Assembly (NCBI GenBank): GCA_036679605.1
Contig: JAZDCZ010000291.1
Span: forward strand, 26,168-90,167
Length of the DNA: 64,000 nt
From: Gemmatimonadota bacterium
GTDB lineage: Bacteria; Gemmatimonadota; Gemmatimonadetes; Gemmatimonadales; GWC2-71-9
Reading direction: 5' to 3'
This document shows positions 1-64,000 of this stretch, piece after piece; positions within the stretch are counted from its first letter, which is position 1, and each line of letters begins with the position of its first letter. Below the pieces are notes generated by a model. The model searched no databases, had not been told where the DNA came from, and saw only the letters and a list, made by a program, of their open reading frames with translations. The position numbers and the translations under genes were made by a program.

Positions 1-849
1 GTTAGTTCGATCGTTGTCGAACCCGTATGCGGTCCCGCCGGCATTGAGTTCAGCTGCCCGTGTCGTGCCTCCCAACACGTAGGGCGTGAAGTACGTCGGG
101 TTCTTGCTGTGCACGCCCTCGAGCGACACTCGCTGCGCCTGAGACGGTTTAGCGAAGGCAAGTTCCCAGTTGGGTGGAATGGCCGGGAACATGTGCCGTT
201 CGGCCTTACGTGCGATGAGCCGGTAAACGATGATCCCCATCTCTACATGACCGTCCTCGTCCTGGAAACCCAGGCTCGAAAGTGGAATTCTCATCTCCGC
301 GAACCAGCCATCCTCGTTCTGTTGCGTCTTCACATCCCAAAAGGTGTTCCAATTGGTATTTGCAAAATTGCGTCCTGTGAACTCCGCGTCGTTCGAGACC
401 GAGCGGTCCGTCTGCACACCCGCGGGGGTGGTAGAAAACCAAAGGGCTGTCTCGTGATCGTTGAACGAGTCGATCACGATCGATAGGAGATCGTCACCGC
501 TGTAACGGTCGCGATAGAGTGTGTTGGCACGCACTCCATCCGGATCGGAGTCGTACAAACGTCCCGCGACCCAGAGGTAGTTGTCATCGTAGCCGATCAG
601 GATCTCTGTCGTTTCTGTGGCGGTGCCGCCAAATGTGGGCTGGAATACCGTCATCGGCAACGGCTCGACGGCCTGCCACGCCGCGTCGTCGATGATCCCG
701 TCCAATTCGACCGGTCCGGAAAGTCTGGTCAGTGGCATCACGGTCTCACCGTTCGTTTGCGCCCGAGCAATCGCAGGGGCAAGCCACGTCAAGACGGTGG
801 TCAGCAATACGAGGGAATAGGGCGGTGGGGAGTTTCTTATCACACTCAT
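1..849 (-). CDS. Secreted CBM9-like/DUF5916-type protein, partial (runs off the left end)
   Basis: Manually translated from ATG 849: signal-like N-terminus, then GPVELDGIIDDAAW...ILIGYDDNYLWVAGRLYDSDP...DDLLSIVIDSFND...GWFAEMRIPLSSL. Absent from the ORF track because its stop lies outside the window. Confidence 0.7.
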   Translation of the reverse strand, partial: MSVIRNSPPPYSLVLLTTVLTWLAPAIARAQTNGETVMPLTRLSGPVELDGIIDDAAWQAVEPLPMTVFQPTFGGTATETTEILIGYDDNYLWVAGRLYDSDPDGVRANTLYRDRYSGDDLLSIVIDSFNDHETALWFSTTPAGVQTDRSVSNDAEFTGRNFANTNWNTFWDVKTQQNEDGWFAEMRIPLSSLGFQDEDGHVEMGIIVYRLIARKAERHMFPAIPPNWELAFAKPSQAQRVSLEGVHSKNPTYFTPYVLGGTTRAAELNAGGTAYGFDNDRTN

Positions 850-1020
850 TCCATGCTGATTGTCTTTGGGCTACAGGCAGCGTCAGGCGCTCTCGGTCAG
901 GATAAGAATAACCCGTACGCATGTTCAAAGTATTAAGCTGGGGCCTTGCATCCTTCCGAACACGGTTGCAAGCTCAAATGTTTCGTAATCTTGGCCAATC
1001 AATTTGGTGCGGAGGACAGA

Positions 1021-2382
1021 ATGAAGCGCTCGATGATGCTGCTGGCAATACTGGTGGGTTCCCCGGTCGTGGCTCGAGCGCAGTCGGGTCCGCCGCCGGG
1101 TCGGATGCGGTTCGCGTTGGTCGGTGATGCGATCTTGAGCCGGCGGCTCTCACCTTATGAGGAGCCCGGGTACCTGGCGATGATCGAGATCGTTCGCGGC
1201 GCCGATGCCGCGTTCGCTAATCTCGAGGTGCTGTTTCGCGATCGCGGGGATGGTTATCCAGCTACGCACAGCGGAGGGACATGGATGTCCGCCGAGCCTG
1301 CGCTGGCCGGTGAGCTGGTATGGGCCGGGTTCGATCTGGTCAGCCGTGCAAACAATCACACGATGGACTACGGCGTAGGAGGCCTACGTGCGACGACTCG
1401 GGCGCTGGATGCGGTGGGTCTGGTGCACGCTGGTGCAGGCGACAATCTTGCCCGTGCCCGCGCTCCGGCGTACCTGGAGACCGCGTTAGGGCGTGTGGCG
1501 CTGATCTCGGTCGCGTCGACTTTCTCTGACGAAGATCGGGCGGGTCCCCAGCGTGCGGACCTAAGAGGAAGGCCGGGCTTGAGTCCGTTGCGCTACGACG
1601 CGACTTACGTATTGACTTCGGAATCTCTCTCCAAGCTTCGTGAGGTCGCAGCGGAGGTGGGAATCCGCACGGGCACCGGTGACCGCATGCGCTTCCTGGG
1701 GCGACAATTCGAGGTCGGCGATCGACCCGGAGTGCGCACTGCACCGAACGAGCACGATCTCGCACAGATAGTAGCTGCCGTGGGAGAGGCCAAACGCCAA
1801 GCCGACTGGGTGATCGTAACGAGTCACACTCACGAGAGTGCGGGAAGTCGCGAAGTTCCAGCTGAGTTTCTTGTGACGTTCGCGCACGCCGTGGTGGACG
1901 CAGGTGCAGACATGTTCGTCGGGCACGGTCCCCACGTGCTACGCGGCGTCGAGATCTACGAGGGTAAGCCGATCTTCTACAGCCTGGCGAACTTCATATT
2001 CGAGAACGAAACGATCCGGTTTCTCCCTGGAGACATTTACGAGCAGTACGACTTGCCTGCGGACGCAAACCCGGCCGACCTGTTCGACCGCCGCACGGAG
2101 AGTAGCCGGACCGGCGGTTTCCCCGGTCAGCGGATGTTCTGGGAAAGTGTGATTGCCGTGCCAACGTTCGAAGACGGTGAACTAGTTGAGTTGAAGTTCC
2201 ATCCTATCACGTTGGGGTTCGGCAAGCCGAGGCCGCAGCGTGGTCGGCCCGTTCTGGCGGGTCCCGAAGACGGGAGACGGATTATCGAACAGCTAGCCGA
2301 GTTGTCTCGACCGTTCGGTGTATCGATCCGGTATGTGAGCGAGGAGAACGTTGGGGTCATGGCAGGAAAGGCCTCGCGCTAG
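1021..2382 (+). CDS. CapA/PGA_cap family metallophosphatase-like protein
   Basis: Motifs LVGD, FANLE, SRANNHTMDYG, HTHE, GHGPHV, YSLANF. GGAGGA RBS before ATG 1021; signal peptide. Confidence 0.85.
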   Translation: MKRSMMLLAILVGSPVVARAQSGPPPGRMRFALVGDAILSRRLSPYEEPGYLAMIEIVRGADAAFANLEVLFRDRGDGYPATHSGGTWMSAEPALAGELVWAGFDLVSRANNHTMDYGVGGLRATTRALDAVGLVHAGAGDNLARARAPAYLETALGRVALISVASTFSDEDRAGPQRADLRGRPGLSPLRYDATYVLTSESLSKLREVAAEVGIRTGTGDRMRFLGRQFEVGDRPGVRTAPNEHDLAQIVAAVGEAKRQADWVIVTSHTHESAGSREVPAEFLVTFAHAVVDAGADMFVGHGPHVLRGVEIYEGKPIFYSLANFIFENETIRFLPGDIYEQYDLPADANPADLFDRRTESSRTGGFPGQRMFWESVIAVPTFEDGELVELKFHPITLGFGKPRPQRGRPVLAGPEDGRRIIEQLAELSRPFGVSIRYVSEENVGVMAGKASR

Positions 2383-2437
2383 TGAGCTACACGGGTTGCG
2401 TGCCGGCTTACCTGTAGCGATCTTTTTTCGCCTTCTA

Positions 2438-2511
2438 GCCCCGCTAGCTCAACTGGCTAGAGCAACTGACTCTTAATCAGTAGGTTCGGGGTTCGAGTCC
2501 CTGGCGGGGTA
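2438..2511 (+). tRNA. tRNA-Lys (CTT)
   Basis: Acceptor stem GCCCCGC/GCGGGGT, D-arm AGCTCAACTGGCTAGAGC, anticodon arm ACTGA-CTCTTAA-TCAGT, T-loop GTTCGAGTCC. CCA is not encoded. Confidence 0.95.
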
Positions 2512-2560
2512 CTGTCATCCCAATGTGCTTGTGCTCCTTGCTTTGCCAGAGGGGGACGTA

Positions 2561-2720
2561 TCGGGGTTCACGAACGGCCGCTTGTGGGCGGCCGTTTGTG
2601 CGCTCGCTTCGGCTCAATCGCTTTCGCGATTTTCCCTCAGCTCCGCGTCAAGTCCCTGGCGGGGTACTGTCATCGCAACATGTTTGAGCTCCTTGCCTTG
2701 TCGGAAGGAGACGTATCGGC
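2561..2720 (+). repeat. Duplicated tRNA-Lys 3' end plus trailer, interrupted in the T-loop by an 80-bp hairpin insert
   Basis: TCGGGGTTC (2561-2569), insert 2570-2649, then AAGTCCCTGGCGGGGTACTGTCATC, which matches 2496-2519. Weaker similarity continues through the trailer. Confidence 0.8.
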
Positions 2721-2843
2721 GTTGATCTGCGCGAGGGCTTTGCCCGTACTCGATCCGCTCTTCCCACCCCAACACCTTACCCCTCGCGTCGAGTCTCTGG
2801 CGACCGCCCTCGCCGACGGCTCCAGTTGCGGTAGCATCCCGTC

Positions 2844-3581
2844 CTATACGGGCGTTACGACGCCGTTCTCGCCTGGTGATTTGAGGCGGTTGATGGGTCG
2901 TTGTTGCGCCATCACGCGTTCGGCGAAGTCGAGCCGTTCGGCAAGTTCCGCCAGCTGACCGGCGTTCTCGGCAAACTGCTGCGCTTGCCGATCGCGCATC
3001 TCCGCAAATCGCATTTCAATCAACTCTTCGGCGTCCGCAAAGCGCGACGCCACGGCTGCGAGCCGGTTCACGTCTTCCGCCTGGAGGCGCGGAGCACGCG
3101 AACGCTGCGGCAGGAGACCGAACGCCACAAGGGCGCGTCGAGGGAGCTTGGCCACGAACTCGAGGGCCGTGATAGCGTAATGGAACGGATTGACCGTTCG
3201 AGCCAGGGCTGTGAAGCGGGTGGCCTCGTATACGCCCAATGCCATGTCGATGATATCGAGGATTTCCTGGTCCGCGCCGTCGGCATACCGGGAGTGGAAG
3301 ATGTTCCGGAGGACCGCGACATCCATCCGCACGGTCGGGCCGGGATCGGTGACGTTGGCAGTCGCTGCATCCAGTCCGGCGGCGTGCACGACCTGGATTA
3401 CGCGCGGCAGCATCCGGTTGATCTCTGAACGGGCACTTTGCGCTCCATCCCAGTCCACCAGCAGGTCGTCCGCAACGTAGCCGGCACGCTCGAAATAGGT
3501 CTCCACCAGCTCGCGGAAGCGGCGGAGATCTCGCGATCGTTGGCGGTTTCTGAAGATCGTAAGCTTGTTGCAGGGTATCAT
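2844..3581 (-). CDS. Hypothetical protein with coiled-coil-like C-terminus
   Basis: 245-aa ORF with natural composition; no recognised family motif. Confidence 0.6.
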   Translation of the reverse strand: MIPCNKLTIFRNRQRSRDLRRFRELVETYFERAGYVADDLLVDWDGAQSARSEINRMLPRVIQVVHAAGLDAATANVTDPGPTVRMDVAVLRNIFHSRYADGADQEILDIIDMALGVYEATRFTALARTVNPFHYAITALEFVAKLPRRALVAFGLLPQRSRAPRLQAEDVNRLAAVASRFADAEELIEMRFAEMRDRQAQQFAENAGQLAELAERLDFAERVMAQQRPINRLKSPGENGVVTPV

Positions 3582-3738
3582 GGTGTCCTGGACGAGAAAG
3601 AGTGTTCGTGGGTTTCAACAGCGGCTACTCGCCGCAGCCCCCACGGCTCGTATGTCCCTATGCCGGCCGGTGTTCGACCCTGCACTGGTGTACAGCTCTA
3701 TGCGCTCAATTACCTCAAGCGTAATATACCGCAACAAG

Positions 3739-3864
3739 TTTCTCTTCAACAACTTCTAGTTTTTGACGGGCGCCTTATGGCGTGGCCATTCGTGGGGCCC
3801 CAAATGGGACCCCAAATCCCTCGCACCTCGCACTTTCTGGCCGGGCCTTGCATCTTCTAGCCCC
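3739..3864 (+). repeat. ~125-bp upstream module, copy 1 (copy 2 at 9209-9339), with a 12-bp tandem repeat and the kinase-head promoter
   Basis: Shared TTTCTCTTCAACAACTTCT, TGGG(G/A)CCCCAAA x2, CACCTCGCACTT and CTTCTAG..ATGAC. Confidence 0.8.
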
Positions 3865-4509
3865 ATGACCGAAATCACGTCCAAGCTTCCAGTGCCCTCG
3901 CCGACCGCTACCGTATCGAGCCACTTGGGCGAAGGTGGCATGGCGACGGTTGACCTGGTGCACGGTGTGAAGCACGACCGCTATTCACGATGGGACTCAT
4001 GTCGCCGAGTTGCTGGAGTCACCGTGGCGCTGACCGTTATGATGGCCTGTGCCACCTCGACACCTCCTTCCCTCACGCCGCTGGCCACACTTGAACACAC
4101 AGAGGCATGGATTACCGAGTGGCTGCCGCGGCTGGCATCCGGTCGCATCCTCCGAGGAGAGATTGTCACGATACTGACCGTGACTGATGTAAGCGTTAAA
4201 GAGTGCGAGGTTCGCTTCCGCATGATCTGGGATGCCGAGTTAGTAGTGGGGCCAGACGCCGGGCCCATCGGCCCGGGAACTATCCGAGAGGAGAGCTTCT
4301 CATGGGCCGAGGTCAGTACGATCAGCATCACACAGTCGGAGGCGTCCGATGGCTTGGTCGGGATCAGTTTTGCCCTGCCGGGTGAAAAGACGGTCGACAT
4401 CATTGCGTTCTCATTCGCCGACGCGCTCGCGAACGCCTTTCGCCACTCACGGGACATGTGCCGAGCGCCGGTCTCTTCCGAGGATCTGAAGGCGAAGGTG
4501 GGGAATTGA
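3865..4509 (+). CDS. Chimeric ORF: decayed kinase head + lipoprotein-like cargo + kinase C-terminal tail
   Basis: Starts MTEITSKL...HLGEGGMATVDLVHGVKHDR, then VAGVTVALTVMMAC (lipobox-like) and an unrelated domain, and ends SEDLKAKVGN*. Confidence 0.65.
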   Translation: MTEITSKLPVPSPTATVSSHLGEGGMATVDLVHGVKHDRYSRWDSCRRVAGVTVALTVMMACATSTPPSLTPLATLEHTEAWITEWLPRLASGRILRGEIVTILTVTDVSVKECEVRFRMIWDAELVVGPDAGPIGPGTIREESFSWAEVSTISITQSEASDGLVGISFALPGEKTVDIIAFSFADALANAFRHSRDMCRAPVSSEDLKAKVGN

Positions 4510-7160
4510 CCGAGATCACGTCCAAGCTCTCGAACGCCCTCGCGGACCGCTACAAAATCGAACGCCACTTGGGTGAAGGCGGCATGGCGACTGTCTACCT
4601 CGCGGAGGACTTGAAACACGAGCGTAAGGTTGCGCTCAAGGTATTGAAGCCCGAACTGGCTGCCGTTCTAGGTGCCGAGCGCTTCGTGCAGGAGATCAAG
4701 ACCACCGCCAATCTCCAACACCCGCACATTTTGCCGCTGTTTGACAGTGGGACGGCGGGAAGGCGGGAAGGCGGGACGGAGTTCCTCTACTATGTGATGC
4801 CGTTTATCGACGGCGAGACGCTGCGCGACAAACTCAACCGCGAAACACAACTCGGTATCGAGGAAGCGGTCCGCATCACCTGTGATGTCGCCGACGCGCT
4901 GGACTATGCGCACCAGCAAGGGGTGATCCACCGCGACATCAAGCCGGAGAACGTCCTGCTTCACAATGGCCGTCCGATGGTAACGGACTTTGGGATCGCC
5001 TTAGCGGTGAGCGCTGCGGCCGGCGGACGGATGACCGAAACCGGACTCTCGCTCGGCACGCCGCACTACATGAGCCCCGAGCAAGCAACCGCCGAGAAAG
5101 ACCTCACTGCGCGGTCGGACATTTACTCCCTCGGCAGTGTGCTCTATGAGATGCTGACTGGAAGCCCACCGCACGTCGGTTCGTCAGCGCAACAGATCAT
5201 CATGAAGATCGTCGCGGAGGATGTGCAGCCCGTCACAGAGTTGCGGAAGTCGGTGCCGCCCCATGTAGCCGCCGCCACGACCAAATCGTTGGAGAACTTA
5301 GCGGCGGATCGGTTCGAGAGTGCGGCGAAGTTCGCGGAGGCGTTGACCAACTCCGCCTTTGTGTTCAACAGTGTCACCAGGATGCAGGCGACGCGTCCGT
5401 CCTCGGCGGGAACACAGAACCGCACCGCCGTCGCGTTTGCTGCATTATCAGGCGTACTTGCGCTCCTGCTTGGGCTGACGGTGCTGGGACAACCCAATGC
5501 GAACGTTTCCGACGTTGGCGTTGCCCGGTTCCCGCTGGTCGGCAATCCGAATTTCCGAATCAACACTGGCAGCACACAACCGTTCGCCATCTCGAGCGAC
5601 GGTGGGACGATCATATTCGCGGCGGATACCGGCAACGGCATGCATCTGTGGGTCAGAACGCTCGCCGATCCAACGCCTCGGATGCTCGAAGGGACGGACC
5701 GGGCGACCCAGCCGGCAATTTCGCCCGACGGCGAGTGGATCGCGTTTGTCGTCGACAATCACATCATTCGCAAGGCACGGCTCGACGGCGGCGGTGTGGA
5801 AGAGGTCGCATCGATTGACAATATCTCGGCGTCGGTCAGTTGGGCGTCGTCTGATGAGATTCTTTTCGAGTTGATCGGCATCCCCGACGGTATTCATCGC
5901 GTAAGCGCGTTCGGCGGCCGCCCTGAACTGTTGATCCCATTGGATACCACGATAAGTGAGGTTCGCCACCGACGCCCCTTTGTCCTTCACCACGAGCGTC
6001 GCGTGCTCTACGCAAGTATGTTGGCCGACGGCTCGTGGAGTCTCGCGATTTTTTCTCTCGACGACGGCCGACGCACACGTCTCGGGATCGACGGGATTCA
6101 AGCGCTCGGGGTGCTCGATGGCCATCTCGTGTATTCGCGCGACGACGGGGCGCTGATGGCCGTTCCGTTCGACGTTCGGGGCATGCGAACGCGTGGAGAT
6201 CCCCGACAATTGCGCGATCGCGTTTTGAGCAGCCCCACAGGTACGGCCGTGATTCTGTCCACCAATGGCAACCTCGTGTATCGCGCCCCGGTGGCCCAGC
6301 CCATGCGACTCTTCTTGGTCGATAGCGCAGGATCCCTGACGCAACTCGGCACGTGGGTTCGCCCATTCGACACGCCCCGTTTCTCCCCAGATGACCGTTA
6401 TGCCGCCGTGACGATTGCCGACGAAGGCGACACGCAAGACCTCTGGATCGTGGATCGCGCAACTGGGGAGGCCACGCAGCTCACGCGGGGGGCACAGGCG
6501 CACCTACAAGATTGGACGCCGGACGGCTCGAGCCTCATATACTCCGAGGGCCGGGTACTCTGGACCATTCGCATCGATGGCAGCGGCGGACCGCGCCGAA
6601 TAACAGCAGTAGAAGGCACCATCAGGGGGGCCTCGATCATGCCCGACGGCGCCTCGATCATCGTATCCCACTCGGACATCGGGACGCTCACCGAAGAACT
6701 CGTTCGGGCGTCGCTACTGGACAGCTCCGTTACGCCCATCGGTTCGGCGGGTCGCCTGCGACCCTTCTTTCCACGAGTTTCACCCGACGGGCGCTGGGTC
6801 GCATACCATGGTCGCAACGACCGGGAAGTACACATCAGTTCGATCGATAGTGCTGGACGAGTACAAGTGTCCGATGCGGGCGGGTACGCACCGATCGTGT
6901 GGGGACCTAACAGTGACCGGGTGTACTACCACACCTCTGCTGGGATCACGGTCGCCGAGATACGTACCAACCCTCGACTCGCAGTCGTCAGGCGTCGTGA
7001 GCTGCATGGATTTCCATTCTTCAGCACGGTGCACGACGTGACTGACGATGGCAGGACGTTCTTGGTGGTGGCACCCGTGGGTGGGGGAAACGAGGACATC
7101 CTCGTCGCACTCAACTGGGGATCGGAGGTCCTGGCGATGCTGCGTAACCAGAACGATTGA
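4506..7160 (+). CDS. Ser/Thr protein kinase K1 (kinase-TM-TolB/PD40 propeller)
   Basis: TTG start overlaps the upstream TGA. Motifs GEGGMATVY, VALK, HRDIKPEN, DFG, GTPHYMSPEQ; TM segment; SPDG repeats. Confidence 0.9.
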   Translation: MTEITSKLSNALADRYKIERHLGEGGMATVYLAEDLKHERKVALKVLKPELAAVLGAERFVQEIKTTANLQHPHILPLFDSGTAGRREGGTEFLYYVMPFIDGETLRDKLNRETQLGIEEAVRITCDVADALDYAHQQGVIHRDIKPENVLLHNGRPMVTDFGIALAVSAAAGGRMTETGLSLGTPHYMSPEQATAEKDLTARSDIYSLGSVLYEMLTGSPPHVGSSAQQIIMKIVAEDVQPVTELRKSVPPHVAAATTKSLENLAADRFESAAKFAEALTNSAFVFNSVTRMQATRPSSAGTQNRTAVAFAALSGVLALLLGLTVLGQPNANVSDVGVARFPLVGNPNFRINTGSTQPFAISSDGGTIIFAADTGNGMHLWVRTLADPTPRMLEGTDRATQPAISPDGEWIAFVVDNHIIRKARLDGGGVEEVASIDNISASVSWASSDEILFELIGIPDGIHRVSAFGGRPELLIPLDTTISEVRHRRPFVLHHERRVLYASMLADGSWSLAIFSLDDGRRTRLGIDGIQALGVLDGHLVYSRDDGALMAVPFDVRGMRTRGDPRQLRDRVLSSPTGTAVILSTNGNLVYRAPVAQPMRLFLVDSAGSLTQLGTWVRPFDTPRFSPDDRYAAVTIADEGDTQDLWIVDRATGEATQLTRGAQAHLQDWTPDGSSLIYSEGRVLWTIRIDGSGGPRRITAVEGTIRGASIMPDGASIIVSHSDIGTLTEELVRASLLDSSVTPIGSAGRLRPFFPRVSPDGRWVAYHGRNDREVHISSIDSAGRVQVSDAGGYAPIVWGPNSDRVYYHTSAGITVAEIRTNPRLAVVRRRELHGFPFFSTVHDVTDDGRTFLVVAPVGGGNEDILVALNWGSEVLAMLRNQND

Positions 7161-7306
7161 CGCTGTCAAGATCCGTGATCTAACGGGAACTTGGGCACAT
7201 TCTTGGGCACATCGACCCGGCAAACACACGCAACTAGACGTAGGCCCCGCGCACAGGGCTTGCTCGAATCCTCGCCAAACCCCGCATCGCACCCCATCTT
7301 AGCCCC

Positions 7307-7441
7307 ATGACCGAGATCACCTCCCGGCTCTCGACCGCCCTCTCCGACCGCTACCAGATCGAGCGCCGTCTCGGCGAAGGCGGAATGGTGACCGCCAATC
7401 CGATTTGGGCTGCGGGGCACCGGTGGGTCGACCGGGAGTAG
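7307..7441 (+). pseudogene. Orphan kinase head (leader ORF)
   Basis: MTEITSRLSTALSDRYQIERRLGEGGMVTA..., TAG at 7439-7441. Preceded by TCGCCA-N17-CATCTT. Confidence 0.85.
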
Positions 7442-7443
7442 CT

Positions 7444-9009
7444 GTGAACATGCCATTGACCATTGCTTCCGCGATTGTCTTGACCGCCGTTCTGGTCAGC
7501 GGGTGCGGACGAGGAAACAACAACGCCGGCGACGGCGGGTCCACGATCACCGTTCTCTACGAAGGCGACGACTTCCTTCTTGGTCCCGCGGGAGATGACA
7601 GCCCAAAGTTCCTCGTGTTCCTTCCGCTGGTGCGAGGCTATGGGTCCGAGGCCCAGCCAAGCCTCGCCGAGCGCTGGGAGCACTCTCTCGACTACACGAC
7701 CTGGACCTATCACCTGCGCCGTGACATCCGCTGGCACGACGGCGCGCCGGTTACTGCGCACGACATCGCGTTCTGCATCCGACTCTTCGCTCACCCCGAT
7801 GTCCTCTTTGCTCAGGGCCAGATTGTCGGGGCTGACGCCACGGCCCTGGACGACTACACGCTCCAGATCACGTGGCAGAACCCCACGGGTCCGGCGGGTG
7901 CACTGTCCGGCTGGACGGTCTATTATCCAAAGCACCTCTTGGAAGGACTTGACCCACAGGATTTCTACACCTTGGATTTCTGGACCAGCCCAATTGGCAA
8001 CGGACCGTATCGGTACGTTCGGCACGTCCCGCAGACGATGATCGAGTTGGAGGCGAATCCCGATTACTACGCAGGACCGCCGGCGATCGAGCGCGTCGTG
8101 CTCAAGCTGAGCACGGCGAACAAGGTCATCGAACTCACGAGCGGGAACGCAGACGTTGCGTACTATGTCCGTCCCGTTGACATCCTCAAGCTCCGCGCCG
8201 AGCCCGAGTTCCGAGTCTATCATCTGTTCGCGTTTAGTGAACCCCAGGCGATTCACTGGAACCAGCGACACCCGTTGCTTGCCGACTCGCGCGTTCGTCA
8301 GGCCCTCTCTCATGCGATCGATCGGCGGGAGCTCTCACGCGTGAACAATCTTCCGGACGAGATGCCTTTGGTGGGTGGCTTGTCACCAGAGGATCGCAGC
8401 GATCGACTCTACCGAGAGGGCAAGCTCGACGCGGGTCCTTCGTACGATCCAACCGCTGCGAGGCAACTCCTCGATGAGGCGGGCTGGGTCGATCGCAACG
8501 GCGACGGCGTACGCGAGCGAAACGGAGTCGCGGCCCGGTTCACGATGATCGTTCAGCAGGGCCGCCTCAGCGCTGTGGAATCGGCGGTGTTCATCCAAGA
8601 CCAGCTCCGGAGGGTGGGTGTCCGGATGGAGATCCGGCCGGTGGACCGGAGCGTATGGCACAACGTCTATCGCGCGGCCGATTTTGACGCCACGATCGGG
8701 GACGTCCCCAACGTGCCCCAATGGCTCCTTGATCGCGACTTCTTCGGTGAAGGAACCAGGATCGGATACCGCAATCCCGAGATCGTGCGGTTACTGGAGA
8801 CACTGACCACCGAGTTCGATCCTACCGTTCAGGACACCCTCTACGCTCAGATCAACGAGATGCTCCGCCGCGACATGCCCGTCACGTTTCTGTTCCCGTA
8901 TGTCGAGTCCATTGTGGCACACCGCAGGATCCAAGGAATTCGCACGCCAGAAAGGGCGAACCTCCTGTCGTACATTGCGGACTTGTGGATCGAAGAGGAC
9001 CGCCGCTAG
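7444..9009 (+). CDS. ABC transporter substrate-binding lipoprotein, family 5 (peptide/nickel)
   Basis: Lipobox LVSGC; LAERWEHS..YTTWTYHLR..RWHDGAPVTAHD; PIGNGPY; VRQALSHAIDR. Start is GTG 7444 or ATG 7450. Confidence 0.88.
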   Translation: MNMPLTIASAIVLTAVLVSGCGRGNNNAGDGGSTITVLYEGDDFLLGPAGDDSPKFLVFLPLVRGYGSEAQPSLAERWEHSLDYTTWTYHLRRDIRWHDGAPVTAHDIAFCIRLFAHPDVLFAQGQIVGADATALDDYTLQITWQNPTGPAGALSGWTVYYPKHLLEGLDPQDFYTLDFWTSPIGNGPYRYVRHVPQTMIELEANPDYYAGPPAIERVVLKLSTANKVIELTSGNADVAYYVRPVDILKLRAEPEFRVYHLFAFSEPQAIHWNQRHPLLADSRVRQALSHAIDRRELSRVNNLPDEMPLVGGLSPEDRSDRLYREGKLDAGPSYDPTAARQLLDEAGWVDRNGDGVRERNGVAARFTMIVQQGRLSAVESAVFIQDQLRRVGVRMEIRPVDRSVWHNVYRAADFDATIGDVPNVPQWLLDRDFFGEGTRIGYRNPEIVRLLETLTTEFDPTVQDTLYAQINEMLRRDMPVTFLFPYVESIVAHRRIQGIRTPERANLLSYIADLWIEEDRR

Positions 9010-9075
9010 TGGACAGCCCCACCTCGAGCCGCCTTAGCACAACTCAAGGACTCTCACCGAAACCGGCGTCCATAA

Positions 9076-9195
9076 ACTCTTAATCAGTAGGTTCGGGGTT
9101 CACACGCTTCCGCGTCCGCGCAAGCGTGTGCGCTCGCTTCGGGTCGGCCGCATCCGCGGCCTCGCTCAGTTCCGCGTCGAGTCCCTGGCGGGGTA
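9076..9195 (+). pseudogene. tRNA-Lys 3'-half copy interrupted in the T-loop by a 77-bp insert
   Basis: ACTCTTAATCAGTAGGTTCGGGGTTC (9076-9101) + insert 9102-9178 + GAGTCCCTGGCGGGGTA. Both flanks are identical to the tRNA at 2438-2511. Confidence 0.88.
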
Positions 9196-9593
9196 TTCCG
9201 GTAAACACTTTCTCTTCAACAACTTCTCGTTTTCGACTGTCGCACTTCGGAGCAGCCGTTTGCCGTTTGAGACCCCAAGTGGGACCCCAAACTCCGCACA
9301 CCTCGCACTTCCTCGCCGAAACTCACACCTTCTAGAGCGATGACGGACATGGTGAGACATAGCTGATACTCCCGTGTTATCGTGGCCCTTTCAACGGCCG
9401 CCACTCTTGCGAGCATGTGTACCGCGCTTCATAGTCAATCCTAATATTGGAGACATCTACGCCGGTGGTCCTGGGACCCCGCCGCCGTACTGACGCCGTG
9501 TAGGACGCCCCGTAGGACGCCCCGCTAGACGCCCGCCCGACGACGCGACCCCTCCCAGCCACCGGTGATCATCACGCCTGGAGGGTGGGAACT

Positions 9594-12545
9594 ATGATCC
9601 GCTTGTGTCGCGTCGCGCTCGGCCTTGTCCTCGCAGTGTCTGCACCGTCCGTCGCCACGGCGCAGAGCGACACCGACGGCTGGCGCACGATCGAGTTCGA
9701 GACGAGCCAGGTCACCGCGCCCGACATCGCGATCACGCCCGACGGCCAGTCGCTGATCTTCACACTGCTCGGGCACCTGTTCCGCTTGCCCGTCGAGGGT
9801 GGTGAAGCCGAACAGCTCACCTGTGTTCTCGCAAGACGGCAGCCGGGTGGCATTCATCTCCGATCGGGACGGGAGCGAAGGCAACGTCTTTGTTCTGGAG
9901 CTAGCCGATGGGCAGATTGCGCAGGTCACGCACGAAGTCTGGGCGGGCCGGCCCATCTGGTCTCCTGATGGCGAGGAGATTGTGTATCTGCGGTTCCTGC
10001 GTGACGTATCGGGGCGGTTCTTTGTACTCTCTGAAGTGCGCCGGGTTACCCTGCGCACAGGAGTGCTGGAAACCGTCAGTGCTACCGCGCGGGAGTTCGG
10101 CTCGGTCTTCTATCTGCCGGATGGCCGCTTAGCGTGGACCATCATCGAGCGCCAGGCTCAGATTGGATCTCCCCGTGCAACCACACGGATCGAGGTGGTG
10201 AATCTGCAGGGCGCGGTCTCCCCGCTGCGCACCGTTGAGGGCGTCGTGCACCGTGTCGTACCGAGTCCCACCGACGGTGGTCTCTATTATCGGCGCTATT
10301 TACAGTTGAGCGACCTATTGCTTCAACCGGAAGGTTTGCTGTTCGTGCCGCTCCCCGAGGGTGACGAGCGACAAATCGTATCCGTGTCGAGCTGGCACTT
10401 TTGGTGGTGGAGGCCGCGATTTTCGGTGGCCAGCGACAACAGGACTCTATATGTGGGCGACTCGGGGCGGCTGTGGAAGATTGCGCTGCCCAATGGTGCC
10501 CGCGAACCCATTGCATTTCGCGCCCGTGTTCAACAGGACCTTCAAGACCCGGTGCGGCCACCTAGATGGGAGGCGACGGCACTTGGAGGCTCGGCGGCGC
10601 CGCGCACCGTCTTGCACCCCAGGCTCTCGCCGGACGGCCGCAGGCTGATCTTTGGAGCGGCTGGCTTTCTCTGGGAGCAATCCCTCGGCTCCGGTCAGGG
10701 TGCACCATCGGGTGGCGGACAGGCGACGCGACTGTTTCAGGGGAATACGTTCGAGCAAGCCCCTGCTTTTTCGCCCGACGGACGGCAGTTGGCATTCGTT
10801 CGCAGCGAGGATGGCGAACGAGAAGTCAGAGTCTTCAACTTCGAAAACCGACAGGAGCGCACGCTGGCTTCTGGGCTGCGGTATGGGCAGCCAAGCTGGA
10901 CTCGCGACGGGGAGCGGCTCGTCTTCACCGAGTTTGCATCCGGGAACGCTAGCCTAGTTGCCGTGGTAGCTGGTCGCGCCCGCACCTCTCTGCTGACGGG
11001 GAATCGCTTTACTACTCGGCCAACCTAACCGGCACCAGGACCCTCTACCGCCTCCCGCTGAAGGGAACCGCCAATCCGCAGCCGATCACGCAACTGGCGC
11101 GCCACCTGAACGACGGTCTCGTCTCCCCGGATGGGAAATGGCTAGCCTTCCGGCGCAACAGTGAAATCTGGGTAGCGTCCCTTGGTACCGAGCCCGTCGA
11201 TGAGACCGACATCCATCAGCTCAGCCCGGACGGGGGCGACAGTTTCGACTTTACCGCCGACGGCTCGGCGGTGATCTATTCCGCCGGTAACCGCGTGTGG
11301 CACCACCCACTTGGGGTCGGCGAGTCGGAGGAGATACCCATCCGGCTGGAACTTCAGCCCCCCATGCCGCCCTCTGTGCTGGTGCGGCGGGTGCGCGTGC
11401 TCGATTTCGACGCGGGCGGCTTTGGTCCGGAAACTTCTCTCTTCATCGAGCAGGGGCGCATCCGCTGGATTGGCCCTCAACGTGGACGACGGGTTCCACG
11501 CGAGACCGTCGTTGTCGACGGAGGTGGCCGATTTGCCATACCCGGTTTGTTCGACGCGCACGTGCACAACATCGGAAGTGATCAGGCTGCCTTTCTGGCG
11601 TATGGCATCACCTCGGTGCGCGACCCAGGCGGCGGACTTGCCCACTTGAACACGATGGCGGATCGAGGTGAAACCACCGGCGATCCCGGGCTACGCTACT
11701 TCTTCTCGGGTGACGTTTTCCACGGCGCCCAGCCGTTTTTCAGTGGGTTGCTCCAGATTGTCAACGAAGGCGAAGCTCGAACCCATGTGCGCCGCTGGAA
11801 GGAACAGGGCGCCCAGTTCATGAAGGTCTATACCGACCTGCCCTGGCCGTTGCAGCGGGCGGTGGCGGAGGAAGCCCGACTGCTGGATCTGCCCGTAGCT
11901 GGGCACGGGATGAGTGTGGAAGAAATTACCAAGAGCGTGACCCTGGGATACGCTGTCTTGGAACATGTCAGTATGAACCATCGCCTCTACGACGACGTGC
12001 TCCAGATGCTGGCCGCCGCGGGCACGCGGTGGGACCCGACGCTGGGGGTGCTGGGAGGCAATGACTTGTTGCTGCGGGAGGAACCCGAACGCCTTGCGGA
12101 CGCGAAGTTGCGGGCATTCGCCTCGGCGCAGGCCCTGCGCGCCGCCCGGATCGGCTGGAACATCATAGGGACCAAAGTCTTGCGGGGGTATGTGTTCGAA
12201 CAGCTCGCGGGAATCCGCGCCGCCCATCGGCGGGGCGTCAAACTCTTAGCGGGAACCGACGCTCAGCCAGGGAGTCTAGTCGGGTCGTCCCTCCACTGGG
12301 AGCTGGAACTCTTTGCCCAAGCCGGGCTGCCGCCACTGGACGTGCTCCGCATCGCCACCCAAGAGGCGGCAGCGGCCGTTGGCGCGGAGGACGACCTCGG
12401 CACACTCGAGGTCGGCAAGCTCGCCGACATCGTGCTGCTCGATGCGAATCCCTTAGAGGACATCAAAAACACGCAGACGATCTGGCGCGTGATCAAGGGT
12501 GGGTTCGTGTTCGATCCGGAGGAGTTACGACCGGAGCGGAACTAA
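9594..12545 (+). pseudogene. Secreted PD40/TolB-repeat amidohydrolase, broken by two frameshifts
   Basis: Signal peptide plus TPDGQSLIF (from 9594), frame change near 9820, SPDG repeats, frame change near 10965, then PGLFDAHVH, AGTDA and GTLEVGKLADIV ending at 12545. Confidence 0.75.
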
Positions 12546-12713
12546 CCCGCGAGAATAGAACAGGCCCGGCAGGACTCATCGTGTTAGCGGGAAACCGCGG
12601 AGCCGGGCTTTGGCAAAACTCTTTCAATGCACATTCATGCACACGAGAGGGTTTTCGAGGGGTGACAGACCAGGGTCGGATAGCGAAAAGCCCTGTCTGA
12701 CGGGGGTTCTGGA

Positions 12714-12806
12714 GTGGCCAGGGGTGGAATTGGTTGCGAAGCAGACGCGAGTGGGGTTGTGGCGGGGGGAGGACGTCAACCACCGACACGAGGATTTTCA
12801 GTCCTC
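12714..12806 (-). pseudogene. tRNA-Phe(GAA) 3'-half remnant interrupted in the T-loop by a 45-bp insert
   Basis: Minus strand reads GAGGA-CTGAAAA-TCCTC GTGTC GGTGG TT [insert 12777-12733] CAATT CCACC CCTGGCCA. Confidence 0.7.
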
Positions 12807-13016
12807 CTACGGGGTGGTACTGACAGGTACCAGTGTACACCAGTGACGCAGAAACGGGCTTTGCTGCACCTTCCTCGGGGTGCTTCAGTGTCTTTCCGCG
12901 ACACCAGTGTACAGGGGTTGGCGCACATTCGAGACGCACGGAAGAGTCGTCAATGGGACCTAGGACGCTGGATTTGATCGCTGGCCACCTGAGCGTCGGC
13001 GCTGCATCTTAGCCCC

Positions 13017-14657
13017 ATGACCGAGATCACGTCCAAGCTCTCGACCGCCCTCGCCGACCGCTACAAGATCGAACACCGAGTCGACGTGTCACTTTCGATG
13101 AGGCGGCTCATGGGATTGGCGGCGATTCCCTTGATCGCCAGCCTATGCCTCGGGTGCTCGTCGGCTGCTGAAGATCCGGACCGCAGCTCGACGATGACCA
13201 TCCTCGCGGATCACAGCGACAAGACCATCAATCGCTACCAGACGAAGTTCCTGCTGTGGCTTCCACTGGCAAGCGGCCCGGAGTGGGCAGACGAATTCGA
13301 AGCAAGGCGTCGGCTCGCCGAATCGTGGGAACACTCTCCGGACTATCGCACCTGGACGTATCACCTACGGGACGACGTGCGGTGGCACGACGGCGTTCCT
13401 GTCACCGCGCACGATGTGGCGTTCAGTCTCGATCTGTTCGGCCACCCCGATGTGCTGTTCGCTGCGGGCGGCGGCTTGGCGTCCTTGATCGATTCGATGT
13501 CCGTGCCCGACGACCACACGCTCACGCTGGCTTTGACGATGCCGGCCTACCTGGGCGGCATGGGTTGGACGGTCTACTTTCCTAGACATCTGCTCCAGGA
13601 CCTCGACCCCGCCGATTTCTACGAGTGGGACTTCTGGACGCGGCCGGTCGGCAACGGCCCCTACCGCTTCGTGCGGCATGTTCCAAAAACGGTGCTCGAA
13701 CTCGAGTCGAACCCGGACTTTTACGCCGGGGAGCCAGCGATCAAGCGGGTGTTGGTGAAGTTCAGCAGCGCGAACCCGGTCATCGAGCTGACGAGCGGCA
13801 CCGTGGATGTCGCTTCCAATATTGGGCCGACCGCTGTGTACCGGTTCAGAGCCGATCCCCGGTTCGTGGTCTACCACCGGTACGACTGGTCCGAGCTGCA
13901 GCTCATTTACTGGAACCAGCGCCACCCGCTGTTCGCCGAGGCCGCAGTTCGATTGGCGCTGAGCCACGCGATCGATCGGCGCGGAATCGCGCAAGCGATG
14001 GACTTGCCTGATGAGATGCCATTGATTGGCGGACTGTCGAACCAGGTTCTGGGAGACCATCCGTATACACGCAGAGGGTGGGATCAGGGTCCGGCCTACG
14101 ATCCTGCGACGGCGAAACGGCTCCTGGATCAGGCGGGCTGGATCGACAGCGACGGGGACGGGATTCGCGAGAGGGATGGCCGGGAGGCGCGTTTCGCCCT
14201 GTTGGCCAGGCGCGGACGGTACCCCGCTGCCGAGGCACTGGCGCTACTCATTCAGGATCAGTTGCAGCGCGTGGGAGTCTCGACCGAGATCCGCTCGATG
14301 GCAGGTGGCCTCGCCCGGGACGCGATCCGCTCGGGCGACTTCGATGCGGCGATTAGCTGGTTAGTAGACCAAGATCCGCTTGATGTCCTCGAGGAATGGT
14401 TCGGCGAGCCCTTGCCCTTCGGATACTATGACGCGGAAGCCGCGCACCTGCTCGAGGCAATCGGCGCGGAGCCCGATCCCAACGCCCAGGATACTCTCTA
14501 CTCTCGGATCAACGAGATTTTCCGCCGCGACATGCCGGTCACGTTCCTCTTCCCCGGGCTCGAGAACAACGCTTCCCACCGCCGGATCCAGGGATTCCAC
14601 CCGAACCTGTTTCTGCACTTTGCGGAGGAGCTTTGGATCGAGGAGGGGAACCACTGA
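13017..14657 (+). CDS. ABC family-5 substrate-binding lipoprotein fused in frame to a kinase head
   Basis: MTEITSKLSTALADRYKIEHR, then its own probable start ATG 13098 (MRRLMG...LCLGC). SBP_bac_5 motifs; paralog of 7444-9009. Confidence 0.88.
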   Translation: MTEITSKLSTALADRYKIEHRVDVSLSMRRLMGLAAIPLIASLCLGCSSAAEDPDRSSTMTILADHSDKTINRYQTKFLLWLPLASGPEWADEFEARRRLAESWEHSPDYRTWTYHLRDDVRWHDGVPVTAHDVAFSLDLFGHPDVLFAAGGGLASLIDSMSVPDDHTLTLALTMPAYLGGMGWTVYFPRHLLQDLDPADFYEWDFWTRPVGNGPYRFVRHVPKTVLELESNPDFYAGEPAIKRVLVKFSSANPVIELTSGTVDVASNIGPTAVYRFRADPRFVVYHRYDWSELQLIYWNQRHPLFAEAAVRLALSHAIDRRGIAQAMDLPDEMPLIGGLSNQVLGDHPYTRRGWDQGPAYDPATAKRLLDQAGWIDSDGDGIRERDGREARFALLARRGRYPAAEALALLIQDQLQRVGVSTEIRSMAGGLARDAIRSGDFDAAISWLVDQDPLDVLEEWFGEPLPFGYYDAEAAHLLEAIGAEPDPNAQDTLYSRINEIFRRDMPVTFLFPGLENNASHRRIQGFHPNLFLHFAEELWIEEGNH

Positions 14658-14778
14658 GCTGTTCGCGCCCGAACCGCCATGTCCAGGGTCGCCTAACGGA
14701 CTCGACCACAGCCCGGACCCAAACCATCAGCTGCACAGCGAAGTGGCCACCTGAGCCTCGGCACTGCATCTTAGCCCC

Positions 14779-15621
14779 ATGCCCGAGATCACCTCCCGGC
14801 TCTCGACCCCGTGGAGATACGCGATGAGATTTCACACAAAGACCTTACCCTACCCGGCTTGCTTCTGCGTCCTACTCGCGGCCTGCGCTCCCAAGAGTGT
14901 CACGCAGGAGCCCAAAGAGGTGGTCGATCTTGGGGCTCTTGTAACCGAGGATCTAGCCGAGCGCGTGTGGGGCAAGGCGTTTCTAGCCGCAAACAACTTT
15001 GAGCGCCCCAATTCGTTTGAGGTGATCAATTTTGAGTTCCAGATGGAAGGCGGGAGCGTGTCAGTGTCGAATGCCTATTACACCCTTTTCAACCACGGCG
15101 GCCCCCACGTTGATGCGCCCAACCACGTTGGCGTTGGAAGCGGTCTAGATAGCTACCAGGTTGAGTCGTTTGCCGGACCAGTCAAGGTCTTCGATGTGCG
15201 TCAATTTCCCAAGGGCCGTACCATTCCCGCAGAGGCGTTCAATGAATCAGTGCAGCCAGGTGACGTCGTCCTCATCTTCACGGGCTATACACCGCCTAAG
15301 ACTGACGACGCCTTTCCTGAGACGATCACGTTGACCCGCGTAGCGGCGGAACATCTCGCAAGCATCCCGGTTCGCGCATTCGGCACGGATGCCTTTAGTG
15401 TGGCAAACTTGCAGGATACAAGCGCCGTCGACGCCGAAAGTGCAACGGCAAGAGCGGTCCCCATTCACCACTCATTCCTGTCGCGTGGGATCCCTGTGTA
15501 TGAACAGCTCTTCAACGTGGACCAACTCCTGGGCAAGGAGAACATGTACTTTGTCGGCGTGCCGTTGAATATCCGAGGCGGCGATGGGATGATCGTGCGA
15601 CCCGTCGTGTTCGTGTATTAG
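14779..15621 (+). CDS. Cyclase-family (kynurenine formamidase-like) lipoprotein fused to a kinase head
   Basis: MPEITSRLST head; own ATG at 14824; lipobox LLAAC; HGGPHVDAPNH, GDVVLIFTG, GTDAFS, PLNIRGGDG. Confidence 0.82.
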   Translation: MPEITSRLSTPWRYAMRFHTKTLPYPACFCVLLAACAPKSVTQEPKEVVDLGALVTEDLAERVWGKAFLAANNFERPNSFEVINFEFQMEGGSVSVSNAYYTLFNHGGPHVDAPNHVGVGSGLDSYQVESFAGPVKVFDVRQFPKGRTIPAEAFNESVQPGDVVLIFTGYTPPKTDDAFPETITLTRVAAEHLASIPVRAFGTDAFSVANLQDTSAVDAESATARAVPIHHSFLSRGIPVYEQLFNVDQLLGKENMYFVGVPLNIRGGDGMIVRPVVFVY

Positions 15622-15637
15622 GCGACTTAGACTATTC

Positions 15638-18232
15638 ATGACCGAAATCACGTCCAAGCTCTCGACGGCCCTCGCCGGCCGTTACAAGATAGAACGCCAC
15701 CTGGGCGAAGGTGGCATGGCCACCGTCTACCTAGCCGAGGACTTGAAGCACGAGCGTAAGGTTGCGCTCAAGGTGTTGAAGCCCGAACTGGCTGCCGTTC
15801 TAGGTGCCGACCGTTTCGTGCAGGAGATCAAGACCACCGCGAATCTTCAACATCCGCACATTTTGCCCTTGTTCGATTCAGGCGAGGCTGAGTCTTTCCT
15901 TTATTATGTCATGCCGTTCATCGACGGTGAGACGCTGCGTGACAAGCTGAACCGCGAAACGCAGCTTGGCATCGAGGAAGCGGTCAGCATCACGGCCGCT
16001 ATCGCGGACGCGCTGGACTACGCGCATCGCCAGAACGTCATCCATCGGGACATAAAACCCGAGAACATCCTGCTCCACGAGGGCCGTCCGATGGTGGCGG
16101 ACTTTGGAATTGCATTGGCGGTGAGCGCGGCAGCCGGCGGGCGCATGACTGAAACGGGTCTCTCGCTCGGCACGCCGCACTACATGAGTCCGGAGCAGGC
16201 GACCGCCGAGAAAGACCTCACTGCGCGGTCGGACATTTACTCACTCGGAAGTGTGCTGTATGAGATGTTGACGGGGGATCCACCTCACACGGGATCCTCG
16301 GCGCAAAAGATCATCATGAAGATCGTGGCGGAAGATGTGCAACCGGTGACTGAGCTGCGGAAGTCGGTGCCGCCGAACGTGGCTGCCGCGACGGCCAAGT
16401 CCTTGGAAAAACTAGCGGCGGATCGGTTCGAGAGCGCGGCGAAATTCGCGGAGGCGTTGACGGACACGCGCGTGATGTCCGCGGGGTCGTTCACTGCACA
16501 GGCGGAGAGACCGACAGAGGCATCGTTGTCGCAAATTTTTCGCTCAGGTTGGAAGCAGATCGTTGCGTTGATGGTTCTAGGCGGGGCACTTGGTTGGCTT
16601 ATGCGGCCCTCGCTCAGAGCTGAAGCACATTTGGTGACGCGCTTCACGATCCCCGTACCGCAGGGACACGTCCTGCTCGACTTTGCGCCCAACCTCGCGA
16701 TCTCGCCCGACGGGCGCACGTTAGCCTATTTCGTTGACGGTGTACTCCACAAGCGAGAACTGGACCGTGACGATCCCGTGCGATTCGACGACGCGGGGGG
16801 ATGGTGCTGTCCATCCTTCTCTAGCGACGGGAACTGGATAATGTTTTTGGATGTGCGGACGGACGTACACCGGATAGCGGTCGATGGAGGACCGGTCGTC
16901 GACGCGCCGATGCGTTTCCTGAGCGCTGAGAGCTTCATTAGGGGGCGCTATAGAGGGGGTCTCGAGCGCGCTACCGATGACGGGTGGGTGCCGATAACGA
17001 TCCCCGACAGTGTGGGTGGCGAGAGCGCCCATATGTGGCCGCAGTTGTTGCCCGGCGGCGACCTCCTACTGTTCACCGTACTCGGGCCCAGCATGATGTG
17101 GCACAACGCCCAAGTGGTCGTCGAGGAACTCGCGAGCGGAAGCCGTACCACGATCGCTGACGGCGCGACGTTCGGGCGCTATGTACCGACTGGGCACATC
17201 GTCTATACTGACGCAAATGGAACGTTAGAGGCGGTGCCGTTCGATTTGAAAGCACGGCGCGTCACCGGCGACCCCGTGGTGGTGGAGTCGGGTGTGCGCA
17301 CGGCGTATTGGGGTGGGGCGGCCTCATTTGCAATCGCCGAGAGAGGGACCTTTGCATTCGTGCGCGGCTCTAGCTGGGAGGATCACCTCCTAACGTGGGT
17401 TGATCGAAGGGGTGAACTGATCGAGCAGATCGGTAAGCCGGTGACCGTTGAGGTCCTGGACCTCTCCCCTGACGATCGGCAAGTTGTAACGTACGTGGCG
17501 TCGAGCAATGCAGACATTTCTCGATTTGATGCGATAACCGGGGATGCGGTTCGCCTGACCTTCGATCCAACCACCGAAGACAACCCCATCTGGTCTCCAG
17601 ATGGTCGGCGTATTGCCTACCGCAAGATTTACTCTGGAAATGAACATCGGATCGATATCTTGAACGTGGCTGGTCAGACGGATCCGGAGTCCGTGTTTTC
17701 CGACAGGGAAGTCTTCGTTCCCAGATCGTGGTCGCCTAATGGAGACTGGCTGTTGTTAGAGGACGGGGAGAATGATTCGATGGTCGTTGTCGACCTCGAC
17801 AACAAAGAAGTCGTAACAATCCCCCATGGCCAGCAGGGGCAGTTCTCCCCGGACGGCAGGTGGCTCGCGTATACGTCTTCCGAGACGGGGAACACGGAGG
17901 TGTACGTCATGTCCTTCCCCAGCCTTCAAGGGCGCCAACAAGTGTCGGTCAATGGTGGACGATGGCCGCGGTGGTCAGTGCAGAGTGCTGAACTGTTCTT
18001 CCGGCGAGGGGACACGATCATGGTGTCAAAGGTGTCGACGGGGGACGCGTTCGTACGGGAAGATCTACCGCGACCACTGTTGGCTGCCTCGGGGTCCCCA
18101 GAAGGAGGGTATGACGTGAGTGCCGACGGGCAGCGGTTTCTCGTGGCTGCGCGGAATCCCGACGCGCCGGCGCGGGAAATTCATGTCGTATTGAATTGGT
18201 TCGAGGAAGTGAAGGCGAAGGTGGGGAATTGA
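15638..18232 (+). CDS. Ser/Thr protein kinase K2 (kinase-TM-PD40 propeller)
   Basis: All kinase motifs intact; TM; SPDG repeats; ends WFEEVKAKVGN*. Confidence 0.92.
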   Translation: MTEITSKLSTALAGRYKIERHLGEGGMATVYLAEDLKHERKVALKVLKPELAAVLGADRFVQEIKTTANLQHPHILPLFDSGEAESFLYYVMPFIDGETLRDKLNRETQLGIEEAVSITAAIADALDYAHRQNVIHRDIKPENILLHEGRPMVADFGIALAVSAAAGGRMTETGLSLGTPHYMSPEQATAEKDLTARSDIYSLGSVLYEMLTGDPPHTGSSAQKIIMKIVAEDVQPVTELRKSVPPNVAAATAKSLEKLAADRFESAAKFAEALTDTRVMSAGSFTAQAERPTEASLSQIFRSGWKQIVALMVLGGALGWLMRPSLRAEAHLVTRFTIPVPQGHVLLDFAPNLAISPDGRTLAYFVDGVLHKRELDRDDPVRFDDAGGWCCPSFSSDGNWIMFLDVRTDVHRIAVDGGPVVDAPMRFLSAESFIRGRYRGGLERATDDGWVPITIPDSVGGESAHMWPQLLPGGDLLLFTVLGPSMMWHNAQVVVEELASGSRTTIADGATFGRYVPTGHIVYTDANGTLEAVPFDLKARRVTGDPVVVESGVRTAYWGGAASFAIAERGTFAFVRGSSWEDHLLTWVDRRGELIEQIGKPVTVEVLDLSPDDRQVVTYVASSNADISRFDAITGDAVRLTFDPTTEDNPIWSPDGRRIAYRKIYSGNEHRIDILNVAGQTDPESVFSDREVFVPRSWSPNGDWLLLEDGENDSMVVVDLDNKEVVTIPHGQQGQFSPDGRWLAYTSSETGNTEVYVMSFPSLQGRQQVSVNGGRWPRWSVQSAELFFRRGDTIMVSKVSTGDAFVREDLPRPLLAASGSPEGGYDVSADGQRFLVAARNPDAPAREIHVVLNWFEEVKAKVGN

Positions 18233-18249
18233 CTGAAATCACCTCCAAG
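18229..18249 (+). pseudogene. 7-codon orphan kinase head overlapping the K2 stop
   Basis: GGGAATTGACTGAAATCACCTCCAAG is the same tail/head junction as at 4501-4527 (LTEITSK), followed by unrelated sequence. Confidence 0.75.
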
Positions 18250-18383
18250 GAGTCCCCTTCCCGCAGGCAGGGGTTATCGCTATTCGACTTTGCGCGACGC
18301 CACGAGCTGTGTGAGTAGACCCGCGAGCGCAGCGAACGTGATGCGGCTTGCCGAGTTGTTGACCAGTGTCAACTCACCTTCCG

Positions 18384-20186
18384 TTACTGCCTACACGGCG
18401 CATTGATATCCGGGACCGGCTTGTCAACCACTACACGATGGTCCAGGTTGGCAACTCGCACCACGAGAGCCTGCATAAACCCGGCGACGCGGGCCAGCTT
18501 ATCATAGTCGATGTATTGCGGCTCATCTGTTAGCTGATGGTAATCGCGGTGACCACCAGTGCTCATGAAGACGATGGGAATGCCGTAACGGGCATACATG
18601 TAGTGGTCGCTGCGGCAGTAATAGTTCTGGGGATGCCCATCCGCATCAAAGGTGTAGTCGAATGTGAGTCCGTGGTTTTCATCGGTGTTCACCGCCTCGA
18701 CGATATCTCCCAGTTCCGTTGACAGGCGACGCGTTCCGATCAGTTGCACGTAGCCGGGGCCTCCGGCTTCAACGTCGTCCGGCCTCCCACGGCCGATCAT
18801 GTCCGCGTTGATATCGGCTACCATGGCTTCACGCGGTACGGTGGGATGATCCGTGAAGTACCGGGCGCCAAACAGCCCCAACTCTTCGCCGGTGTGCCAC
18901 ACGAACAGAATCGAGCGACCTGGTTTCTCGGGTGCGGCGGCCATGGCTCTCGCCACCTCCAAGACAGCCATGCTTCCACTCCCGTCGTCGTCGGCTCCGT
19001 TCTGGATCGAGTCCATTCGCGCACCATGCTGCAGCCGCAGGGCGCTCAGTATCTCTTGGATGTGTTGCTGTTCCTCGACGGTCGCTTCGCGCCGCGGGTC
19101 GTCGGCACCGCCCGGTCGCACCACCTCGAGATATGCTCTGAGCGAATCGTGGTCGACAGCGGAGGATGTCGTACCGACGTGGTCGTTGTGTGCGGAAACC
19201 ACGACATACTCCGACGAGAGGGCGGGGTCGCTCCCGCGGAGAACTGCGACGACGTTCCGCGCTGGTGCATTGGGCTTCTCCTCGGTGAATCCGAAGCTGC
19301 CGTGCAGCGGCCGGCCTTCGGCTCCGGGCTGGATGCTGTCCAACGACCCGCCCATCAATAGCTCACCGACCCGACCCGTAGCCGTCATCAAGAGTGGGCG
19401 GGTACCAGCGTCACTCTCGTCATCAGCGAGATACGGCCTCGACGAGGTCAGAAAGCCCACCACTCCCGCTGGTGCGTAATCCAGATTGACGATTACTACG
19501 GCCGCTGCCTTAGCAAACTTTTGCAGGCTCGGCCGTGCCACTGAAAACGTCGGACCGTTTGGCCCAGCAGTGGCGGCAAGCACAACGACCTTCCCCGCTC
19601 CTTGGTCGCCCGCAATCTCATCAACACCGCCCGCTTGGCCACCATAGACGACGGGGATCCCATCGACCTCGCCGGCAATACCAACCGGAATGCCTTGGAT
19701 CGGCGGGATGAGAAGGATATCCGTTCCGAGCTGCAGATCTTCCCCATCCAGAGAGACATTCGCGAATACCTTCCGTACCCTAAGCGGGATGGTTTGGAAG
19801 TATGTCCCGTTCTCTCCTGCCGGTTCCAGTCCGTAGAGCCGAGCCTGCGAGGCCAAGAAGGTCGTGCCCATGTAGTTGCCCTGTTCGCCTGCCTCCCGTC
19901 CCTGCATCGAGTCATCGGCAAAGGCGAACAAGAGTTGTCGGAGATGATCGGCGTTGACGACTACCGGCTTCTCCGGAGCAGGCGCGGGCGCCGGTGCCGG
20001 ACTGGAAGTGCCACACCCGACGGCGACGAACGAGAAGAGGAGCAAGGAGCGGACGGACCACTCCGACCTGACTGGAAGGTTGATACTCACTTGATATGCT
20101 CCTGGAATATTGAGAGTGATATGATAAATGACTGTGCTACCCATGGAAGGACCAAATGTAACATGGGGTGCGGATCGAATGTCCAC
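18384..20186 (-). CDS. M28 family peptidase with PA domain (lipoprotein; start uncertain, probably downstream of 20186)
   Basis: SAHNDH, NGADDDGSG, TGEELGL, INADMIG, RSDH, HRDYHQLTD; lipobox VAVGC. Confidence 0.85.
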   Translation of the reverse strand: MDIRSAPHVTFGPSMGSTVIYHITLNIPGAYQVSINLPVRSEWSVRSLLLFSFVAVGCGTSSPAPAPAPAPEKPVVVNADHLRQLLFAFADDSMQGREAGEQGNYMGTTFLASQARLYGLEPAGENGTYFQTIPLRVRKVFANVSLDGEDLQLGTDILLIPPIQGIPVGIAGEVDGIPVVYGGQAGGVDEIAGDQGAGKVVVLAATAGPNGPTFSVARPSLQKFAKAAAVVIVNLDYAPAGVVGFLTSSRPYLADDESDAGTRPLLMTATGRVGELLMGGSLDSIQPGAEGRPLHGSFGFTEEKPNAPARNVVAVLRGSDPALSSEYVVVSAHNDHVGTTSSAVDHDSLRAYLEVVRPGGADDPRREATVEEQQHIQEILSALRLQHGARMDSIQNGADDDGSGSMAVLEVARAMAAAPEKPGRSILFVWHTGEELGLFGARYFTDHPTVPREAMVADINADMIGRGRPDDVEAGGPGYVQLIGTRRLSTELGDIVEAVNTDENHGLTFDYTFDADGHPQNYYCRSDHYMYARYGIPIVFMSTGGHRDYHQLTDEPQYIDYDKLARVAGFMQALVVRVANLDHRVVVDKPVPDINAPCRQ

Positions 20187-20274
20187 GCGTCCTTGATGAC
20201 GCAGTGTTAGGCCGAGCGCGCCCTCTCAGTGCGGGACTCGCCAAAACCGCCGTTTTGTTGCATCTTAGTCCGCC

Positions 20275-20355
20275 ATGATCGACAACACCGTCCGGTTGTC
20301 GTCCGCCGTCGCCGATAGTTGGCGAAGACCCTCCGTCCCTCACGAGGCATATTAA
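20275..20355 (+). pseudogene. Orphan kinase head forming a leader ORF coupled (TAATG) to the oxidase gene
   Basis: MIDNTVRLSSAVAD... resembles MTDNTVRLSTAL at 63441. Promoter TCGCCA-N17-CATCTT at 20238-20266. TAA at 20353-20355 overlaps ATG 20355. Confidence 0.8.
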
Positions 20356-22259
20356 TGAATAGCGTCAATGCACCGCTTGGCTTGTTGCTGGCTGCCGGAA
20401 CCGTTCTTGTAGTTGCGCCCCAATGGTCACGGCCGGCTCCGCTCCCGCACATCACCCTCAACGACAACCGCGAGCCTGCGGGAACGATGCACGACGGGGT
20501 GCTGACCCTGAACATGGGAATCGTCGAAGGTGATTGGCATCTCATAGGTGACGATCAGACCCCCGGTCAGGTTCTTGCCTTCGCCGAGCGCGGTAAGCCG
20601 CCGTCCATTCCCAGTCCTTTGCTGCGTGTGCCTGTGGGCACGCCGGTGCACGTGACGATTACCAATCCGCTCGATACTGCGATAGTGGTCCACGGCCTGG
20701 ACGATCGCCTCGACGGAACGGTGGAGTCTTGGAAGGTACCTGCGGGCGAAACCCGTGATGTGGAGTTCACCGCGGATGTTGTCGGGACGTACTTCTATTG
20801 GGCGGCTCCCAAGGGTGTGTCGCTAGACGAGCGCTCGTTCGAATACAGCCAGTTGAGCGGTGCGTTCGTTATAGACGATCCCAACGAGCCCATCGACGAT
20901 CGCATCATGATGATCGGGATTTGGATCGATGGTCGCTTGCCCGACGGTTCGGAGGACTTCGGGCGAGAGTTTCTCGTCATCAACGGTCGCCCGTGGCCGC
21001 ACACTGAACGACTCAAGTACGATATGGCTGACTCGGTGCGCTGGCGCCTGATCAATACCTCGAGTTCCATACACGCGATGCACCTGCACGGCTTCTACTT
21101 CCGTGTCGATGCGCGCGGTGACGTCACGCGCGATACCGTCTACTGGTCGGACGAGCGACGGATGGCGGTGACAGAGCGGATGGCGTCGGGCACTACGATG
21201 AACATGGTGTGGTCACCCGACAGGCCGGGAGGTTGGATCTTTCACTGTCACATGAGCGTGCACGTGGCCCCGAACCCCACGATGGATGAACGACTAACAG
21301 AGGATGAACGCTTTCTTCCATTGTTCGAGGAGAACCACGCCGGACATAATGCGGATCATCATGTGGTGGAGGGTATGGGCGGTCTCTTGATGGCGATCTA
21401 CATCCGGCCACCCGAAGGATGGGTGCCGAACGAGCCGAAGCGTCGAGAGATGCGGCTGTTCATTCAGACGGACACCGCGTCTGGTGGGTTGAGTGGCAGG
21501 AAGTTCGGTTACGTGTTGCAAGAGGGCGATCGGGAGCCGGCCCGCGATTCGGTTCTCATCCCAGGCTCGGCCCTTATTCTACGGAAGGGCGAACCCACCG
21601 CTATTCGCGTCTTCAACCGCACCGACGAACCGAGCCAGGTGCATTGGCACGGGCTCGAGATCGAGAGCTACTTCGATGGTGTGGCTGGTGTCGGGGGGTA
21701 TCCCACGCGACTCACGCCGGCGATCTCTCCCGGTGATTCGTTCGAGATTCGGATCACGCCACCGCGCGCCGGCACGTTCATGTATCACACGCACGTCAAC
21801 GATCTACGGCAACAGGGCTCAGGGCTGTACGGGGCGTTTATCGTGCTCGAGGAAAACGGGACGTGGGATCCAGAGACGGACCTGCAGTTCATCTTCGGCG
21901 AATCACCGTACCGCTCCGACGAAATTCCGCTCGTAAACGGCGCCAATCCACCGGAACCAATCAGCATGAAGGTGGGCACGACGTACCGTTTGCGGTTCAT
22001 GGATATCGTGCTCAATCGACCCAACACCGTGTTGCGCTTGCTTCGCGATGGATTTCCGGTGCCGTGGACTCCGTTGGCCAAGGATGGCTTTGATCTCCCA
22101 TCGAAACAGCGCCGTCGCCGATCGGCCGAGCAACGGATCGCAGTGGGGGAGACCTACGACTTCGAGTTCACACCGAACCGCTCAGGCGAGATGCACCTGG
22201 AGCTGCGACAGGGAGACGGTCTGCTGTTAGTCGACCAGATCATGAAGGTGGTTCAGTAG
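20355..22259 (+). CDS. Multicopper oxidase family protein
   Basis: HAMHLHG, WIFHCHMSVH, VHWHGL, FMYHTH; signal peptide. Confidence 0.85.
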   Translation: MNSVNAPLGLLLAAGTVLVVAPQWSRPAPLPHITLNDNREPAGTMHDGVLTLNMGIVEGDWHLIGDDQTPGQVLAFAERGKPPSIPSPLLRVPVGTPVHVTITNPLDTAIVVHGLDDRLDGTVESWKVPAGETRDVEFTADVVGTYFYWAAPKGVSLDERSFEYSQLSGAFVIDDPNEPIDDRIMMIGIWIDGRLPDGSEDFGREFLVINGRPWPHTERLKYDMADSVRWRLINTSSSIHAMHLHGFYFRVDARGDVTRDTVYWSDERRMAVTERMASGTTMNMVWSPDRPGGWIFHCHMSVHVAPNPTMDERLTEDERFLPLFEENHAGHNADHHVVEGMGGLLMAIYIRPPEGWVPNEPKRREMRLFIQTDTASGGLSGRKFGYVLQEGDREPARDSVLIPGSALILRKGEPTAIRVFNRTDEPSQVHWHGLEIESYFDGVAGVGGYPTRLTPAISPGDSFEIRITPPRAGTFMYHTHVNDLRQQGSGLYGAFIVLEENGTWDPETDLQFIFGESPYRSDEIPLVNGANPPEPISMKVGTTYRLRFMDIVLNRPNTVLRLLRDGFPVPWTPLAKDGFDLPSKQRRRRSAEQRIAVGETYDFEFTPNRSGEMHLELRQGDGLLLVDQIMKVVQ

Positions 22260-22432
22260 CTCTAGGCGGCTCGATCCACCCACACGCTCACGGTGTTGTA
22301 CCGGTCGTGACCGTCGCTATCAGCGACATTAGCCGAGCCGCGGTTCTCAGACCGCGGCACAGACCTGGATTTCGACGGAGATGGGTCCGAGTTCATTGAT
22401 TGGTTTAGGCGGACAGAAAAGAGGTGTAGCGC

Positions 22433-22840
22433 ATGTCTCTGGATGTAGGCGAGAAGGCGAGTCGATCACTCACGGTGACAGGCGAACACGTAGAGGCGTA
22501 CGCTCAAATCACTGGAGATAGGAACCCGCTCCATTTTGATGAGACATTTGCAGCGGGAACCAAGTTTGGGCGACTGGTTGTCCAAGGCGGGCTTACGACG
22601 GGACTGTTGCACGCCTTAGTTGCGATGGATCTCCCGGGCTCCGGGACAGTATTCCTCAGCCAGAGCTGGCGGTTCACGGCTCCGGTCTTCATCGGCGACA
22701 CGATTACGGCGACTGCCGAAGTCGTGAGCGTTCACGCTACGAAGCCTGTAACGCAGCTTGCGGTCACGGTCGTTCGTCAGGATGGTGGGACGGTCTTGGA
22801 GGGTGAAGCGTGGTGCTACACATTTTCTCCGGAGAGCTAG
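22433..22840 (+). CDS. MaoC-family (R)-specific enoyl-CoA hydratase
   Basis: TGDRNPLH, FTAPVFIGDT hot-dog fold motifs; GAGG RBS. Confidence 0.88.
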   Translation: MSLDVGEKASRSLTVTGEHVEAYAQITGDRNPLHFDETFAAGTKFGRLVVQGGLTTGLLHALVAMDLPGSGTVFLSQSWRFTAPVFIGDTITATAEVVSVHATKPVTQLAVTVVRQDGGTVLEGEAWCYTFSPES

Positions 22841-22940
22841 GTCGGGAGGGAATGACCAATGTCCAATAATCAATGCACAATGAGCAAGGATCTGCGCTTG
22901 GCAGCGTTGGACATTCTTCATTGGACATTCTGCGATTGAT
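22839..22940 (+). repeat. Kinase-tail remnant plus heptamer inverted-repeat spacer (copy 1)
   Basis: AGGTCGGGAGGGAATGA (the K3 3' end), then AATGACC AATGTCC AATAATC AATGCAC ... TTGGACA TTCTTCA TTGGACA. Confidence 0.85.
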
Positions 22941-25670
22941 ATGACAGAAATAACTGAGCGCCTCTCCAGTGCCCTCGCCGATCGCTACCGTCTCGAGCGC
23001 GAGCTGGGTTCTGGCGGCATGGCTACCGTCTACCTCGCCCACGATGTGAAGCACGACCGCAAGGTCGCGGTAAAGGTGCTCCGGCCTGAACTTGCCGCAG
23101 TGTTGGGCGCCGAGCGCTTCCTGCAAGAGATCACGACAACGGCGAACTTGCAGCACCCGCACATCTTGCCGCTTTTCGACAGTGGGACGGCAGGTGGACC
23201 GGACGACGGCATCACGGACGATTCCGAGCACGGGCGTGGCATGCCTCACCCTTTCCTCTACTACGTGATGCCGTTCATCGACGGCGAGACGCTGCGCGAC
23301 AAGCTCAACCGCGAGACGCAGCTCGGCATCGACGAAGCGGTCAAGATCACCACAGACGTTGCAGACGCACTTGACTACGCGCACCAGCAAGGGGTGATCC
23401 ACCGCGACATCAAGCCGGAGAACATCCTGTTGCAGAATGGCCGTCCGATGGTGGCGGACTTCGGCATCGCGCTGGCGGTGAGTGCGGCAGCGGGTGGGCG
23501 GATGACAGAGACGGGCATCTCGCTAGGGACGCCGCACTACATGAGTCCCGAACAGGCGACGGCCGAGAAGGATCTCACGAACCGTTCCGACATCTACTCG
23601 TTGGCCTGTGTGTTGTATGAGATGCTAACTGGCGAGCCGCCACACACGGGGGCGTCGGTGCAAATGGTTATCGCCAAAGTGGTGACCGAGGAACCTCGGC
23701 CCGTCTCTGTCCAGCGGAAAACGGTCCCACCGCATGTTGCATCGGCGATCCACTGTGCGCTCGAGAAACTTCCTGCCGATCGCTTCGGGTCGGCCGCTGC
23801 ATTTGCTGAAGCCCTGACCAGTCCGACTATTGCCGCCGTCACTTTCGCGCGTACGATCACTAGCGGTACGCAAGCTCGCGCGCTCCGATGGCCGTTTGCG
23901 GTAGCCGCCGCTGTACTGCTAGCGGTTGGCGTGGTGGTAGGTCGTGCGTCGGCCCCGGCGGGAAGTGAAGTCACCCGAGTCGCTCGGCTCGGATTGAATA
24001 CGCCAGCAACCGATCCCATTTCCTTTTCAAACGCACCAATCGCCGCCGTGTCGCCGGACGGACGATCTTTGGTGTATGTGAGTGGCAGCGGCGACGGCCA
24101 ACAACTCGTATCGCGTCCGCTGGAGTCCCGGACCGTGTCACGAGTTGCAGGGACCGCTGGTGCATCTAGTCCGTTCTTTTCCCCCGGTGGAGACTGGATC
24201 GGATACTTCCACAAGGACGGTATTAGCAGGGTGCCGTCGACCGGCGGCACACCGGTGTCAGTCGTGGACGATGCGAGCAACTTTCGGGGTGCGACCTGGT
24301 CGTCGAGTGGAGAGATCCTTTACGGCCGGGCCGGGCCGGTTTGGCAGGAGCGAGCTGGTCCACTATGGGCGGTTCGCGCCGATGGGAGCGGGGTGCCGCG
24401 TTTGGTTGCCGCCCCGGACACGAGCCGTGGCGTTTGGGGATTCTGGTTGCCGGATGCGCTGCCGGACGGCCACCACGCGGTGGTTACCTTGCTTGGCGCC
24501 ACATTGGGTCGCTGGCAGGGGATCGCGGTCATCGATCTCGACTCGGGTGAGTGGCGCATCGTCGTTCCGCCGCCCGCTTTCGGCGCCCGATACGACCCAT
24601 CAGGACACCTCATCTACTTACAGACCGGAGGCGCACTTCAGGCTGCACCGTTTGACGCCGAGCGTCTCGAGGTCACCGGACCGGCCGCGACACTTGCCGA
24701 CGACGTGCACCTTTCGAGTTGGAGCACCCCGCAGCTCGCGATATCACATCAAGGAACGCTGGCTTACCTAGGGCAACAACCGCACGAACTGGCTGTGGTC
24801 GACCACGATGGCGTCTCGCAATCTGTTGCCGCGGTGAGCCGTATTTTCCATCATCCGCGATTTTCTCCGGATGGACGTCGAGTCGCGGTGGATATCGCCC
24901 ACGAGGGCAGTCGTGACGTCTGGATTCAAAACCTCGACCAGGGCACATTGACGCGTGTTACTTTCGAAGGAGATGCCAACGATCCTATTTGGACGCCGGA
25001 CGGGAAACGCATCACGTACTCGTCTGCGCAATCGGGGACGCGCGGTATCTATGAGACGAGCGCCGACGGATCCGGAACACCCGACTCGTTGTTGACGGTT
25101 GCAGGATCGAACACGACCGCTGGTTTTTGGACGCCAAGCGGCGATCGGTTGATCGCAATCACGGACGCTCCGTCCAGCGGGCTCGATCTGCTGATTCTGG
25201 ACAGTGATGGCGCGAACGTGGAGCCGCTCGTCGCAACGCCGTTCGACGATGCGCATCCGGCACTTTCGCCCGACGGCCGGTGGCTCGCATACGTGTCAAA
25301 TCAGTCTGGCCAAAGCGAAGTCGTCGTTCGATCGTTCCCGACATTGTCGACACAAGTACAGATCTCGACCGCAGGCGGCACCGAACCCGTTTGGGGGCCG
25401 AATGGAAGGGAACTCTACTACCGAGCAGCAGGGGAAACTGAGGGACCGGAGATGGTCGTCGCTCGGATCGAGACCCGATCCGGCTTCCGCGTTGTTTCGC
25501 GGGAGCGGCTCTTTCGCGCTGACGAGTTTGTGACCGCACCGCCGCACGCGAACTATGACGTTGCGCCTAACGGTAGCGGGTTCGTAATGGTGCGGCTTGG
25601 GCGAGCGAGTCGATTCGAGATCCTGCTCAACTGGCCCGAGGAGTTGAAGGCGAAGGTCGGGAGGGAATGA
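22941..25670 (+). CDS. Ser/Thr protein kinase K3 (kinase-TM-PD40 propeller)
   Basis: Kinase motifs intact; insert after LFDSG; ends WPEELKAKVGRE*. Confidence 0.92.
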   Translation: MTEITERLSSALADRYRLERELGSGGMATVYLAHDVKHDRKVAVKVLRPELAAVLGAERFLQEITTTANLQHPHILPLFDSGTAGGPDDGITDDSEHGRGMPHPFLYYVMPFIDGETLRDKLNRETQLGIDEAVKITTDVADALDYAHQQGVIHRDIKPENILLQNGRPMVADFGIALAVSAAAGGRMTETGISLGTPHYMSPEQATAEKDLTNRSDIYSLACVLYEMLTGEPPHTGASVQMVIAKVVTEEPRPVSVQRKTVPPHVASAIHCALEKLPADRFGSAAAFAEALTSPTIAAVTFARTITSGTQARALRWPFAVAAAVLLAVGVVVGRASAPAGSEVTRVARLGLNTPATDPISFSNAPIAAVSPDGRSLVYVSGSGDGQQLVSRPLESRTVSRVAGTAGASSPFFSPGGDWIGYFHKDGISRVPSTGGTPVSVVDDASNFRGATWSSSGEILYGRAGPVWQERAGPLWAVRADGSGVPRLVAAPDTSRGVWGFWLPDALPDGHHAVVTLLGATLGRWQGIAVIDLDSGEWRIVVPPPAFGARYDPSGHLIYLQTGGALQAAPFDAERLEVTGPAATLADDVHLSSWSTPQLAISHQGTLAYLGQQPHELAVVDHDGVSQSVAAVSRIFHHPRFSPDGRRVAVDIAHEGSRDVWIQNLDQGTLTRVTFEGDANDPIWTPDGKRITYSSAQSGTRGIYETSADGSGTPDSLLTVAGSNTTAGFWTPSGDRLIAITDAPSSGLDLLILDSDGANVEPLVATPFDDAHPALSPDGRWLAYVSNQSGQSEVVVRSFPTLSTQVQISTAGGTEPVWGPNGRELYYRAAGETEGPEMVVARIETRSGFRVVSRERLFRADEFVTAPPHANYDVAPNGSGFVMVRLGRASRFEILLNWPEELKAKVGRE

Positions 25671-25755
25671 CCAATGTCCAATAATCAATGTCCAATGAGC
25701 AAGGATCTGTGCTTGGCAGCGTTGGACATTCTGCATTGGACTTTCTGCGATTGAC
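25667..25755 (+). repeat. Heptamer inverted-repeat spacer (copy 2)
   Basis: Nearly identical to 22852-22940. Confidence 0.88.
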
Positions 25756-28700
25756 ATGACAGAGATACCTGAACGCCTCTCCAGTGCCCTCGCCGATCGC
25801 TACCGTCTCGAGCGCGAGCTGGGTTCGGGCGGCATGGCTACCGTCTTCCTCGCCCACGATGTGAAGCACGACCGCAAGGTCGCGGTAAAGGTGCTCCGGC
25901 CTGAACTCGCTGCGGTTCTCGGAGCGAAGCGCTTTGTGCAGGAAATCAAGACCACCGCCAATCTTCAGCATTCGCACATCCTGCCGCTATTCGATTCGGG
26001 TGAGGCAAGTTCTTTCCTTTATTATGTGATGCCGTTCATCGACGGAGAGAGCCTTCGCGACCGGCTCGACCGCGAGAAGCAGCTCTCGATTAACGAGGCG
26101 GTGCGGATCGCCAGCGATGTTGCGGACGCGCTTAACTATGCGCACCAGCGCAATGTCATTCATCGCGACATCAAGCCCGAAAACATCATGCTGCGTGACG
26201 AGCAAGTGCTGGTTATGGATTTTGGCATCGCGATGGCGTTGGGCTCGATGGACGAGGCACGCCTTACCGCGACCGGCGCCTTGATTGGAACACCGCAGTA
26301 CATGAGTCCGGAGCAGGCAGCCGGGGAATCTGTCGGTGCGGCAAGCGACGTGTATGCGTTGGGTTCTGTGTTGTACGAGATGCTCAGCGGCGCCGCGCCC
26401 CACCACGGTGCCAACATTCAGGCAATCATCGCCAGCGTGTTGTCGCGGGAGCCCGAACCCGTCCGCTCGGTACGGAGCGAGGTGCCGCCGCACATCGAGC
26501 AGGCAATTGCCCGAGCGCTCGCAATGGATCCGACGGATCGGTTCGTCTCGATGTCGGAGTTTGCCCGTGCCCTTGCAACAACAGGGTCGACGCCTCGGCG
26601 CATCCGTGGACAGAAATCCTCGGAGCGCGGCTTGGCAGATAGCGAGCGACGCTACGCCACGGTGGTCCACTCCGCACTCACAGGGTATGCGACGCTGGTG
26701 GAGCAACTGCACCCGGACGACCTCGAGCAACTCCTGGAACGGATTCATGCGGCCGCACAGGAAATCGTGGAGAAGCATGGCGGTGTACTCAACAGTGCCT
26801 CCGACGAGGAATCGGTCGCGATGTTCGGTGCCCCGGTAGCGCACGAGGACGATGCGCTGCGGGCGGTGCGCGCGGCCCGTGAGCTTCAGCAGTTCCTCTG
26901 CAGTTCCGAAATCCAAGGCGAGTCTAGGCTCGGTGTCCGGACCGGCATCAGCACCGGCTTCGTAGTGGTGCGTGGGAGTCGGAGGGAAGGGGAGCTTTTT
27001 TCGATCGCCGGTGGCGTGGTGGGAGTAGCGGCGAGACTCGCGGCACACGCTGCGGACGGCGACGTGCTTGTGAGTGCCGAGTCCGAACGTTTACTCGTGC
27101 CGTTCTTCAGTACTGAGCCTCTCAAACCAGTGACGCTCGGAGGCGAGTCTGAGATCACGCCACATCGGATTGTCGGGGAATCGGGGGCGCGAACACGGAT
27201 CGAGGCCGCCGAGCGTGCGGGGCTCACGCTCTTCGCCGGACGCGACACCGAGATGCGCACACTCCAGGAGTGTCTCAAAAAGTCCGTCACCGGTGCCGGT
27301 CAGGTTATCTCGATCGTGGGCGAGGCCGGTGTGGGGAAGAGTCGCTTGCATTACGAATTTCTGCATCCGCTTGACCCTGCGGACGTGCGTGTGGTCGAGG
27401 GTCGATGCCAGTCCATTGCGGAGGCGACACCGTATCTGCCCTTCATCGAGACCCTGCGGCAGGTCCTGAAGCCTGCAAGCGAGGTCGACCTGCAGGAGGC
27501 ATCGGTAATCGACAGCGTTCGCGCACTGGATCCGGGGCTGGAAAACTATATTTCTCTCTATCTGCATGTGCTCTCGGTCCCGTCTAGCGAGCATACACCT
27601 CCCAAGCACCTCAAGGGCAAAGAGTTTCGGCGTGCGATGCTGGACGGACTCTCTGCCGTGTTCGCCTTGGCATCGAAACAGCGCCCGTTGGTGATGATGC
27701 TCGAAGATTGGCATCAAGCCGATGAAGCCTCGCAGGAAATGCTCAAGCATGTAGCTGGTATCGCCACGGCCTATCCGTTGATGATTGTCGTGACCGCACG
27801 TCCGCAGGTAATCCCCGACGTTGGAGAGGTGGATCACCACACGATGATTCGCCTGGGGCCGCTCGAGGCAACTGCTTCGCTTGCCGTCATCTGTTCGGTG
27901 TTGGACGTGGATCAAGTCGCGGACGATCTCGGGCGACACTTGCATGAGCGAACGGCTGGGAACCCGTTCTTTCTCGAGGAAATCTGCCTTACGATGCAAG
28001 AGGAAAACCTGCTCAGAGTAGAGTCGGGACGGGCGGCCCTCATTGGGAATGTGGAATCGTTGCAGTTGCCCGATACGGTGCAGGCCGTGCTTCGCAGCCG
28101 GCTGGATCGCGTCGATCCCGATGCGCGTGAGGTCCTACGCCTTGCCTCTGTAGTCGGGCGAGAGTTCGCACGCGATATTCTCGAACGCGCGGTCCCCGAC
28201 GCGTCTTCGCTTCCAGCCTCACTCGAAGCATTGACCGCGCTCGGGATGATCCAGCAGATCAGCGTGGTTCCGGAGCCGGTATACCGCTTCAAACACGCTC
28301 TGACACAGGAAGCGGCATACGAGAGTCTCGTGCAGCATCAGCGAAAGACCCTGCACGGATTGGTCGGCAAAGTTCTCGAAGAGCACTACGCCGATCGTGC
28401 CGACGAGCAATCGGATATTTTCGCACACCATTTCAGTCTTGCGGAGCAGTGGCCCGCGGCCGTCCGATACGGACGTCGTGCCGCGGAAAAAGCTCACAAC
28501 CTTGGCCAGTTCGCCAATGAGTCTCGGATGTTGGAGAATGTGCTCGGTTGGGTCAGGAAGCTCGACGACAGGACGACAGAGATCGAAGTCTTGCTTGCTT
28601 GGGAACGGACATGTGAGACCATTGGAAACCTCGATCAACAGCAAACGATCATCGAGAACTTGCTGCTGCTGACCGAACCGGACGGCTACGATCGGCAGCG

Positions 28701-30150
28701 TGCCGAGACGTATATCAGACAGGGCGATCTGTGGACATTGCTCAGACACTTCGACAAGGCTCAGGATGTGCTGACGCAGTCGCTGGAAATCTGGCGCACG
28801 CTGTCGGATCGTGCCGGGGAACGCAACGCTCTACGGAGTCTCGGGTTCCTCGGATGGCACCAGGGCGATCTCGAACAGGCAGTGACATCTGCGGAAGCGG
28901 CGCTCGCCATCGATCGTGAACTAGCCGACTTGGAGGCTGTCGCATTAGGTCTCAACAACCTTGGCATGGTGTTGAAGGCCGCCGGCCGGATCGACGAGGC
29001 GCTGCGCTATTTCGAAGAGGCTGTGCAACTGTTCGAAGACAAGCAGATCGAGGAGACCCACGCGCTTATCAATGCGGCGTCGATCTACCGCGACCGGGGT
29101 GAGATCGACAAGGCAATGCGTTACCTGCAGAAAGGATACGACGTCGAGCGTCGCCACCATCTGACCGGGCGCGAGTCGTTCATACTGACCGCGATGGCCA
29201 CGATCGCTCAAATGCAAGGCCGGCCGGATGAGAGCATCCGCATCTACGAGGATTTGATTCGGCGGAGCCACTGGACTGGCGCAGGGGCTCCACGGACTCA
29301 GTGAATTGCTCGTCACACTGGGGCGGCTGAGAGATGCGCTCCCGTACGTTCGTGAGAAGGTCGAGATCTTTGAGCGAACCGGTGAGCAAGCGCTGGAAAT
29401 CGAAGGGCGACAGCGGTTGGCGGAGATCTACGAGGAGGAACTCCACGACTATGCTGCCGCGACCACGCAGTGGCACAAGGTCCGTGCCCTGCGGAGTGGC
29501 AGCGACGACGTGGCCGGTGAGTTGGAGGCGGCGGAAAGCCTCGCCAGACTCGCACGGCTGAGCAGCTCAGATGCGAACACGGTCATCACTTACCACCAGG
29601 ATGCCTTGGAACTCGCCTGCAAGCTCGACGACGCGGGCAAGCAGGGGGACATGCTCAACACACTCGGCATACTTCATTGGCAACAGAAGGACTATGCCCA
29701 ATCGCTATCGTGTTATGAGCGAGCACTCGAGATCTTCCGCGAGCGTGCAGACCAGGTGCACGTCGGGCTGGTGCTCAACAGCATTGGAGCGGTCCTTCGG
29801 GACAGTGACCGGCTCGAGGATGCGCTGGATCAGCTCCGCGAGGCGTTGGACACCAACCGCCAGTCGGGGCAGCGGCGTCTCGAAAGCCATTCGCTTGCCA
29901 CCTTGGGAGACGTAAGTGCCGCGCCGCGATTGGAGAGCCCGGACAGGCACTTGTGCAATACGAGGCGTCGCTCGAACTACGTAGAACACTTGGAGATCGG
30001 AATGGTGAGGGGTGGATGTTGTTTCGCGTGGCGCAGGTCGAGGCGGGCGAAGGTCGGGGAGATCGCGCTCTTGACTTGGTGGGCCAGGCTCGTAGGATTG
30101 CTGAAGAGTGTGGCGACGCCAAGCTCACGACGGCGTGCGAGGAATTATAG
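25756..30150 (+). pseudogene. K4: kinase + adenylate/guanylate cyclase-like + P-loop ATPase + TPR protein, two frameshifts in the TPR region
   Basis: Kinase motifs; AMFGAPVAHEDDALRAV; Walker A GEAGVGKS; GNPFFLEE. TPRs continue in frame 29306, then in frame 29953 to TAG 30150. Confidence 0.78.
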
Positions 30151-30203
30151 GATGGGACGATGGCACCCTCTGCCATCATGGCTTCCCTAATGGAGACCGG
30201 TTT

Positions 30204-30470
30204 ATGCCGAGATACATCATTGAGCGCAACGTTGGCACTCTTACCCAAGAAGAACTCGATGCCGCGGGTCGGAAGTCGAACGAGGTGCTCGCCGGGATGC
30301 CCGACGTCGTGTGGATTCGGAGCTACCTCTCGGCGGCCGATGGCAAGATCTATTGCGAGTACGACGCTCCCGATCCGGAGGCTATACGGGAGCACGCTCG
30401 GCAAGCCGGCTTACCTGCTGACAAGATCTCGGAAGTGTCACTCGAGTTGAGTCCGGAGATGTTTAGATAG
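30204..30470 (+). CDS. DUF4242-type small protein
   Basis: MPRYIIER...VVWIRSY...KIYCEYDAPDPEAIREHA..AGLPADKISEV; GGAG RBS. Confidence 0.75.
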   Translation: MPRYIIERNVGTLTQEELDAAGRKSNEVLAGMPDVVWIRSYLSAADGKIYCEYDAPDPEAIREHARQAGLPADKISEVSLELSPEMFR

Positions 30471-30481
30471 CCGCACGAGGT

Positions 30482-33145
30482 ATGACCGAGATCACGTCCA
30501 AGCTCTCCACGGCCCTCGCGGGCCGCTACCAGATCGAACGCCACCTCGGCGAAGGCGGCATGGCCACCGTCTACCTCGCAGAGGACCTGAAGCACAAGCG
30601 CAAGGTAGCGGTCAAGGTACTGAGACCTGAGCTTGCAGCCGTGCTGGGTGCCGAGCGTTTCGTGCAGGAGATCACGACCACCGCGAATTTGCAGCACCCG
30701 CACATTCTCCCGCTGTTTGATTCGGGCGAGGCGGACTCCTTCCTTTATTATGTGATGCCGTTCATCGACGGCGAGACGCTGCGCGACAAACTCAACCGCG
30801 AGACCCAACTCGGCATCGAGGAAGCTGTCGACATCACGACCGCCATCGCGGACGCCCTCGACTACGCCCATCGGCAGAACGTCATCCATCGAGATATCAA
30901 GCCAGAAAACATCCTGCTTCACGAGGGCCGTCCGATGGTGGCAGACTTCGGGATTGCGTTGGCGGTGAGTGCGGCGGCTGGTGGGCGCATGACGGAAACG
31001 GGGCTCTCGCTTGGCACACCGCACTACATGAGTCCCGAACAGGCGACTGCGGAGAAGGATCTCACGAATAGATCGGATATCTATTCGCTAGGAAGCGTGC
31101 TCTACGAGATGTTGACCGGTAGCCCGCCGCACGTCGGCTCGTCGGCGCAGCAGATCATCATGAAGATCGTGACGGACGAAGCACGGGCTGTGACGGAGCT
31201 ACGCAAATCGGTGCCACCGCACGTTGCTGCGGCGACGGCGAAGTCGTTAGAGAAGTTGGCGGCGGATCGGTTCGAGACGGCAGCCAAATTCGCTGAGGCA
31301 CTCAGCAACGCGGCGTTCACGCTGCCGACTGCACAAGCAGAAGCGGCGGTGACGGCTGCGCCGGCGAGCAACCTTTGGAAACGAGTGAGCGTTGGAGTGA
31401 CGGCAGTCGCGGCTCTGCTTGCCGTCGTTGCTCTGTGGGGGTGGTTGCGCCCACAACCCAAGACCGTCTTCCGACTCGGTGTGGGGTTTGCCGAAGGAGA
31501 ACAAATCTTACGAGTCTCGACTAGGCGGTTTGCGATCTCCCCGGACGGAACCCGTATCGTCTATGTCGGAGCGGGTGTGGGAACCGGCGTGCGCCAGCTC
31601 TGGGTTAGGGAACTCGATGCGCTTCACGCCCAACCACTGCCGGGGACCGACCTTCCACGGGCTGTGTTCTTTTCACCTGACGGGCAGTCGGTGGGGTTCG
31701 TTGACGGAGAGCCCGGCGATCTCAAGATCATTTCGATCGAAGGCGGTTCCGTTCGCACAGTTGCCGCCGACTCCGTCAATCCGTGGGGAGGTATGTGGGG
31801 ACCAGACGGATGGCTGTACTTCACAGTGGCATCTGGTCGGCTCGCACGGGTGCGCGCAAGCGGTGGTCCTGTAGAGATCTTGGCTGCGCCGGATAGTTCT
31901 GAGACGGCTGGGGGGGGCGAGTACGATTGGCCGGAAGCACTTCCCAATGGCAGGGGTCTCGTCTTCCAGTTTTGGCAGAGTTCACTAGGCAACTCGGACA
32001 TTGCTACGCTATCGTTGGAGACGGGTGAAGTACGGGTGCTGACACACGCCGTGTCTGCGAAATACCTGCCCAACGGATACCTCCTGTATGTGACCATCGA
32101 CGGATCGCTCTTCGTTCAGCGATTCGATCAGGATGGCCTCGAGTTCACCGGTGAACCGATTGCGATTGAAACCGGTATTCGAATCGAGACGTTCGCCGGG
32201 ACTGGACAGTTTGACGTATCCCGGAACGGCCACTTCGTCTATCAGCCCGGTGGCAGCGGGGCCCAAGACCACATAGTCCGCGTGGATCGCTCGGGGTCCG
32301 CCACTGTCATCGATCCGGATTGGCGCGGCGGGTTCGAGACCGTCGCGCTTTCGCCGGACGGATCCCTCCTGGCTGTCGGAGTGGGGAGCGAAGGAGGGCA
32401 GATTTGGGTGAAGGAACTGGACAGGGGGCCTGCCAGACTGCTGACTTTTGAGGGGAATGGAAACAGCCGACCATCGTGGATGCCCGACGGTAGTGCCGTG
32501 ACGTTCGTGCAGCCCGGAAATGGTTTGTGGAGCGCACGGTCAGATGGCGGTGCCCCGCCCCAGCAGGTTTACACGGGCCCGCAAGTCTGGGAAGCAACAT
32601 GGTCGAGCGATGCGACGTGGCTTGTCGTTCGGATCGGCGGTACGGGTACGGGTACGCGCGACATTCACGCCATTCGCCCCGGTATCGATTCGTCGGCCCG
32701 CGTGATCGTAGCCTCTCCCGCAGATGAATACGCCCCCGCCCTCTCTCCAAACAACCGTTGGCTAGCGTACGTTTCCAACGAGACGGGCCGGGAAGAAGTG
32801 TACGTTCGTCCGTTTCCTGATGCCGAGCGCGAGAAGCATCGGGTGACAGTCAGCGGCGGAACGGAACCGCACTGGTCACGGAGCGGCCGTGAGCTATTTG
32901 TCCGGAACGCTCGGGGCGAGATGGCCGTACATGCTGTCCGCTTCGATGACGAGACGTTCGCAGTGGAACCGGCCGAAGTACTTTTTGATGCAACGGAATA
33001 CCTGAGCGACAACTACCATACAGCCTATGACGTCGCGCCCGACGATCAGCAGTTCTACATGATCGAGCAGTCCGAGATCATGGGCGGCGACCTCATCCTG
33101 GTGATCAACTGGTTCGAGGAGTTGAAGGCGAAGGTCGGGAACTAG
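30482..33145 (+). CDS. Ser/Thr protein kinase K5 (kinase-TM-PD40 propeller)
   Basis: Kinase motifs; TM; ends WFEELKAKVGN*. Confidence 0.92.
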   Translation: MTEITSKLSTALAGRYQIERHLGEGGMATVYLAEDLKHKRKVAVKVLRPELAAVLGAERFVQEITTTANLQHPHILPLFDSGEADSFLYYVMPFIDGETLRDKLNRETQLGIEEAVDITTAIADALDYAHRQNVIHRDIKPENILLHEGRPMVADFGIALAVSAAAGGRMTETGLSLGTPHYMSPEQATAEKDLTNRSDIYSLGSVLYEMLTGSPPHVGSSAQQIIMKIVTDEARAVTELRKSVPPHVAAATAKSLEKLAADRFETAAKFAEALSNAAFTLPTAQAEAAVTAAPASNLWKRVSVGVTAVAALLAVVALWGWLRPQPKTVFRLGVGFAEGEQILRVSTRRFAISPDGTRIVYVGAGVGTGVRQLWVRELDALHAQPLPGTDLPRAVFFSPDGQSVGFVDGEPGDLKIISIEGGSVRTVAADSVNPWGGMWGPDGWLYFTVASGRLARVRASGGPVEILAAPDSSETAGGGEYDWPEALPNGRGLVFQFWQSSLGNSDIATLSLETGEVRVLTHAVSAKYLPNGYLLYVTIDGSLFVQRFDQDGLEFTGEPIAIETGIRIETFAGTGQFDVSRNGHFVYQPGGSGAQDHIVRVDRSGSATVIDPDWRGGFETVALSPDGSLLAVGVGSEGGQIWVKELDRGPARLLTFEGNGNSRPSWMPDGSAVTFVQPGNGLWSARSDGGAPPQQVYTGPQVWEATWSSDATWLVVRIGGTGTGTRDIHAIRPGIDSSARVIVASPADEYAPALSPNNRWLAYVSNETGREEVYVRPFPDAEREKHRVTVSGGTEPHWSRSGRELFVRNARGEMAVHAVRFDDETFAVEPAEVLFDATEYLSDNYHTAYDVAPDDQQFYMIEQSEIMGGDLILVINWFEELKAKVGN

Positions 33146-35120
33146 ACACGTTGTCCTTCCGCTTCCACCCGTTGTTTTCCCTGTTGGCGTCGGGCAACAT
33201 CGTATCGGGATCCAACGTGACGGCAACAACTCCACGCGGATCGTCTACCAACACGCTGAAGAGGTCACTCGTCTGCCAGATCTCTACGGGTAGTTTGCGA
33301 TCGAGGGTACTGCCGTCGTCGAATTGGATGCGCATGTGGACCGGCATCACCAGCCCCGCACGGTTGTTCAGGTGAATGCGCGTGCCGTCCTTCGACACAG
33401 TGACCGAATCGACCGATTGATCTAACAGATCAGTGGTATAGAACCAGCCGCGCCAGAACCAACTCAGATCCTCCCCCGACAAGTCATCGATGGTGCGGAA
33501 GAAATCGGCGGGCTTGGGATGCTTGAACGCCCAGCGCTTGATGTAAGTGTGAAACGCCTTGTCGAACCGCTCGTGTCCCAAAACCACTTCACGCAACAGG
33601 AGGAGGCCGAATCCGGGCTTGCGATAGCCCAGGAAGCCCAGTCCCTCACCCCGGATCTTGTCGGGTTGGGTCATGATCGGCTGATCGGATATCGGCTGCT
33701 GCATCATGTTGGCGATGTAGGGTGCGCTGGTGCGCTGCGCCCGAGAAGCGGTATCGCCATAGAAGTCCAAGTTAGAGTAGTGATTCAAGAACGTGTTGAA
33801 GCCTTCGTCCATCCACGCGTAGCGCCGCTCGTCGTTGCCCACGATCATCGGAAACCAACTGTGACCAAACTCGTGGTCGGTCACACCGAATAGTGCTTGC
33901 CCGCGGCTTTGCACCGAGCAGAACACGATCATCGGGTATTCCATACCACCGACTATGCCAGCCACGTTTATGGCAACAGGATAGGGATAGCGGAAGAAAT
34001 GCTCAGAGTAATAGGAGATGGTATGACGAGCGTACTGCGTGGCATCTTCCCATCCGGCCTGCCCACGCTCGTCCGGGCCCACGCCCTCCTTGGGATACAT
34101 GGACATGATCAGCACATCCTCCCAGCTCGTGGCATCCCAGATGAACGCCTTGGACGCAGCCCAGGAAACATCCCGCACGTTGTCGGCATGATAGCGCCAC
34201 GTGAGGTTCTCTTTGCCGGTCGGACGACTTTCCGGCGTGCCCACCTCTTCCGCGCTCACAATGTGAATCGTCTCGGCGCTGTGCCGGGCCGTATTGAGGC
34301 GATTCTGTTGATTCTTGGTCAGAACATCTTCGGGGTTGAGCAAGTTGCCAGTTGCGACCACTATGAAGTCCGAAGGCGCCGTTATGGCGACATCGAAACT
34401 GCCATAGTCCAGATAGAATTCGCCCTGCCCTAAATATGGCATCGGGTTCCAGCCGTTCACGTCGTCGTAGACGTACATTCGGGGATACCACTGCGCCACC
34501 TCGTACACCCAGCCGTCTGCACCCTGGAGCCGGCCCATGCGGTCAGCCCCATACTCTGGTATTACGAACGACCAGTCGATCTCTATCCCTATGGTGCTTC
34601 CTCCCGGAGCCAGCGGCTGTGCTAGATCTATCCGCATGCGCGTGTCGTTCACCATGTAATCAGCGGAGCGGCGGATTCCGTCACGAACCACATCGACCCG
34701 TGCGAGCCGGTCGCCACCATCCGCGAAGGCGCCCCTCCATCTATTGGACGAGTTGACCAACGCCCCTCGGCTCTCTGGTGTGAAGAGGTTTTGGTCCAGC
34801 TGCAACCACAATTCGGATAGCGAGTCGGGTGAGTTATTGGTGTAAGTGATCGTTTCCGACCCAATGACACTGTGGCTCGTGGAGTCGAGCGACACCTGAA
34901 TGGAATAGTCAGATCTCTGCTGCCAGTAACCACGGCCGGGCTTGCCGTTGCCGAGCCGATCCTCATTGGCGTTGGGCAGGTTTAGCGGTGCAAAGATCTC
35001 TTGGTTGGTGGGGGGAAGCGGTTGGGGCGTCTGTGCGCGCGCCGCTGTCGCAGAAACCACCGCAATAGCCACCAGAGATATCGTCTCTAACATAGATTGC
35101 TTCATCAATCGCTTCATCAT
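33105..35120 (-). CDS. M1 family metalloaminopeptidase, secreted
   Basis: GGMEYP and HEFGHSWF...WMDEG motifs; signal peptide. The 3' end overlaps the K5 tail by 41 nt. Confidence 0.88.
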   Translation of the reverse strand: MMKRLMKQSMLETISLVAIAVVSATAARAQTPQPLPPTNQEIFAPLNLPNANEDRLGNGKPGRGYWQQRSDYSIQVSLDSTSHSVIGSETITYTNNSPDSLSELWLQLDQNLFTPESRGALVNSSNRWRGAFADGGDRLARVDVVRDGIRRSADYMVNDTRMRIDLAQPLAPGGSTIGIEIDWSFVIPEYGADRMGRLQGADGWVYEVAQWYPRMYVYDDVNGWNPMPYLGQGEFYLDYGSFDVAITAPSDFIVVATGNLLNPEDVLTKNQQNRLNTARHSAETIHIVSAEEVGTPESRPTGKENLTWRYHADNVRDVSWAASKAFIWDATSWEDVLIMSMYPKEGVGPDERGQAGWEDATQYARHTISYYSEHFFRYPYPVAINVAGIVGGMEYPMIVFCSVQSRGQALFGVTDHEFGHSWFPMIVGNDERRYAWMDEGFNTFLNHYSNLDFYGDTASRAQRTSAPYIANMMQQPISDQPIMTQPDKIRGEGLGFLGYRKPGFGLLLLREVVLGHERFDKAFHTYIKRWAFKHPKPADFFRTIDDLSGEDLSWFWRGWFYTTDLLDQSVDSVTVSKDGTRIHLNNRAGLVMPVHMRIQFDDGSTLDRKLPVEIWQTSDLFSVLVDDPRGVVAVTLDPDTMLPDANRENNGWKRKDNVSSSRPSPSTPRTS

Positions 35121-35291
35121 CCAGCTCTTTCTAGATCGCTCCGTGATTTGACAGTGCAGTTGTACCGGCTTCGGGCGATTGAATCATACAGCGGTGTGGT
35201 ACTGCGCGGCAGGCCATGTCAGTGCCGCAATATTCAGAATCGCCCACCTCAGCGTCGGAAGTTGTGGCCGATGGCTGCGTCCGTCTTCGAC

Positions 35292-35375
35292 GAGTTGACA
35301 ATCGCGGCCGACCGTTTCTATCTCACCGTAACCGAGTACGAGAGCGATATTTGGGTGATGGACCTGCAGTACTAG
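35292..35375 (+). pseudogene. Orphan C-terminal fragment of a TolB-type propeller protein
   Basis: ELTIAADRFYLTVTEYESDIWVMDLQY* resembles a final propeller blade; no parent gene upstream. Confidence 0.5.
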
Positions 35376-35504
35376 GACTGGTGGGCGGGCTTGTGTCCCT
35401 TACCAGTTTTGGTCCATCAAATCGTCCCGTCGGAACGTGGCGGAACTACGCCCTTCAGGGCGGGACTCCCCAAAACCCGCGTTGCGTTGCATCTTAGTAC
35501 CGCC

Positions 35505-38195
35505 ATGACCAACACCGTCCGCCTCTCAACAGCATTAGCCGACCGCTACCGCATCGAACGCCGCATTGGCGAAGGCGGCATGGCGACCGTGTACCTGGCC
35601 GAAGACTTGAAGCACAAGCGCAAGGTCGCGGTGAAGGTGCTGCGTCCTGAACTCGCTGCCGTCTTAGGCGCCGAGCGTTTCGTGCAAGAGATCACCACCA
35701 CCGCGAATCTGCAACACCCGCACATCCTGCCCCTGTTCGATTCGGGTGAGGCTGACTCATTCCTCTATTATGTCATGCCGTTCATCGATGGCGAGACACT
35801 GCGCGGCAAACTCAACCGCGAAACGCAACTCGGTATCGAGGAAGCGGTCAACATCGCTACCGACGTTGCCGACGCGCTGGACTACGCTCACCAGCAGGGG
35901 GTGATCCACCGCGACATCAAGCCCGAGAACATCCTGATCCATAACGGTCGGCCGATGGTGGCGGACTTCGGGATTGCACTCGCCGTTAGTGCGGCGGCGG
36001 GTGGGCGCATGACCGAGACGGGCCTCAGTCTCGGCACGCCGCACTACATGAGCCCCGAGCAGGCGACCGCCGAGAAGGACCTCACTGCGCGTTCAGATGT
36101 GTATTCGCTCGGCAGCGTGTTGTATGAGATGCTCACCGGGAGCCCGCCGCACACCGGCGCATCGGCACAGCAGATCATCATGAAAATCGTGACGGATGAA
36201 GCCGCACCGGTCACCCAGCTCCGCAAGTCGGTGCCGCCCAACGTGGCGGCGGCGGTGGCAGAATCGCTGGCGAAGTTGCCGGCCGATCGATTTACCTCAG
36301 CTGCGGCATTCTCTGCGGCACTGGTAAACCCCGCGTTCACGTTGGCGGGCACAGCGACGGCACCTGCTGCTGCTGCGATTGCTAGGGCTGGGAACTGGAA
36401 GACGCGATTGGCGCTCTCAGCAGGACTCCTCGTAGCGGGCCTGAGCGGAGGGTTTCTGCTCCGGGGGGGAGACAGGTCCGAACCGCAGGTAGTACGCTTC
36501 GACCTGCGCATTCCTTCTGGACAACTTCTCGACCTCCGGAATAACGAGGACGCCCCGTTTGCGATATCGCCGGACGGCACACGCATCGTCTATGCAGCAA
36601 TCGACTCAGGTACGGCGGTGAACAAATTGTACATCCGCCGGCTCGACCAGATGGAGGGCGTCGTACTTCCCGGTACCGAAGACGCCATTTCCCCGTTCTT
36701 CTCTCCGGATGGATTGTGGGTGGGATTCACCACCGACGAGGACGAGAAGCTGAAGAAGGTGCCGGTGACCGGAGGCCCGCCGATCACCTTGGCGGACGAT
36801 GTGCAGAACCAGTTCGCGGGCGCGTCGTGGGGTGACGACGGGTACATCGTGTACACGTCCAGGGGCTTCCATCTGTCACGAGTGAGTGGCGCGGGAGGAG
36901 TGCCGGAGCAACTCGCCGATCCTGACAGCGGCAACGCAGCCATGTTTTGGCCATCGGTACTTCCTGGCGGCGAGGCGGTGTTATTCGAGCGCTGTCTCCA
37001 GACCTGTAACCAAACGGACCTTGCCGTGCTGGACATCAAGTCAGGGTCGGTCGACGTGGTGGTGCCAGGGGCCACGCGAGGCTGGTACGCCAGCTCGGGG
37101 CACCTGTTGTACGCGACCGACGAAGGCGCCGTGTACGGAGTCTCGTTCGACCCAAGACGTCGCGAGGTCACCGGTGCCCCCGTGCCGCTGCTGGACGGGG
37201 TCCGGGTCGGGCTTGCCAACGGTTTGCGACTCAGCATCTCGGCATCGGGCGCCATGATGTACCTGACCGGTACCGCGGTGGCCGGTGTGCAGGTGGTGCA
37301 GGTCGATCGATCCGGACGGGAGACGGTCGTGATTTCGCGGACAGGAGAGTACCAGCACCCGCGATGGTCACCCGACGGGGAGCGCATCGCGATGACGATA
37401 TTCGGAGGATCTGGTGGTGCACAGATTTGGATCTACGACATTGCATCGGAGACGCTCTCGCAGCTCACCTTCGAGGGCGGCAATGTTCGCCCGACGTGGT
37501 CACCGGACGGTAGTCGGGTTGCCTTTTTCTCCACGAGGTCTGATACGTCGGATCTATACTGGAAGCCGGCGGATGGATCGGGCCCTGCGGAACGAGTAGC
37601 CGAGGATGAGGATATTCTGAACGCGGGGACGACGTTTTGGACCAGTGACGGATCTTGGATAGTCTTCGACGGTTTGGGAGAGGCGGGTGCTTCGGACGAG
37701 AACATCTATGCCGTGGGGACCGGCGAAGATCGCACTCGTCAGACGGCGGTCGCCACCGGTGCTGGAGAAGAGACGGGCGCCGTGTCGCCCAACGGGGAGT
37801 GGATCGCGTACGGCTCCGATGAATCCGGCCCGTGGCAGGTGTACGTACGCCCGTTCTTGAAGCCGGGAGGACGCTGGCTCATCTCGACCGCCGGCGGTGG
37901 CACGCCCCTCTGGGCTTCGGACACCGAACTCATCTACGTGGACTTCGCGACGAGGAGCTTGATGGCGGCGAGGCTCCAGTTTGGATCCACTGTGCGTGTG
38001 GAGCGGACCATGCTTTTTCCGTTCGCGGCCTACTCGTACAATCGGTCCTCCCCTATGTATGACGTGTCGCGCGACGGACAGTCTTTCCTCGTGCTGCGGG
38101 GGGAACAGGGTGCCGCGTTGGATACCCAGCCGATCGTCGTGCTCAACTGGTTCGAGGAGATCAAGCGGCGCATGGCCGAGCAGGGAGGGCGGTAG
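35505..38195 (+). CDS. Ser/Thr protein kinase K6 (kinase-TM-PD40 propeller)
   Basis: Start ATG 35505 follows TCCCCA-N17-CATCTT; motifs intact; ends LNWFEEIKRRMAEQGGR*. Confidence 0.92.
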   Translation: MTNTVRLSTALADRYRIERRIGEGGMATVYLAEDLKHKRKVAVKVLRPELAAVLGAERFVQEITTTANLQHPHILPLFDSGEADSFLYYVMPFIDGETLRGKLNRETQLGIEEAVNIATDVADALDYAHQQGVIHRDIKPENILIHNGRPMVADFGIALAVSAAAGGRMTETGLSLGTPHYMSPEQATAEKDLTARSDVYSLGSVLYEMLTGSPPHTGASAQQIIMKIVTDEAAPVTQLRKSVPPNVAAAVAESLAKLPADRFTSAAAFSAALVNPAFTLAGTATAPAAAAIARAGNWKTRLALSAGLLVAGLSGGFLLRGGDRSEPQVVRFDLRIPSGQLLDLRNNEDAPFAISPDGTRIVYAAIDSGTAVNKLYIRRLDQMEGVVLPGTEDAISPFFSPDGLWVGFTTDEDEKLKKVPVTGGPPITLADDVQNQFAGASWGDDGYIVYTSRGFHLSRVSGAGGVPEQLADPDSGNAAMFWPSVLPGGEAVLFERCLQTCNQTDLAVLDIKSGSVDVVVPGATRGWYASSGHLLYATDEGAVYGVSFDPRRREVTGAPVPLLDGVRVGLANGLRLSISASGAMMYLTGTAVAGVQVVQVDRSGRETVVISRTGEYQHPRWSPDGERIAMTIFGGSGGAQIWIYDIASETLSQLTFEGGNVRPTWSPDGSRVAFFSTRSDTSDLYWKPADGSGPAERVAEDEDILNAGTTFWTSDGSWIVFDGLGEAGASDENIYAVGTGEDRTRQTAVATGAGEETGAVSPNGEWIAYGSDESGPWQVYVRPFLKPGGRWLISTAGGGTPLWASDTELIYVDFATRSLMAARLQFGSTVRVERTMLFPFAAYSYNRSSPMYDVSRDGQSFLVLRGEQGAALDTQPIVVLNWFEEIKRRMAEQGGR

Positions 38196-38241
38196 GCCAA
38201 ATGAGGAATCTTGGTCTCTCGTCGGGTCTGGGCTCTTTTCG

Positions 38242-38532
38242 CTACAACTTGATCAGCGCCACGACCGTCCCTAACGTCCCCACCCAGAAGATGAACATCC
38301 ACTTGATGAGTCTGGCTTCCAGTCCTGAGAGCCTACTGTCCAACTCGGCCTTAACCTCCGCAAGCCGTTGCTCCAGCTTCGCATCAAAACGCGCGAAGTT
38401 GACCTCGAACAACTCTCTGAACTCTGAGCGGTACGTCGTGTCCACCTTGTTGAACCAGTCTACCAACTCATCGGCGATGCCGTGGCCGAGCTTGGCGTAG
38501 AACTCTTTGGAAAACTTGGCAGCAATTGGCAT
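38242..38532 (-). CDS. Small coiled-coil protein with C-terminal TM anchor (DUF1640/CCDC90-like)
   Basis: MPIAAKFSKEFYAKLG...RFDAKLEQRLAEVKAEL...LIKWMFIFWVGTLG, 96 aa. Confidence 0.7.
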   Translation of the reverse strand: MPIAAKFSKEFYAKLGHGIADELVDWFNKVDTTYRSEFRELFEVNFARFDAKLEQRLAEVKAELDSRLSGLEARLIKWMFIFWVGTLGTVVALIKL

Positions 38533-38736
38533 CTTTGCTCTCAGATCTTGTGTTGCCGCCACGGTACAAAGATACGCTCGGCGAGGCATAACCGAAATGC
38601 CGCAGCGAGGTACGCGATTTTGCGGTCGGCGCCCAGTAAAGAGAGTGCATCCTTTAGGATGCTGTGCATGGCGCAGCGCGCCCTTCAGGGCGGGACTACT
38701 CGCGAAACGGCCGTATAGGCTACATCTTAGTTCCCC

Positions 38737-41007
38737 ATGACTGACCTTGCCTCGCGGCTGTCCACCGCCCTTAGCCGTAGCTATAAGATCGAACGTCTTG
38801 TTGGCGAAGGCGGCATGGCCACCGTCTACCTCGCCGAGGACTTGAAGCACAAGCGCAAGGTGGCGCTCAAAGTCTTGAAGCCGGAGTTGTCCGCCGTCTT
38901 GGGCGGTGAACGGTTTCTGAACGAGATCGAGCTGACCGCCAACCTCCAGCACCCACACATTCTCCAACTCTACGACTCCGGTGATGCCGATTCACACCTT
39001 TACTACGTGATGCCGTATATCGAGGGCGAATCGCTTCGAGAGAAATTGAATCGCGAAAAACAACTCTCCGTCAAGGAGACGGTTGAGATTACGAAGGTCG
39101 TCGCGAGTGCTTTGGACTTTGCGCACAAGCGAGGCGTCATCCATCGCGACATCAAGCCGGAAAACATTTTGCTGCAGGACGGTGTGGCGTTGGTTGCCGA
39201 CTTCGGCATCGCGGTGGCGTTGAGCACGGTCGGCGGGGACCGGCTTACGGAAACGGGGTTGTCGATCGGGACGCCTGCCTACATGAGCCCCGAGCAGGTA
39301 GCTGGACAGCGAGATCTCGATGTGCGCAGCGACGTCTATTCCCTGGCGTGCGTAACGTACGAGATGTTAGCGGGCGATCCGCCGTTCATTGCCTCAACCC
39401 CCCAGGCGGTGATGGCCAAGCACGTAACGGATCCCGCAGCGCCGATTACCACGACTCGGCCGAGCGTGAGTCCGTCAATCGCGCATTCGCTTGCCAAGGC
39501 GTTGAACAAGGCGCCGGTTGACCGTTACGAGAGTGCCGGTGCGTTTGCCACAGGATTGACTACCGAGCGAGCGACACAGGACGGCGATACCAGATCGATT
39601 GTTGTGCTGCCCTTTGTGAATCGCAGCCAGGATCCGGATAACGAGTACTTTAGCGACGGCCTGACCGAGGAAATCATCACAGACCTCGCGCAGATAGGTG
39701 CCTTGGCCGTAATCTCGCGCAACTCGGCGATGCAGCTCAAGGGCACGACCAAGGACACACCGACCATCGCGAAAGAACTCGGGGTGAGTCACGTTGTAAC
39801 TGGCTCGGTCCGACGGGCAGGCGACGCACTGCGTGTCATGGCAGAGCTGGTCGAGGCGAAGAGCGACACGCCGATCTGGAGTGAGAAGTACTCCGGGACC
39901 GTAGCGGATGTATTCGGGATTCAAGAGGAAATCGCACGAAAAATCGTCTCCGCGCTCGAGGTGAAGCTCACCGATGCGGAGGAACGCCAGGTTGCCGAAC
40001 GGCCGATCGAGGACGTAGTGGCATACGATTGCTACCTGCGTGCGCGCCAGGAACTATACGTATGGACCGCCGATTCCCAGGGTCGGGCGGCCCGGCTGGT
40101 TGATGACGCGCTTGAGATTGTGGGTGAGAATCCGCTGCTCCTCGCCACCAAGGGTCAGATCTTATGGAATAACGTCAATGTGATGTTCCGGCCTGAGGAG
40201 CAGTATCTCGATCAAGCGGCCGACTGCGTGACCGAGGCGCTGGCCCTCGATCCGGACTTTTACCTCGGCATCTTTGTACGCGGGCTCGTGGCCGGTCTGC
40301 GCGGCGACGTCGAGAGCGCGCTCGAGGATGTTCGCCGTGCCCACGAACTTAGGCCGGGGGACGCAAATGTCCTCGCCGAGCTGTGTCGCTTCTCGAACGC
40401 TGCCGGGCTGCTCCAGTGCGGGGATTACGTGGAGGAGCTGGTCCGGATCGATCCACTCACTCCGGTGACACAGCTTGTCGTAGGGTACAACCACATCCTG
40501 AACGGCCGTCTCCAGGACGCCGTACCGGTCTGCCGCAGGGCGATTGAACAGGCGGGCTCCCTGTCGCCTCTCCAGATATACACTGCGTGGGGGCTCGCGG
40601 GCGCTGACCTACGTGAGGAGGCGATGGCTGTGCTCGGGCGTGCGGAGACGGAACTCCCCGGGACCATCCACGGATCGTGGGCTCTGTTCCTCATGCACGC
40701 CTTGGCCGGGAACGCCAAAGAGGTAATGGCCCATGCAACACCGGAACTGGAACGGGCAGCCGGCTTCGTGGATCATATCGCTCGCATCATGGCCGACGCC
40801 TACGCGCTGATCGGGCGAAACGACGATGCCGTCAGGTGGACCCGGATCGCCGTCAGTCGCGGCTTTATCAACTATCCCTTCCTGTCCCGTCACGATCCGT
40901 TCCTCGAAACCGTTCGCAGTGATCCACGGTTCCAGCAGTTGATGGCAGAGGTGAAGGAGCGGTGGGAAGCGTTGATTGAGTGGGAGCGTTCTGGGGGTGT
41001 GTCGTGA
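38737..41007 (+). CDS. K7: Ser/Thr kinase + TolB_N-like domain + TPR (no TM)
   Basis: Kinase motifs; SIVVLPFVNRSQDPDNEYFSDGLTEEII; helical repeats; LETVRSDPRFQQLM. Confidence 0.88.
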   Translation: MTDLASRLSTALSRSYKIERLVGEGGMATVYLAEDLKHKRKVALKVLKPELSAVLGGERFLNEIELTANLQHPHILQLYDSGDADSHLYYVMPYIEGESLREKLNREKQLSVKETVEITKVVASALDFAHKRGVIHRDIKPENILLQDGVALVADFGIAVALSTVGGDRLTETGLSIGTPAYMSPEQVAGQRDLDVRSDVYSLACVTYEMLAGDPPFIASTPQAVMAKHVTDPAAPITTTRPSVSPSIAHSLAKALNKAPVDRYESAGAFATGLTTERATQDGDTRSIVVLPFVNRSQDPDNEYFSDGLTEEIITDLAQIGALAVISRNSAMQLKGTTKDTPTIAKELGVSHVVTGSVRRAGDALRVMAELVEAKSDTPIWSEKYSGTVADVFGIQEEIARKIVSALEVKLTDAEERQVAERPIEDVVAYDCYLRARQELYVWTADSQGRAARLVDDALEIVGENPLLLATKGQILWNNVNVMFRPEEQYLDQAADCVTEALALDPDFYLGIFVRGLVAGLRGDVESALEDVRRAHELRPGDANVLAELCRFSNAAGLLQCGDYVEELVRIDPLTPVTQLVVGYNHILNGRLQDAVPVCRRAIEQAGSLSPLQIYTAWGLAGADLREEAMAVLGRAETELPGTIHGSWALFLMHALAGNAKEVMAHATPELERAAGFVDHIARIMADAYALIGRNDDAVRWTRIAVSRGFINYPFLSRHDPFLETVRSDPRFQQLMAEVKERWEALIEWERSGGVS

Positions 41008-41012
41008 GCGAT

Positions 41013-41135
41013 GGAGTTGAAGGCGAAGGCTGGGAGGGAATGACCAATGTCCAATAAACGATGTCCAAAGAGCAAGGATCTGCGCTTGGCAGCGTTGGAC
41101 ATTGGACATTCTGCATTGCTCATTCCGCGATTGAT
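41013..41135 (+). repeat. Orphan kinase tail (ELKAKAGRE*) plus heptamer spacer (copy 3)
   Basis: GGAGTTGAAGGCGAAGGCTGGGAGGGAATGA lies just after K7's own stop and is followed by AATGACC AATGTCC ... TTGGACA TTGGACA. Confidence 0.88.
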
Positions 41136-43865
41136 ATGACTGAGATTACCCAACGCTTGAGTTCCGCGCTCGCCGATCGCTACCGCATCGAACGCCGCCT
41201 AGGCGAAGGCGGCATGGCCACCGTCTACTTAGCAGAAGATCTCAAGCACAAGCGTAAGGTCGCGGTCAAAGTACTGCGACCCGAACTCGCCGCGGTTCTT
41301 GGCGCCGAGCGGTTCGTGCAGGAGATCACGACAACGGCGAACTTGCAGCACCCGCACATCCTACCGCTGTTTGACAGTGGGACAGCGGGTGGCCCGGACG
41401 ACGGCATCACGGACGATTCCGAGGACGGGCGAGGCGTGCCTCGCCCTTTCCTCTACTACGTGATGCCTTTCATCGACGGCGAAACACTGCGCGACAAGCT
41501 GAACCGCGAAACCCAACTCGGCATCGAGGAAGCGGTCAACATCACCACCGACATCGCGGACGCGCTGGATTACGCGCACCAGCAGGGGGTAATCCACCGC
41601 GACATCAAGCCGGAGAACATCTTGCTACACAATGGCCGTCCGATGGTGGCGGACTTTGGTATCGCCTTAGCGGTGAGCGCGGCTGCGGGCGGACGGATGA
41701 CGGAGACGGGTCTCTCGCTCGGCACACCGCACTACATGTCGCCCGAGCAGGCAACGGCGGAAAAAGATCTCACAAATCGTTCCGACATTTACTCGTTGGG
41801 CAGCGTGTTGTATGAGATGTTAACCGGTAGCCCACCGCACGTCGGTTCATCGGCGCAGCAGATCATCATGAAGATCGTCGCGGAAGATGTGCAGCCGGTG
41901 ACGGAGTTGCGCAAGTCGGTGCCGCCCCATGTGGCCGCCGCCACTGCCAAGTCATTGGAGAAGTTGGCGGCGGATCGGTTTGAAAGTGCGGCGAAGTTCG
42001 CAGAGGCGTTGGCACGACCGGGCATGGTGGACACCCGCACTTATCGCACTGAGCCGGCTGCCACGTTGGTTACCACATCTGAGCGACTGCGGCGCGCGGG
42101 AGTCTGGGCGGCCTTTGTGGTGCTGGCGGTGGTAGCGCTCTTGGGGTGGCTTACAGCCGGTAGGGCAGCCCGCCGGCCGGTGACGTGGCAATACATCTCG
42201 CTGGGTGACAGTATCCAGGTGCAAATGCTCTTTCCCGCCATGGCCCTTTCCCCGGACGGGAACACGCTGGTCTTCAGGGACAATTCCGTCAACGGTGTCC
42301 TCAGGGTCAAGCGGCGCGGGCAGCTCCGCTCCACGGTGATTCCGGGGACGGAACGGGCGAATATCCCCGTGTTCTCACCCGAAGGCGAGTGGGTTGCGTT
42401 CGTCGCGGACGGGCGGCTCAGGAAAGTGCGTGCGTCTGGAGGGGCAGCCGTCACACTTGCCGACACCGTGGCCGGCGTATACGGTGGCGCCACCTGGCTC
42501 GATGATGGCACGCTCGTCTACGTGGTGCCGGCACTGAACGAACTTCGCCGGGTGAGCGCGTCGGGTGGTCAGAGCACAGTCGTGTTGAGGGACACTTCGC
42601 TGGTAGGTGGTGGCATGGGATATCCCGTTGCCCTGCCTGGTGCCCGCGGTGTCCTGTTCCAGTACTGTGCGTCCGCGTGTGTGACGCTGCAGATTCACGT
42701 GCTGGACTTGAGCACGGGCCGGCAGAAGCTCTTGCTCGAGGACATCGTCCAGGCCTGGTACCTGCCCAGCGGGTACCTGATGTATGTGCGGCGGGATGGA
42801 GTGGTCCTGGCGGCGCCCTTTGACCTCGACGCGCTCGAGATCACGGGTGAAGCCGTCCCGATCCTCGAGGAGGTGGAGGTCCGGGCGCAGATCGGGTACG
42901 CGGCCCTGGCCTGGTCGACGTCCGGCACGCTGGTATACGTACAGCGCCAGGGCGCCACAGTCGGCAACCTGATGTTGATGGTATCGCGGGAAGGCGCTGC
43001 AGTGCCCATTGATACCACCTGGGTGGGCGAATTCAACTCGCTTGCCCTGTCTCCGGGTGGGAGGCGACTCGCGGTGGGATCGGGTTTTGGCACGGGCCTC
43101 AACATCTGGATCAAACAGCTCGATCGCGGACCGTTTACCAGGCTCTCGTTTGGAAACGCCGATCGCCGGCCGGCCTGGTCACCGGATGGAAGGTCCGTCG
43201 CGTTCATCCGGGACACGGCGGGTACCAGCATGGTGTACTCCCGCCCCGTGGATGGGAGCGGATCGGACCGCTTCATGGCGTCGCTGGACCGTCCGATCCA
43301 GGAGATTGATTGGTCGAAGGACGGTCAGTGGCTGCTGCTCCGCACGGACAACGGCGCGGTAGGCGCGGGCGACATCGTAGGCGTTCGTACGAGTGCCGAC
43401 ACGACCCCGGTGCCGCTGGTCGCCAGCCAGTTTTCGGAACTGCACCCGGCGCTTTCCCCGGACGGACGCTGGCTGGCGTATTCGTCGAACGAGTCGGGCA
43501 TTCCGGAGATCTACGTGCGTCCGTTCCCCAACACGGACGACGGGCGCTGGCAGGTATCGAATGGAGGCGGGACGGAACCCGCCTGGTCAGCCAATGGGCA
43601 AGAGATCTTCTACGCCGCTCGCGGGAACCAGATGATGGCGGCACAGGTGAGTCCCGGGAGGAGCTTCTTCGTGAGCGAACTCCGGCCGCTGTTCGATGGA
43701 TCTGCGCTCAACTTCGATGGCTTCCACCAATCGTACTCGGTCACGGCCGACGGTCAGCATTTCATTTTTATCAGCGCGCAGTTCGCCGGTCAGCCGCAGT
43801 CGGGACCGCAGTTGGTGTGGGCTGATCACTGGTTCACGGAACTCCGGAGTCAGCTAAGACGATGA
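41136..43865 (+). CDS. Ser/Thr protein kinase K8 (kinase-TM-PD40 propeller)
   Basis: ATG 41136, MTEITQRLSS; motifs intact; same insert after LFDSG as K3 and K11. Confidence 0.92.
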   Translation: MTEITQRLSSALADRYRIERRLGEGGMATVYLAEDLKHKRKVAVKVLRPELAAVLGAERFVQEITTTANLQHPHILPLFDSGTAGGPDDGITDDSEDGRGVPRPFLYYVMPFIDGETLRDKLNRETQLGIEEAVNITTDIADALDYAHQQGVIHRDIKPENILLHNGRPMVADFGIALAVSAAAGGRMTETGLSLGTPHYMSPEQATAEKDLTNRSDIYSLGSVLYEMLTGSPPHVGSSAQQIIMKIVAEDVQPVTELRKSVPPHVAAATAKSLEKLAADRFESAAKFAEALARPGMVDTRTYRTEPAATLVTTSERLRRAGVWAAFVVLAVVALLGWLTAGRAARRPVTWQYISLGDSIQVQMLFPAMALSPDGNTLVFRDNSVNGVLRVKRRGQLRSTVIPGTERANIPVFSPEGEWVAFVADGRLRKVRASGGAAVTLADTVAGVYGGATWLDDGTLVYVVPALNELRRVSASGGQSTVVLRDTSLVGGGMGYPVALPGARGVLFQYCASACVTLQIHVLDLSTGRQKLLLEDIVQAWYLPSGYLMYVRRDGVVLAAPFDLDALEITGEAVPILEEVEVRAQIGYAALAWSTSGTLVYVQRQGATVGNLMLMVSREGAAVPIDTTWVGEFNSLALSPGGRRLAVGSGFGTGLNIWIKQLDRGPFTRLSFGNADRRPAWSPDGRSVAFIRDTAGTSMVYSRPVDGSGSDRFMASLDRPIQEIDWSKDGQWLLLRTDNGAVGAGDIVGVRTSADTTPVPLVASQFSELHPALSPDGRWLAYSSNESGIPEIYVRPFPNTDDGRWQVSNGGGTEPAWSANGQEIFYAARGNQMMAAQVSPGRSFFVSELRPLFDGSALNFDGFHQSYSVTADGQHFIFISAQFAGQPQSGPQLVWADHWFTELRSQLRR

Positions 43866-43925
43866 GCGAGGTCACCTGCAGTCCCGAACCCACGAGAGCC
43901 GGGAACCGCTCATGAAAGAACCCCG

Positions 43926-46535
43926 ATGAGCGAAATCAACGAGAAACTCAAAGTCGCCCTAGCCGATCGCTATAAGATCGAACGCCGCCTAGGCGAAGGC
44001 GGCATGGCCACCGTCTACTTAGCAGAAGATCTCAAGCACAAGCGTAAGGTCGCGGTCAAAGTGCTGCGACCCGAACTCGCCGCGGTGTTGGGCGCCGAGC
44101 GTTTTGTGCAGGAGATCACGACCACTGCGAATCTCCAACATCCGCACATCCTCCCGCTTTTCGATTCGGGAGAAGCCGACTCTTTTCTTTATTATGTGAT
44201 GCCGTTCATCGACGGCGAGACACTGCGCGACAAGCTGAATCGCGAAACGCAGCTCGGCATCGAGGAAGCGGTCAACATCACGACGGCCATCGCGGACGCT
44301 CTCGACTATGCCCATCGGCAGAACGTCATCCATCGAGATATCAAGCCCGAGAACATCTTGCTGCACGAGGGCCGGCCGATGGTGGCGGACTTCGGGATCG
44401 CATTGGCGGTGAGTGCGGCGGCCGGCGGACGGATGACCGAAACCGGTCTCTCGCTTGGCACGCCGCACTACATGAGTCCGGAGCAGGCGACTGCGGAGAA
44501 GGATCTCACGAACCGCTCCGACATCTATTCGTTGGGTAGCGTGCTGTACGAGATGTTGACGGGTGAACCGCCACACACAGGAGCCTCGGCGCAGGCGATC
44601 GTCATGAAGATCGTGACGGATGAGGCGCGGCCGGTTACGGAGTTGCGCAAGTCGGTGCCGCCGCATGTAGCCGCTGCAACGGCAAAGTCGCTGGAGAAGC
44701 TCGCGGCTGACCGGTTCGAGAGTGCGGCGAAGTTTGCGGAGGCACTCACGAATCCGGCGTTCGCGCTGCCCACGACGCAAGCGGCACCGTCCCCGAGTGC
44801 CCCGCTGAGCGATCAGTGGAAAGGCCGCGCCGTAGCAGCCATAGGCGTTGCGGCGGTAATGACTGGCCTGTTGGCCTGGACGCTGGTGCGGCCTCGGTCC
44901 GGCACGGATAACCCGCCGATGCGCTTTGCGTTCACGATGGGAAGTCCGCTCGACGGAGATCTGGAGCTGGCTATCTCGCCCGACGGCCAACGCATTGCAC
45001 AACCCTACGCTGACAGTTCGGGCACTCCGCGCTTGGTGGTGCGAGAGTTTGCAACCACAACGCTCAGGGCAGTCCCGGGCACCGAGGGTGCAGCACGCCC
45101 CTTTTTCTCTCCCGACGGAGCGTGGATCGGCTTCAGCGCTGGAGTGGGTCTCAGAAAAGTCCCGATTGACGGCGGTGCCGCCATCGAGATCACGGACTCC
45201 TGCGAGGGCGGAACCTGGGGACCGGCCGATGTCATAGTGTGCGTGTCCAACTCCAACTGGGGACTCGCACGTGTCTCGGCGAACGGAGGCGAGTTAGAGC
45301 AGTTGACCGTACCCGACACGGCGAATGGCGAAATCGGACACTGGAAACCGCAGATCTTGCCGGACGGCAACGCGGTGATATTCGTGAGTTACAGGCGCCC
45401 CACGACACGTATCGAGGCCTACGATCTCGCTACTGGCGACCGCACGGTGCTGGTCGAGCGCGCCATCTACGCTCGTTACTCACCGACCGGCCATCTGTTG
45501 TATGTCGACGGGGGCGCCCTGTTCGCGATCCGTTTCGATGCCAAGAGCCTTCGTACCGAGGGAAGCGCGATACCGCTCCTCACGGATGTTGCAGCTATTC
45601 CCAGCGACGCGAGCGCCGGACTCGCTGTCGCAGCGAACGGCACGCTGGTGGCTGTCCAGGCTGCCGACTGGGATCGGCAGAGCAAGGTTGTCTGGGTTGA
45701 CCGGAACGGGAGGGAACAGCCCGCACTCTCTGACGCCGGCCAGTATAGTGATCTTCGACTGGCTTCAAATGAACGCCGCTTCGTCGTGACGAACACGAGG
45801 GAGGGAGGACGCCAAATCTGGCTCTACGACTTCGACCGCGGTGCACTGACCCAGTTGACCCGGTCAGGTCTGTCGGCATTGCGGCCGGTCTGGACACCGG
45901 ACGGTCGGAGTGTGGTCTTCACCAACGAGACGCCGTCATACGATGTCTTTCAGATTGCTGTCGACGGCAGCACGCCGGCGCTCCCAATCGTTGAAAACGT
46001 TCACGACAAGTACCCCGAGTCGGTGTCGCCGAACGGGAAAATGTTGGCATATCATGACCGGTGGGATCAAGGTGGCCGGATCATGCTCGTACCCCTCGAC
46101 GTCAGCAATCCACCGGCGCCGTTCGCCGACTCGTCGATGTCGCTAATGCAGGATCCCGCGTTCTCCCCGGACGGGAAGTGGCTGGTGTATGTCGGTGGTG
46201 CTGGATCGGGTTCAGACGTCTACGTTCGAGCAGTGGACGGAAGCGGCGGAAGGCTACAGGTCTCGGTCGACGGCGGGACGGACCCACGTTGGACGCGCGG
46301 TGGACGCGAGATCGTGTATCGCAAGGGAAACGCGTTCTTGGCGGTGAGCGTCGATCTTGCGCGCGGTGAGGTGGGAACACCCAACGTCCTGTTCCGGAGT
46401 CGGTATGGGGATTACGACGCGACCGCCAACGGCAACCGGTTTTTGATCCTCAAGCCGATCGAGCGGCCGGAAGCGCTGCCGATTCTTGTGTTGTTCAACT
46501 GGATCGAGGAGTTGAAACAGAGGGTTGGGAACTAG
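43926..46535 (+). CDS. Ser/Thr protein kinase K9 (kinase-TM-PD40 propeller)
   Basis: Motifs intact; ends WIEELKQRVGN*. Confidence 0.92.
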   Translation: MSEINEKLKVALADRYKIERRLGEGGMATVYLAEDLKHKRKVAVKVLRPELAAVLGAERFVQEITTTANLQHPHILPLFDSGEADSFLYYVMPFIDGETLRDKLNRETQLGIEEAVNITTAIADALDYAHRQNVIHRDIKPENILLHEGRPMVADFGIALAVSAAAGGRMTETGLSLGTPHYMSPEQATAEKDLTNRSDIYSLGSVLYEMLTGEPPHTGASAQAIVMKIVTDEARPVTELRKSVPPHVAAATAKSLEKLAADRFESAAKFAEALTNPAFALPTTQAAPSPSAPLSDQWKGRAVAAIGVAAVMTGLLAWTLVRPRSGTDNPPMRFAFTMGSPLDGDLELAISPDGQRIAQPYADSSGTPRLVVREFATTTLRAVPGTEGAARPFFSPDGAWIGFSAGVGLRKVPIDGGAAIEITDSCEGGTWGPADVIVCVSNSNWGLARVSANGGELEQLTVPDTANGEIGHWKPQILPDGNAVIFVSYRRPTTRIEAYDLATGDRTVLVERAIYARYSPTGHLLYVDGGALFAIRFDAKSLRTEGSAIPLLTDVAAIPSDASAGLAVAANGTLVAVQAADWDRQSKVVWVDRNGREQPALSDAGQYSDLRLASNERRFVVTNTREGGRQIWLYDFDRGALTQLTRSGLSALRPVWTPDGRSVVFTNETPSYDVFQIAVDGSTPALPIVENVHDKYPESVSPNGKMLAYHDRWDQGGRIMLVPLDVSNPPAPFADSSMSLMQDPAFSPDGKWLVYVGGAGSGSDVYVRAVDGSGGRLQVSVDGGTDPRWTRGGREIVYRKGNAFLAVSVDLARGEVGTPNVLFRSRYGDYDATANGNRFLILKPIERPEALPILVLFNWIEELKQRVGN

Positions 46536-46552
46536 AACGGAAAGGGGGTTCT

Positions 46553-47578
46553 GTGGACATGAGTGTCAATCCTTCTCACATCATGCAGGTCGGCTCGGGT
46601 TTTTGGGCGTCCAAAGTATTGCTCACGGCAGTTGAATTCGGTGTCTTCACTCGACTGGGCAACGGGCCGATGACGGGCAAGGATCTAGAGTCCGCACTTG
46701 CATTGCATCCACGTGCAACGTGGGATTTTCTCGACGCCCTGGTGGCGCTCAAGTTTCTCGACCGGGATGGCGAGGGTGAACACGCGAGGTATCGCAACAC
46801 CGCCGACACCGCCGCGTTCCTCGACGAGAATAGTCCGGAGTACATCGGGGGCATTCTCAAGATGTTCAACGCGCGCCTGTTCGGCTTTTGGAATGACCTG
46901 GGAACCGCCTTGCGCACTGGGCAGCCACAAAACGAAACAAAAGAGGGTGGTCCTTCTACGTTCGAAGAACTCTATCGCGACCAGGTGAAGCTAGAGGAGT
47001 TCGTTAACGCCATGAGCGGGATTTCGGCGGGCAACTTCATGGCGCTGGCCAAGCAATTCAACTTCTCGGAGTACGAGACCCTCTGCGACGTGGGCGGATC
47101 AAGCGGCCTGTTGAGCATCCTCGTCGCCAAGGAGCATCCCAACCTCAAGTGCACTAGCTTCGATTTGCCACCGATCGCACCGATCGCGCAGAAGAACATC
47201 GATGCTGCTGGACTGAGCGACCGCATCACGACGGCACGTGGCGACTTCTTTAAGGCTCCGCTGCCCAAGGCTGATGTAATCACGATGGGTATGATTCTGC
47301 ACGACTGGGACCTCGATCATAAGAAGCAGCTTATTCGGGCCGCTTATGAGGCGCTGCCTGACGGAGGAGCGCTCATCGCTATCGAGAATATCATTGACGA
47401 CGCCCGCCGCGAGAACACGTTCGGTCTGCTTATGTCGCTTAACATGCTTATTGAATTCGGAGCGGCCTTCGACTTTACAGGTGCTGACTACGGTGTTTGG
47501 TGCAAAGAGGCGGGCTTCAAGAAGGTCGAAATCGTGCCACTGGCGGGACCGGCCAGCGCCGGCGTTGCGTTCAAGTAG
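46553..47578 (+). CDS. SAM-dependent O-methyltransferase with dimerisation domain
   Basis: LCDVGGSSG, FDLP, GDFF, ILHDW. Start is GTG 46553 or ATG 46559. Confidence 0.88.
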   Translation: MDMSVNPSHIMQVGSGFWASKVLLTAVEFGVFTRLGNGPMTGKDLESALALHPRATWDFLDALVALKFLDRDGEGEHARYRNTADTAAFLDENSPEYIGGILKMFNARLFGFWNDLGTALRTGQPQNETKEGGPSTFEELYRDQVKLEEFVNAMSGISAGNFMALAKQFNFSEYETLCDVGGSSGLLSILVAKEHPNLKCTSFDLPPIAPIAQKNIDAAGLSDRITTARGDFFKAPLPKADVITMGMILHDWDLDHKKQLIRAAYEALPDGGALIAIENIIDDARRENTFGLLMSLNMLIEFGAAFDFTGADYGVWCKEAGFKKVEIVPLAGPASAGVAFK

Positions 47579-47619
47579 TCTAGGATTTCTCTGAGATCCT
47601 CTTCGATTCTCCTCTCATC

Positions 47620-47778
47620 ATGACCAAGATCATTCGCTCGGTTCTCGACCGCCCTCGTGCGTTCTTCAATTCTCGCGCTCGGCGGCTTAGGGCAAGAAGT
47701 GCATCCATAAGGATGCTGTTCCTGGCCGAGCCCGCCCTCCAGGGTGGGACTACTCGCGGAACGGTCGCATAGGTTGCA
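47620..47778 (+). repeat. Degenerate kinase head (47620-47657) followed by a promoter repeat truncated in its -10 box (47701-47778)
   Basis: ATGACCAAGATCA...TCTCGACCGCCCTCG. GCATCCATAAGGATGC...CCCGCCCTCCAGGGTGGGACTACTCGCGG matches 38647-38724. Confidence 0.75.
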
Positions 47779-47850
47779 GGCCAGTGCCCCATAACCGACA
47801 GTGAAGCAGGCCCGCCGGCTGACATCGTAGCCGACGGGCCCGTTCTTCAT

Positions 47851-49167
47851 CTACCGACGGATCGTGCGATAGCGACCGAGGTCGCGGTAGCGGTCGAATA
47901 GACGTTCCTGCCGGCTGTCGTTCGGGATCTCACGACCTCCGATGAACACGTGCTCGGCGGAGGTTGAGAGTTCGAACGGGTCGCCGGACCAGACGACGAT
48001 GTCGGCGACCTTGCCTTCTTCGAGGCTTCCCATATGGTCACTCACGCCCCAGACCGTCGCGGGGCCGAGTGTCACGGCCCGTAGTGCTGCTGCATGGTCC
48101 ATTCCGTTGGCAACTGCGAGTCCGGCGTAGTGCGTAATGGCACGTCCACCGGTCAGCAGCACTTCGACACCGGCTGCTTGCAGTCGTCCGGCATTCTCGA
48201 GCGACGCCGACAGCCCGTCAAACGTAGGGAGGTTCGTCGTGGCCCTGACGATCACGGCGATGTCTGCGGCGGTGAGCGCAGCGGCGACTTGCCATCCTTC
48301 GGCCGCGCCAACGATCACCATGTGGATGTCAAACTCGTTCTTGAGCTTGATTGCCAGATGCAGATCGCTCCTGCGGTTCGCGGTGACCACCAGTGGGATT
48401 TCACCCGACAACACTGCCCCGAGCGCTTCGAGGTCGCGATCTTTCAAACTCGATCGTCCGCCTTTGGCCTGGGGATCGTCATTCTCGTCGTCGTCTTTCT
48501 TCTTGTCGTCATCGTCATCGTCGTCATCACCGCCCAGCAGTTTGGCGCGGGCATCCCACAGGGCATCGTGAAGTCGCCGATAGTTCGCCGCCCGCGATCC
48601 ACCAGCGCGACGGGATCCGGTTTCACCCATGGCCGTGTAGATCGCCACGGACTCAACGCGGATCATGTCGGCAACGGTCTCGCCGTCAAGGGCAATCACC
48701 GATCCTTGTCCGGTGAACAGCTCGTTCCCGCCCGGGCGTAAGACGGCAGATGTCAATCCGCGAACGCGTGTGTTGGGTATGTACGTGTTCTCAGGGTTGA
48801 CTGCCCATACAGGGTTGAACGACGCACCGAGGTCATCTTCCGTGGTTGTTGCATCCATCGTGCCCGGAGCCCCGTTGCCGATCTCGCCGAGACCGATCTG
48901 CGAGTAAGAATCCATGAAGCCGGGGGTGACCACCTTGCCGGTTCCGTCTAAAGTCGTAGCACCCGCGGGCACGGAAACATTCGCACCGACGGCGGCGATG
49001 CGACCATCGCGCAGGACGATCGTCCCGCGCTGAATCGTACCGGCGGATATCGTTTGGATCTCTACGTTTGTAATTGCGATGGTCTGTGCCGCGGCCGGTA
49101 CCGTTAGGGTTCCCAGGGCCGCGAGTGCGAGTGCGGCTAGCACCGCGCGTTGCGTGATGTTGTTCAT
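47851..49167 (-). CDS. Amidohydrolase family protein (metal ligands degenerate)
   Basis: VTPGFMDSYSQIG, GSLEEGKVADIVVWSGDP; overlaps the upstream partner gene. Confidence 0.8.
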   Translation of the reverse strand: MNNITQRAVLAALALAALGTLTVPAAAQTIAITNVEIQTISAGTIQRGTIVLRDGRIAAVGANVSVPAGATTLDGTGKVVTPGFMDSYSQIGLGEIGNGAPGTMDATTTEDDLGASFNPVWAVNPENTYIPNTRVRGLTSAVLRPGGNELFTGQGSVIALDGETVADMIRVESVAIYTAMGETGSRRAGGSRAANYRRLHDALWDARAKLLGGDDDDDDDDKKKDDDENDDPQAKGGRSSLKDRDLEALGAVLSGEIPLVVTANRRSDLHLAIKLKNEFDIHMVIVGAAEGWQVAAALTAADIAVIVRATTNLPTFDGLSASLENAGRLQAAGVEVLLTGGRAITHYAGLAVANGMDHAAALRAVTLGPATVWGVSDHMGSLEEGKVADIVVWSGDPFELSTSAEHVFIGGREIPNDSRQERLFDRYRDLGRYRTIRR

Positions 49168-50561
49168 CGTCCCACCTCCCCGTCCATTCCAACCATGAAG
49201 TCGCCGAATACGAGTGGATCCGGCGCGTTGCGGTTGTACATCATCGCGCCGTCGATAAAGACGTGTTCGGCGTGTGAGTACACACTGAACGGATCACCCG
49301 TCCAGATGACGAGGTCTGCCATCTTGCCAACCTCGAGCGACCCGGTGCGGTCTCCGATGCCCAACGCCTTGGCCGGATTCGAGGTGATCCAACGGATCGC
49401 CTGCTCACGAGGGATGTCGATCCCCTCTTCCCGCGCGGCCCGCATGGCGATCGCCGAGTGTTGGTTGAGACGTTGGATTTCCACCGGAGAATCCGAGTGC
49501 ACGATCGCGCATGCTCCTGCCTCATGGACGAGAGCGACGTTCTCCTCGATGCCGTCGTACGCTTCGAGCTTGAAGCCCCAGTTGCCCGAGCCCCACATCG
49601 AGGCGCAGATGTCGTTCTCCGCCAGATAGTCGCGGATCTTGTAGGCCTCGACCGCGTGGTGAAACGAAGCGATCGAGTATCCGAACTCGTTGGCGATGTT
49701 GATCATGTTGACCATCTCGTCGCCGCGGTAGCAGTGATTGTGGACACGGATCTCGCCCACGAGCACGGCCGCCAGTGTTTCCAGTTGCAGATCGCGTTCG
49801 GGAATGTCTTTGGGTTTGGAGCCGTCGGCCCACCACTCCTGCCACTTGCGCAGGTACTCCTGTGCAGCGATCCAACCCAGCCGGTAACCGGCACCGTTCC
49901 CCATTGCCGAGCTGGGCGCGCGATCCTGTCGACCGTACACCCGCTTGGGGTTTTCACCGCACGCCATCTTCAGCCCGTGTGGTGCGCCGGGGAACTTCAT
50001 CCCCTGTACTGTTCGCGACGGAACGTTCTTGAGCGTCACGCCGCGTCCGCCAAACAGGTTGCCGGAGCCGGGGAGGATCTGTAGTGACGTGATGCCGCCC
50101 GCGAGCGCATGCCCGAAGCCGGCGTCCTGCGGCCACACGCCGTGCTCCGCCCACACCTCGGCGGTGTTCGGGTCGGTGAGTTCGTTCCCGTCGTTTTGCG
50201 ACGCGATCCCCGGAGACGGGTAGTTCCCGAGGTGCGAGTGTGTGTCGATCAGGCCGGGCGTCACCCACTTCCCGCTCGCGTCGATCACTGTTGCACCCGA
50301 GGGGACGGAAACGCTTGTCCCTATCTCGACGATCGCGCCGCCGCGCATCACGATCGAACCGCCGTCGATGCGTTGACCTGTACCGGTCAGGATCGTGGCG
50401 TTTTGGATCACCGTCGTCGTCGACGGAAACGGCTGATAGGTCGACGGAAACGGATCCGGGAAAAGCGGCGTTTGTGCCAATGCTGCGGCCGGCCCGGTCA
50501 CGCTCACCAACGCGGCGAGCGCACTGGGTATGGCACGGCGTCTCACGAACTGCCTGAACAT
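49164..50561 (-). CDS. Amidohydrolase family protein
   Basis: PGLIDTHSHLG, LKMACGENPK, HCYR, HSDS, GSLEVGKMAD; GGAGG RBS before ATG 50561. Confidence 0.87.
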   Translation of the reverse strand: MFRQFVRRRAIPSALAALVSVTGPAAALAQTPLFPDPFPSTYQPFPSTTTVIQNATILTGTGQRIDGGSIVMRGGAIVEIGTSVSVPSGATVIDASGKWVTPGLIDTHSHLGNYPSPGIASQNDGNELTDPNTAEVWAEHGVWPQDAGFGHALAGGITSLQILPGSGNLFGGRGVTLKNVPSRTVQGMKFPGAPHGLKMACGENPKRVYGRQDRAPSSAMGNGAGYRLGWIAAQEYLRKWQEWWADGSKPKDIPERDLQLETLAAVLVGEIRVHNHCYRGDEMVNMINIANEFGYSIASFHHAVEAYKIRDYLAENDICASMWGSGNWGFKLEAYDGIEENVALVHEAGACAIVHSDSPVEIQRLNQHSAIAMRAAREEGIDIPREQAIRWITSNPAKALGIGDRTGSLEVGKMADLVIWTGDPFSVYSHAEHVFIDGAMMYNRNAPDPLVFGDFMVGMDGEVGR

Positions 50562-50794
50562 TGGGACCTCCTGGTCGTTGGCTTTCGATGCTATGGCAGA
50601 CCCATCGGTGTCTGCACGTCCCGCGGCGAGTGCCGAAGGGGGGGAGAAGGTACGTGTCACTACGGGACTATGCCAACCGGGTCCCGGTCAACGCGACCAG
50701 TGGTCTCCACCGCCCTCACGAGAGGAATGCCTTAATACGCTACAGCAGCAATCGTTTGATCGATTGCCCATACCGAGCGGACCAGCGACATGAC

Positions 50795-51829
50795 CTACGG
50801 TCGGCTCGTTGCATCTACCTCCAAAACGAACCGAACCAAACCTTGGAAGTAGGTCTGTTGATCGTCGTACATGGCCAAATGACTGCCAGCGGGGCAATAC
50901 AGGTAGCGACCGTTCGGGAAGGCACCCGCCATCCACTCCATATGGTCTGGGTCCATCGTGTCGTATGCTGCTCCAATCACGAGCGTTGGCACTTTGATCT
51001 GAGCCAGGTCTGCGGTCCGGTCCCAGTTCGCCAGCTTGCCGCTGGCTCCCAACTCGCTCGGTCCCTGCATTGGGATGTAGACGTCGTTGTTGAGCTTTGC
51101 GAAAGCACGATTGACGGGATCCGGCCACTGATCGGGGGGCATTCGAAGGATGTGATAGACGTAGTGGTGCTCCATCAGAAGCTCCATGTACCGCGGATTG
51201 CCATAGTCCTGTGCCGTGTCCAAAGCCTTGATCTCGGCGAGGACCGCTGGGTCCATCGACGCCATGAGAACATCTTCGGCGTACTCGTTGTAGGCGGGAA
51301 TGCTCGCCATCATGTTGGAGATGATCAGGCCCTTCAACTTGTCTTGATGTGCAAGAGCGTACTCGATCGCCAGGATACCACCCCAGGATTGTCCGTAGAG
51401 GTAGAAGTCGTTCGCGTCTAGTCCTAGAGTCACGCGTACCTGCTCGACCTCGTCCACGAATCGTGGGATCTCCCAGAGTTCGGGCGCATCCGGCTGGTCC
51501 GAGTACGCCGATCCGAGTTGGTCGTAGTAATAGTATTCAATGCCGGCACCCGGGAAGTAGGAGTCGAAGGCCTCGAGGTACTCGTGGGTGAAACCTGGTC
51601 CACCGTGCAGCAGCAGCACCTTCACGGTCGGGTTGTTTCCGACTCGCTTCGTCCACACTCGGAACCTTCCGCTTGGTGTCTCAATCGGGATCATCTTCAC
51701 CCCGCCGCTGAGGGTATCGTCTCGTCCGGTGTTGTCGAAATAGGAGGAGCGCGAATTTCCTGAGGGAGGTTTCGCGACACACGCCTGAAGTGAGAGGCTC
51801 AGGGCGAGTAGAGAGAGGGTGGTGCGCAT
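50795..51829 (-). CDS. Proline iminopeptidase-family alpha/beta hydrolase (S33), lipoprotein
   Basis: LHGGPG, YDQLG, GQSWGG, GSH; lipobox-like LQAC. Confidence 0.88.
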   Translation of the reverse strand: MRTTLSLLALSLSLQACVAKPPSGNSRSSYFDNTGRDDTLSGGVKMIPIETPSGRFRVWTKRVGNNPTVKVLLLHGGPGFTHEYLEAFDSYFPGAGIEYYYYDQLGSAYSDQPDAPELWEIPRFVDEVEQVRVTLGLDANDFYLYGQSWGGILAIEYALAHQDKLKGLIISNMMASIPAYNEYAEDVLMASMDPAVLAEIKALDTAQDYGNPRYMELLMEHHYVYHILRMPPDQWPDPVNRAFAKLNNDVYIPMQGPSELGASGKLANWDRTADLAQIKVPTLVIGAAYDTMDPDHMEWMAGAFPNGRYLYCPAGSHLAMYDDQQTYFQGLVRFVLEVDATSRP

Positions 51830-51979
51830 GGCTTCAGTTCCTTTGGCCGGAGGGTCCGTGCCCTCATACAGGGGCTGTCTAACGCAAAATCATACAACAG
51901 TCTGCTTTGCGGGCCAGGTGCTTGGTGAAACGGCATCCGCGCTCTAACGATCATCCGCGGCAGCGTATCGTTCGCAGTT

Positions 51980-53308
51980 CTACGGAATCGAGTTGCCTTG
52001 AGCAAGCCGATACAACAACACTGCCGCCCGTTTGGTTTGAATGGGCAGCGTTCTCAAGTCGGCGGTTTCGTTCACCGTGTGGCCGTCGCGTCCCATCAAC
52101 CCGATGCCATCGATAGCCATGTCCACGAGACCGGCCGTGAACGACACATCGGCTGCGCCGGCTTTCCGGGGGTCCACGGCGCTCACGGGCCCGAATCCCA
52201 AGTCGCGACTGGCCCGATCGAACATGTCGAGCAAGCGCCGGTTCCCAGCGGTCGGCGCAAGCGGCGGGTAGCCGTCGTCAAACGTGATCTCGGCCGAGGT
52301 GTGCGGACGGTGTTGGCTCACGATCGCGCGCATGCGGGTTTTGGCGCTCTCGAGTTGATCGAGAGTGAGCGTGCGGATGTCGCCCGACACCACGGCAGAC
52401 TCGGCGATGACATTGGTCTTGCCGAATGCCGTGCCGCGGGCCTGGCCGGCACTGAATTCCGCAGCGGTGCCACCCACCACCAGGCCGGGGTTGAACGTGA
52501 GGTTGGGCTCGCCCGACAATTCTTCGTAGAAACTGTTTAGGATGCGAGCCGCCTCGTAGATCGCACCGGCGCCGATGTCCTCCCGAAAAACCTGCGACGA
52601 ATGGGCCGGCGTCCCCTTGGTCTCGAGCTGCCAATCCAAAGCACCGCGGCGCGCGATCACCGCGGTGCGTGGGTCTCCGTCGCCATCTTCAAACGCGATC
52701 GCGTGGTCGGCCGCACGGGCCGCATCTATGAGTGCCTTGCGCGCCAGATTCAAGGGCCTGCCTGACTTCTCTTCGTCGCCCGTCATCACCACCGTGATAT
52801 TCATCTGGTCGAGCAGTCCCGCGGCACGAAGGGCCTTCAACGCCTGAACCATGATCACGTCTCCGCCCTTCATGTCGATGATCCCCGGGCCCGTGGCCGT
52901 GGAGTCGTTCAACAGTTGGAAACGTTGGAACGGGCTGTCCGGCTCGAACACCGTGTCGAGATGTCCAATCAGTAGGAGCCGAGGACCGTTACCGGTGCCC
53001 GCGTGCTCCGCCACGAGATGCCCGGCTCGCTCGAATGATTCGCCGTCTATCCAGCGTGTGCTGAAACCGAGAGCGTCCAGTTCGGCGCTGAAAATGCGAC
53101 CCACCTCGCGGACGCCCGCCAGGTTCACGGTTCCGCTGTTGATGTTTACCACCCGTTCCAGTAGGGCGAGCGCTTCCTCGTTATGGTCATCGACGTAACG
53201 AGTCAGTTCACGCTCGGGTTCGGAAAGCGATTGCTGCGCCGCAAGCTGTGGGGGAACGCTGAGCCCAGCGATGGCCACGAGGGTTAGACACGACATGAGG
53301 TTGCGCAT
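51980..53308 (-). CDS. M20 family peptidase (glutamate carboxypeptidase-like), secreted
   Basis: GHLDTV, DMKGG, GDEE, AHSS, GHTVNE. Confidence 0.88.
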   Translation of the reverse strand: MRNLMSCLTLVAIAGLSVPPQLAAQQSLSEPERELTRYVDDHNEEALALLERVVNINSGTVNLAGVREVGRIFSAELDALGFSTRWIDGESFERAGHLVAEHAGTGNGPRLLLIGHLDTVFEPDSPFQRFQLLNDSTATGPGIIDMKGGDVIMVQALKALRAAGLLDQMNITVVMTGDEEKSGRPLNLARKALIDAARAADHAIAFEDGDGDPRTAVIARRGALDWQLETKGTPAHSSQVFREDIGAGAIYEAARILNSFYEELSGEPNLTFNPGLVVGGTAAEFSAGQARGTAFGKTNVIAESAVVSGDIRTLTLDQLESAKTRMRAIVSQHRPHTSAEITFDDGYPPLAPTAGNRRLLDMFDRASRDLGFGPVSAVDPRKAGAADVSFTAGLVDMAIDGIGLMGRDGHTVNETADLRTLPIQTKRAAVLLYRLAQGNSIP

Positions 53309-53399
53309 ACGTTATCACACCAATCGTCTTGGGATTATTCTGTGTTTACAAATTCTGAATTCAATTATGATATTGTAAGGCTCCGGAAAGATTATCAAG

Positions 53400-53478
53400 A
53401 GGATGCTTTGCTTGGCCGAGCCCGCCCTTCAGGGCGGGACTCCCCAAAACCTGCGTTGTGTTGCATCTTAGGCTTGCC
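53400..53478 (+). promoter_or_regulatory. Kinase-head promoter repeat: hairpin + TCCCCA-N17-CATCTT
   Basis: CCCGCCCT-TC-AGGGCGGG hairpin; -35 at 53441-53446, -10 at 53464-53469, ATG 9 nt later; no SD. Promoter function is inferred from spacing. Confidence 0.7.
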
Positions 53479-56160
53479 ATGACCGATCAATTGGAGCGCC
53501 TCACCGCCGCACTCGCGGACCACTACGTCATCGAGCGTCAACTCGGCGAAGGCGGTATGGCCACCGTCTACCTCGCGCACGACGTCAAACACGACCGCAA
53601 TGTCGCGGTCAAGGTCTTGCGACCGGAACTCTCAGCGATCCTGGGGGCTGAACGGTTCCTCAACGAAATCAAGGTCACCGCCAACCTGCAGCACCCCAAC
53701 ATCCTCCCGCTGTACGACTCGGGCGAAGCGGATTCGTTCCTCTATTACGTGATGCCCTATATCGAGGACGAGACTCTGCGGGCCAAGCTCAACCGGGAGA
53801 AGCAACTCAGCGTGGAGGAGACGCTGAAGATCACCGAGGCCGTAGCGGCGGCACTGAGTTTCGCGCACGAGCACGGTGTGGTGCACCGCGACATCAAACC
53901 CGAGAACATTCTGCTCCAAGCGGGGCAGGCACTCGTCGCGGACTTTGGGATCGCACTTGCTGTGAGTGCTGCGGGCGGAACGCGACTGACCGAAACCGGA
54001 TTGTCGCTCGGCACCCCGCATTACATGAGTCCCGAGCAGGCGACGGGTGATCGCGAGTTGGATGCGCGGAGTGACGTATACTCGTTGGCCACGGTGGTGT
54101 ACGAGATGTTGGTGGGCGAGCCGCCACACATCGGCAACTCGATGCAGGCTATCATTGCCAAGATTCTCTCGGACACGCCCGCACCGATCGCGCGGGTACG
54201 GGAGCTGGTGCCGGCCAATGTCGACCAGGCGGTGCAGCGGGCTCTGGCGAGGAGCCCCGCAGATCGGTTTGCCGGCGCAACGGAGTTTGCCGAGGCGCTG
54301 GCCAATCCGGCATTCACGCTGCCGACTACCCGGGCCGAGATAGCGGTTGATTCCCGGGCGAGCGGCTCGTGGAATCGCATGACGCTCGCGCTTGCTGTCC
54401 TTGCAGTACTCATGACCGTTGCCGCCCTGTGGGGATGGTTGCGACCGGCCCCGCCCAAGCAGGTGACACGCGTTTCGGTCCATTTCCCAGAGGACCAGGA
54501 CTTCGCCGGGTTCGGAACCTTCGACATTTCGCTAGACGGGTCGGTGACGGTGTACGAGGGCCCAGGTGAATCGGGGCTCAGTCAGCTTTGGGCAAGGCGG
54601 TGGGACGCGCTCGAGGCGTTTCCGATAGGTGGCACTCAAGGATCGGTGCTCCCAGCGATTTCTCCCGACGTCCAGGAAGTGGCGTTTTGGGCCGCGGGTT
54701 CCGTTCGCGTCGTCCCGCTCCAAGGAGGCGTATCCCGGACCATCGCGACCGACTCGGTGAGATGTTGTGTGCGCTGGAGTCCCGATGGTGCCTGGCTCTA
54801 CTTCAACAACCGCGCTTTGGGCCTGAGTCGGGTGCCCTCGGCCGGTGGCCCCATCGAGGTCGTAGCCCAAGTGGATAGCGCGGCGGGAGACGTCATCAAC
54901 TGGTGGATCGATGTGCTCCCGGGCGGAAAAGCTGCGGTCTATCAGGCCGGCGGCGGGTCTGGGCCGAGGCTCATGGCAGTGGATTTGGAATCGGGTGCTG
55001 TGAATGAGCTGTCTCCCGGTCGGTTCCCCCGCTACGGCTCGGGATATTTATTGTTCGTGACGCCCGAGGGGACCACCCTGATGGCCGCCCCGTTTGACAT
55101 CGGGAAGCTGGAGTTCACGGCTGCAGCCACCCCCTTGGCCGAACGGCTCCGGCCTCCCTCCCTAGGCTCGTACTATTTCGCCCTGTCTCAAGCGGGGAAG
55201 CTCATTTACGGGGTGGGCGAAGCGGCGGCGGCCAGCTACGAGGTTGTTTGGGTGACCAGGGAAGGACAAGTGACATCAATCGACCCGGACTGGACGTTTG
55301 ACCCGGGAGGCAACAACCGTGGCTTGGCCTTGTCGCCGGACGGTACGCGGCTGGCGGTATCGATGATCGATGACGGCAACCTGGATGTTTGGATCAAGCA
55401 GCTGCCACGTGGACCGGCATCCCGCCTGACCTTCGACCCGGCGCAGGACGTCCGCCCCCGGTGGACGCCGGAGGGTGATGCAGTGACGTTCGTGTCGGAG
55501 CGAGACGGCAATGCTGACGTTTTCACGAAACGCGCGTCGGGTACGGGTGGGGCAGAGTTGCTGTTAAACCACGAGCTATCGTTGTGGGAAGCCCTCTTTT
55601 CACCCGACGGCGAGTGGCTCGTCGCGCGAACGGGTGGTGCTCAAAACGCAACTGGTGGCAGGGATGTCTGGGGTATCCGGCCTGGAGTGGACACGGTGCC
55701 GGTGCCCCTGGTGGTCACCGATTTCGACGAGAAAGCGATCGCGCTTTCTCCCGATGGGCACTGGTTGGTGTACGAGTCAGACGAGACGGGGCGTGACGAG
55801 ATCTACGTGCGTCCCTTCCCCGAGACGGAGGGCGGGAAGTGGCCTGTATCGACTAGCGGCGGGGTCATGCCGGTCTGGGCGCACAGTGGGCGCGAACTCT
55901 TCTACGTGAACGCCGACGCCGAGATGGTGGCCGCCCAAATCCAACTGGCGTCGGACTTCGCGGTAACGGATCGAACCGTTCTTTTCACTATCCCCTCTGA
56001 CATTCTATTCAGGCAAGGCGAACAGTATTCCCTGTACGACGTGGCGTCCGACGACCGGAGGTTTGTGATGCTGCGGGCCGTCGATGTTCAAGACAGCGCA
56101 CCCGAACTCATCCTCGTCGAGAACTGGGTGGAGGAGTTGAAGGCTAAGGCCGGGAGATGA
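53479..56160 (+). CDS. Ser/Thr protein kinase K10 (kinase-TM-PD40 propeller)
   Basis: Motifs intact; more divergent kinase domain; ends WVEELKAKAGR*. Confidence 0.92.
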   Translation: MTDQLERLTAALADHYVIERQLGEGGMATVYLAHDVKHDRNVAVKVLRPELSAILGAERFLNEIKVTANLQHPNILPLYDSGEADSFLYYVMPYIEDETLRAKLNREKQLSVEETLKITEAVAAALSFAHEHGVVHRDIKPENILLQAGQALVADFGIALAVSAAGGTRLTETGLSLGTPHYMSPEQATGDRELDARSDVYSLATVVYEMLVGEPPHIGNSMQAIIAKILSDTPAPIARVRELVPANVDQAVQRALARSPADRFAGATEFAEALANPAFTLPTTRAEIAVDSRASGSWNRMTLALAVLAVLMTVAALWGWLRPAPPKQVTRVSVHFPEDQDFAGFGTFDISLDGSVTVYEGPGESGLSQLWARRWDALEAFPIGGTQGSVLPAISPDVQEVAFWAAGSVRVVPLQGGVSRTIATDSVRCCVRWSPDGAWLYFNNRALGLSRVPSAGGPIEVVAQVDSAAGDVINWWIDVLPGGKAAVYQAGGGSGPRLMAVDLESGAVNELSPGRFPRYGSGYLLFVTPEGTTLMAAPFDIGKLEFTAAATPLAERLRPPSLGSYYFALSQAGKLIYGVGEAAAASYEVVWVTREGQVTSIDPDWTFDPGGNNRGLALSPDGTRLAVSMIDDGNLDVWIKQLPRGPASRLTFDPAQDVRPRWTPEGDAVTFVSERDGNADVFTKRASGTGGAELLLNHELSLWEALFSPDGEWLVARTGGAQNATGGRDVWGIRPGVDTVPVPLVVTDFDEKAIALSPDGHWLVYESDETGRDEIYVRPFPETEGGKWPVSTSGGVMPVWAHSGRELFYVNADAEMVAAQIQLASDFAVTDRTVLFTIPSDILFRQGEQYSLYDVASDDRRFVMLRAVDVQDSAPELILVENWVEELKAKAGR

Positions 56161-56173
56161 GGAATACCCTAAC

Positions 56174-57511
56174 ATGAACGATCATTCACTGCGTATCTAC
56201 GACTCGATCCTCGGTTTGCTATCCAGCGTCGAGAACCCCACGCCGCTGGTGCGTCTCAACCGGGTGGTCCCGTTCGAACACACGCAGGTGTATGCCAAAC
56301 TGGAATGGTATAACCCGTTCGGAGCGGTCAAGGACAGGGTCGCGTTCAACATGGTGCGTGACGCCGAGGAGCGCGGCGCGATAGCAGCGGGCCAAAAACT
56401 GGTGGAGCCCACTTCCGGCAACACCGGTCTCGGCCTCGCCATGATCGCCAATGCAAACGGTTACAGCCTGACCACTCCGTTGTCCGACCAGATTCCACAG
56501 GAGAAGCGCACCATGTTGCGTTTCTTCGGCACCGACGTAATAGAATTGGCGGACACGCTGTGCCCTGCGCCGGGTGCTCCGGAAGGTGCCATTGCAAAGG
56601 CGCAGGAGATCGCCGAGCAGCCCGGCTTCCACATGCTGAACCAGTACGGCAACGATGCCAACCCGGAGGCGCACTACAAGACCACCGGACCGGAGATCTG
56701 GCGTCAAACAGACGGCAAGGTGACTCACTTCGTGGCGGGTCTAGGAACGTGCGGTACGATCACCGGGGTGGGCCGGTTCTTGAAGGAACAAAACTCCGAA
56801 GTGCAGGTACTGGGCGTTCACCCAGCCGAAGGGCACGATATCCCGGGTGTTCGGAGCATTCGGCAGCTGCAGCAGACGCGGTTTTTCCATCCCGAGAAGT
56901 ACGATGGGTTAGTAGAGATCCAGAACCAGGAGGCGTTCGAACTGAGCCAGCGGTTGAACCGGGAAGAAAGCATCACAGCGGGACCAAGCTCCGCGATGGC
57001 TCTCGCGGGTGCGTTCAAGCTGATCGCCGACGAACCGGACAACCTGGTTGTGGTGATCTTCCCCGACAGCGCATTCAAGTACGCCTCTTCGGTCGTCAAG
57101 CATCTTCCCGGACTCGGTTCGGCGCCGGCGAGTGCGAAGAGCAAATGGGAAGAGTTGCTCGACGAGATGATCGAGAACGCCAGGATCAATCCTGACCTGA
57201 CGCTAGACGCCGAGGCGGCCCACGAGCTGTGGGAAAAGCACGCACCGCTCGTGATAGATGTGCGGGACAACTCAGAATACAGCGTAACGCATATTCCCGG
57301 CGCCATCAACGCTCCGCTTCTCGAGATGGCCGAGCATCTAGCCGAACTTCCTGAAGATCGCGACACAGCGATCCTCACCGTGTGTCAGCGGGGCAACATG
57401 TCGTTGCCCGGCGTCCTGTTCCTGCACAGTCTGGGCTACGGATGCGCGCGAAGCGTTACCGGCGGGATAAACGCTTGGCAGGAGATGGGCTTCGCCACCG
57501 AGTCGTCATGA
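56174..57511 (+). CDS. Cysteine synthase-family PLP enzyme fused to a C-terminal rhodanese
   Basis: KLEWYNPFGAVKDR, EPTSGNTG, GLGTCGT; then IDVR, HIPGA, CQRGNMS, GGINAW. Confidence 0.85.
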   Translation: MNDHSLRIYDSILGLLSSVENPTPLVRLNRVVPFEHTQVYAKLEWYNPFGAVKDRVAFNMVRDAEERGAIAAGQKLVEPTSGNTGLGLAMIANANGYSLTTPLSDQIPQEKRTMLRFFGTDVIELADTLCPAPGAPEGAIAKAQEIAEQPGFHMLNQYGNDANPEAHYKTTGPEIWRQTDGKVTHFVAGLGTCGTITGVGRFLKEQNSEVQVLGVHPAEGHDIPGVRSIRQLQQTRFFHPEKYDGLVEIQNQEAFELSQRLNREESITAGPSSAMALAGAFKLIADEPDNLVVVIFPDSAFKYASSVVKHLPGLGSAPASAKSKWEELLDEMIENARINPDLTLDAEAAHELWEKHAPLVIDVRDNSEYSVTHIPGAINAPLLEMAEHLAELPEDRDTAILTVCQRGNMSLPGVLFLHSLGYGCARSVTGGINAWQEMGFATESS

Positions 57512-57569
57512 ACCGAGAGACAGATCTCAGCAGTTAGTCGTCATCACATCTCAATCTGTTGGAGGATGG

Positions 57570-59099
57570 ATGAAAAAATTTTTCGTTCTCGCGCTTTTCG
57601 CACTGACCGTTATCGTGCCGGTCGAAATCGTAGCACAGGAGAAGAAGGCGGAGGCCGCGCCTGAACCAGTCGCTTCACGCTGGGAAAGCCATCACTCGAT
57701 TGTGGTGGCCGGTGAGACCGTCGAATACGACGCGGTGGTGGGGAGCATCATCCTGCGTGACAGCAGCGAGAAGGCGTCGGCGGAGCTTTTCTACACCGCG
57801 TATTTCCGCACCGGCGTCAAAGACCGGTCCACTCGGCCGATCATCTTTTCGTACAATGGTGGGCCGGGCTCTGCCTCGTTTTGGCTGCACATGGGAGTAA
57901 TGGGCCCGCGCCGAGTGGTGACGCCCAACGTCGGCCAACAATCACCGCCCCCGTATCCTCTGGTGGACAACGAATACACGCTGCTCGACAACGCCGACAT
58001 CGTGATGATCGATCCGGTCGGTACCGGGTTCAGTCGTCCAGCCGGCGAGGCCGAGGGGAAGGATTTCTGGGGGCTCGACGAGGACGCGCGCTCGCTGACA
58101 CAGTTCATCCGCCGGTTTCTCAGTGAAAACGAACGCTGGAACTCGCCGCGCTATCTACTCGGTGAGAGCTACGGCACTACACGCTCGGCAGTGCTGTCGC
58201 GACACTTGCAGGGCGCAAACATCGATCTCAACGGAATCGTGCTGGTGTCCGCGGTCCTCGACTTCAACACGATTCTGTTCCCACCGGGCGCGGATCTGCC
58301 GTACATCGTCAACGTGCCGTCCTTCGCCGTCGTCGCGGCTTATCTCGACGCTCTGCCCGGCGGGAGGCCGGCAAATCTCGAAGAGTTCATGAAAGAGGTC
58401 GAGCATTGGGCGCTTACGGACTACGCAACCACATTGCTTGCAGGTGGGACAGTCGACGCCGGACAGCGGCAGCGGGTGCTCGAGCAGATGCACCGCTACA
58501 CGGGTCTCAGTCCTGATTTTCTGGACAAGGCCGACCTACGGGTATCGGCTCCCGAATTCGAGAAGGAGTTACTGCGTGACCGGGGGCTCGTCGTCGGACG
58601 GCTCGATGCCCGGTTCACCGGCCCGACAGGTGACCTGCTTCGGACGACGCCGAATCACGATCCTCAATCGACGGCGATAAGTTCCGCGTACACTTCCGTG
58701 TTCAACACATACGTTCGGCAAGAGTTGGGTTACGACGGAGATCGTGAGTACGTGCCGAGTGGAATGGCCAGGAATTGGAAGTGGGCCCGTGGCAACAACA
58801 TCGGCTTCGGTCTCTCGGGCATCCCCAACGTGGCGCCCGATTTGGCCACCGCGATCCAACGAAATCCCAAATTGGAAGTGCTGCTGGTCAGCGGAATCTA
58901 CGATCTCGCGACGCCGTATTTCGCTGCCGTCTGGACGATGGACCACATGGGACTGCCGGCAGATCTACGCGATAACATTCAGCGCGCGGACTTCGCGGCA
59001 GGGCACATGATGTATGTCGAGCAGAGCCTCCTGCCGCAGTGGAAGCGGACGTTGGACGCGTTCATCGAGCGTACGTCGCGGCCGGCGTTGATTCCTTAG
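57570..59099 (+). CDS. S10 family serine carboxypeptidase, secreted
   Basis: NGGPGS, DPVGTGFS, GESYG, AGHMMY. Confidence 0.9.
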   Translation: MKKFFVLALFALTVIVPVEIVAQEKKAEAAPEPVASRWESHHSIVVAGETVEYDAVVGSIILRDSSEKASAELFYTAYFRTGVKDRSTRPIIFSYNGGPGSASFWLHMGVMGPRRVVTPNVGQQSPPPYPLVDNEYTLLDNADIVMIDPVGTGFSRPAGEAEGKDFWGLDEDARSLTQFIRRFLSENERWNSPRYLLGESYGTTRSAVLSRHLQGANIDLNGIVLVSAVLDFNTILFPPGADLPYIVNVPSFAVVAAYLDALPGGRPANLEEFMKEVEHWALTDYATTLLAGGTVDAGQRQRVLEQMHRYTGLSPDFLDKADLRVSAPEFEKELLRDRGLVVGRLDARFTGPTGDLLRTTPNHDPQSTAISSAYTSVFNTYVRQELGYDGDREYVPSGMARNWKWARGNNIGFGLSGIPNVAPDLATAIQRNPKLEVLLVSGIYDLATPYFAAVWTMDHMGLPADLRDNIQRADFAAGHMMYVEQSLLPQWKRTLDAFIERTSRPALIP

Positions 59100-59278
59100 G
59101 GAATGACAAATGACCAATGTCCAATGATCAATATCCAGTACTAATGATGTGAGTGCAGCAGCGTTGGACATTCTGCCTTGGATATTCTGCGGTTCTCATG
59201 ACCGAAATCACTTCCCAGGCACGCGGAGCACCGGACTACTTGACCAGTCTGACTAGTCCGTTTACCTTGGCCAGATGA
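59099..59278 (+). repeat. Tail remnant + heptamer spacer (copy 4) + orphan head at 59198
   Basis: GGGAATGA, heptamer repeats, then ATGACCGAAATCACTTCC. That frame ends at TGA 59276-59278, overlapping the antitoxin ATG. Confidence 0.82.
59232..59274 (+). promoter_or_regulatory. Putative leaderless sigma70 promoter with operator palindrome for vapBC
   Basis: TTGACC (59240) - 17 nt - TACCTT (59263) - 6 nt - ATG. Inverted arms CGGACTA/TAGTCCG flank the -35 box. Confidence 0.65.
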
Positions 59279-59547
59279 GAGATACCTATTCCCTCTATGA
59301 GGCCAAGGCCAAGCTGTCGGCCATCGTCCGTCAGGTCCGAGAGGGACGGCCGGTGGTGATCACTGTCCATGGTGAACCCGCCGTTGAGATCCGGCCGGTT
59401 GAGAAGACAGAAGACGGACTCGAGGCGCGGCTGGCGAGACTAGAGGAGCGCGGCGTTCTGCTTAGGCGCGATCCCGCCGCCGCGAGGCTCGCATCCGTCG
59501 CGAAGCGGCCCGGCGCGCTCGCGAGGTTCCTGGCGGAACGGGACTAA
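59275..59547 (+). CDS. Phd/YefM-family antitoxin
   Basis: YSLYEAKAKLSAIVRQV..G.PVVITVHGEPAVEIRP; stop overlaps the toxin start (TAATG). Confidence 0.85.
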   Translation: MRDTYSLYEAKAKLSAIVRQVREGRPVVITVHGEPAVEIRPVEKTEDGLEARLARLEERGVLLRRDPAAARLASVAKRPGALARFLAERD

Positions 59548-59927
59548 TGCGTGTCGCGTACGTCGACACGTCGTGTCTTGCTTCGATCGTGTTCCGTGAG
59601 CCAGAAGCCTCCGCAGTCAAGCGAAGACTCGAGCGGTTCGATGATCTCTTCTCCTCTAACCTGCTCGAGGCCGAGCTGCGCGCCGCTTGTTTGCGAGAAG
59701 GAGTGGAAAGCGACCCAGTGATTCTGTCTGCGGTCTCGTGGGTCATCCCCGAAAGGCCATTGAGCGCAGAGATCACTCGTGTGCTGGAGGCGGGGTACGT
59801 GCGCGGAGCCGACTGCTGGCACCTGGCCACTGCGCTCCTCCTGGTTGGTGAGCCCGCCGAGATCTCTTTCCTGACGCTCGATGAGCGGCAAGCGCAGGTG
59901 GCCCGAACGCTGGGGTTCCGCAAGTGA
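59547..59927 (+). CDS. vapC: PIN-domain (VapC-like) toxin
   Basis: AYVDTS, LLEAE, RGADCWHLATA, FLTLDERQ. Confidence 0.85.
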   Translation: MRVAYVDTSCLASIVFREPEASAVKRRLERFDDLFSSNLLEAELRAACLREGVESDPVILSAVSWVIPERPLSAEITRVLEAGYVRGADCWHLATALLLVGEPAEISFLTLDERQAQVARTLGFRK

Positions 59928-59930
59928 CGC

Positions 59931-60143
59931 GAGGGAACGTCCAATGTCCAATAATCAATGCCCAAGAACCAAGGATCCGTCAGCCTTGGACATTGGACGT
60001 TCTGCATTGGATATTCTGCGGTTGAGATGACTGAAATCACGGGACGCCTGAACTCCGCCCTCACCGGCCGCTATAAGATCGAACGCCGTCTTGGTGAAGG
60101 TGGCGCGAACCGCAAGGTTTCTCAGAATGGCTGCAGGGTGTGA
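59931..60143 (+). repeat. Tail remnant + heptamer spacer (copy 5) + orphan head (60027-60104)
   Basis: GAGGGAA, heptamers, then MTEITGRLNSALTGRYKIERRLGEGG followed by unrelated sequence and a stop at 60143. Confidence 0.85.
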
Positions 60144-60273
60144 TTGGTAGGAAAACGACAGCCGGAGACCAAATGACCTCCGGCTGTCAGGCGCAGCGAA
60201 CTGGCTACGCGAATTCGCACCCCGTACTTTATACTAATCAAGCGCTAGGAGCCAAGTCAATGACGGCGGTGGG

Positions 60274-60357
60274 TGCTGGCGGTCGGAGTCGAACCGACAA
60301 GGGCCGAAGCCCGACGGGGTGCGAACCCGTTGCGTTTACCAGTTTCACCACGCCAGC
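60274..60357 (-). tRNA. Class II (Leu-type body) tRNA with anticodon CGC (reads Ala codon GCG)
   Basis: GCTGGCG TG GTG AAACTGGTAAA CGC A ACGGG-TTCGCAC-CCCGT C GGGC-TTCG-GCCC TT GTCGG-TTCGACT-CCGAC CGCCAGC A. All stems pair. Confidence 0.85.
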
Positions 60358-60554
60358 ACCCGATCTCGGTAGCAACCTCTGGTAACCCGAAGGCAAGACG
60401 CACGGAGTCACACTCGTTCCGAACTGTTCTGTAGAGGATAACGACAATCTTGGAGAGTTCATCATCACTTCGACGCGTGAAGTGACACGTTTTTGCGAGT
60501 GCTTCCCTTCGAGAAGGCAGCTTTGTGGTTTTTTTCGGGACACGTCCCACAGTA

Positions 60555-60618
60555 GCCGAGCCCGCCCTTCAGGGCGGGACTCCCCAAAACCTGCGTTGCG
60601 TTGCATCTTAGTCCCGCC
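60555..60618 (+). promoter_or_regulatory. Kinase-head promoter repeat
   Basis: Nearly identical to 53415-53471; TCCCCA (60581) - N17 - CATCTT (60604). Confidence 0.7.
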
Positions 60619-63351
60619 ATGACCGAAATCACTTCCCGCCTCTCGACCGCCCTCACCGGCCGCTATAAGATCGAACGCCGCCTTGGTGAAGGTGGTATGG
60701 CCACAGTTTACCTTGCGGAGGATCTCAAACACGAGCGCAAGGTCGCGCTCAAGGTGTTGAAGCCGGAACTCGCGGCCGTCCTAGGTGCTGAGCGTTTCGT
60801 GCAGGAGATCAAGACCACCGCTAACCTGCAGCATCCAAACATCTTGCCGCTGTTTGACAGCGGGACGGCAGGTGGACCGGACGACGGCATCACGGACGAT
60901 TCCGAGCACGGGCGAGGCATGCCTCGCCCTTTCCTTTATTACGTGATGCCGTTCATCGACGGCGAGACGCTACGCGACAAGCTCAACCGCGAAACACAGC
61001 TCGGCATCGAGGAGGCGGTGAAGATCGCGACGGATGTTGCGGACGCACTCGATTACGCGCACCGCAACAACGTGATCCATAGGGACATCAAGCCAGAGAA
61101 CATCCTGTTGCACGACGGGCGTCCGATGGTGGCGGACTTTGGGATCGCGCTGGCGGTGAGCGCGGCAGCCGGTGGGCGCATGACGGAAACGGGTCTCTCA
61201 CTCGGCACGCCGCACTACATGAGCCCCGAACAGGCGACGGCGGAGAAGGATCTTACGTACCGTTCGGACATCTACTCGTTGGGCAGCGTGCTCTACGAGA
61301 TGTTGACAGGGAGCCCACCGCACGTCGGCTCGTCTGCGCAGCAGATCATCATGAAGATCGTCGCGGAAGATGTGCAGCCGGTGGCAGAGTTACGGAAGTC
61401 GGTGCCGCCCCATGTGGCGGCTGCGGTCGCGAAGTCGTTGGAGAAGTTGGCGGCCGATCGGTTTGGGACGGCGCAGGAGTTCGCCGAGGTTCTCGAAGGC
61501 CGACGTCAGATAGTGGTCTCGACGGATGCTGCCATTTCAAGGCCGGCGCTGCCACGTCGTTCTGCGTATCCTATGGCGGTCGGCGGCGCGGCTGTCGGTG
61601 CCCTCTTGGCGACGACGGTTTTCTTGATCGTGAATCGCGCGGCGCCGGAGCGGGTCGAGCGCTGGACGATCGCGTCCCTGCCGTACGTGGACACGATACC
61701 AATCGATCAAGTGCTGGACATCTCGCCCGACGGCACGCAGCTCGTGTACGTTGCTGCCGATTCCACGGCACGGCAGGTACTTGAGGTGCGCGCATTAGAC
61801 CGGACCGCCGGAACCCCGCTGCCCGGAACGGCCAATGCCCGGTTTCCCCGGTTCTCCCCCGACGGAGGGCGCGTGGCCTTTCTGGCCCCGCCGGGGGCGG
61901 TTAAGTGGATGGACATAGAGGGCGGCACGCCACAGACGCTTGCGGAGGCGGAATCGTTTGGCCTGTGCTGGGGCGACGATGGGTACATCTACTTCCCTCG
62001 GCCCGCAACGAAAAGCATTCCGGCCGGGATCTCGCGTGTTCCGGAGCGGGGCGGGCAACCCACCGTGATCACGACCATCGATTCCACACGAGGGGAATAC
62101 GTGCACGCCTGCCAGCAGGTGTTAACGGGGGGGGGCGGGCTCTTGTATCTGAACGCGCCTGCGGGAGGCATGGACGCTACGGAACTTACGACCTACTCAT
62201 TCGCGACCGGTCAGAGTGAACTCCTGCTACGAGCCCCGTTCGGCCTCGTTGCCTCCACCGGCCAGCTCGTCTACATCACCCTCGACCACACGTTGACCGC
62301 AGCCCCGTTCGACGACAAGACCTTGAAGCTCACGGGCCCGCCGGTCAGCCTCGCCCCCAACGTCTTTGCGAATCAAGACTTCACTGCGTTTGCGTTATCT
62401 GCCGCCGGTACGCTGCTGTATGCCGATATGGAACCGCGGCTGAGCCGGCTGGCATGGGTGGATCGCGCGGGCGTTGCGACCGGCATTGGCGAGGGCCGCA
62501 CCCAGGAGTTCACCAGTTTTGCCCTGTCACGGGATGGGAAGCAGATTGTCGCGGCAATAAGCCGGGATGGAGTGTCCGCACTCTGGGTGTACACGCTTCC
62601 GCTTGGTCCGTGGACCCGGCTCTTCGGTGGGGTCTCCGATGCTGATGCCAGCGGCGGCCGCCCTGCATGGGACCCCAGTAGGGAGAGGATATCGTTCATG
62701 GCTACGGGCGCAAACGGCCGGAGCACTGCGTGGAGCGTTGCGGCGGACGGCCAGACGCCCGCGCAAGAGCTGCGGCACGTTACATCGATTCCCGTTCAGG
62801 ACGGAGAGTATTCGCCGGACGGCCACTGGTTCGTGTTCCGTCAAGGTCCCGTGGGACCACGGCAGCGTGATATCCTCTATGCGTGGCCTGACCCCGACAG
62901 CGCGGCATATCCCTTGGCGGTGACCGATGCGGACGAGTTCGCGCCCACGATCTCGCCCGACGGACGCTGGCTCGCCTACGTATCGGGAGAGGAGGGACAA
63001 GAGGAGATTGTGGTACAGCCGTTTCCGGACCCAGGACCACGGACACGGGTGTCCCTCGACGGCGGCTTCGAGCCACGGTGGGCGCATTCCGGGCGCGAGT
63101 TGTTTTATCGTGACCGCGCCGGAAACCTCGTTGCCGCGGAGGTCCGCATCGGGGCGAACATCTCCATTGGCGAGCGCCGTGTGCTCTTCTCCGCCAAACG
63201 GTTTCTCAACGATCGCAACGCCGCGCTGTACGACGTCGCGCCCGACGACCAACGGTTTCTGTTCATCGAGCCCGTCTCTGGTGGAAAGCTGAGGTGGAAA
63301 CTCGTGCGTGGGTTCTTATCCGAGCTGAAGGCGAAGGTGGGGAGCGAATGA
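60619..63351 (+). CDS. Ser/Thr protein kinase K11 (kinase-TM-PD40 propeller)
   Basis: Motifs intact; insert after LFDSG; ends FLSELKAKVGSE*. Confidence 0.92.
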   Translation: MTEITSRLSTALTGRYKIERRLGEGGMATVYLAEDLKHERKVALKVLKPELAAVLGAERFVQEIKTTANLQHPNILPLFDSGTAGGPDDGITDDSEHGRGMPRPFLYYVMPFIDGETLRDKLNRETQLGIEEAVKIATDVADALDYAHRNNVIHRDIKPENILLHDGRPMVADFGIALAVSAAAGGRMTETGLSLGTPHYMSPEQATAEKDLTYRSDIYSLGSVLYEMLTGSPPHVGSSAQQIIMKIVAEDVQPVAELRKSVPPHVAAAVAKSLEKLAADRFGTAQEFAEVLEGRRQIVVSTDAAISRPALPRRSAYPMAVGGAAVGALLATTVFLIVNRAAPERVERWTIASLPYVDTIPIDQVLDISPDGTQLVYVAADSTARQVLEVRALDRTAGTPLPGTANARFPRFSPDGGRVAFLAPPGAVKWMDIEGGTPQTLAEAESFGLCWGDDGYIYFPRPATKSIPAGISRVPERGGQPTVITTIDSTRGEYVHACQQVLTGGGGLLYLNAPAGGMDATELTTYSFATGQSELLLRAPFGLVASTGQLVYITLDHTLTAAPFDDKTLKLTGPPVSLAPNVFANQDFTAFALSAAGTLLYADMEPRLSRLAWVDRAGVATGIGEGRTQEFTSFALSRDGKQIVAAISRDGVSALWVYTLPLGPWTRLFGGVSDADASGGRPAWDPSRERISFMATGANGRSTAWSVAADGQTPAQELRHVTSIPVQDGEYSPDGHWFVFRQGPVGPRQRDILYAWPDPDSAAYPLAVTDADEFAPTISPDGRWLAYVSGEEGQEEIVVQPFPDPGPRTRVSLDGGFEPRWAHSGRELFYRDRAGNLVAAEVRIGANISIGERRVLFSAKRFLNDRNAALYDVAPDDQRFLFIEPVSGGKLRWKLVRGFLSELKAKVGSE

Positions 63352-63440
63352 CGAATGACCAATAATGAACAAGGAACGATGAAGTCGAGCTGCGCTTACT
63401 TCGACATTCGACATCCCTTGTTCGATATTCTACGGTTCCT
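63348..63440 (+). repeat. Diverged heptamer spacer (copy 6)
   Basis: AATGACG AATGACC AATAATG ... TTCGACA TTCGACA ... GATATTCTACGGTTCCT ATG. Confidence 0.7.
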
Positions 63441-64000
63441 ATGACCGACAACACCGTCCGTCTCTCCACCGCCCTTAGCGGTAGATACAAGATCGAACGC
63501 CGCCTCGGCGAAGGCGGCATGGCCACCGTCTACTTAGCAGAGGATCTCAAGCACAAGCGCAAAGTCGCACTCAAGGTGCTGCGTCCCGAACTCGCAGCGG
63601 TCTTGGGTGCCGAGCGTTTTGTGCAGGAGATAACCACCACTGCGAATTTGCAACACCCGCACATCCTCCCGCTGTTCGACTCAGGCGAGGCGGATGGGTT
63701 CCTCTACTACGTGATGCCGTTCATCGACGGCGAGACGCTGCGCGATAAACTCAACCGCGAAACACAACTGAGCATCGACGAGGCGGTCAGCATAACGACC
63801 GCCATTGCGGACGCGCTCGACTACGCGCATCGCAACAACGTGATCCATAGGGACATCAAGCCCGAGAACATCCTGCTCCACGACGGCCGGCCGATGGTGG
63901 CGGACTTTGGGATCGCCTTGGCCGTGAGCGCTGCAGCAGGTGGTCGCATGACCGAGACGGGGCTCTCACTCGGCACACCGCACTACATGAGCCCCGAACA
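63441..64000 (+). CDS. Ser/Thr protein kinase K12, partial (runs off the right end)
   Basis: MTDNTVRLSTALSGRYKIERRLGEGGMATVY...HRDIKPEN...DFG...GTPHYMSPE. Confidence 0.9.
   Translation, partial: MTDNTVRLSTALSGRYKIERRLGEGGMATVYLAEDLKHKRKVALKVLRPELAAVLGAERFVQEITTTANLQHPHILPLFDSGEADGFLYYVMPFIDGETLRDKLNRETQLSIDEAVSITTAIADALDYAHRNNVIHRDIKPENILLHDGRPMVADFGIALAVSAAAGGRMTETGLSLGTPHYMSPE

Follow-up and report, generated by a model that had tools for sequence, protein, structure and literature searches.

Tandem arrays of Hanks-type receptor kinases undergo ectopic recombination between paralogs, and Rhs/CdiA orphan modules are grouped with silent-cassette arrays as a further analogue of the locus described here. 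Additive flexible islands have a tRNA gene at the insertion site with partial tRNA repeats downstream, and relatives carry different cargo at the same place, with near-identical cargo found across taxa (Lopez-Perez and Rodriguez-Valera 2016, PMC4898812). For the Neisseria mafB/fhaB silent cassettes and minimal mobile elements, Bentley et al. (2007, PMC1797815) propose short parent-gene repeats as substrates for homologous recombination. In integrons/SALIN, promoterless cargo is inserted by attC x attG recombination and served by a resident promoter, as outlined by Loot et al. (bioRxiv 10.1101/2022.09.11.507474).

The locus occupies a window of 64,000 nucleotides (the whole stretch that was analysed) from a Gemmatimonadota bacterium (GCA_036679605.1 JAZDCZ010000291.1:26168-90167). 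The host group comprises uncultured sediment bacteria. Twelve co-oriented Ser/Thr kinase genes had been claimed, and all 12 are indeed on the plus strand (Table 1). By Pfam matches, nine have a kinase-PD40 architecture, one is kinase-cyclase/AAA-TPR and one kinase-TPR. The kinase domains are ~66-84% identical between copies at the DNA level, and the C-termini are variable (PD40 or TPR). The conserved kinase domain, variable C-termini and stop/start coupling are as in Hanks-type kinase arrays, but here there is an added layer of very many stubs, each a promoter with the 5' end of a kinase gene (a head), ahead of unrelated cargo.

Table 1. Features of the kinase array and its tRNA border, in order of position in the window.
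Feature	Coordinates	Strand	Remarks
tRNA-Lys(CTT)	2438..2511	+	Island anchor
tRNA-Lys 3' end, second copy	2562..2666	+	Hairpin-like insert in T loop
tRNA-Lys 3' remnant, third (2785-2802)	2785..2820	+	Joined to internal kinase-head piece (2801)
Promoter type A	3739..3864	+	Upstream direct-repeat doublet
Hollowed kinase	3865..4509	+	~117-nt head, lipoprotein-like cargo, kinase tail; single reading frame
Kinase-PD40 gene 1	4506..7160	+	TTG start overlaps stop of preceding tail
Promoter and 88-nt orphan head	7271..7394	+
Cargo: SBP_bac_5 solute-binding protein	7444..9009	+
tRNA-Lys 3' part from anticodon loop (attR-like)	9076..9195	+	~75-nt T-loop insert
Promoter type A, vestigial head 9340	9209..9348	+	Direct-repeat doublet
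Cargo: PD40 / amidohydrolase gene	9594..12545	+	Fragmented
tRNA-Phe 3' remnant	12720..12804	-	T-loop insert
Promoter type B and 69-nt head	12981..13085	+
Head in frame with second SBP_bac_5 cargo	13017..14657	+
Promoter type B and 30-nt head	14744..14808	+
Head in frame with cyclase-family cargo	14779..15621	+
Kinase-PD40 gene 2	15638..18232	+
21-nt head	18229..18249	+	Coupled to stop of kinase gene 2
Cargo: M28 peptidase	18384..20186	-
Promoter type C and 33-46-nt head 20275	20210..20320	+	Palindrome upstream
Cargo: multicopper oxidase, MaoC dehydratase	20355..22840	+
Short tail and heptamer-repeat hairpin spacer	22839..22940	+
Kinase-PD40 gene 3	22941..25670	+
Spacer copy	25658..25755	+
Kinase-cyclase-AAA-TPR gene 4	25756..29304	+
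Kinase-PD40 gene 5	30482..33145	+
Promoter type C and kinase-PD40 gene 6	35449..38195	+	Kinase start 35505
Promoter type C and kinase-TPR gene 7	38679..41007	+	Kinase start 38737
Orphan PD40-type tail (~30 nt) and spacer	41013..41135	+
Kinase-PD40 gene 8	41136..43865	+
Kinase-PD40 gene 9	43926..46535	+
Decayed orphan head	47620..47658	+
Cargo: two amidohydrolases, alpha/beta hydrolase, M20 peptidase	47851..53308	-
Promoter type C and kinase-PD40 gene 10	53414..56160	+	Kinase start 53479
Cargo: PALP-rhodanese protein, S10 peptidase	56174..59099	+
Spacer and 19-nt head (59198)	59094..59216	+
Cargo: Phd/YefM-PIN toxin-antitoxin pair	59275..59927	+
Spacer and 78-nt head (60027)	59928..60104	+
tRNA-like gene	60270..60358	-	Long variable arm, anticodon CGC
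Promoter type C and kinase-PD40 gene 11	60555..63351	+	Kinase start 60619
Spacer and kinase gene 12	63339..64000	+	Kinase start 63441; cut by contig end

The array starts directly 3' of a tRNA-Lys gene and includes tRNA end remnants, a feature that the original prediction overlooked. With this border tRNA-Lys, its internal 3' repeats and the tRNA-Phe remnant, the region is therefore an additive tRNA island, and the content behind the tRNA-Lys differs in genomes G112, G155, G124, G118 and G085. The tRNA site, tRNA repeats, variable cargo and cross-taxon cargo are shared with the islands characterised in PMC4898812, whereas here the cargo boundaries are mostly kinase promoter-heads (four tRNA remnants versus ~22 kinase starts), and the scaffold and the promoters alike come from a signalling gene family. 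The proposed swapping of cargo is matched by synteny, in that cargo at these places varies between genomes. In G112, which is of another genus, a complete kinase gene occupies the position of head 20275, and contig C419 has an intact kinase with the same upstream context as the type B head with 69 nt, a context that also precedes heads of 15, 68, 147 and 160 nt; both observations mark the heads as in-place remnants. The cargo 3' of heads consists of unrelated whole genes, each with its own family, and where window cargo is common to other genera (SBP, M28) the match spans the gene alone and does not reach the head; the first SBP_bac_5 gene, for example, is 91% identical in another genus, confined to the span from start to stop codon. 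A homologous Phd/YefM-PIN pair in genome L080 is again located 3' of a head.

All eight main orphan heads originally listed are real, with best ungapped identities to an intact kinase start of 22/22 (3865), 52/60 (7307), 54/58 (13017), 26/30 (14779), 18/21 (18229), 27/33 (20275), 19/19 (59198) and 50/60 (60027); three shuffled windows gave no equal match for any of them. The weaker candidates fared unevenly. That at 47620 stands, with 12/13 matching and 0 hits expected by chance, and so does 2801, which matches an intact head at 17/20 (0.2 expected by chance) and is an internal head piece with no start codon or promoter; those at 9340 (8/9, ~39 chance hits) and 43862 (12/15, ~5) fail by sequence alone. 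Head 9340 is backed by its position, being preceded by the same promoter as 3865, and is supported by a contig of an independent run that passes from 9334 into a full head.

Orphan head lengths run continuously, from 15 to 148 nt in 31 of 32 across this genome, and no shared junction motif was seen at the head breakpoints among 109 candidates inspected. Breakpoints random with respect to heads and tails had been named as evidence against the prediction; they do vary within the head, so that this contrary result is obtained there, yet the kinase gene is 2.6 kb long and its breakpoints are tightly restricted to the initial ~150 nt. Several heads have indels and have lost their start codons, and heads are joined to later parts of the kinase gene in eight of ten loci picked for that check. 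In-frame fusions of cargo to a few head residues account for only three cases in the window. A codon-position test of neutral decay was not discriminating (third-position differences 362/631 in orphan and 1306/2182 in intact copies). The orphan heads are remnants of kinase genes, left in place. Arrayed parent-gene pieces and alternative cargo at a syntenic slot recall the mafB/fhaB cassettes as presented in PMC1797815, although the silent orphans there supply alternative C-termini to the parent gene by recombination, whereas here an orphan is a 5' end with its promoter, followed by an unrelated whole gene; orphans acting as alternative C-termini for the parent N-terminus were not found at this locus.

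Of the recurring unit that had been put forward, consisting of tail, spacer or promoter, and head, the promoter and head hold, and the tail, a minor element, simply travels with whichever start or spacer follows it. Tails at 4479-4509 and 41013-41043 are genuine and ~30 nt long, and that at 22839 is ~15 nt, but those at 59099 and 59931 have just 8-9 nt and merely mark the left edge of a spacer. There are six spacer copies in the window. A link between the spacer and four-helix-bundle genes was rejected as resemblance only: both TIGR02436 genes of the genome have heptamer-repeat arms of the same style and different sequence.

Mis-assembly due to the repeated kinase sequence is an extremely unlikely origin for the array. 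The contig does end inside a kinase gene, and 26 and 46 nt near 9822 and 10965 are present in a contig of run X1 and absent from the window. However, contigs of this run, an independent one with another assembler and probably from the source sample, cover 3506-4516, 7312-9068, 13045-14806, 16213-18620 and 18591-22300 with 0 mismatches at a depth of 13-18, and the mis-assembled junctions that the prediction had allowed for were not seen. Four head/cargo junctions are bridged without mismatch, a result that concerns these junctions and not the order across repeated kinase domains, which is not bridged; joints between kinase copies at a depth of ~100 were treated as paralogs of other organisms and left out. 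Orphan heads are also present in two single-contig genomes, G085 and G093.

The kinase genes either carry a compact promoter-like motif 4-12 nt upstream of the start codon or have a start that overlaps the preceding kinase's stop. Motif and spacing fit a leaderless sigma70-type promoter, and the conserved unit is a predicted leaderless-type promoter plus head. In this genome the motif precedes 14 of 20 orphan heads versus 15 of 40 intact genes (p 0.028), and at other loci 22 of 42 versus 37 of 131 (p 0.005), an enrichment that supports the putative expression slot. Heads 18229, 47620 and 60027 have no promoter and lie ahead of opposite-strand genes, and thus have no expression role. Cargo is co-oriented with the head in a ratio of 35:18 where a promoter is present and 13:14 where it is not, a difference that is not significant (p 0.15) and rests on a noisy gene caller confused by antisense ORFs. 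The slot of the tRNA-Lys-type promoter (A) was found with ten truncated or vestigial heads and one full-length kinase, and the cargo is different in each annotated truncated case. In several genera promoter A follows tRNA-Lys 3' ends and the direct-repeat doublet, which may be an arm-type-like or activator site. Promoter B has a sharp left edge near -37 and is located inside tRNA-Phe ends. We note that this edge is not accounted for by erosion alone; a similarity to the 3' end of tRNA-Phe was discounted, as the orientation is opposite and the sequence palindromic.

The suggested likeness to integrons was not borne out, as the head breakpoints are variable and motif-free, with no attC in the window and no tyrosine recombinase on the contig. 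The absence of an integrase in view was confirmed, there being no PF00589 match on contig C214, with the far end of the array beyond the assembly. A heuristic attC scan, which recovered the ordinary attC sites of both true integrons of the genome, found none at cargo ends. Its matches in the window were two poorly folding intragenic ones, a further 16 loci with heads gave no match, and no fixed crossover point (GTT or GWT) was seen. Promoterless cargo under a resident promoter, the look of an array and toxin-antitoxin cargo are in common with integrons/SALIN, but there is no intI, attI or attC at the locus and each unit has its own promoter. That the cargo represents integron cassettes placed by IntI at genomic attG sites in kinase genes is very unlikely, and such a SALIN origin is largely refuted. 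Two integron integrases (TIGR02249) are over the cut-off in the genome, on C73 and C407 only, and a toxin-antitoxin pair is among the cargo; against these stand the attC results, cargo that is often multi-gene or opposite-strand, and the missing remainder of the kinase, which would be expected downstream after insertion.

A dedicated recombinase acting in trans, either a tyrosine integrase of tRNA islands or an HUH enzyme, could target the att-arm/promoter/head region and load cargo behind the promoter. The settings of promoters A and B are in keeping with this, as are 33 Phage_integrase matches over the cut-off and five Y1_Tnp matches elsewhere in the genome. Nonetheless, the head junctions are without fixed breakpoint or motif, none of these candidate enzymes is on C214, and neither the window nor 20 tRNA-Lys regions retrieved from relatives gave an integrase match (the island being incomplete at the contig end); we regard such a recombinase as improbable.

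Elsewhere in the genome, duplicated segments start and stop within promoter-heads. The order is [head]-FAA hydrolase-[head]-kinase in G001, [head]-FAA hydrolase-[head]-RidA-like-[head]-DUF2306 in C265, and [other promoter, head]-RidA-like-[head]-kinase in C301. The homology among these three stops inside promoter-heads, and together with C87 they differ by entire head-bounded units. An identical head-RidA junction is found downstream of two distinct kinase promoters, the changeover lying at -11; this promoter swap, a single case, is confined to ~47 bp (remaining homology -11..+36), and exchange would therefore have occurred after loss of the kinase body, within that homology. A length of ~47 bp at less than 100% identity is short for RecA. 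Shared-segment ends fall in promoter-heads in 10 of 28 scored versus ~11% expected, the other 18 being outside, and C265 is involved in six of the ten. Pieces of the parent gene acting as homologous crossover points are seen in C265, C301, C87, C88 and G001, cases that are few and non-independent. The portable recombination site that had been proposed thus survives in that several duplicated segments begin and end inside promoter-heads, but not as an integron-type fixed site. The genome has recA and comEC; bin contamination is 6.3%, and the duplicated segments may therefore derive from co-binned strains.

It is conceivable that, in an island with rapid turnover, the heads are leftovers of kinases that arose and died, retained at most for the promoter, and that all shuffling predates body loss and took place between full kinase domains. 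The continuous head lengths, the indels and lost start codons, the direct internal deletions seen and the shared-segment ends, which are mostly gene ends, all agree with this, but the RidA junction behind two promoters and the differences by whole head-bounded units do not, and we consider it rather doubtful. The explanation that we favour as probable is a tRNA-Lys-anchored additive island with an expanded receptor Ser/Thr kinase family as its scaffold, in which body loss captures cargo and the stubs become crossover points. Kinase bodies have been lost repeatedly, presumably through illegitimate deletion or replacement at variable points, and the promoter and 15-200-nt head are left ahead of a new gene, which the leftover kinase promoter may drive; the scarcity of long remnants probably reflects continued erosion, or else selection against half kinases and polarity. 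Dispersed homology would then be provided by the heads together with intact kinase domains, and RecA-type crossovers there would insert, drop and re-pair segments of cargo plus promoter-head across loci and strains, as the one clear set of loci suggests. Neither body loss nor crossover would need a dedicated recombinase, and the island ends were probably seeded by tRNA-targeting integrases. It is unlikely that the promoter-head is, beyond this, a selected lineage-wide capture device, expressing promoterless genes (perhaps bringing them into the kinase regulon) and serving as the site through which Gemmatimonadales genera exchange a common pool of cassettes, an integron analogue possibly with a trans-acting tRNA-island recombinase.

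Deletion, promoter capture, ectopic recombination and tRNA islands are each familiar; what is unusual here is the scale and regularity, and no published description of such a kinase-stub arrangement was found in the literature searched. If this explanation is true, a gene family that expands furnishes the scaffold on which further genes are captured: every paralog that dies would leave behind a functional promoter together with a short stretch of homology, and islands would therefore acquire and reshuffle foreign genes without an integrase. This makes it testable how horizontally acquired genes gain a native promoter, and would account for the numerous short 'kinase fragment' ORFs, as well as the contig breaks, of Gemmatimonadota genomes.

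The window forms the final 64 kb of contig C214, in a bin of 6.7 Mb that is 96.5% complete and 6.3% contaminated, and the contig terminates within kinase gene 12. All 12 kinase genes are on the + strand, as originally predicted; nine carry PD40 repeats, one is of cyclase/AAA/TPR type, one of TPR type, and one is cut. Sequences closely related to this kinase domain, at 78-88% identity, come almost exclusively from Gemmatimonadota records. The array begins directly behind a tRNA-Lys(CTT), which the original prediction overlooked, and this tRNA together with repeats of its 3' part (Table) identifies an additive tRNA island. Such islands are known from Alteromonas, and the array belongs among them as they are described in PMC4898812. 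Positions 9060-9345 are matched in 26 of 151 family genomes (source genome counted), many via the tRNA alone. In the source genome, 18/32 orphan heads (5' kinase starts without the body) and 37/78 intact kinases are no more than 30 kb away from a tRNA, versus 26% of random points. Duplicated tRNA 3' ends (Lys, Phe), at 2562-2666, 9076-9195 and 12720-12804 in the window and at loci L229/L135 and L160, have a hairpin-like T-loop insert of 45-75 nt, a T-loop-targeted small repeat that recurs across several genera.

The eight main heads match intact kinase starts far above chance, as claimed. Among four weaker ones, 47620 and 2801 pass and 43862 fails, and 9340 relies only on its position and on an X3 contig (an independent run) that extends from 9334 into a full head. 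Of five proposed kinase tails (3' ends), two are about 30 nt, one is about 15 nt, and two have only 8-9 nt; each joins the next start directly or via a heptamer-repeat hairpin spacer of ~100 nt, present in six copies in the window. Mis-assembly is exceedingly improbable, as contigs of run X1 span junctions 3865, 7307, 13017, 18229 and 20275 with zero mismatches; X1 probably represents the source sample itself, and the match therefore tests assembly and not independence. We note that in X1 and X3 contigs the PD40/amidohydrolase gene, fragmented in the window, is longer by 26 bases near 9822 and by 46 near 10965, reflecting either a local assembly error or a strain variant.

Locations of features in the window, the source genome and related genomes
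Feature	Location	Remarks
tRNA-Lys 3' repeats	2562-2666, 2785-2802, 9076-9195	first and third with T-loop insert
tRNA-Phe 3' remnant	12720-12804	duplicated tRNA 3' end
SBP gene	7444-9008
PD40/amidohydrolase gene	9594-12545	fragmented
Small gene between kinases 6 and 7	38238-38624 (-)	repeat copies on C26, C113, C357, C161 (80-91% identity)
GC-rich palindromes ahead of promoter C	20219, 35449, 38679, 47710, 53414, 60555
Truncated or vestigial heads behind promoter A	two in window; L225, L223, L229, L224, L139, L218, L166, L164
tRNA-like gene, window	60270-60358 (-)	long variable arm, tRNA-Leu-like body
tRNA-like gene, source genome	C88:41720, C93:53116, C162:10477, C401:16998, C154:43677, C91:339
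tRNA-like gene, related genome G001	L025:4442, L028:1508
Tandem heads	L082:753-1433	four kinase heads, short palindromic repeats between, then intact kinase
Integrons with canonical attC sites	C73, C407	complete
intI C-terminal fragments	C173, C251, C276
Deviant region	C343:60648-149584	24 tRNA genes; tetranucleotide use 0.82; likely phage, plasmid or contaminant

The heads are remnants of kinase genes left in place. In G112, a genome of another genus, the divergent promoter region recurs behind an M28 peptidase 84% identical to window 18371-20168 and leads into an intact kinase, at the slot where the window holds head 20275 and a copper oxidase. The context of head 13017 recurs ahead of an intact kinase on C419 and, at other loci, ahead of heads of 15, 147 and 160 nt. 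Ten loci were chosen because the head seemed to continue into later kinase sequence, and in eight this was confirmed, one being a head-tail mini-ORF; a few overlapping bases are often present at the joints. In two single-contig genomes, too, the regions fetched contain many orphan heads.

Kinase starts show three recurrent upstream types: A follows tRNA-Lys ends and a direct-repeat doublet; B lies within tRNA-Phe ends (about 20 copies, left edge mostly -37 to -47); and C follows a GC-rich palindrome similar to IS200/IS605 or REP ends. On C113, a Y1 transposase and a kinase are arranged divergently. Promoter A is followed by ten truncated or vestigial heads versus one full-length kinase (L160, frameshifted), and L212 has no clear head. 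Its cargo differs in each annotated case (ABC ATPase, FAD oxidoreductase, DUF418, NMT1-like, methyltransferase, Sel1, MatE), and content at head slots varies among relatives. Many kinase starts have a -10-like box, which ends up 4-12 nt ahead of the ATG, and a -35-like box another 17-18 nt upstream, a spacing that would fit a leaderless transcript. The -10-like box precedes 14/20 orphan heads versus 15/40 intact genes in the source genome, and 22/42 versus 37/131 at other loci, which are non-independent and partly fetched with promoter queries; heads were found by the kinase model alone, and 14 mis-called candidates and starts below 65% identity were removed. All three exact metagenome matches to box-plus-head are truncated heads (176, 147 and 39 nt). 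Promoter and head together make up the conserved unit. Pure decay of the kinase genes we regard as unlikely; neither codon-position differences nor cargo orientation proved discriminating.

Across the source genome we count 32 orphan heads alongside 78 full kinase domains, plus four starts at contig ends. The heads are 15-148 nt in 31 of 32 cases, the other being an internal deletion at 392; 77 candidates from other genomes' loci (identical duplicates dropped, 14 later set aside) range from 0 to 513 nt, most below 200. Inspection of head junctions in both sets revealed no shared motif, and these junctions do not appear to be site-specific. Two integron integrases lie on other contigs beside ordinary attC sites; neither a tyrosine recombinase nor a Y1 transposase lies on C214, and a recombinase acting in trans is improbable. 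The proposed likeness to integrons fails on the variable head ends, the lack of a junction motif and the absence of a credible attC from the window; the array is not an integron, and cargo as integron cassettes is very improbable. The attC x attG insertion route, as outlined in bioRxiv 10.1101/2022.09.11.507474, does not apply, since the window has no credible attC and C214 no tyrosine recombinase.

A few exchanges are bounded by heads. Gene order around the kinases differs in G001, which has tRNA-Pro, head, FAA hydrolase, head and intact kinase. C265, a contig of the same bin as the window, shares 1129 nt (92%) with it, between -36 at the first head and +36 at the second; beyond this, C265 carries a RidA-like gene, then a third head, then a DUF2306 gene. 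The RidA-like unit is also on C301 (89%), where it runs from -11 at one head to +47 at the following one and an intact kinase comes next; C87 has the DUF2306 unit in common, beginning at -40. The head-RidA junction is identical on C265 and C301, whereas upstream of -11 the promoters are of two kinase types, the second also preceding another head on C87; exchange thus postdates loss of the kinase body and lies within about 47 bp. These contigs and C88 resemble the source genome in tetranucleotide use (0.93-0.99), and could derive from co-binned strains. Among segments sharing at least 84% identity near heads (eight ends at region edges excluded), 10/28 ends lie in promoter-heads versus about 11% expected (p 4.5e-4), C265 being involved in six of the ten. 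The other 18 count against heads as crossover points, as does window cargo common to other genera, which aligns over the gene only: the SBP gene is 91% identical in DNA to L110/L155 (G112) from start to stop codon, with different neighbours. Behind the G112 copy comes a 27-nt kinase head, joined to a transposase-like remnant. The predicted portable recombination and expression site is partly supported: a few exchanges are bounded by heads, there is no fixed junction, and promoter activity is presumed.

The tRNA-like gene occurs in seven copies in the source genome and two in G001, with anticodons CGC, CAC or AGC (Ala, Val) and flanks that are conserved. Judged by eye, the copy in the window has a 7/5 form, and is thus not an 8/4 or 9/3 allo-tRNA as described by Mukai et al. 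(PMC5389517), although like those it adjoins a toxin-antitoxin pair. The family could represent mistranslating tRNAs or a non-coding RNA.

A literature search, with subscription papers mostly outside its reach, found no description of such an arrangement. In its working the array has some likeness to the Neisseria silent-cassette arrays and minimal mobile elements of PMC1797815, but its repeated piece is the 5' end plus promoter. The leading scenario, which we consider rather likely, is that kinase paralogs multiply within tRNA islands, and that illegitimate deletion or replacement strips their bodies, placing new genes under the kinase promoter. Short stubs may be selected for, and stubs and kinase domains would then supply homology for RecA-type exchange; the source genome encodes recA and comEC.

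Follow-up and report, generated by a model that had tools for sequence, protein, structure and literature searches.

The window analysed here is the whole stretch of 64,000 nucleotides from a Gemmatimonadota bacterium, positions 26168-90167 of contig C214 in assembly G000. This assembly is a 6.7-Mb bin of 434 contigs (96.5% complete, 6.3% contaminated); a congener measures 3.7 Mb. Long kinase-domain matches occur 106 times in the assembly and 11 times on this contig. The region carries a feature of tRNA-targeted genomic islands, the duplicated 3' end of the tRNA gene (Table 1), and searches for a resident integrase of the tRNA-linked region (PF00589, PF07508) gave no match on C214. The gene divergent from the first kinase remnant has full-length homologs of 43-74% identity in 25 of 200 genomes of the family. 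Directly upstream of K1, a Hanks-type Ser/Thr kinase gene (Pfam matches Pkinase, E 1e-45, and PD40, E 6e-13, both above cut-off), lies a single open frame of 214 aa, ORF 3865-4509. It consists of three parts: a kinase head of 117 nt, a near-whole gene for a putative PH-like lipoprotein, referred to as the cargo, and a kinase tail of 30-37 nt.

Table 1. Features of the locus in window coordinates
Feature	Position	Strand	Remarks
tRNA-Lys(CTT)	2438..2512	+	kinase-rich region starts behind
Duplicated tRNA 3' end and flank (integration scar)	2648..2674	+	
245-aa hypothetical gene	2844..3581	-	divergent from head
Putative promoter	3828..3856	+	-35 TCGCAC (variant), 17 nt, -10 CATCTT
Decayed kinase head	3865..3981	+	117 nt, -1 and -2 deletions
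Probable native cargo start M-G-L-M	3990..4002	+	one base out of frame with body
Cargo	4003..4472	+	signal-like stretch with Cys (codon 4048-4050) and putative PH-like domain
Kinase tail	4473..4509	+	clear from 4480; CTCTTC at 4473-4478 is tail or cargo
K1	4506..7160	+	intact Ser/Thr kinase with PD40 propeller, 884 aa
Spacer, putative promoter and second orphan head (88 nt)	7186..7396	+	before SBP_bac_5 gene 7450-9009
Orphan head (61 nt) in frame with second SBP_bac_5 gene	13017..14657	+	
Orphan head (29 nt) in frame with cyclase-family gene	14779..15621	+	

An earlier note on this DNA had described a decayed kinase head with compensating indels, and the alignment with the five intact kinase starts of the window bears this out: a 1-nt and a 2-nt deletion give a net change of -3. 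The tail (4480-4509) can be aligned to the ends of four intact kinase genes of the window. The frame closes with EDLKAKVGN*, and its TGA (AAT-TGA) overlaps the TTG start of K1 at 4506, just as the note had read it, the tail doubling here as start codon and purine-rich leader of K1. Tail and flanks are 94.8% identical over 58 nt to a tandem-array joint on C311, and the joint of tail and K1 is the same as the array joints on C311, C426 and C93. A typical kinase gene measures 2.6-2.7 kb; the locus has lost about 2.5 kb of this and contains about 0.5 kb of other DNA instead, in agreement with the sizes given before.

We considered whether this arrangement could be an assembly chimera between repeats, for which the short-read origin of the bin, its 434 contigs and 6.3% contamination, and the many near-identical kinase genes would speak. 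However, both junctions lie inside one unitig. A contig from run X1, which may be the source sample, spans 3506-4516 with zero differences, and a diverged contig from run X2 of a separate study (4225-4530, 34 differences and three gaps) reads across the right junction. Another X2 contig (3954-4162, seven differences, no gap) covers the shifted cargo start. A contig across both junctions, on which the earlier claim also depended, is thus at hand from X1, whereas X2 has just 28 head bases at the left junction, under the threshold of 31. Pieces of the cargo were also found in X4 (10 differences in 175) and X10 (three in 162). The same pattern is also seen in the single-contig genomes G146 and G160, and we regard a chimera as practically negligible.

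The cargo, the middle part of the ORF, is single copy in the assembly and matched no Pfam family. A search of 1.84 billion representatives of all lengths returned three proteins: the window protein itself, P0002 and a repeat protein. This last protein, P0003 (1021 aa, Ser/Thr/Gly-rich, with seven repeated stretches), was rejected as spurious. P0002 (158 aa, E 3.5e-12) aligns to residues 47-202 with 32% identity, starts with MRLMR and stops a few residues past a conserved Cys-x-x-Pro. It carries neither kinase head nor tail and is the free-standing homolog that the earlier note had asked about. A cargo homolog fused to kinase ends did not appear in the all-length search, and word-index searches, which covered unfused lengths, gave only the window protein and P0002. 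No match to the cargo was obtained in 40 relatives, among them G015 (marked as unpublished), or in viral contigs; borderline hits in 400 genomes of the phylum (E 2e-4 to 1e-3) lay inside frames of about 1090 aa and were discarded.

The counterpart of MRLM in P0002 is encoded at 3990-4001 (ATG GGA CTC ATG, M-G-L-M), where the cargo's own start has probably survived out of frame. M-x-L-M occurs at a frequency of 1.9e-5 per codon position, corresponding to a chance of about 6e-4 for 30 placements, with a single homolog as the basis. From this probable native start and the alignment with P0002, the captured piece would reach from 8 nt before the start to the last few codons of the gene. The cargo body can be read only from the head starts 3865, 3940 or 3967; the public gene call begins at 4024. 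In the 214-aa frame Cys62 follows a hydrophobic stretch, the motif being MMAC in the cargo and GVAC in P0002, a non-canonical box. An AlphaFold model built from two sequences (pLDDT 76.8) resembles PH-like domains with middling scores: the top VIA rows were of PH/PTB/FERM type (best Z 8.0, rmsd 5.0, 109 residues aligned) and the best Foldseek E was 0.018. Atlas matches to the cargo were to unnamed clusters at 0.91, with a bPH_3 lead at 0.77. The cargo is most likely a membrane-anchored binding lipoprotein. The chances that ORF 3865-4509 is expressed appear about even.

Upstream of the kinase heads a short repeat recurs. A (C/T)ATCTT box was seen at 34 heads, and at 30 of these the hexamer TGGCCA, TCGCCA or TAGCCA (T[GCA]GCCA) is situated exactly 17 nt before the box. 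The distance from the -10 box to the ATG is 8 nt at the 3865 head and 5-8 nt, mostly 6, at the other heads. Before other ATGs of the genome, TANNNT peaks at 6-7 nt (78 and 81 occurrences versus about 40). We infer that the repeat contains a leaderless promoter of the sigma70 type; a consensus promoter scan made no call at the 3828..3856 site. Between 2400 and 4700 the search for a terminator stem-loop gave one terminator-like hit, which lies inside the cargo and is at chance level. A Chi-like signal in tail or promoter was rejected as well, as no word is over-represented and no 8-mer of the tail reaches z=2.

Kinase fragments outside full kinase genes were counted with profiles of 16-codon windows built from 14 kinase paralogs, dropping hits at contig edges. 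Retention is specific to the gene ends: codons 1-16, 17-32 and 33-48 gave 27, 10 and four orphan fragments in G000, respectively, and the last 16 codons gave 11 orphan tails. Each of the 14 interior windows had 26-102 hits overall at E up to 0.5, of which 0-3 were orphan fragments. With five heads added by hand to the 27 found by profile, 32 orphan heads are present in G000. Their remnants are 21-154 nt long (median 58, n=32), and the junction sequences are unrelated; the junction-survey method assigns 95 nt to the head of ORF 3865-4509, compared to 117 nt by alignment. Ten of 30 orphan heads are situated within 10 kb of a tRNA gene versus 3.8 expected, a difference whose P value is overstated by the clustering of the heads.

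Five of the 32 heads are in frame with a protein of more than 200 aa, among them a head on C88 which provides the start of a lipoprotein-like gene. By our estimate (one frame in three, less linker stops) this is about the number expected by chance. Selection for in-frame fusion was rejected genome-wide on this count, and the in-frame state at 3865-4509 is weak evidence for the mechanism discussed below. Several heads (on C169 and C301, at C419:155218 and in G160) face antisense DNA, for which the capture of a promoter gives no explanation. These heads are the clearest pointer to a mechanistic cause for the preservation of the gene ends.

Three further arrangements of head, foreign DNA and tail were identified in G000. 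On C212 a gene for 784 aa is enclosed, with the tail 89 nt behind; on C419 a gene for 422 aa, with the tail 65 nt behind; and on C169 an antisense fragment. A kinase gene on C26 has an internal deletion with both ends kept, and a leftover tail also follows three kinase genes whose frame stops before it. For four of the 11 orphan tails the nearest upstream kinase piece is an orphan head. A paralog of the C212 cargo on C419 has no tail behind it. Identity at fourfold sites among the 14 paralogs is highest at the two gene ends (first 12 codons, 0.66; last 14 codons, 0.64), lower in the kinase domain (0.43-0.56) and lowest in the propeller (0.27-0.39); the high identity of the gene ends could stem from expression constraints instead of recombination.

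Truncated and orphan kinase ends recur across genera. Of the 24 heads in the regions fetched from the congener G001, 12 break off inside the kinase domain and another runs into a contig end, and six kinase genes have an internal deletion with both ends retained. The promoter-head pattern was found in 12 of 300 other genomes of the family. Examination of 24 matches in 11 of these genomes revealed 11 orphans, adding four further genera. In the single-contig genome G146 all three promoter-head matches are orphan, and two of its 20-kb regions contain six orphan heads but not one intact kinase; in G160, also a single contig, head and tail enclose three antisense genes. All three metagenome matches are truncated, and the exact promoter-plus-head motif is also present in the public Gemmatimonadales MAG record L002. 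Conversely, every head was intact in the fetched regions of G208 (26 of 26 in 140 kb) and G017 (23 of 23), so that the pattern is not family-wide, though the profile is less sensitive in these two genomes. None of the 30 best DUF1330 loci, drawn from 86 genomes with a match, carried a kinase head or tail. The joints between kinases are conserved as units across genera. No intact ancestor of the slot of the presumed upstream kinase, here called K0, was found, the G001 contig stopping just past the tRNA-Lys gene, nor is there a close donor against which microhomology at the junctions could be mapped.

The earlier note had taken the locus as the clearest snapshot of the mechanism; the stronger mechanistic evidence comes from other loci, where units change neighbours at the head. 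C265 has the layout head-gene-head-gene-head-gene. Its first cargo is also found on C88 and in G001, there with 92% identity beginning at -36 relative to the head ATG; the G001 match ends at +35 of the next head and is followed by a kinase instead of the second cargo. C301 carries this second cargo behind a different upstream region (89% identity between -11 and +46 of the next head), and the third recurs on C87 from -40. Upstream DNA common to C169 and C301 ends at +37. Hence the homology blocks of cargos with changed neighbours, which are 89-97% identical, begin at -40, -36 or -11 and end at +35, +37 or +46. The swapped cargos are presumably, to judge from their translations, an FAA-hydrolase, a RidA-like protein and a membrane protein. 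The swaps may be between strains, with duplicate cassettes stemming from co-binned populations, which the size of the bin and its contamination make possible in view of the smaller congener.

For these observations we favour, with reasonable rather than strong confidence, the reading that, through illegitimate joins, dispensable kinases in tandem shed their interiors and take up foreign genes, after which their ends serve as recombination sites. At the locus studied here the start state would have been a tandem pair, promoter-K0-K1, in the tRNA-linked accessory region. The interior of K0 would then have been lost and the foreign gene for the putative lipoprotein put in its place by illegitimate joins, one 8 nt before the cargo start codon and the other within its last codons. 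Probably more than one step was needed, an insertion or homology-anchored integration followed by trimming. The head would have been retained with the promoter and leaderless ATG, and the tail with the start signals of K1. A one-base shift past the cargo ATG would have left the body translatable from the kinase-head starts only. Across the clade the promoter-plus-head repeat would serve as crossover site, probably by RecA-type exchange, and head-cargo units would change neighbours without a dedicated integrase.

The replacement could instead have occurred in one step, a break in K0 being resected both ways and end-joining or aborted gap repair capturing a gene-sized fragment, possibly as a dedicated capture route. 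Both junctions are close to the cargo ORF, the tails on C419 and C212 follow their cargos at short distance, a Ku gene is present in the assembly, the G001 deletions resemble single events with both ends kept, and CTCTTC at 4473 could be microhomology. Yet random capture seldom fits an ORF so tightly, most orphan heads lack a tail (only four of the 11 orphan tails have an orphan head nearest upstream), the remnants in G001 are longer than those in G000, suggesting progressive trimming, and tail and promoter lack an over-represented Chi-like word. We consider a single step unlikely. The part of the earlier claim that an interior was replaced with both ends kept is supported by its recurrence (C212, C419, C169, C26, six genes in G001, and G160), but a single event and a common origin of both ends in the same gene do not follow, and the tail may have arrived with K1. 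Two unrelated events would then account for the locus: a head remnant became fused to the cargo, and K1 later arrived with the last 30 bases of its preceding gene, clipping the 3' end of the cargo, so that no single gene was hollowed out. The tail-K1 joint, being the same as in the arrays on C311, C426 and C93, the dependence of the K1 TTG start on the tail, and the conservation of inter-kinase joints as units across genera are consistent with such an arrival. What makes it distinctly unlikely in our view are the tails that remain behind cargo without a following kinase (C212, C419, C169) and those behind three kinase genes with an earlier end of the frame.

Site-specific entry was also considered, in which the cargo would have entered K0 as an integron cassette, at an attG site of non-classical type, before a deletion took place. 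Two integron integrases (IntI) are encoded elsewhere in the assembly, on C73 and C407, though none beside the array. A heuristic scan gave 42 attC-like hits in the assembly, including both IntI contigs, and insertions near promoters have been described in the available part of one report (bioRxiv 10.1101/2022.09.11.507474). None of the 42 hits is on C214, however, and GTTRRRY is absent from the left junction; junctions at 21-154 nt show no fixed crossover. According to the same part of that report attC sites can be lost, hence their absence is not final, but we hold this origin to be very improbable. Matches to other recombination enzymes in the assembly (35 tyrosine recombinases, four large serine recombinases and 12 reverse transcriptases) likewise include none on C214. 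An integrase-arm-like repeat was rejected as a sign of site-specific entry, as it lies before just one of 16 matches to a head.

The pattern of retained kinase ends is a variation on known repeat-mediated shuffling. For the PeSL of the T4-type phages RB49 and phi1, the available portion of the report describes recombination between promoter-bearing repeats which shuffles non-essential genes (PMC2839356). As there, non-essential genes follow a short repeat, here with a putative promoter, exchange at the repeat reorders them and no dedicated integrase was identified; the change of neighbours within the repeat is seen here in homology blocks bounded within -40..+46 of head ATGs. Unlike the PeSL as portrayed in that portion, the repeat comprises a putative promoter and the 5' coding end of genes from a large kinase family of the chromosome, no terminator stem-loop was found at the 3865 locus, which lies on a bacterial chromosome, and a second remnant, the kinase tail, can close the unit. 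Excised circles were demonstrated for the PeSL.

In the Staphylococcus aureus lpl cluster, following the accessible part of its description, tandem paralogs of an island likewise undergo rearrangement at a conserved intragenic stretch, with 3' end, spacer and next 5' end acting as a unit (PMC2568036). There, however, the conserved stretch is central and paralog halves are shuffled, whereas here the stretch lies at the ends of the genes and paralog slots are taken by unrelated genes. Conserved and variable regions are also found in the kinases (amino-acid identity 0.81-0.97 for the kinase domain, 0.22-0.40 for the C-terminal part), and tandem kinase arrays exist on C311 and in G208. Homology-facilitated illegitimate recombination has been proposed for T6SS/Rhs orphan arrays, where, in the section available, a conserved anchor and an illegitimate join produce gene stubs and growing arrays as here; those arrays leave 3' stubs and immunity genes in contrast to the mostly 5' promoter stubs and the many unrelated kinds of cargo seen here (PMC5361080). 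With integrons, as far as the available text describes them, the units share an array of single genes, often for secreted proteins, that are each preceded by a repeat and would be expressed from a resident promoter, but they lack an adjacent IntI, attC and a fixed crossover and have a putative promoter each (bioRxiv 10.1101/2022.09.11.507474). Segment replacement as such is common in bacteria, as stated in the part of a further report at hand (PMC2884548). No published account of such kinase-remnant arrays was found in the literature searched, which covered few subscription journals.

ORF 3865-4509 alone would be a modest curiosity; the weight rests on the clade-wide pattern, whose repeat is now defined with its boundaries and in dozens of instances. 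Tentatively, the ends of the expanded receptor-kinase family in a clade of Gemmatimonadales might be the recombination sites of an integron-like platform that works free of an integrase, the same exchange diversifying the sensor domains of the kinases. If so, a gene landing behind promoter and head, with the tail optional, would become an expressed cassette open to excision, re-insertion or a swap into any slot of a kinase, in one species or from one species to another, and signalling-gene arrays and gene capture would be one system. This bears on the question of how foreign genes that lack a promoter can turn into expressed cassettes where no integron is involved. The pattern suggests that a large signalling family can offer genome-wide landing sites which give acquired genes a promoter and sometimes a start codon.

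An additional remnant resembling a kinase head (the 5' coding end of a kinase gene) was found at 2770-2822 of the window, where a -10-like box and ACCGCCCTCGCCGAC are present without an ATG. This remnant is older, and it is also similar to the 3' end of the tRNA. Two further head stubs are listed in the table. At the opposite gene end, a leftover propeller-type tail lies a few bases 3' of a 756 aa kinase with a non-propeller body (38737-41040); the same arrangement was seen on contig C419 and at locus L143 in the congener G001. The propeller-plus-amidohydrolase gene at 9585-12545 appears to be split across three frames.

Two kinds of spacer recur. The spacer at 7186-7309 holds a tandem GGGCACA repeat, and three further copies of this spacer separate consecutive kinases at L217 (G678:C8) in another genus. 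A similar repeat on contig C355 adjoins an integrase, 130 nt from a tRNA-Leu gene. Repeats of this kind are known from integrase arm-type sites. An inverted-repeat-like spacer, ATGTCCAAT ... TTGGACATT, occurs three times in the window and also on contig C277.

Coordinates of spacers, head stubs and tRNA genes
Feature	Location	Strand	Length	Remark
Inverted-repeat-like spacer	window 25670-25756			separates kinase genes
Inverted-repeat-like spacer	window 41010-41136			separates kinase genes
Inverted-repeat-like spacer	window 59930-60027			separates kinase genes
Head stub	window 18230-18250		21 nt	no sense gene directly behind
Head stub	window 60027-60103		77 nt	no sense gene directly behind
tRNA-Ala(CGC)	window 60270-60358	minus	89 nt	ARAGORN
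tRNA cluster	G000:C343 60648-61513
tRNA cluster	G000:C343 115276-115819
tRNA cluster	G000:C343 131701-132387
tRNA cluster	G000:C343 149092-149584

The tRNA-Ala(CGC) predicted by ARAGORN could instead be a tRNA with a long arm, encoded by the plus strand. Elsewhere in the source assembly, a single contig of slightly lower GC (C343) carries 24 tRNA genes in four clusters and is possibly a phage or island.

The presumably cysteine-synthase-like and M20-peptidase-like genes at 46553-59099 have similar counterparts interspersed with kinases at L007/L150 of the congener (G001:C63), in differing order and orientation. In genome G208, which comprises four contigs, many kinases form head-to-tail chains (L134-L140), with 26 intact kinase starts counted within 140 kb (C1:418000-540000).

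What the first reader, a model, noticed from the sequence alone, without database searches (positions are those of the whole stretch)
60270..60361. Leu-type long-arm tRNA with an alanine anticodon, carried as cassette cargo
Seen: a fully paired cloverleaf on the minus strand with a 4-bp variable arm, Leu-like D-loop, A15:U48, discriminator A, no G3:U70 and anticodon CGC. The acceptor helix can extend to 11 bp (GGGT/ACCC), and an alternative 8-bp stem register would end C-CCA. It lies between an orphan head and a promoter repeat, next to vapBC. Established: bacterial tRNA-Ala is class I and defined by G3:U70, while LeuRS largely ignores the anticodon. Inference: it could insert Leu at GCG codons (programmed mistranslation, allo-tRNA-like), or act as a decoy or non-ribosomal tRNA.
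Basis: partly seen in the sequence, partly recalled or inferred. Interest (0 to 1): 0.82.

Follow-up and report, generated by a model that had tools for sequence, protein, structure and literature searches.

The report
Miscoding tRNA with its RNA antidote
This gene encodes a transfer RNA built like a leucine carrier but reading an alanine codon, and next to it lies a small RNA gene that matches its anticodon arm, a conserved pair that looks like a poison and antidote made only of RNA.

Summary
The tRNA is real (60357-60274, minus strand). It has a 7/5 cloverleaf, the bacterial Leu identity elements, no G3:U70, and anticodon CGC. Downstream lie a sigma-70-like promoter and a predicted 76-nt small RNA. 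Its first 12 nt are the exact reverse complement of this tRNA's anticodon loop and 3' stem; a terminator ends it.

The genome holds 7 intact paralogs (CGC, AGC, CAC). Each small RNA pairs best with its own tRNA. Four relics keep the small RNA but have lost the tRNA. Across the phylum, 114 of 117 homologs carry the antisense tract, 112 of them with the exact codon opposite the anticodon; 0 of 11 ordinary Leu tRNAs do. Anticodons switch among Ala, Val, Glu, Asp and Gly codons, and the small RNA follows. A leader that can lock the precursor is conserved, but weak in this copy.

Best reading (0.6): an RNA-only toxin-antitoxin module with a Leu-inserting missense tRNA as toxin. Expression, charging and toxicity are untested. 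Ten literature searches and Rfam found no such module.

The parts
60435..60440 (-). Putative -10 hexamer (TATCCT) of the precursor promoter; no clear -35
   Evidence: Aligns with the family's conserved xANNNT before the leader (83 of 97 leaders with a GCGG/GCGA start, no control). Not flagged by the sigma-70 scan in this copy.
60358..60428 (-). About 70-nt 5' leader, an imperfect mirror of the tRNA 5' half; can lock the precursor in the family, weak in this copy
   Evidence: family; this copy: locked fold -53.6, cloverleaf -57.9, minimum-energy fold -64.3 kcal/mol
60274..60357 (-). 84-nt class II tRNA with a Leu-type body (A73, A15:U48, G18G19, A20a, C2:G71, 4-bp variable arm) and no G3:U70; putative toxin
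60321..60323 (-). Anticodon CGC (reads GCG, Ala)
60262..60273 (-). 3' trailer; extends the acceptor helix by pairing with -1 to -4, and in the family pairs with the leader's 5' GCGG
60231..60260 (-). Sigma-70-like promoter TTGACT-N18-TAGTAT of the small RNA
   Evidence: 107 of 114 homologs score >=10 against 4.6% of shuffles
60150..60225 (-). Predicted 76-nt small RNA; putative antitoxin
60214..60225 (-). Anti-anticodon tract: 12-nt exact reverse complement of tRNA positions 32-43 (window 60314-60325), with codon GCG facing the anticodon
   Evidence: Sequence
60191..60211 (-). Conserved small hairpin of the small RNA
   Evidence: Alignment A2
60150..60189 (-). Intrinsic terminator-like hairpin (15 pairs) and U tail
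   Evidence: 52 of 55 homologs tested
60027..60104 (+). Context, not part of the module: orphan 5' head of a Ser/Thr kinase gene
59275..59927 (+). Context, not part of the module: Phd/YefM antitoxin and PIN toxin (vapBC-type pair)

Best explanation
An RNA-only toxin-antitoxin module.
(1) An upstream promoter makes a precursor: leader, tRNA and trailer. In most family members the leader can pair with the tRNA's 5' half and the trailer, so maturation is slow (family-level fold computed; role inferred).
(2) The matured tRNA is charged with leucine by the host's own LeuRS, because it has the Leu identity set and LeuRS largely ignores the anticodon (elements seen; charging inferred).
(3) It reads GCG, among the most used Ala codons here, and inserts Leu across the proteome, which slows or kills the cell (inferred by analogy).
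(4) A second promoter makes a 76-nt small RNA whose 5' end pairs over 12-18 nt with that tRNA's anticodon loop and stem, blocking decoding and probably causing decay (pairing and covariation shown in silico; expression inferred).
(5) Loss of the DNA or a halt in transcription would remove the small RNA first and free the tRNA: addiction, dormancy or abortive infection (inferred). The variable anticodon stem works as an address, so several modules coexist and housekeeping tRNAs are spared.
For: Antisense tract: at or below -20 kcal/mol in 114 of 117 homologs with enough flank, exact codon opposite the anticodon in 112 of 114; cognate -28.2 against non-cognate -15.0 kcal/mol. 0 of 11 true Leu tRNAs have it. 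A separate metagenome set with other anticodons gave 64 of 67, exact codon in 58 of 64.

RNA-level pairing: G-U outnumbers C-A 62 to 19. Separate transcript: promoter-like site in 107 of 114 against 4.6% of shuffles, mostly 6-9 nt before the tract; terminator in 52 of 55.

Specificity: each of the 7 small RNAs of this genome ranks its own tRNA first among 95 tRNA calls (two copies share one arm). Ours gives -30.9 against -10.6 to -17.6 for housekeeping tRNA-Ala(CGC).

Asymmetry: 7 of 7 intact tRNAs keep a small RNA, while 4 further hits have lost or broken the tRNA; L015 and L020 do the same in relatives.

The cloverleaf is under selection: 98.3% of cells paired, 18 of 24 pairs with double changes. 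A73 in 118 of 119, A15:U48 in 116, G3:U70 in 0, matching the Leu set in PMC9976931. Patchy, multicopy spread without a fixed neighbour. Missense allo-tRNAs killed E. coli (PMC5389517).
Against: No expression, processing, charging or toxicity data. Two apparently intact copies with leader on one 9-kb contig (L128) lack an adjacent small RNA. In this copy the leader-locked fold is not favoured, the minimum-energy fold of the tRNA is not the cloverleaf, and the small RNA's tract folds back on itself. C33 replaces U33 in 34 of 119 homologs, which may lower decoding. Val-anticodon members carry A35, C36 and A73 and might also be charged by ValRS. Ala-to-Leu and Val-to-Leu are mild changes. The near-fixed C36 is unexplained. 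No mobility gene explains the spread.
Confidence: 0.6

Rival explanations
1. Switchable, beneficial mistranslation. The parts and pairing are the same, but the small RNA is a regulatory off-switch that is lifted under stress to give low-level Leu insertion at GNN codons. It is not an addiction or suicide module.
For: The commonest targets are Ala and Val codons, mild changes. C33 and the leader lock would damp activity. Encoded mistranslation of unknown purpose exists (tRNA-ProX, PMC11415595).
Against: Up to 7 copies with different address stems per genome, small-RNA-only relics, patchy spread, and Glu/Asp anticodons that would give drastic changes fit selfish or defensive modules better.
Confidence: 0.17
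2. Reversed roles. The small RNA is the active agent, a codon-bearing decoy for host tRNAs or an mRNA regulator, and the tRNA-like RNA is its sponge.
For: CreT toxins sequester tRNAs (PMC8501985, listing only). One paralog's small RNA pairs host tRNA-Ala(CGC) at about -21.5 kcal/mol.
Against: Small RNAs persist alone after tRNA loss. The match follows the private stem of the odd tRNA, not host tRNAs. A sponge would not need the Leu identity set.
Confidence: 0.07
3. One transcript. The antisense tract is part of the tRNA's 3' trailer and folds back in cis, making a self-locked precursor that a nuclease or trigger RNA opens.
For: The tract lies only about 40-80 nt downstream on the same strand, and the only terminator-like hairpin found downstream of the tRNA follows it, so read-through transcripts would contain it.
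Against: A promoter-like site is conserved at a fixed distance from the tract, while its distance from the tRNA varies from 7 to 49 nt. Orphans keep promoter plus tract. The cis and trans modes may coexist.
Confidence: 0.08
4. The tRNA is never used on the ribosome. It is a decoy for anticodon nucleases or a donor for non-ribosomal leucyl transfer, held by the small RNA.
For: Some irregular tRNAs are charged but do not translate (PMC5389517, section 16). Protein toxin-antitoxin genes are occasional neighbours.
Against: No conserved partner enzyme among 150 flanking proteins. A harmless decoy would not need a dedicated, codon-exact blocker.
Confidence: 0.05
5. A DNA-level inverted repeat (an invertible switch or the ends of a mobile element), not RNA pairing.
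For: The two arms are a short inverted repeat about 90 bp apart.
Against: G-U mismatches outnumber C-A 62 to 19. No inverted form or strand-changing joint was listed in the laid contigs. No recombinase appears among the neighbours.
Confidence: 0.03

Closest known systems
Allo-tRNAs (Mukai et al. 2017, PMC5389517; part 2 of 5, section 16 and term passages read)
   Same: Long-arm tRNA whose anticodon disagrees with its identity; missense suppressor; toxic in E. coli; often near toxin-antitoxin genes.
   Different: Those are 8/4 or 9/3, with G73/U73, Ser or Ala identity and a Sec-like D arm. Ours is 7/5 with A73 and a Leu body. The main text has 0 hits for 'antisense' or 'complementary'; supplements not seen.
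tRNA-ProX / ProRSx of Streptomyces (review PMC11415595, section 15 part 1 read)
   Same: A bacterial tRNA family with one body and several foreign anticodons (Ala, Asn, Thr); encoded mistranslation.
   Different: Pro body, co-encoded dedicated synthetase, A34. Here there is no neighbouring synthetase and a cognate antisense RNA instead.
nev-tRNAs of nematodes (PMC3333845, abstract read)
   Same: Leu-derived class II tRNAs with non-Leu anticodons, charged with Leu and decoding Gly as Leu in vitro.
   Different: Eukaryotic; no antidote RNA in the abstract.
Type VIII toxin-antitoxin systems, SdsR-RyeA and CreTA (PMC10767807, passages read)
   Same: Toxin and antitoxin are both RNAs.
   Different: SdsR and RyeA overlap on opposite strands. 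CreA represses creT transcription through Cas proteins. Here the two genes lie in tandem on one strand, the toxin would be a translating tRNA, and the antitoxin pairs with the anticodon arm.
Type I toxin-antitoxin systems such as hok/Sok (recalled, no call)
   Same: Logic of a self-locked primary transcript, slow activation by processing, and a small antisense RNA.
   Different: The toxin is a peptide and the antitoxin targets its mRNA.
T-box leaders (recalled; one paper seen in listing only)
   Same: An RNA presents a codon to a tRNA anticodon.
   Different: T-boxes pair 3-4 nt, act in cis on their own mRNA and sense charging. Here 12-18 nt invade the stem and no gene lies downstream.

Membership tests
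Allo-tRNA | 8/4 or 9/3 acceptor/T-stem branch | tested here: not met
   7/5 in this copy and across 75 aligned homologs
Allo-tRNA | G73/U73 and Sec-like long D stem with tetraloop | tested here: not met
   A73 in 118 of 119; Leu-type 3-bp D stem with large loop
Allo-tRNA | Anticodon discordant with identity, diverse anticodons | tested here: met
Bacterial tRNA-Ala | G3:U70 | tested here: not met
   U3:A70 here; 0 of 119 homologs have G3:U70
Bacterial tRNA-Leu identity | A73, A15:U48, G18G19, A20a, U8/A14, C2:G71, long variable arm | tested here: met
   Sequence; family counts; definition from PMC9976931 and PMC2377443. Nearest ordinary tRNAs are Leu, tree support modest.
Bacterial tRNA-Leu identity | Charged with Leu by LeuRS | not testable with these tools
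   Needs an aminoacylation assay
tRNA-ProX type | Co-encoded dedicated synthetase | tested here: not met
   One ArgRS among 150 flanking proteins, no recurrent synthetase
Type VIII toxin-antitoxin | Two adjacent RNA genes, one able to act on the other | tested here: met
   Predicted only
Type VIII toxin-antitoxin | One RNA is toxic and the other neutralises it | not testable with these tools
   Indirect support from small-RNA-only relics; two counter-examples in L128
SdsR-RyeA | Genes overlap on opposite strands | tested here: not met
   Same strand, tandem, 48 nt apart
CreTA | CRISPR-repeat-like antitoxin beside cas genes | tested here: not met
   No cas family among 150 flanking proteins; no Rfam match in the small RNA
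Pseudogene or sequence error | Broken stems, random anticodon, read disagreement | tested here: not met

The most novel reading that the evidence does not exclude
A new class of protein-free toxin-antitoxin or defence module. The toxin is a missense tRNA that corrupts the genetic code with the host's own LeuRS. It is held latent by a self-locking leader and neutralised by a dedicated small RNA that pairs with its anticodon arm. Anticodon and stem are a reprogrammable address, giving a natural, switchable codon-recoding device across the GNN codons.
Probability: 0.55. Interest if true: 0.95.

Novelty: categorically new. Interest (0 to 1): 0.9.

Why it matters
A tRNA gene with its own co-evolving anti-anticodon small RNA was not found in my searches, whatever its function proves to be. 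If the toxin-antitoxin reading holds, a tRNA would serve as the toxin, a third RNA-only mechanism beside SdsR-RyeA and CreTA. It would offer a testable answer to an open question from the allo-tRNA and tRNA-ProX work: how a cell can carry a mistranslating tRNA, and why such genes sit near toxin-antitoxin loci. It would also give synthetic biology a 290-bp, tunable switch for codon reassignment. These genes are mislabelled tRNA-Ala or tRNA-Val by anticodon-based annotation. The test is cheap: two short RNAs in laboratory E. coli.

Tried and rejected
Expression: no RNA holder was listed, and only contigs could be laid, so expression is untested.

Viral contigs: 0 hits with the strict pattern. 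The loose pattern gave 19 hits, and none of those parsed had an antisense tract.

Rfam: only the tRNA matched. Earlier findings: three answered look-ups returned nothing.

The 8-bp acceptor with encoded CCA was rejected (CCA in 1 of 119).

A fixed partner gene was not found. ORF clustering returned kinases and shadow frames. Pfam was run on 150 flanking ORFs from the 167 listed (short ones and the last loci left out).

The leader as a second address-specific antidote is weak: the cognate leader ranked first in only 7 of 113. RNAalifold on the precursor alignment returned the cloverleaf plus the leader-trailer helix, not the locked fold.

The tree of 108 modules needs 52 anticodon changes, but the alignment is short and no shuffle control was run; not relied on.

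One 'Leu control' (L195) was a misregistered family member and was removed.

Literature: searches found no description of the module. Subscription journals and supplements were not seen.

Full report
1. Observation. ARAGORN and Rfam both call a tRNA on the minus strand, G1 at 60357 to A73 at 60274, with anticodon CGC at 60323-60321. The sequence shows a 7-bp acceptor with U3:A70 and C2:G71, A14, A15:U48, G18G19, A20a, a 4-bp variable arm, a 5-bp T stem and A73. Four extra pairs extend the acceptor helix. A Logan contig spans 60059-60584 with no difference (probably the same sample). The genome has ordinary tRNA-Ala (CGC, GGC, TGC), tRNA-Val and a full Leu set, so this gene is not needed for normal decoding.

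2. It is one of a family. The genome holds 7 intact paralogs of 84 nt: CGC twice, AGC once, CAC four times. Their nearest ordinary tRNAs are Leu (the tree groups them with Leu tRNAs at 91/89 support, with one Ser tRNA inside the group). A 5' pattern that does not constrain the anticodon matched 35 of 401 genomes of the phylum, some of them ordinary Leu-CAA genes, so the module is patchy. A GTDB-wide pattern, which forces purine35-C36-A37, stopped at 120 rows, most titled Gemmatimonadota. Full modules also occur in bins named Planctomycetales (two), Zixiibacteriota, Deltaproteobacteria and Gaiellaceae, on short contigs where binning is uncertain.

3. The missed half. Just past the tRNA lie TTGACT-N18-TAGTAT (60260-60231) and a terminator-like hairpin (60189-60156). 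Between them, starting 6 nt after the -10 box, 60225-60214 is the exact reverse complement of tRNA positions 32-43, with GCG facing the anticodon. I parsed loci L001-L195, left out 23 loci titled as other phyla, and required intact stems and 82-87 nt (this drops L070, a 79-nt degenerate copy without a tract). That gave 119 unique tRNAs with non-Leu anticodons. Of the 117 with enough flank, 114 have a tract at or below -20 kcal/mol, and 112 of the 114 put the exact codon opposite the anticodon. Cognate pairs average -28.2 and non-cognate pairs -15.0 kcal/mol; the own tract ranks first in 84 and in the top three in 112 of 117. Positions 33-40 pair in 96-100%. The three misses are two copies on L128 and one array tRNA, L139. 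Eleven true Leu tRNAs score -7.5 to -15.7; a twelfth 'control' was a misregistered family member. A metagenome scan forcing a pyrimidine at 35 gave 109 loci and 67 unique tRNAs: 64 have the tract and 58 of those the exact codon. Forty-two pairs of bodies at least 93% identical differ in anticodon; in 24 of the 25 shown both tracts carry their own codon. Kin are not independent, but repeated switching with a matching change cannot come from shared descent alone.

4. RNA, and a separate one. At positions 28-40, G-U mismatches outnumber C-A 62 to 19, as expected for pairing of this RNA strand and not for a DNA repeat. A promoter-like site scores 10 or more in 107 of 114 members against 4.6% of shuffles. 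It sits mostly 6-9 nt before the tract, while its distance from the tRNA ranges from 7 to 49 nt. A terminator follows in 52 of 55 tested (every second member; no control), giving a median length of 76 nt. The 7 nt facing the loop are more often unpaired than the rest (0.60 against 0.36), and co-folding in this copy gains 21.3 kcal/mol. In this copy's own minimum-energy fold, though, the tract is paired. Each of the 7 small RNAs in the genome ranks its own tRNA first among 95 tRNA calls; ours gives -30.9 against -10.6 to -17.6 for housekeeping tRNA-Ala(CGC).

5. The tRNA is under selection as a Leu-type tRNA. On 75 of 97 non-redundant members, 98.3% of cloverleaf cells pair and 18 of 24 pairs show double changes. 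A73 is in 118 of 119, A15:U48 in 116, C2:G71 in 118, G3:U70 in none. These are the E. coli Leu determinants, and the anticodon is not one (PMC9976931 passages; PMC2377443 abstract). In the set found without anticodon constraint, 43 of 45 have C36: CGC 17, CAC 11, GGC 6, AGC 3, GAC 3, TTC, CTC, GCC, plus GGT twice. In the metagenome set 65 of 67 have C36. The family thus reads almost only GNN codons (Ala, Val, Glu, Asp, Gly). GCG and GTG were the most used Ala and Val codons in long ORFs of this genome. Why C36 is kept is unexplained. C33 occurs in 34 of 119.

6. The leader. About 70 nt upstream are conserved as an imperfect mirror of the tRNA 5' half, and the first GCGG pairs with the trailer. 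On 65 of 97 members, chosen for a recognisable leader, 85.5% of leader-tRNA cells pair (80.9% shuffled, 36-45% slid), with 142 double changes against 70. In 31 of 65 the minimum-energy fold has 15 or more leader-tRNA pairs, against 13 of 195 shuffled leaders. The structure was derived from these sequences, so the counts lean towards it, and RNAalifold prefers the cloverleaf. In this copy the locked fold is not favoured (-53.6 against -57.9 for the cloverleaf), so its leader may be decaying.

7. Asymmetry and context. In this genome all 7 intact tRNAs keep their small RNA. Four more small-RNA hits have no intact tRNA: C275 keeps only the tRNA's last bases, C91 has none, C276 has the tRNA cut and a gene inserted, and C401 has only the 3' half of the small RNA. 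L015 and L020 show the same in relatives. This is what a toxin with an antidote predicts. L128 is the counter-example. Neighbours vary: of 150 flanking proteins, 23 are Ser/Thr kinases, a few are toxin-antitoxin proteins, one is a transposase; none is an integrase or cas protein and no synthetase recurs. Here the module sits between an orphan kinase head and a full kinase, in an array of 12 kinase genes, beside a Phd/PIN pair. How it moves is unknown.

8. Mechanism. Shown in sequence: a conserved Leu-type cloverleaf, a cognate co-varying antisense tract with promoter-like and terminator-like signals, a family-level leader lock, and small-RNA-only relics. Inferred: transcription, processing, Leu charging, Leu insertion at GCG, toxicity, neutralisation, and a role in addiction or defence. 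My odds: the module is a real functional pair about 0.97; a separate small RNA binds the tRNA about 0.85; the toxin-antitoxin reading 0.6. Rivals: regulated beneficial mistranslation 0.17, a cis-locked single transcript 0.08, reversed roles 0.07, a non-ribosomal decoy 0.05, a DNA inversion 0.03.

9. Known systems. It works like allo-tRNAs, tRNA-ProX and nev-tRNAs (identity and anticodon disagree) but fails their defining tests. Allo-tRNAs are 8/4 or 9/3 and Ser-type; they killed E. coli and lie near protein toxin-antitoxin genes, and the paper's main text never mentions antisense (PMC5389517: part 2 of 5, section 16 and passages). tRNA-ProX needs its own synthetase (PMC11415595 section 15 part 1 and passages). 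nev-tRNAs are eukaryotic (PMC3333845 abstract). A review of non-canonical tRNAs has no 'antisense' hit (PMC7609411 passages). TADB 3.0 lists two validated RNA-RNA types, SdsR-RyeA and CreTA, both built differently (PMC10767807 passages). The likeness to hok/Sok and T-boxes is recalled. Rfam has no family for the small RNA or leader. Ten searches found no description; subscription journals and the allo-tRNA supplements were not seen and could bear on novelty.

10. Verdict. Observation confirmed; interpretation partly supported and extended. The architecture is new on the evidence searched; the function is a well-supported but untested inference. Interest 0.9.

Noticed in passing
window 3888-63998: Array of 12 Ser/Thr kinase genes plus several orphan 5' kinase heads (for example 7307, 13017, 59197, 60027) that share upstream repeats, with cargo genes between them. 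It may be a recombination-driven cassette-like array.
   Followed up: partly
L080, L085, L102, L119, L133, L170, L190: Other tRNAs with a Leu-like D loop, long variable region and Ala anticodon (TGC/AGC) but no antisense tract, in Azospirillum (two in tandem, CCA encoded), Dehalococcoidia, Bacteroidota, Rickettsiales, Parvibaculum, Desulfovibrionaceae and Holophagales. A separate kind of discordant tRNA.
   Followed up: no
G000 C91, C154, C88, C275 around the modules: Tandem TTCTACCGCCC-type repeats flank several modules on one or both sides. Possibly linked to their spread.
   Followed up: no
G000 C343 (155 kb): A contig with its own near-complete tRNA set in clusters, including a 71-nt short-arm tRNA with anticodon TCA. 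Phage- or plasmid-like, or from another organism; possible UGA read-through.
   Followed up: no
L147, L161: Planctomycetales copies with a different leader and acceptor stem, 86 nt, that still keep promoter, cognate tract and terminator.
   Followed up: partly
G000 C276:98197-99311: A module split by an inserted gene: leader and 5' quarter of the tRNA, about 900 bp of insert, then the small RNA without its promoter.
   Followed up: partly
alignment A2: The antisense tract comes in two registers about 3 nt apart: one invades the 5' strand of the anticodon stem, the other (as in this copy) the 3' strand.
   Followed up: partly
L128: Two copies about 540 bp apart with leader and tRNA but no adjacent small RNA. 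Assembly chimera, neutralisation in trans, or a true exception.
   Followed up: no
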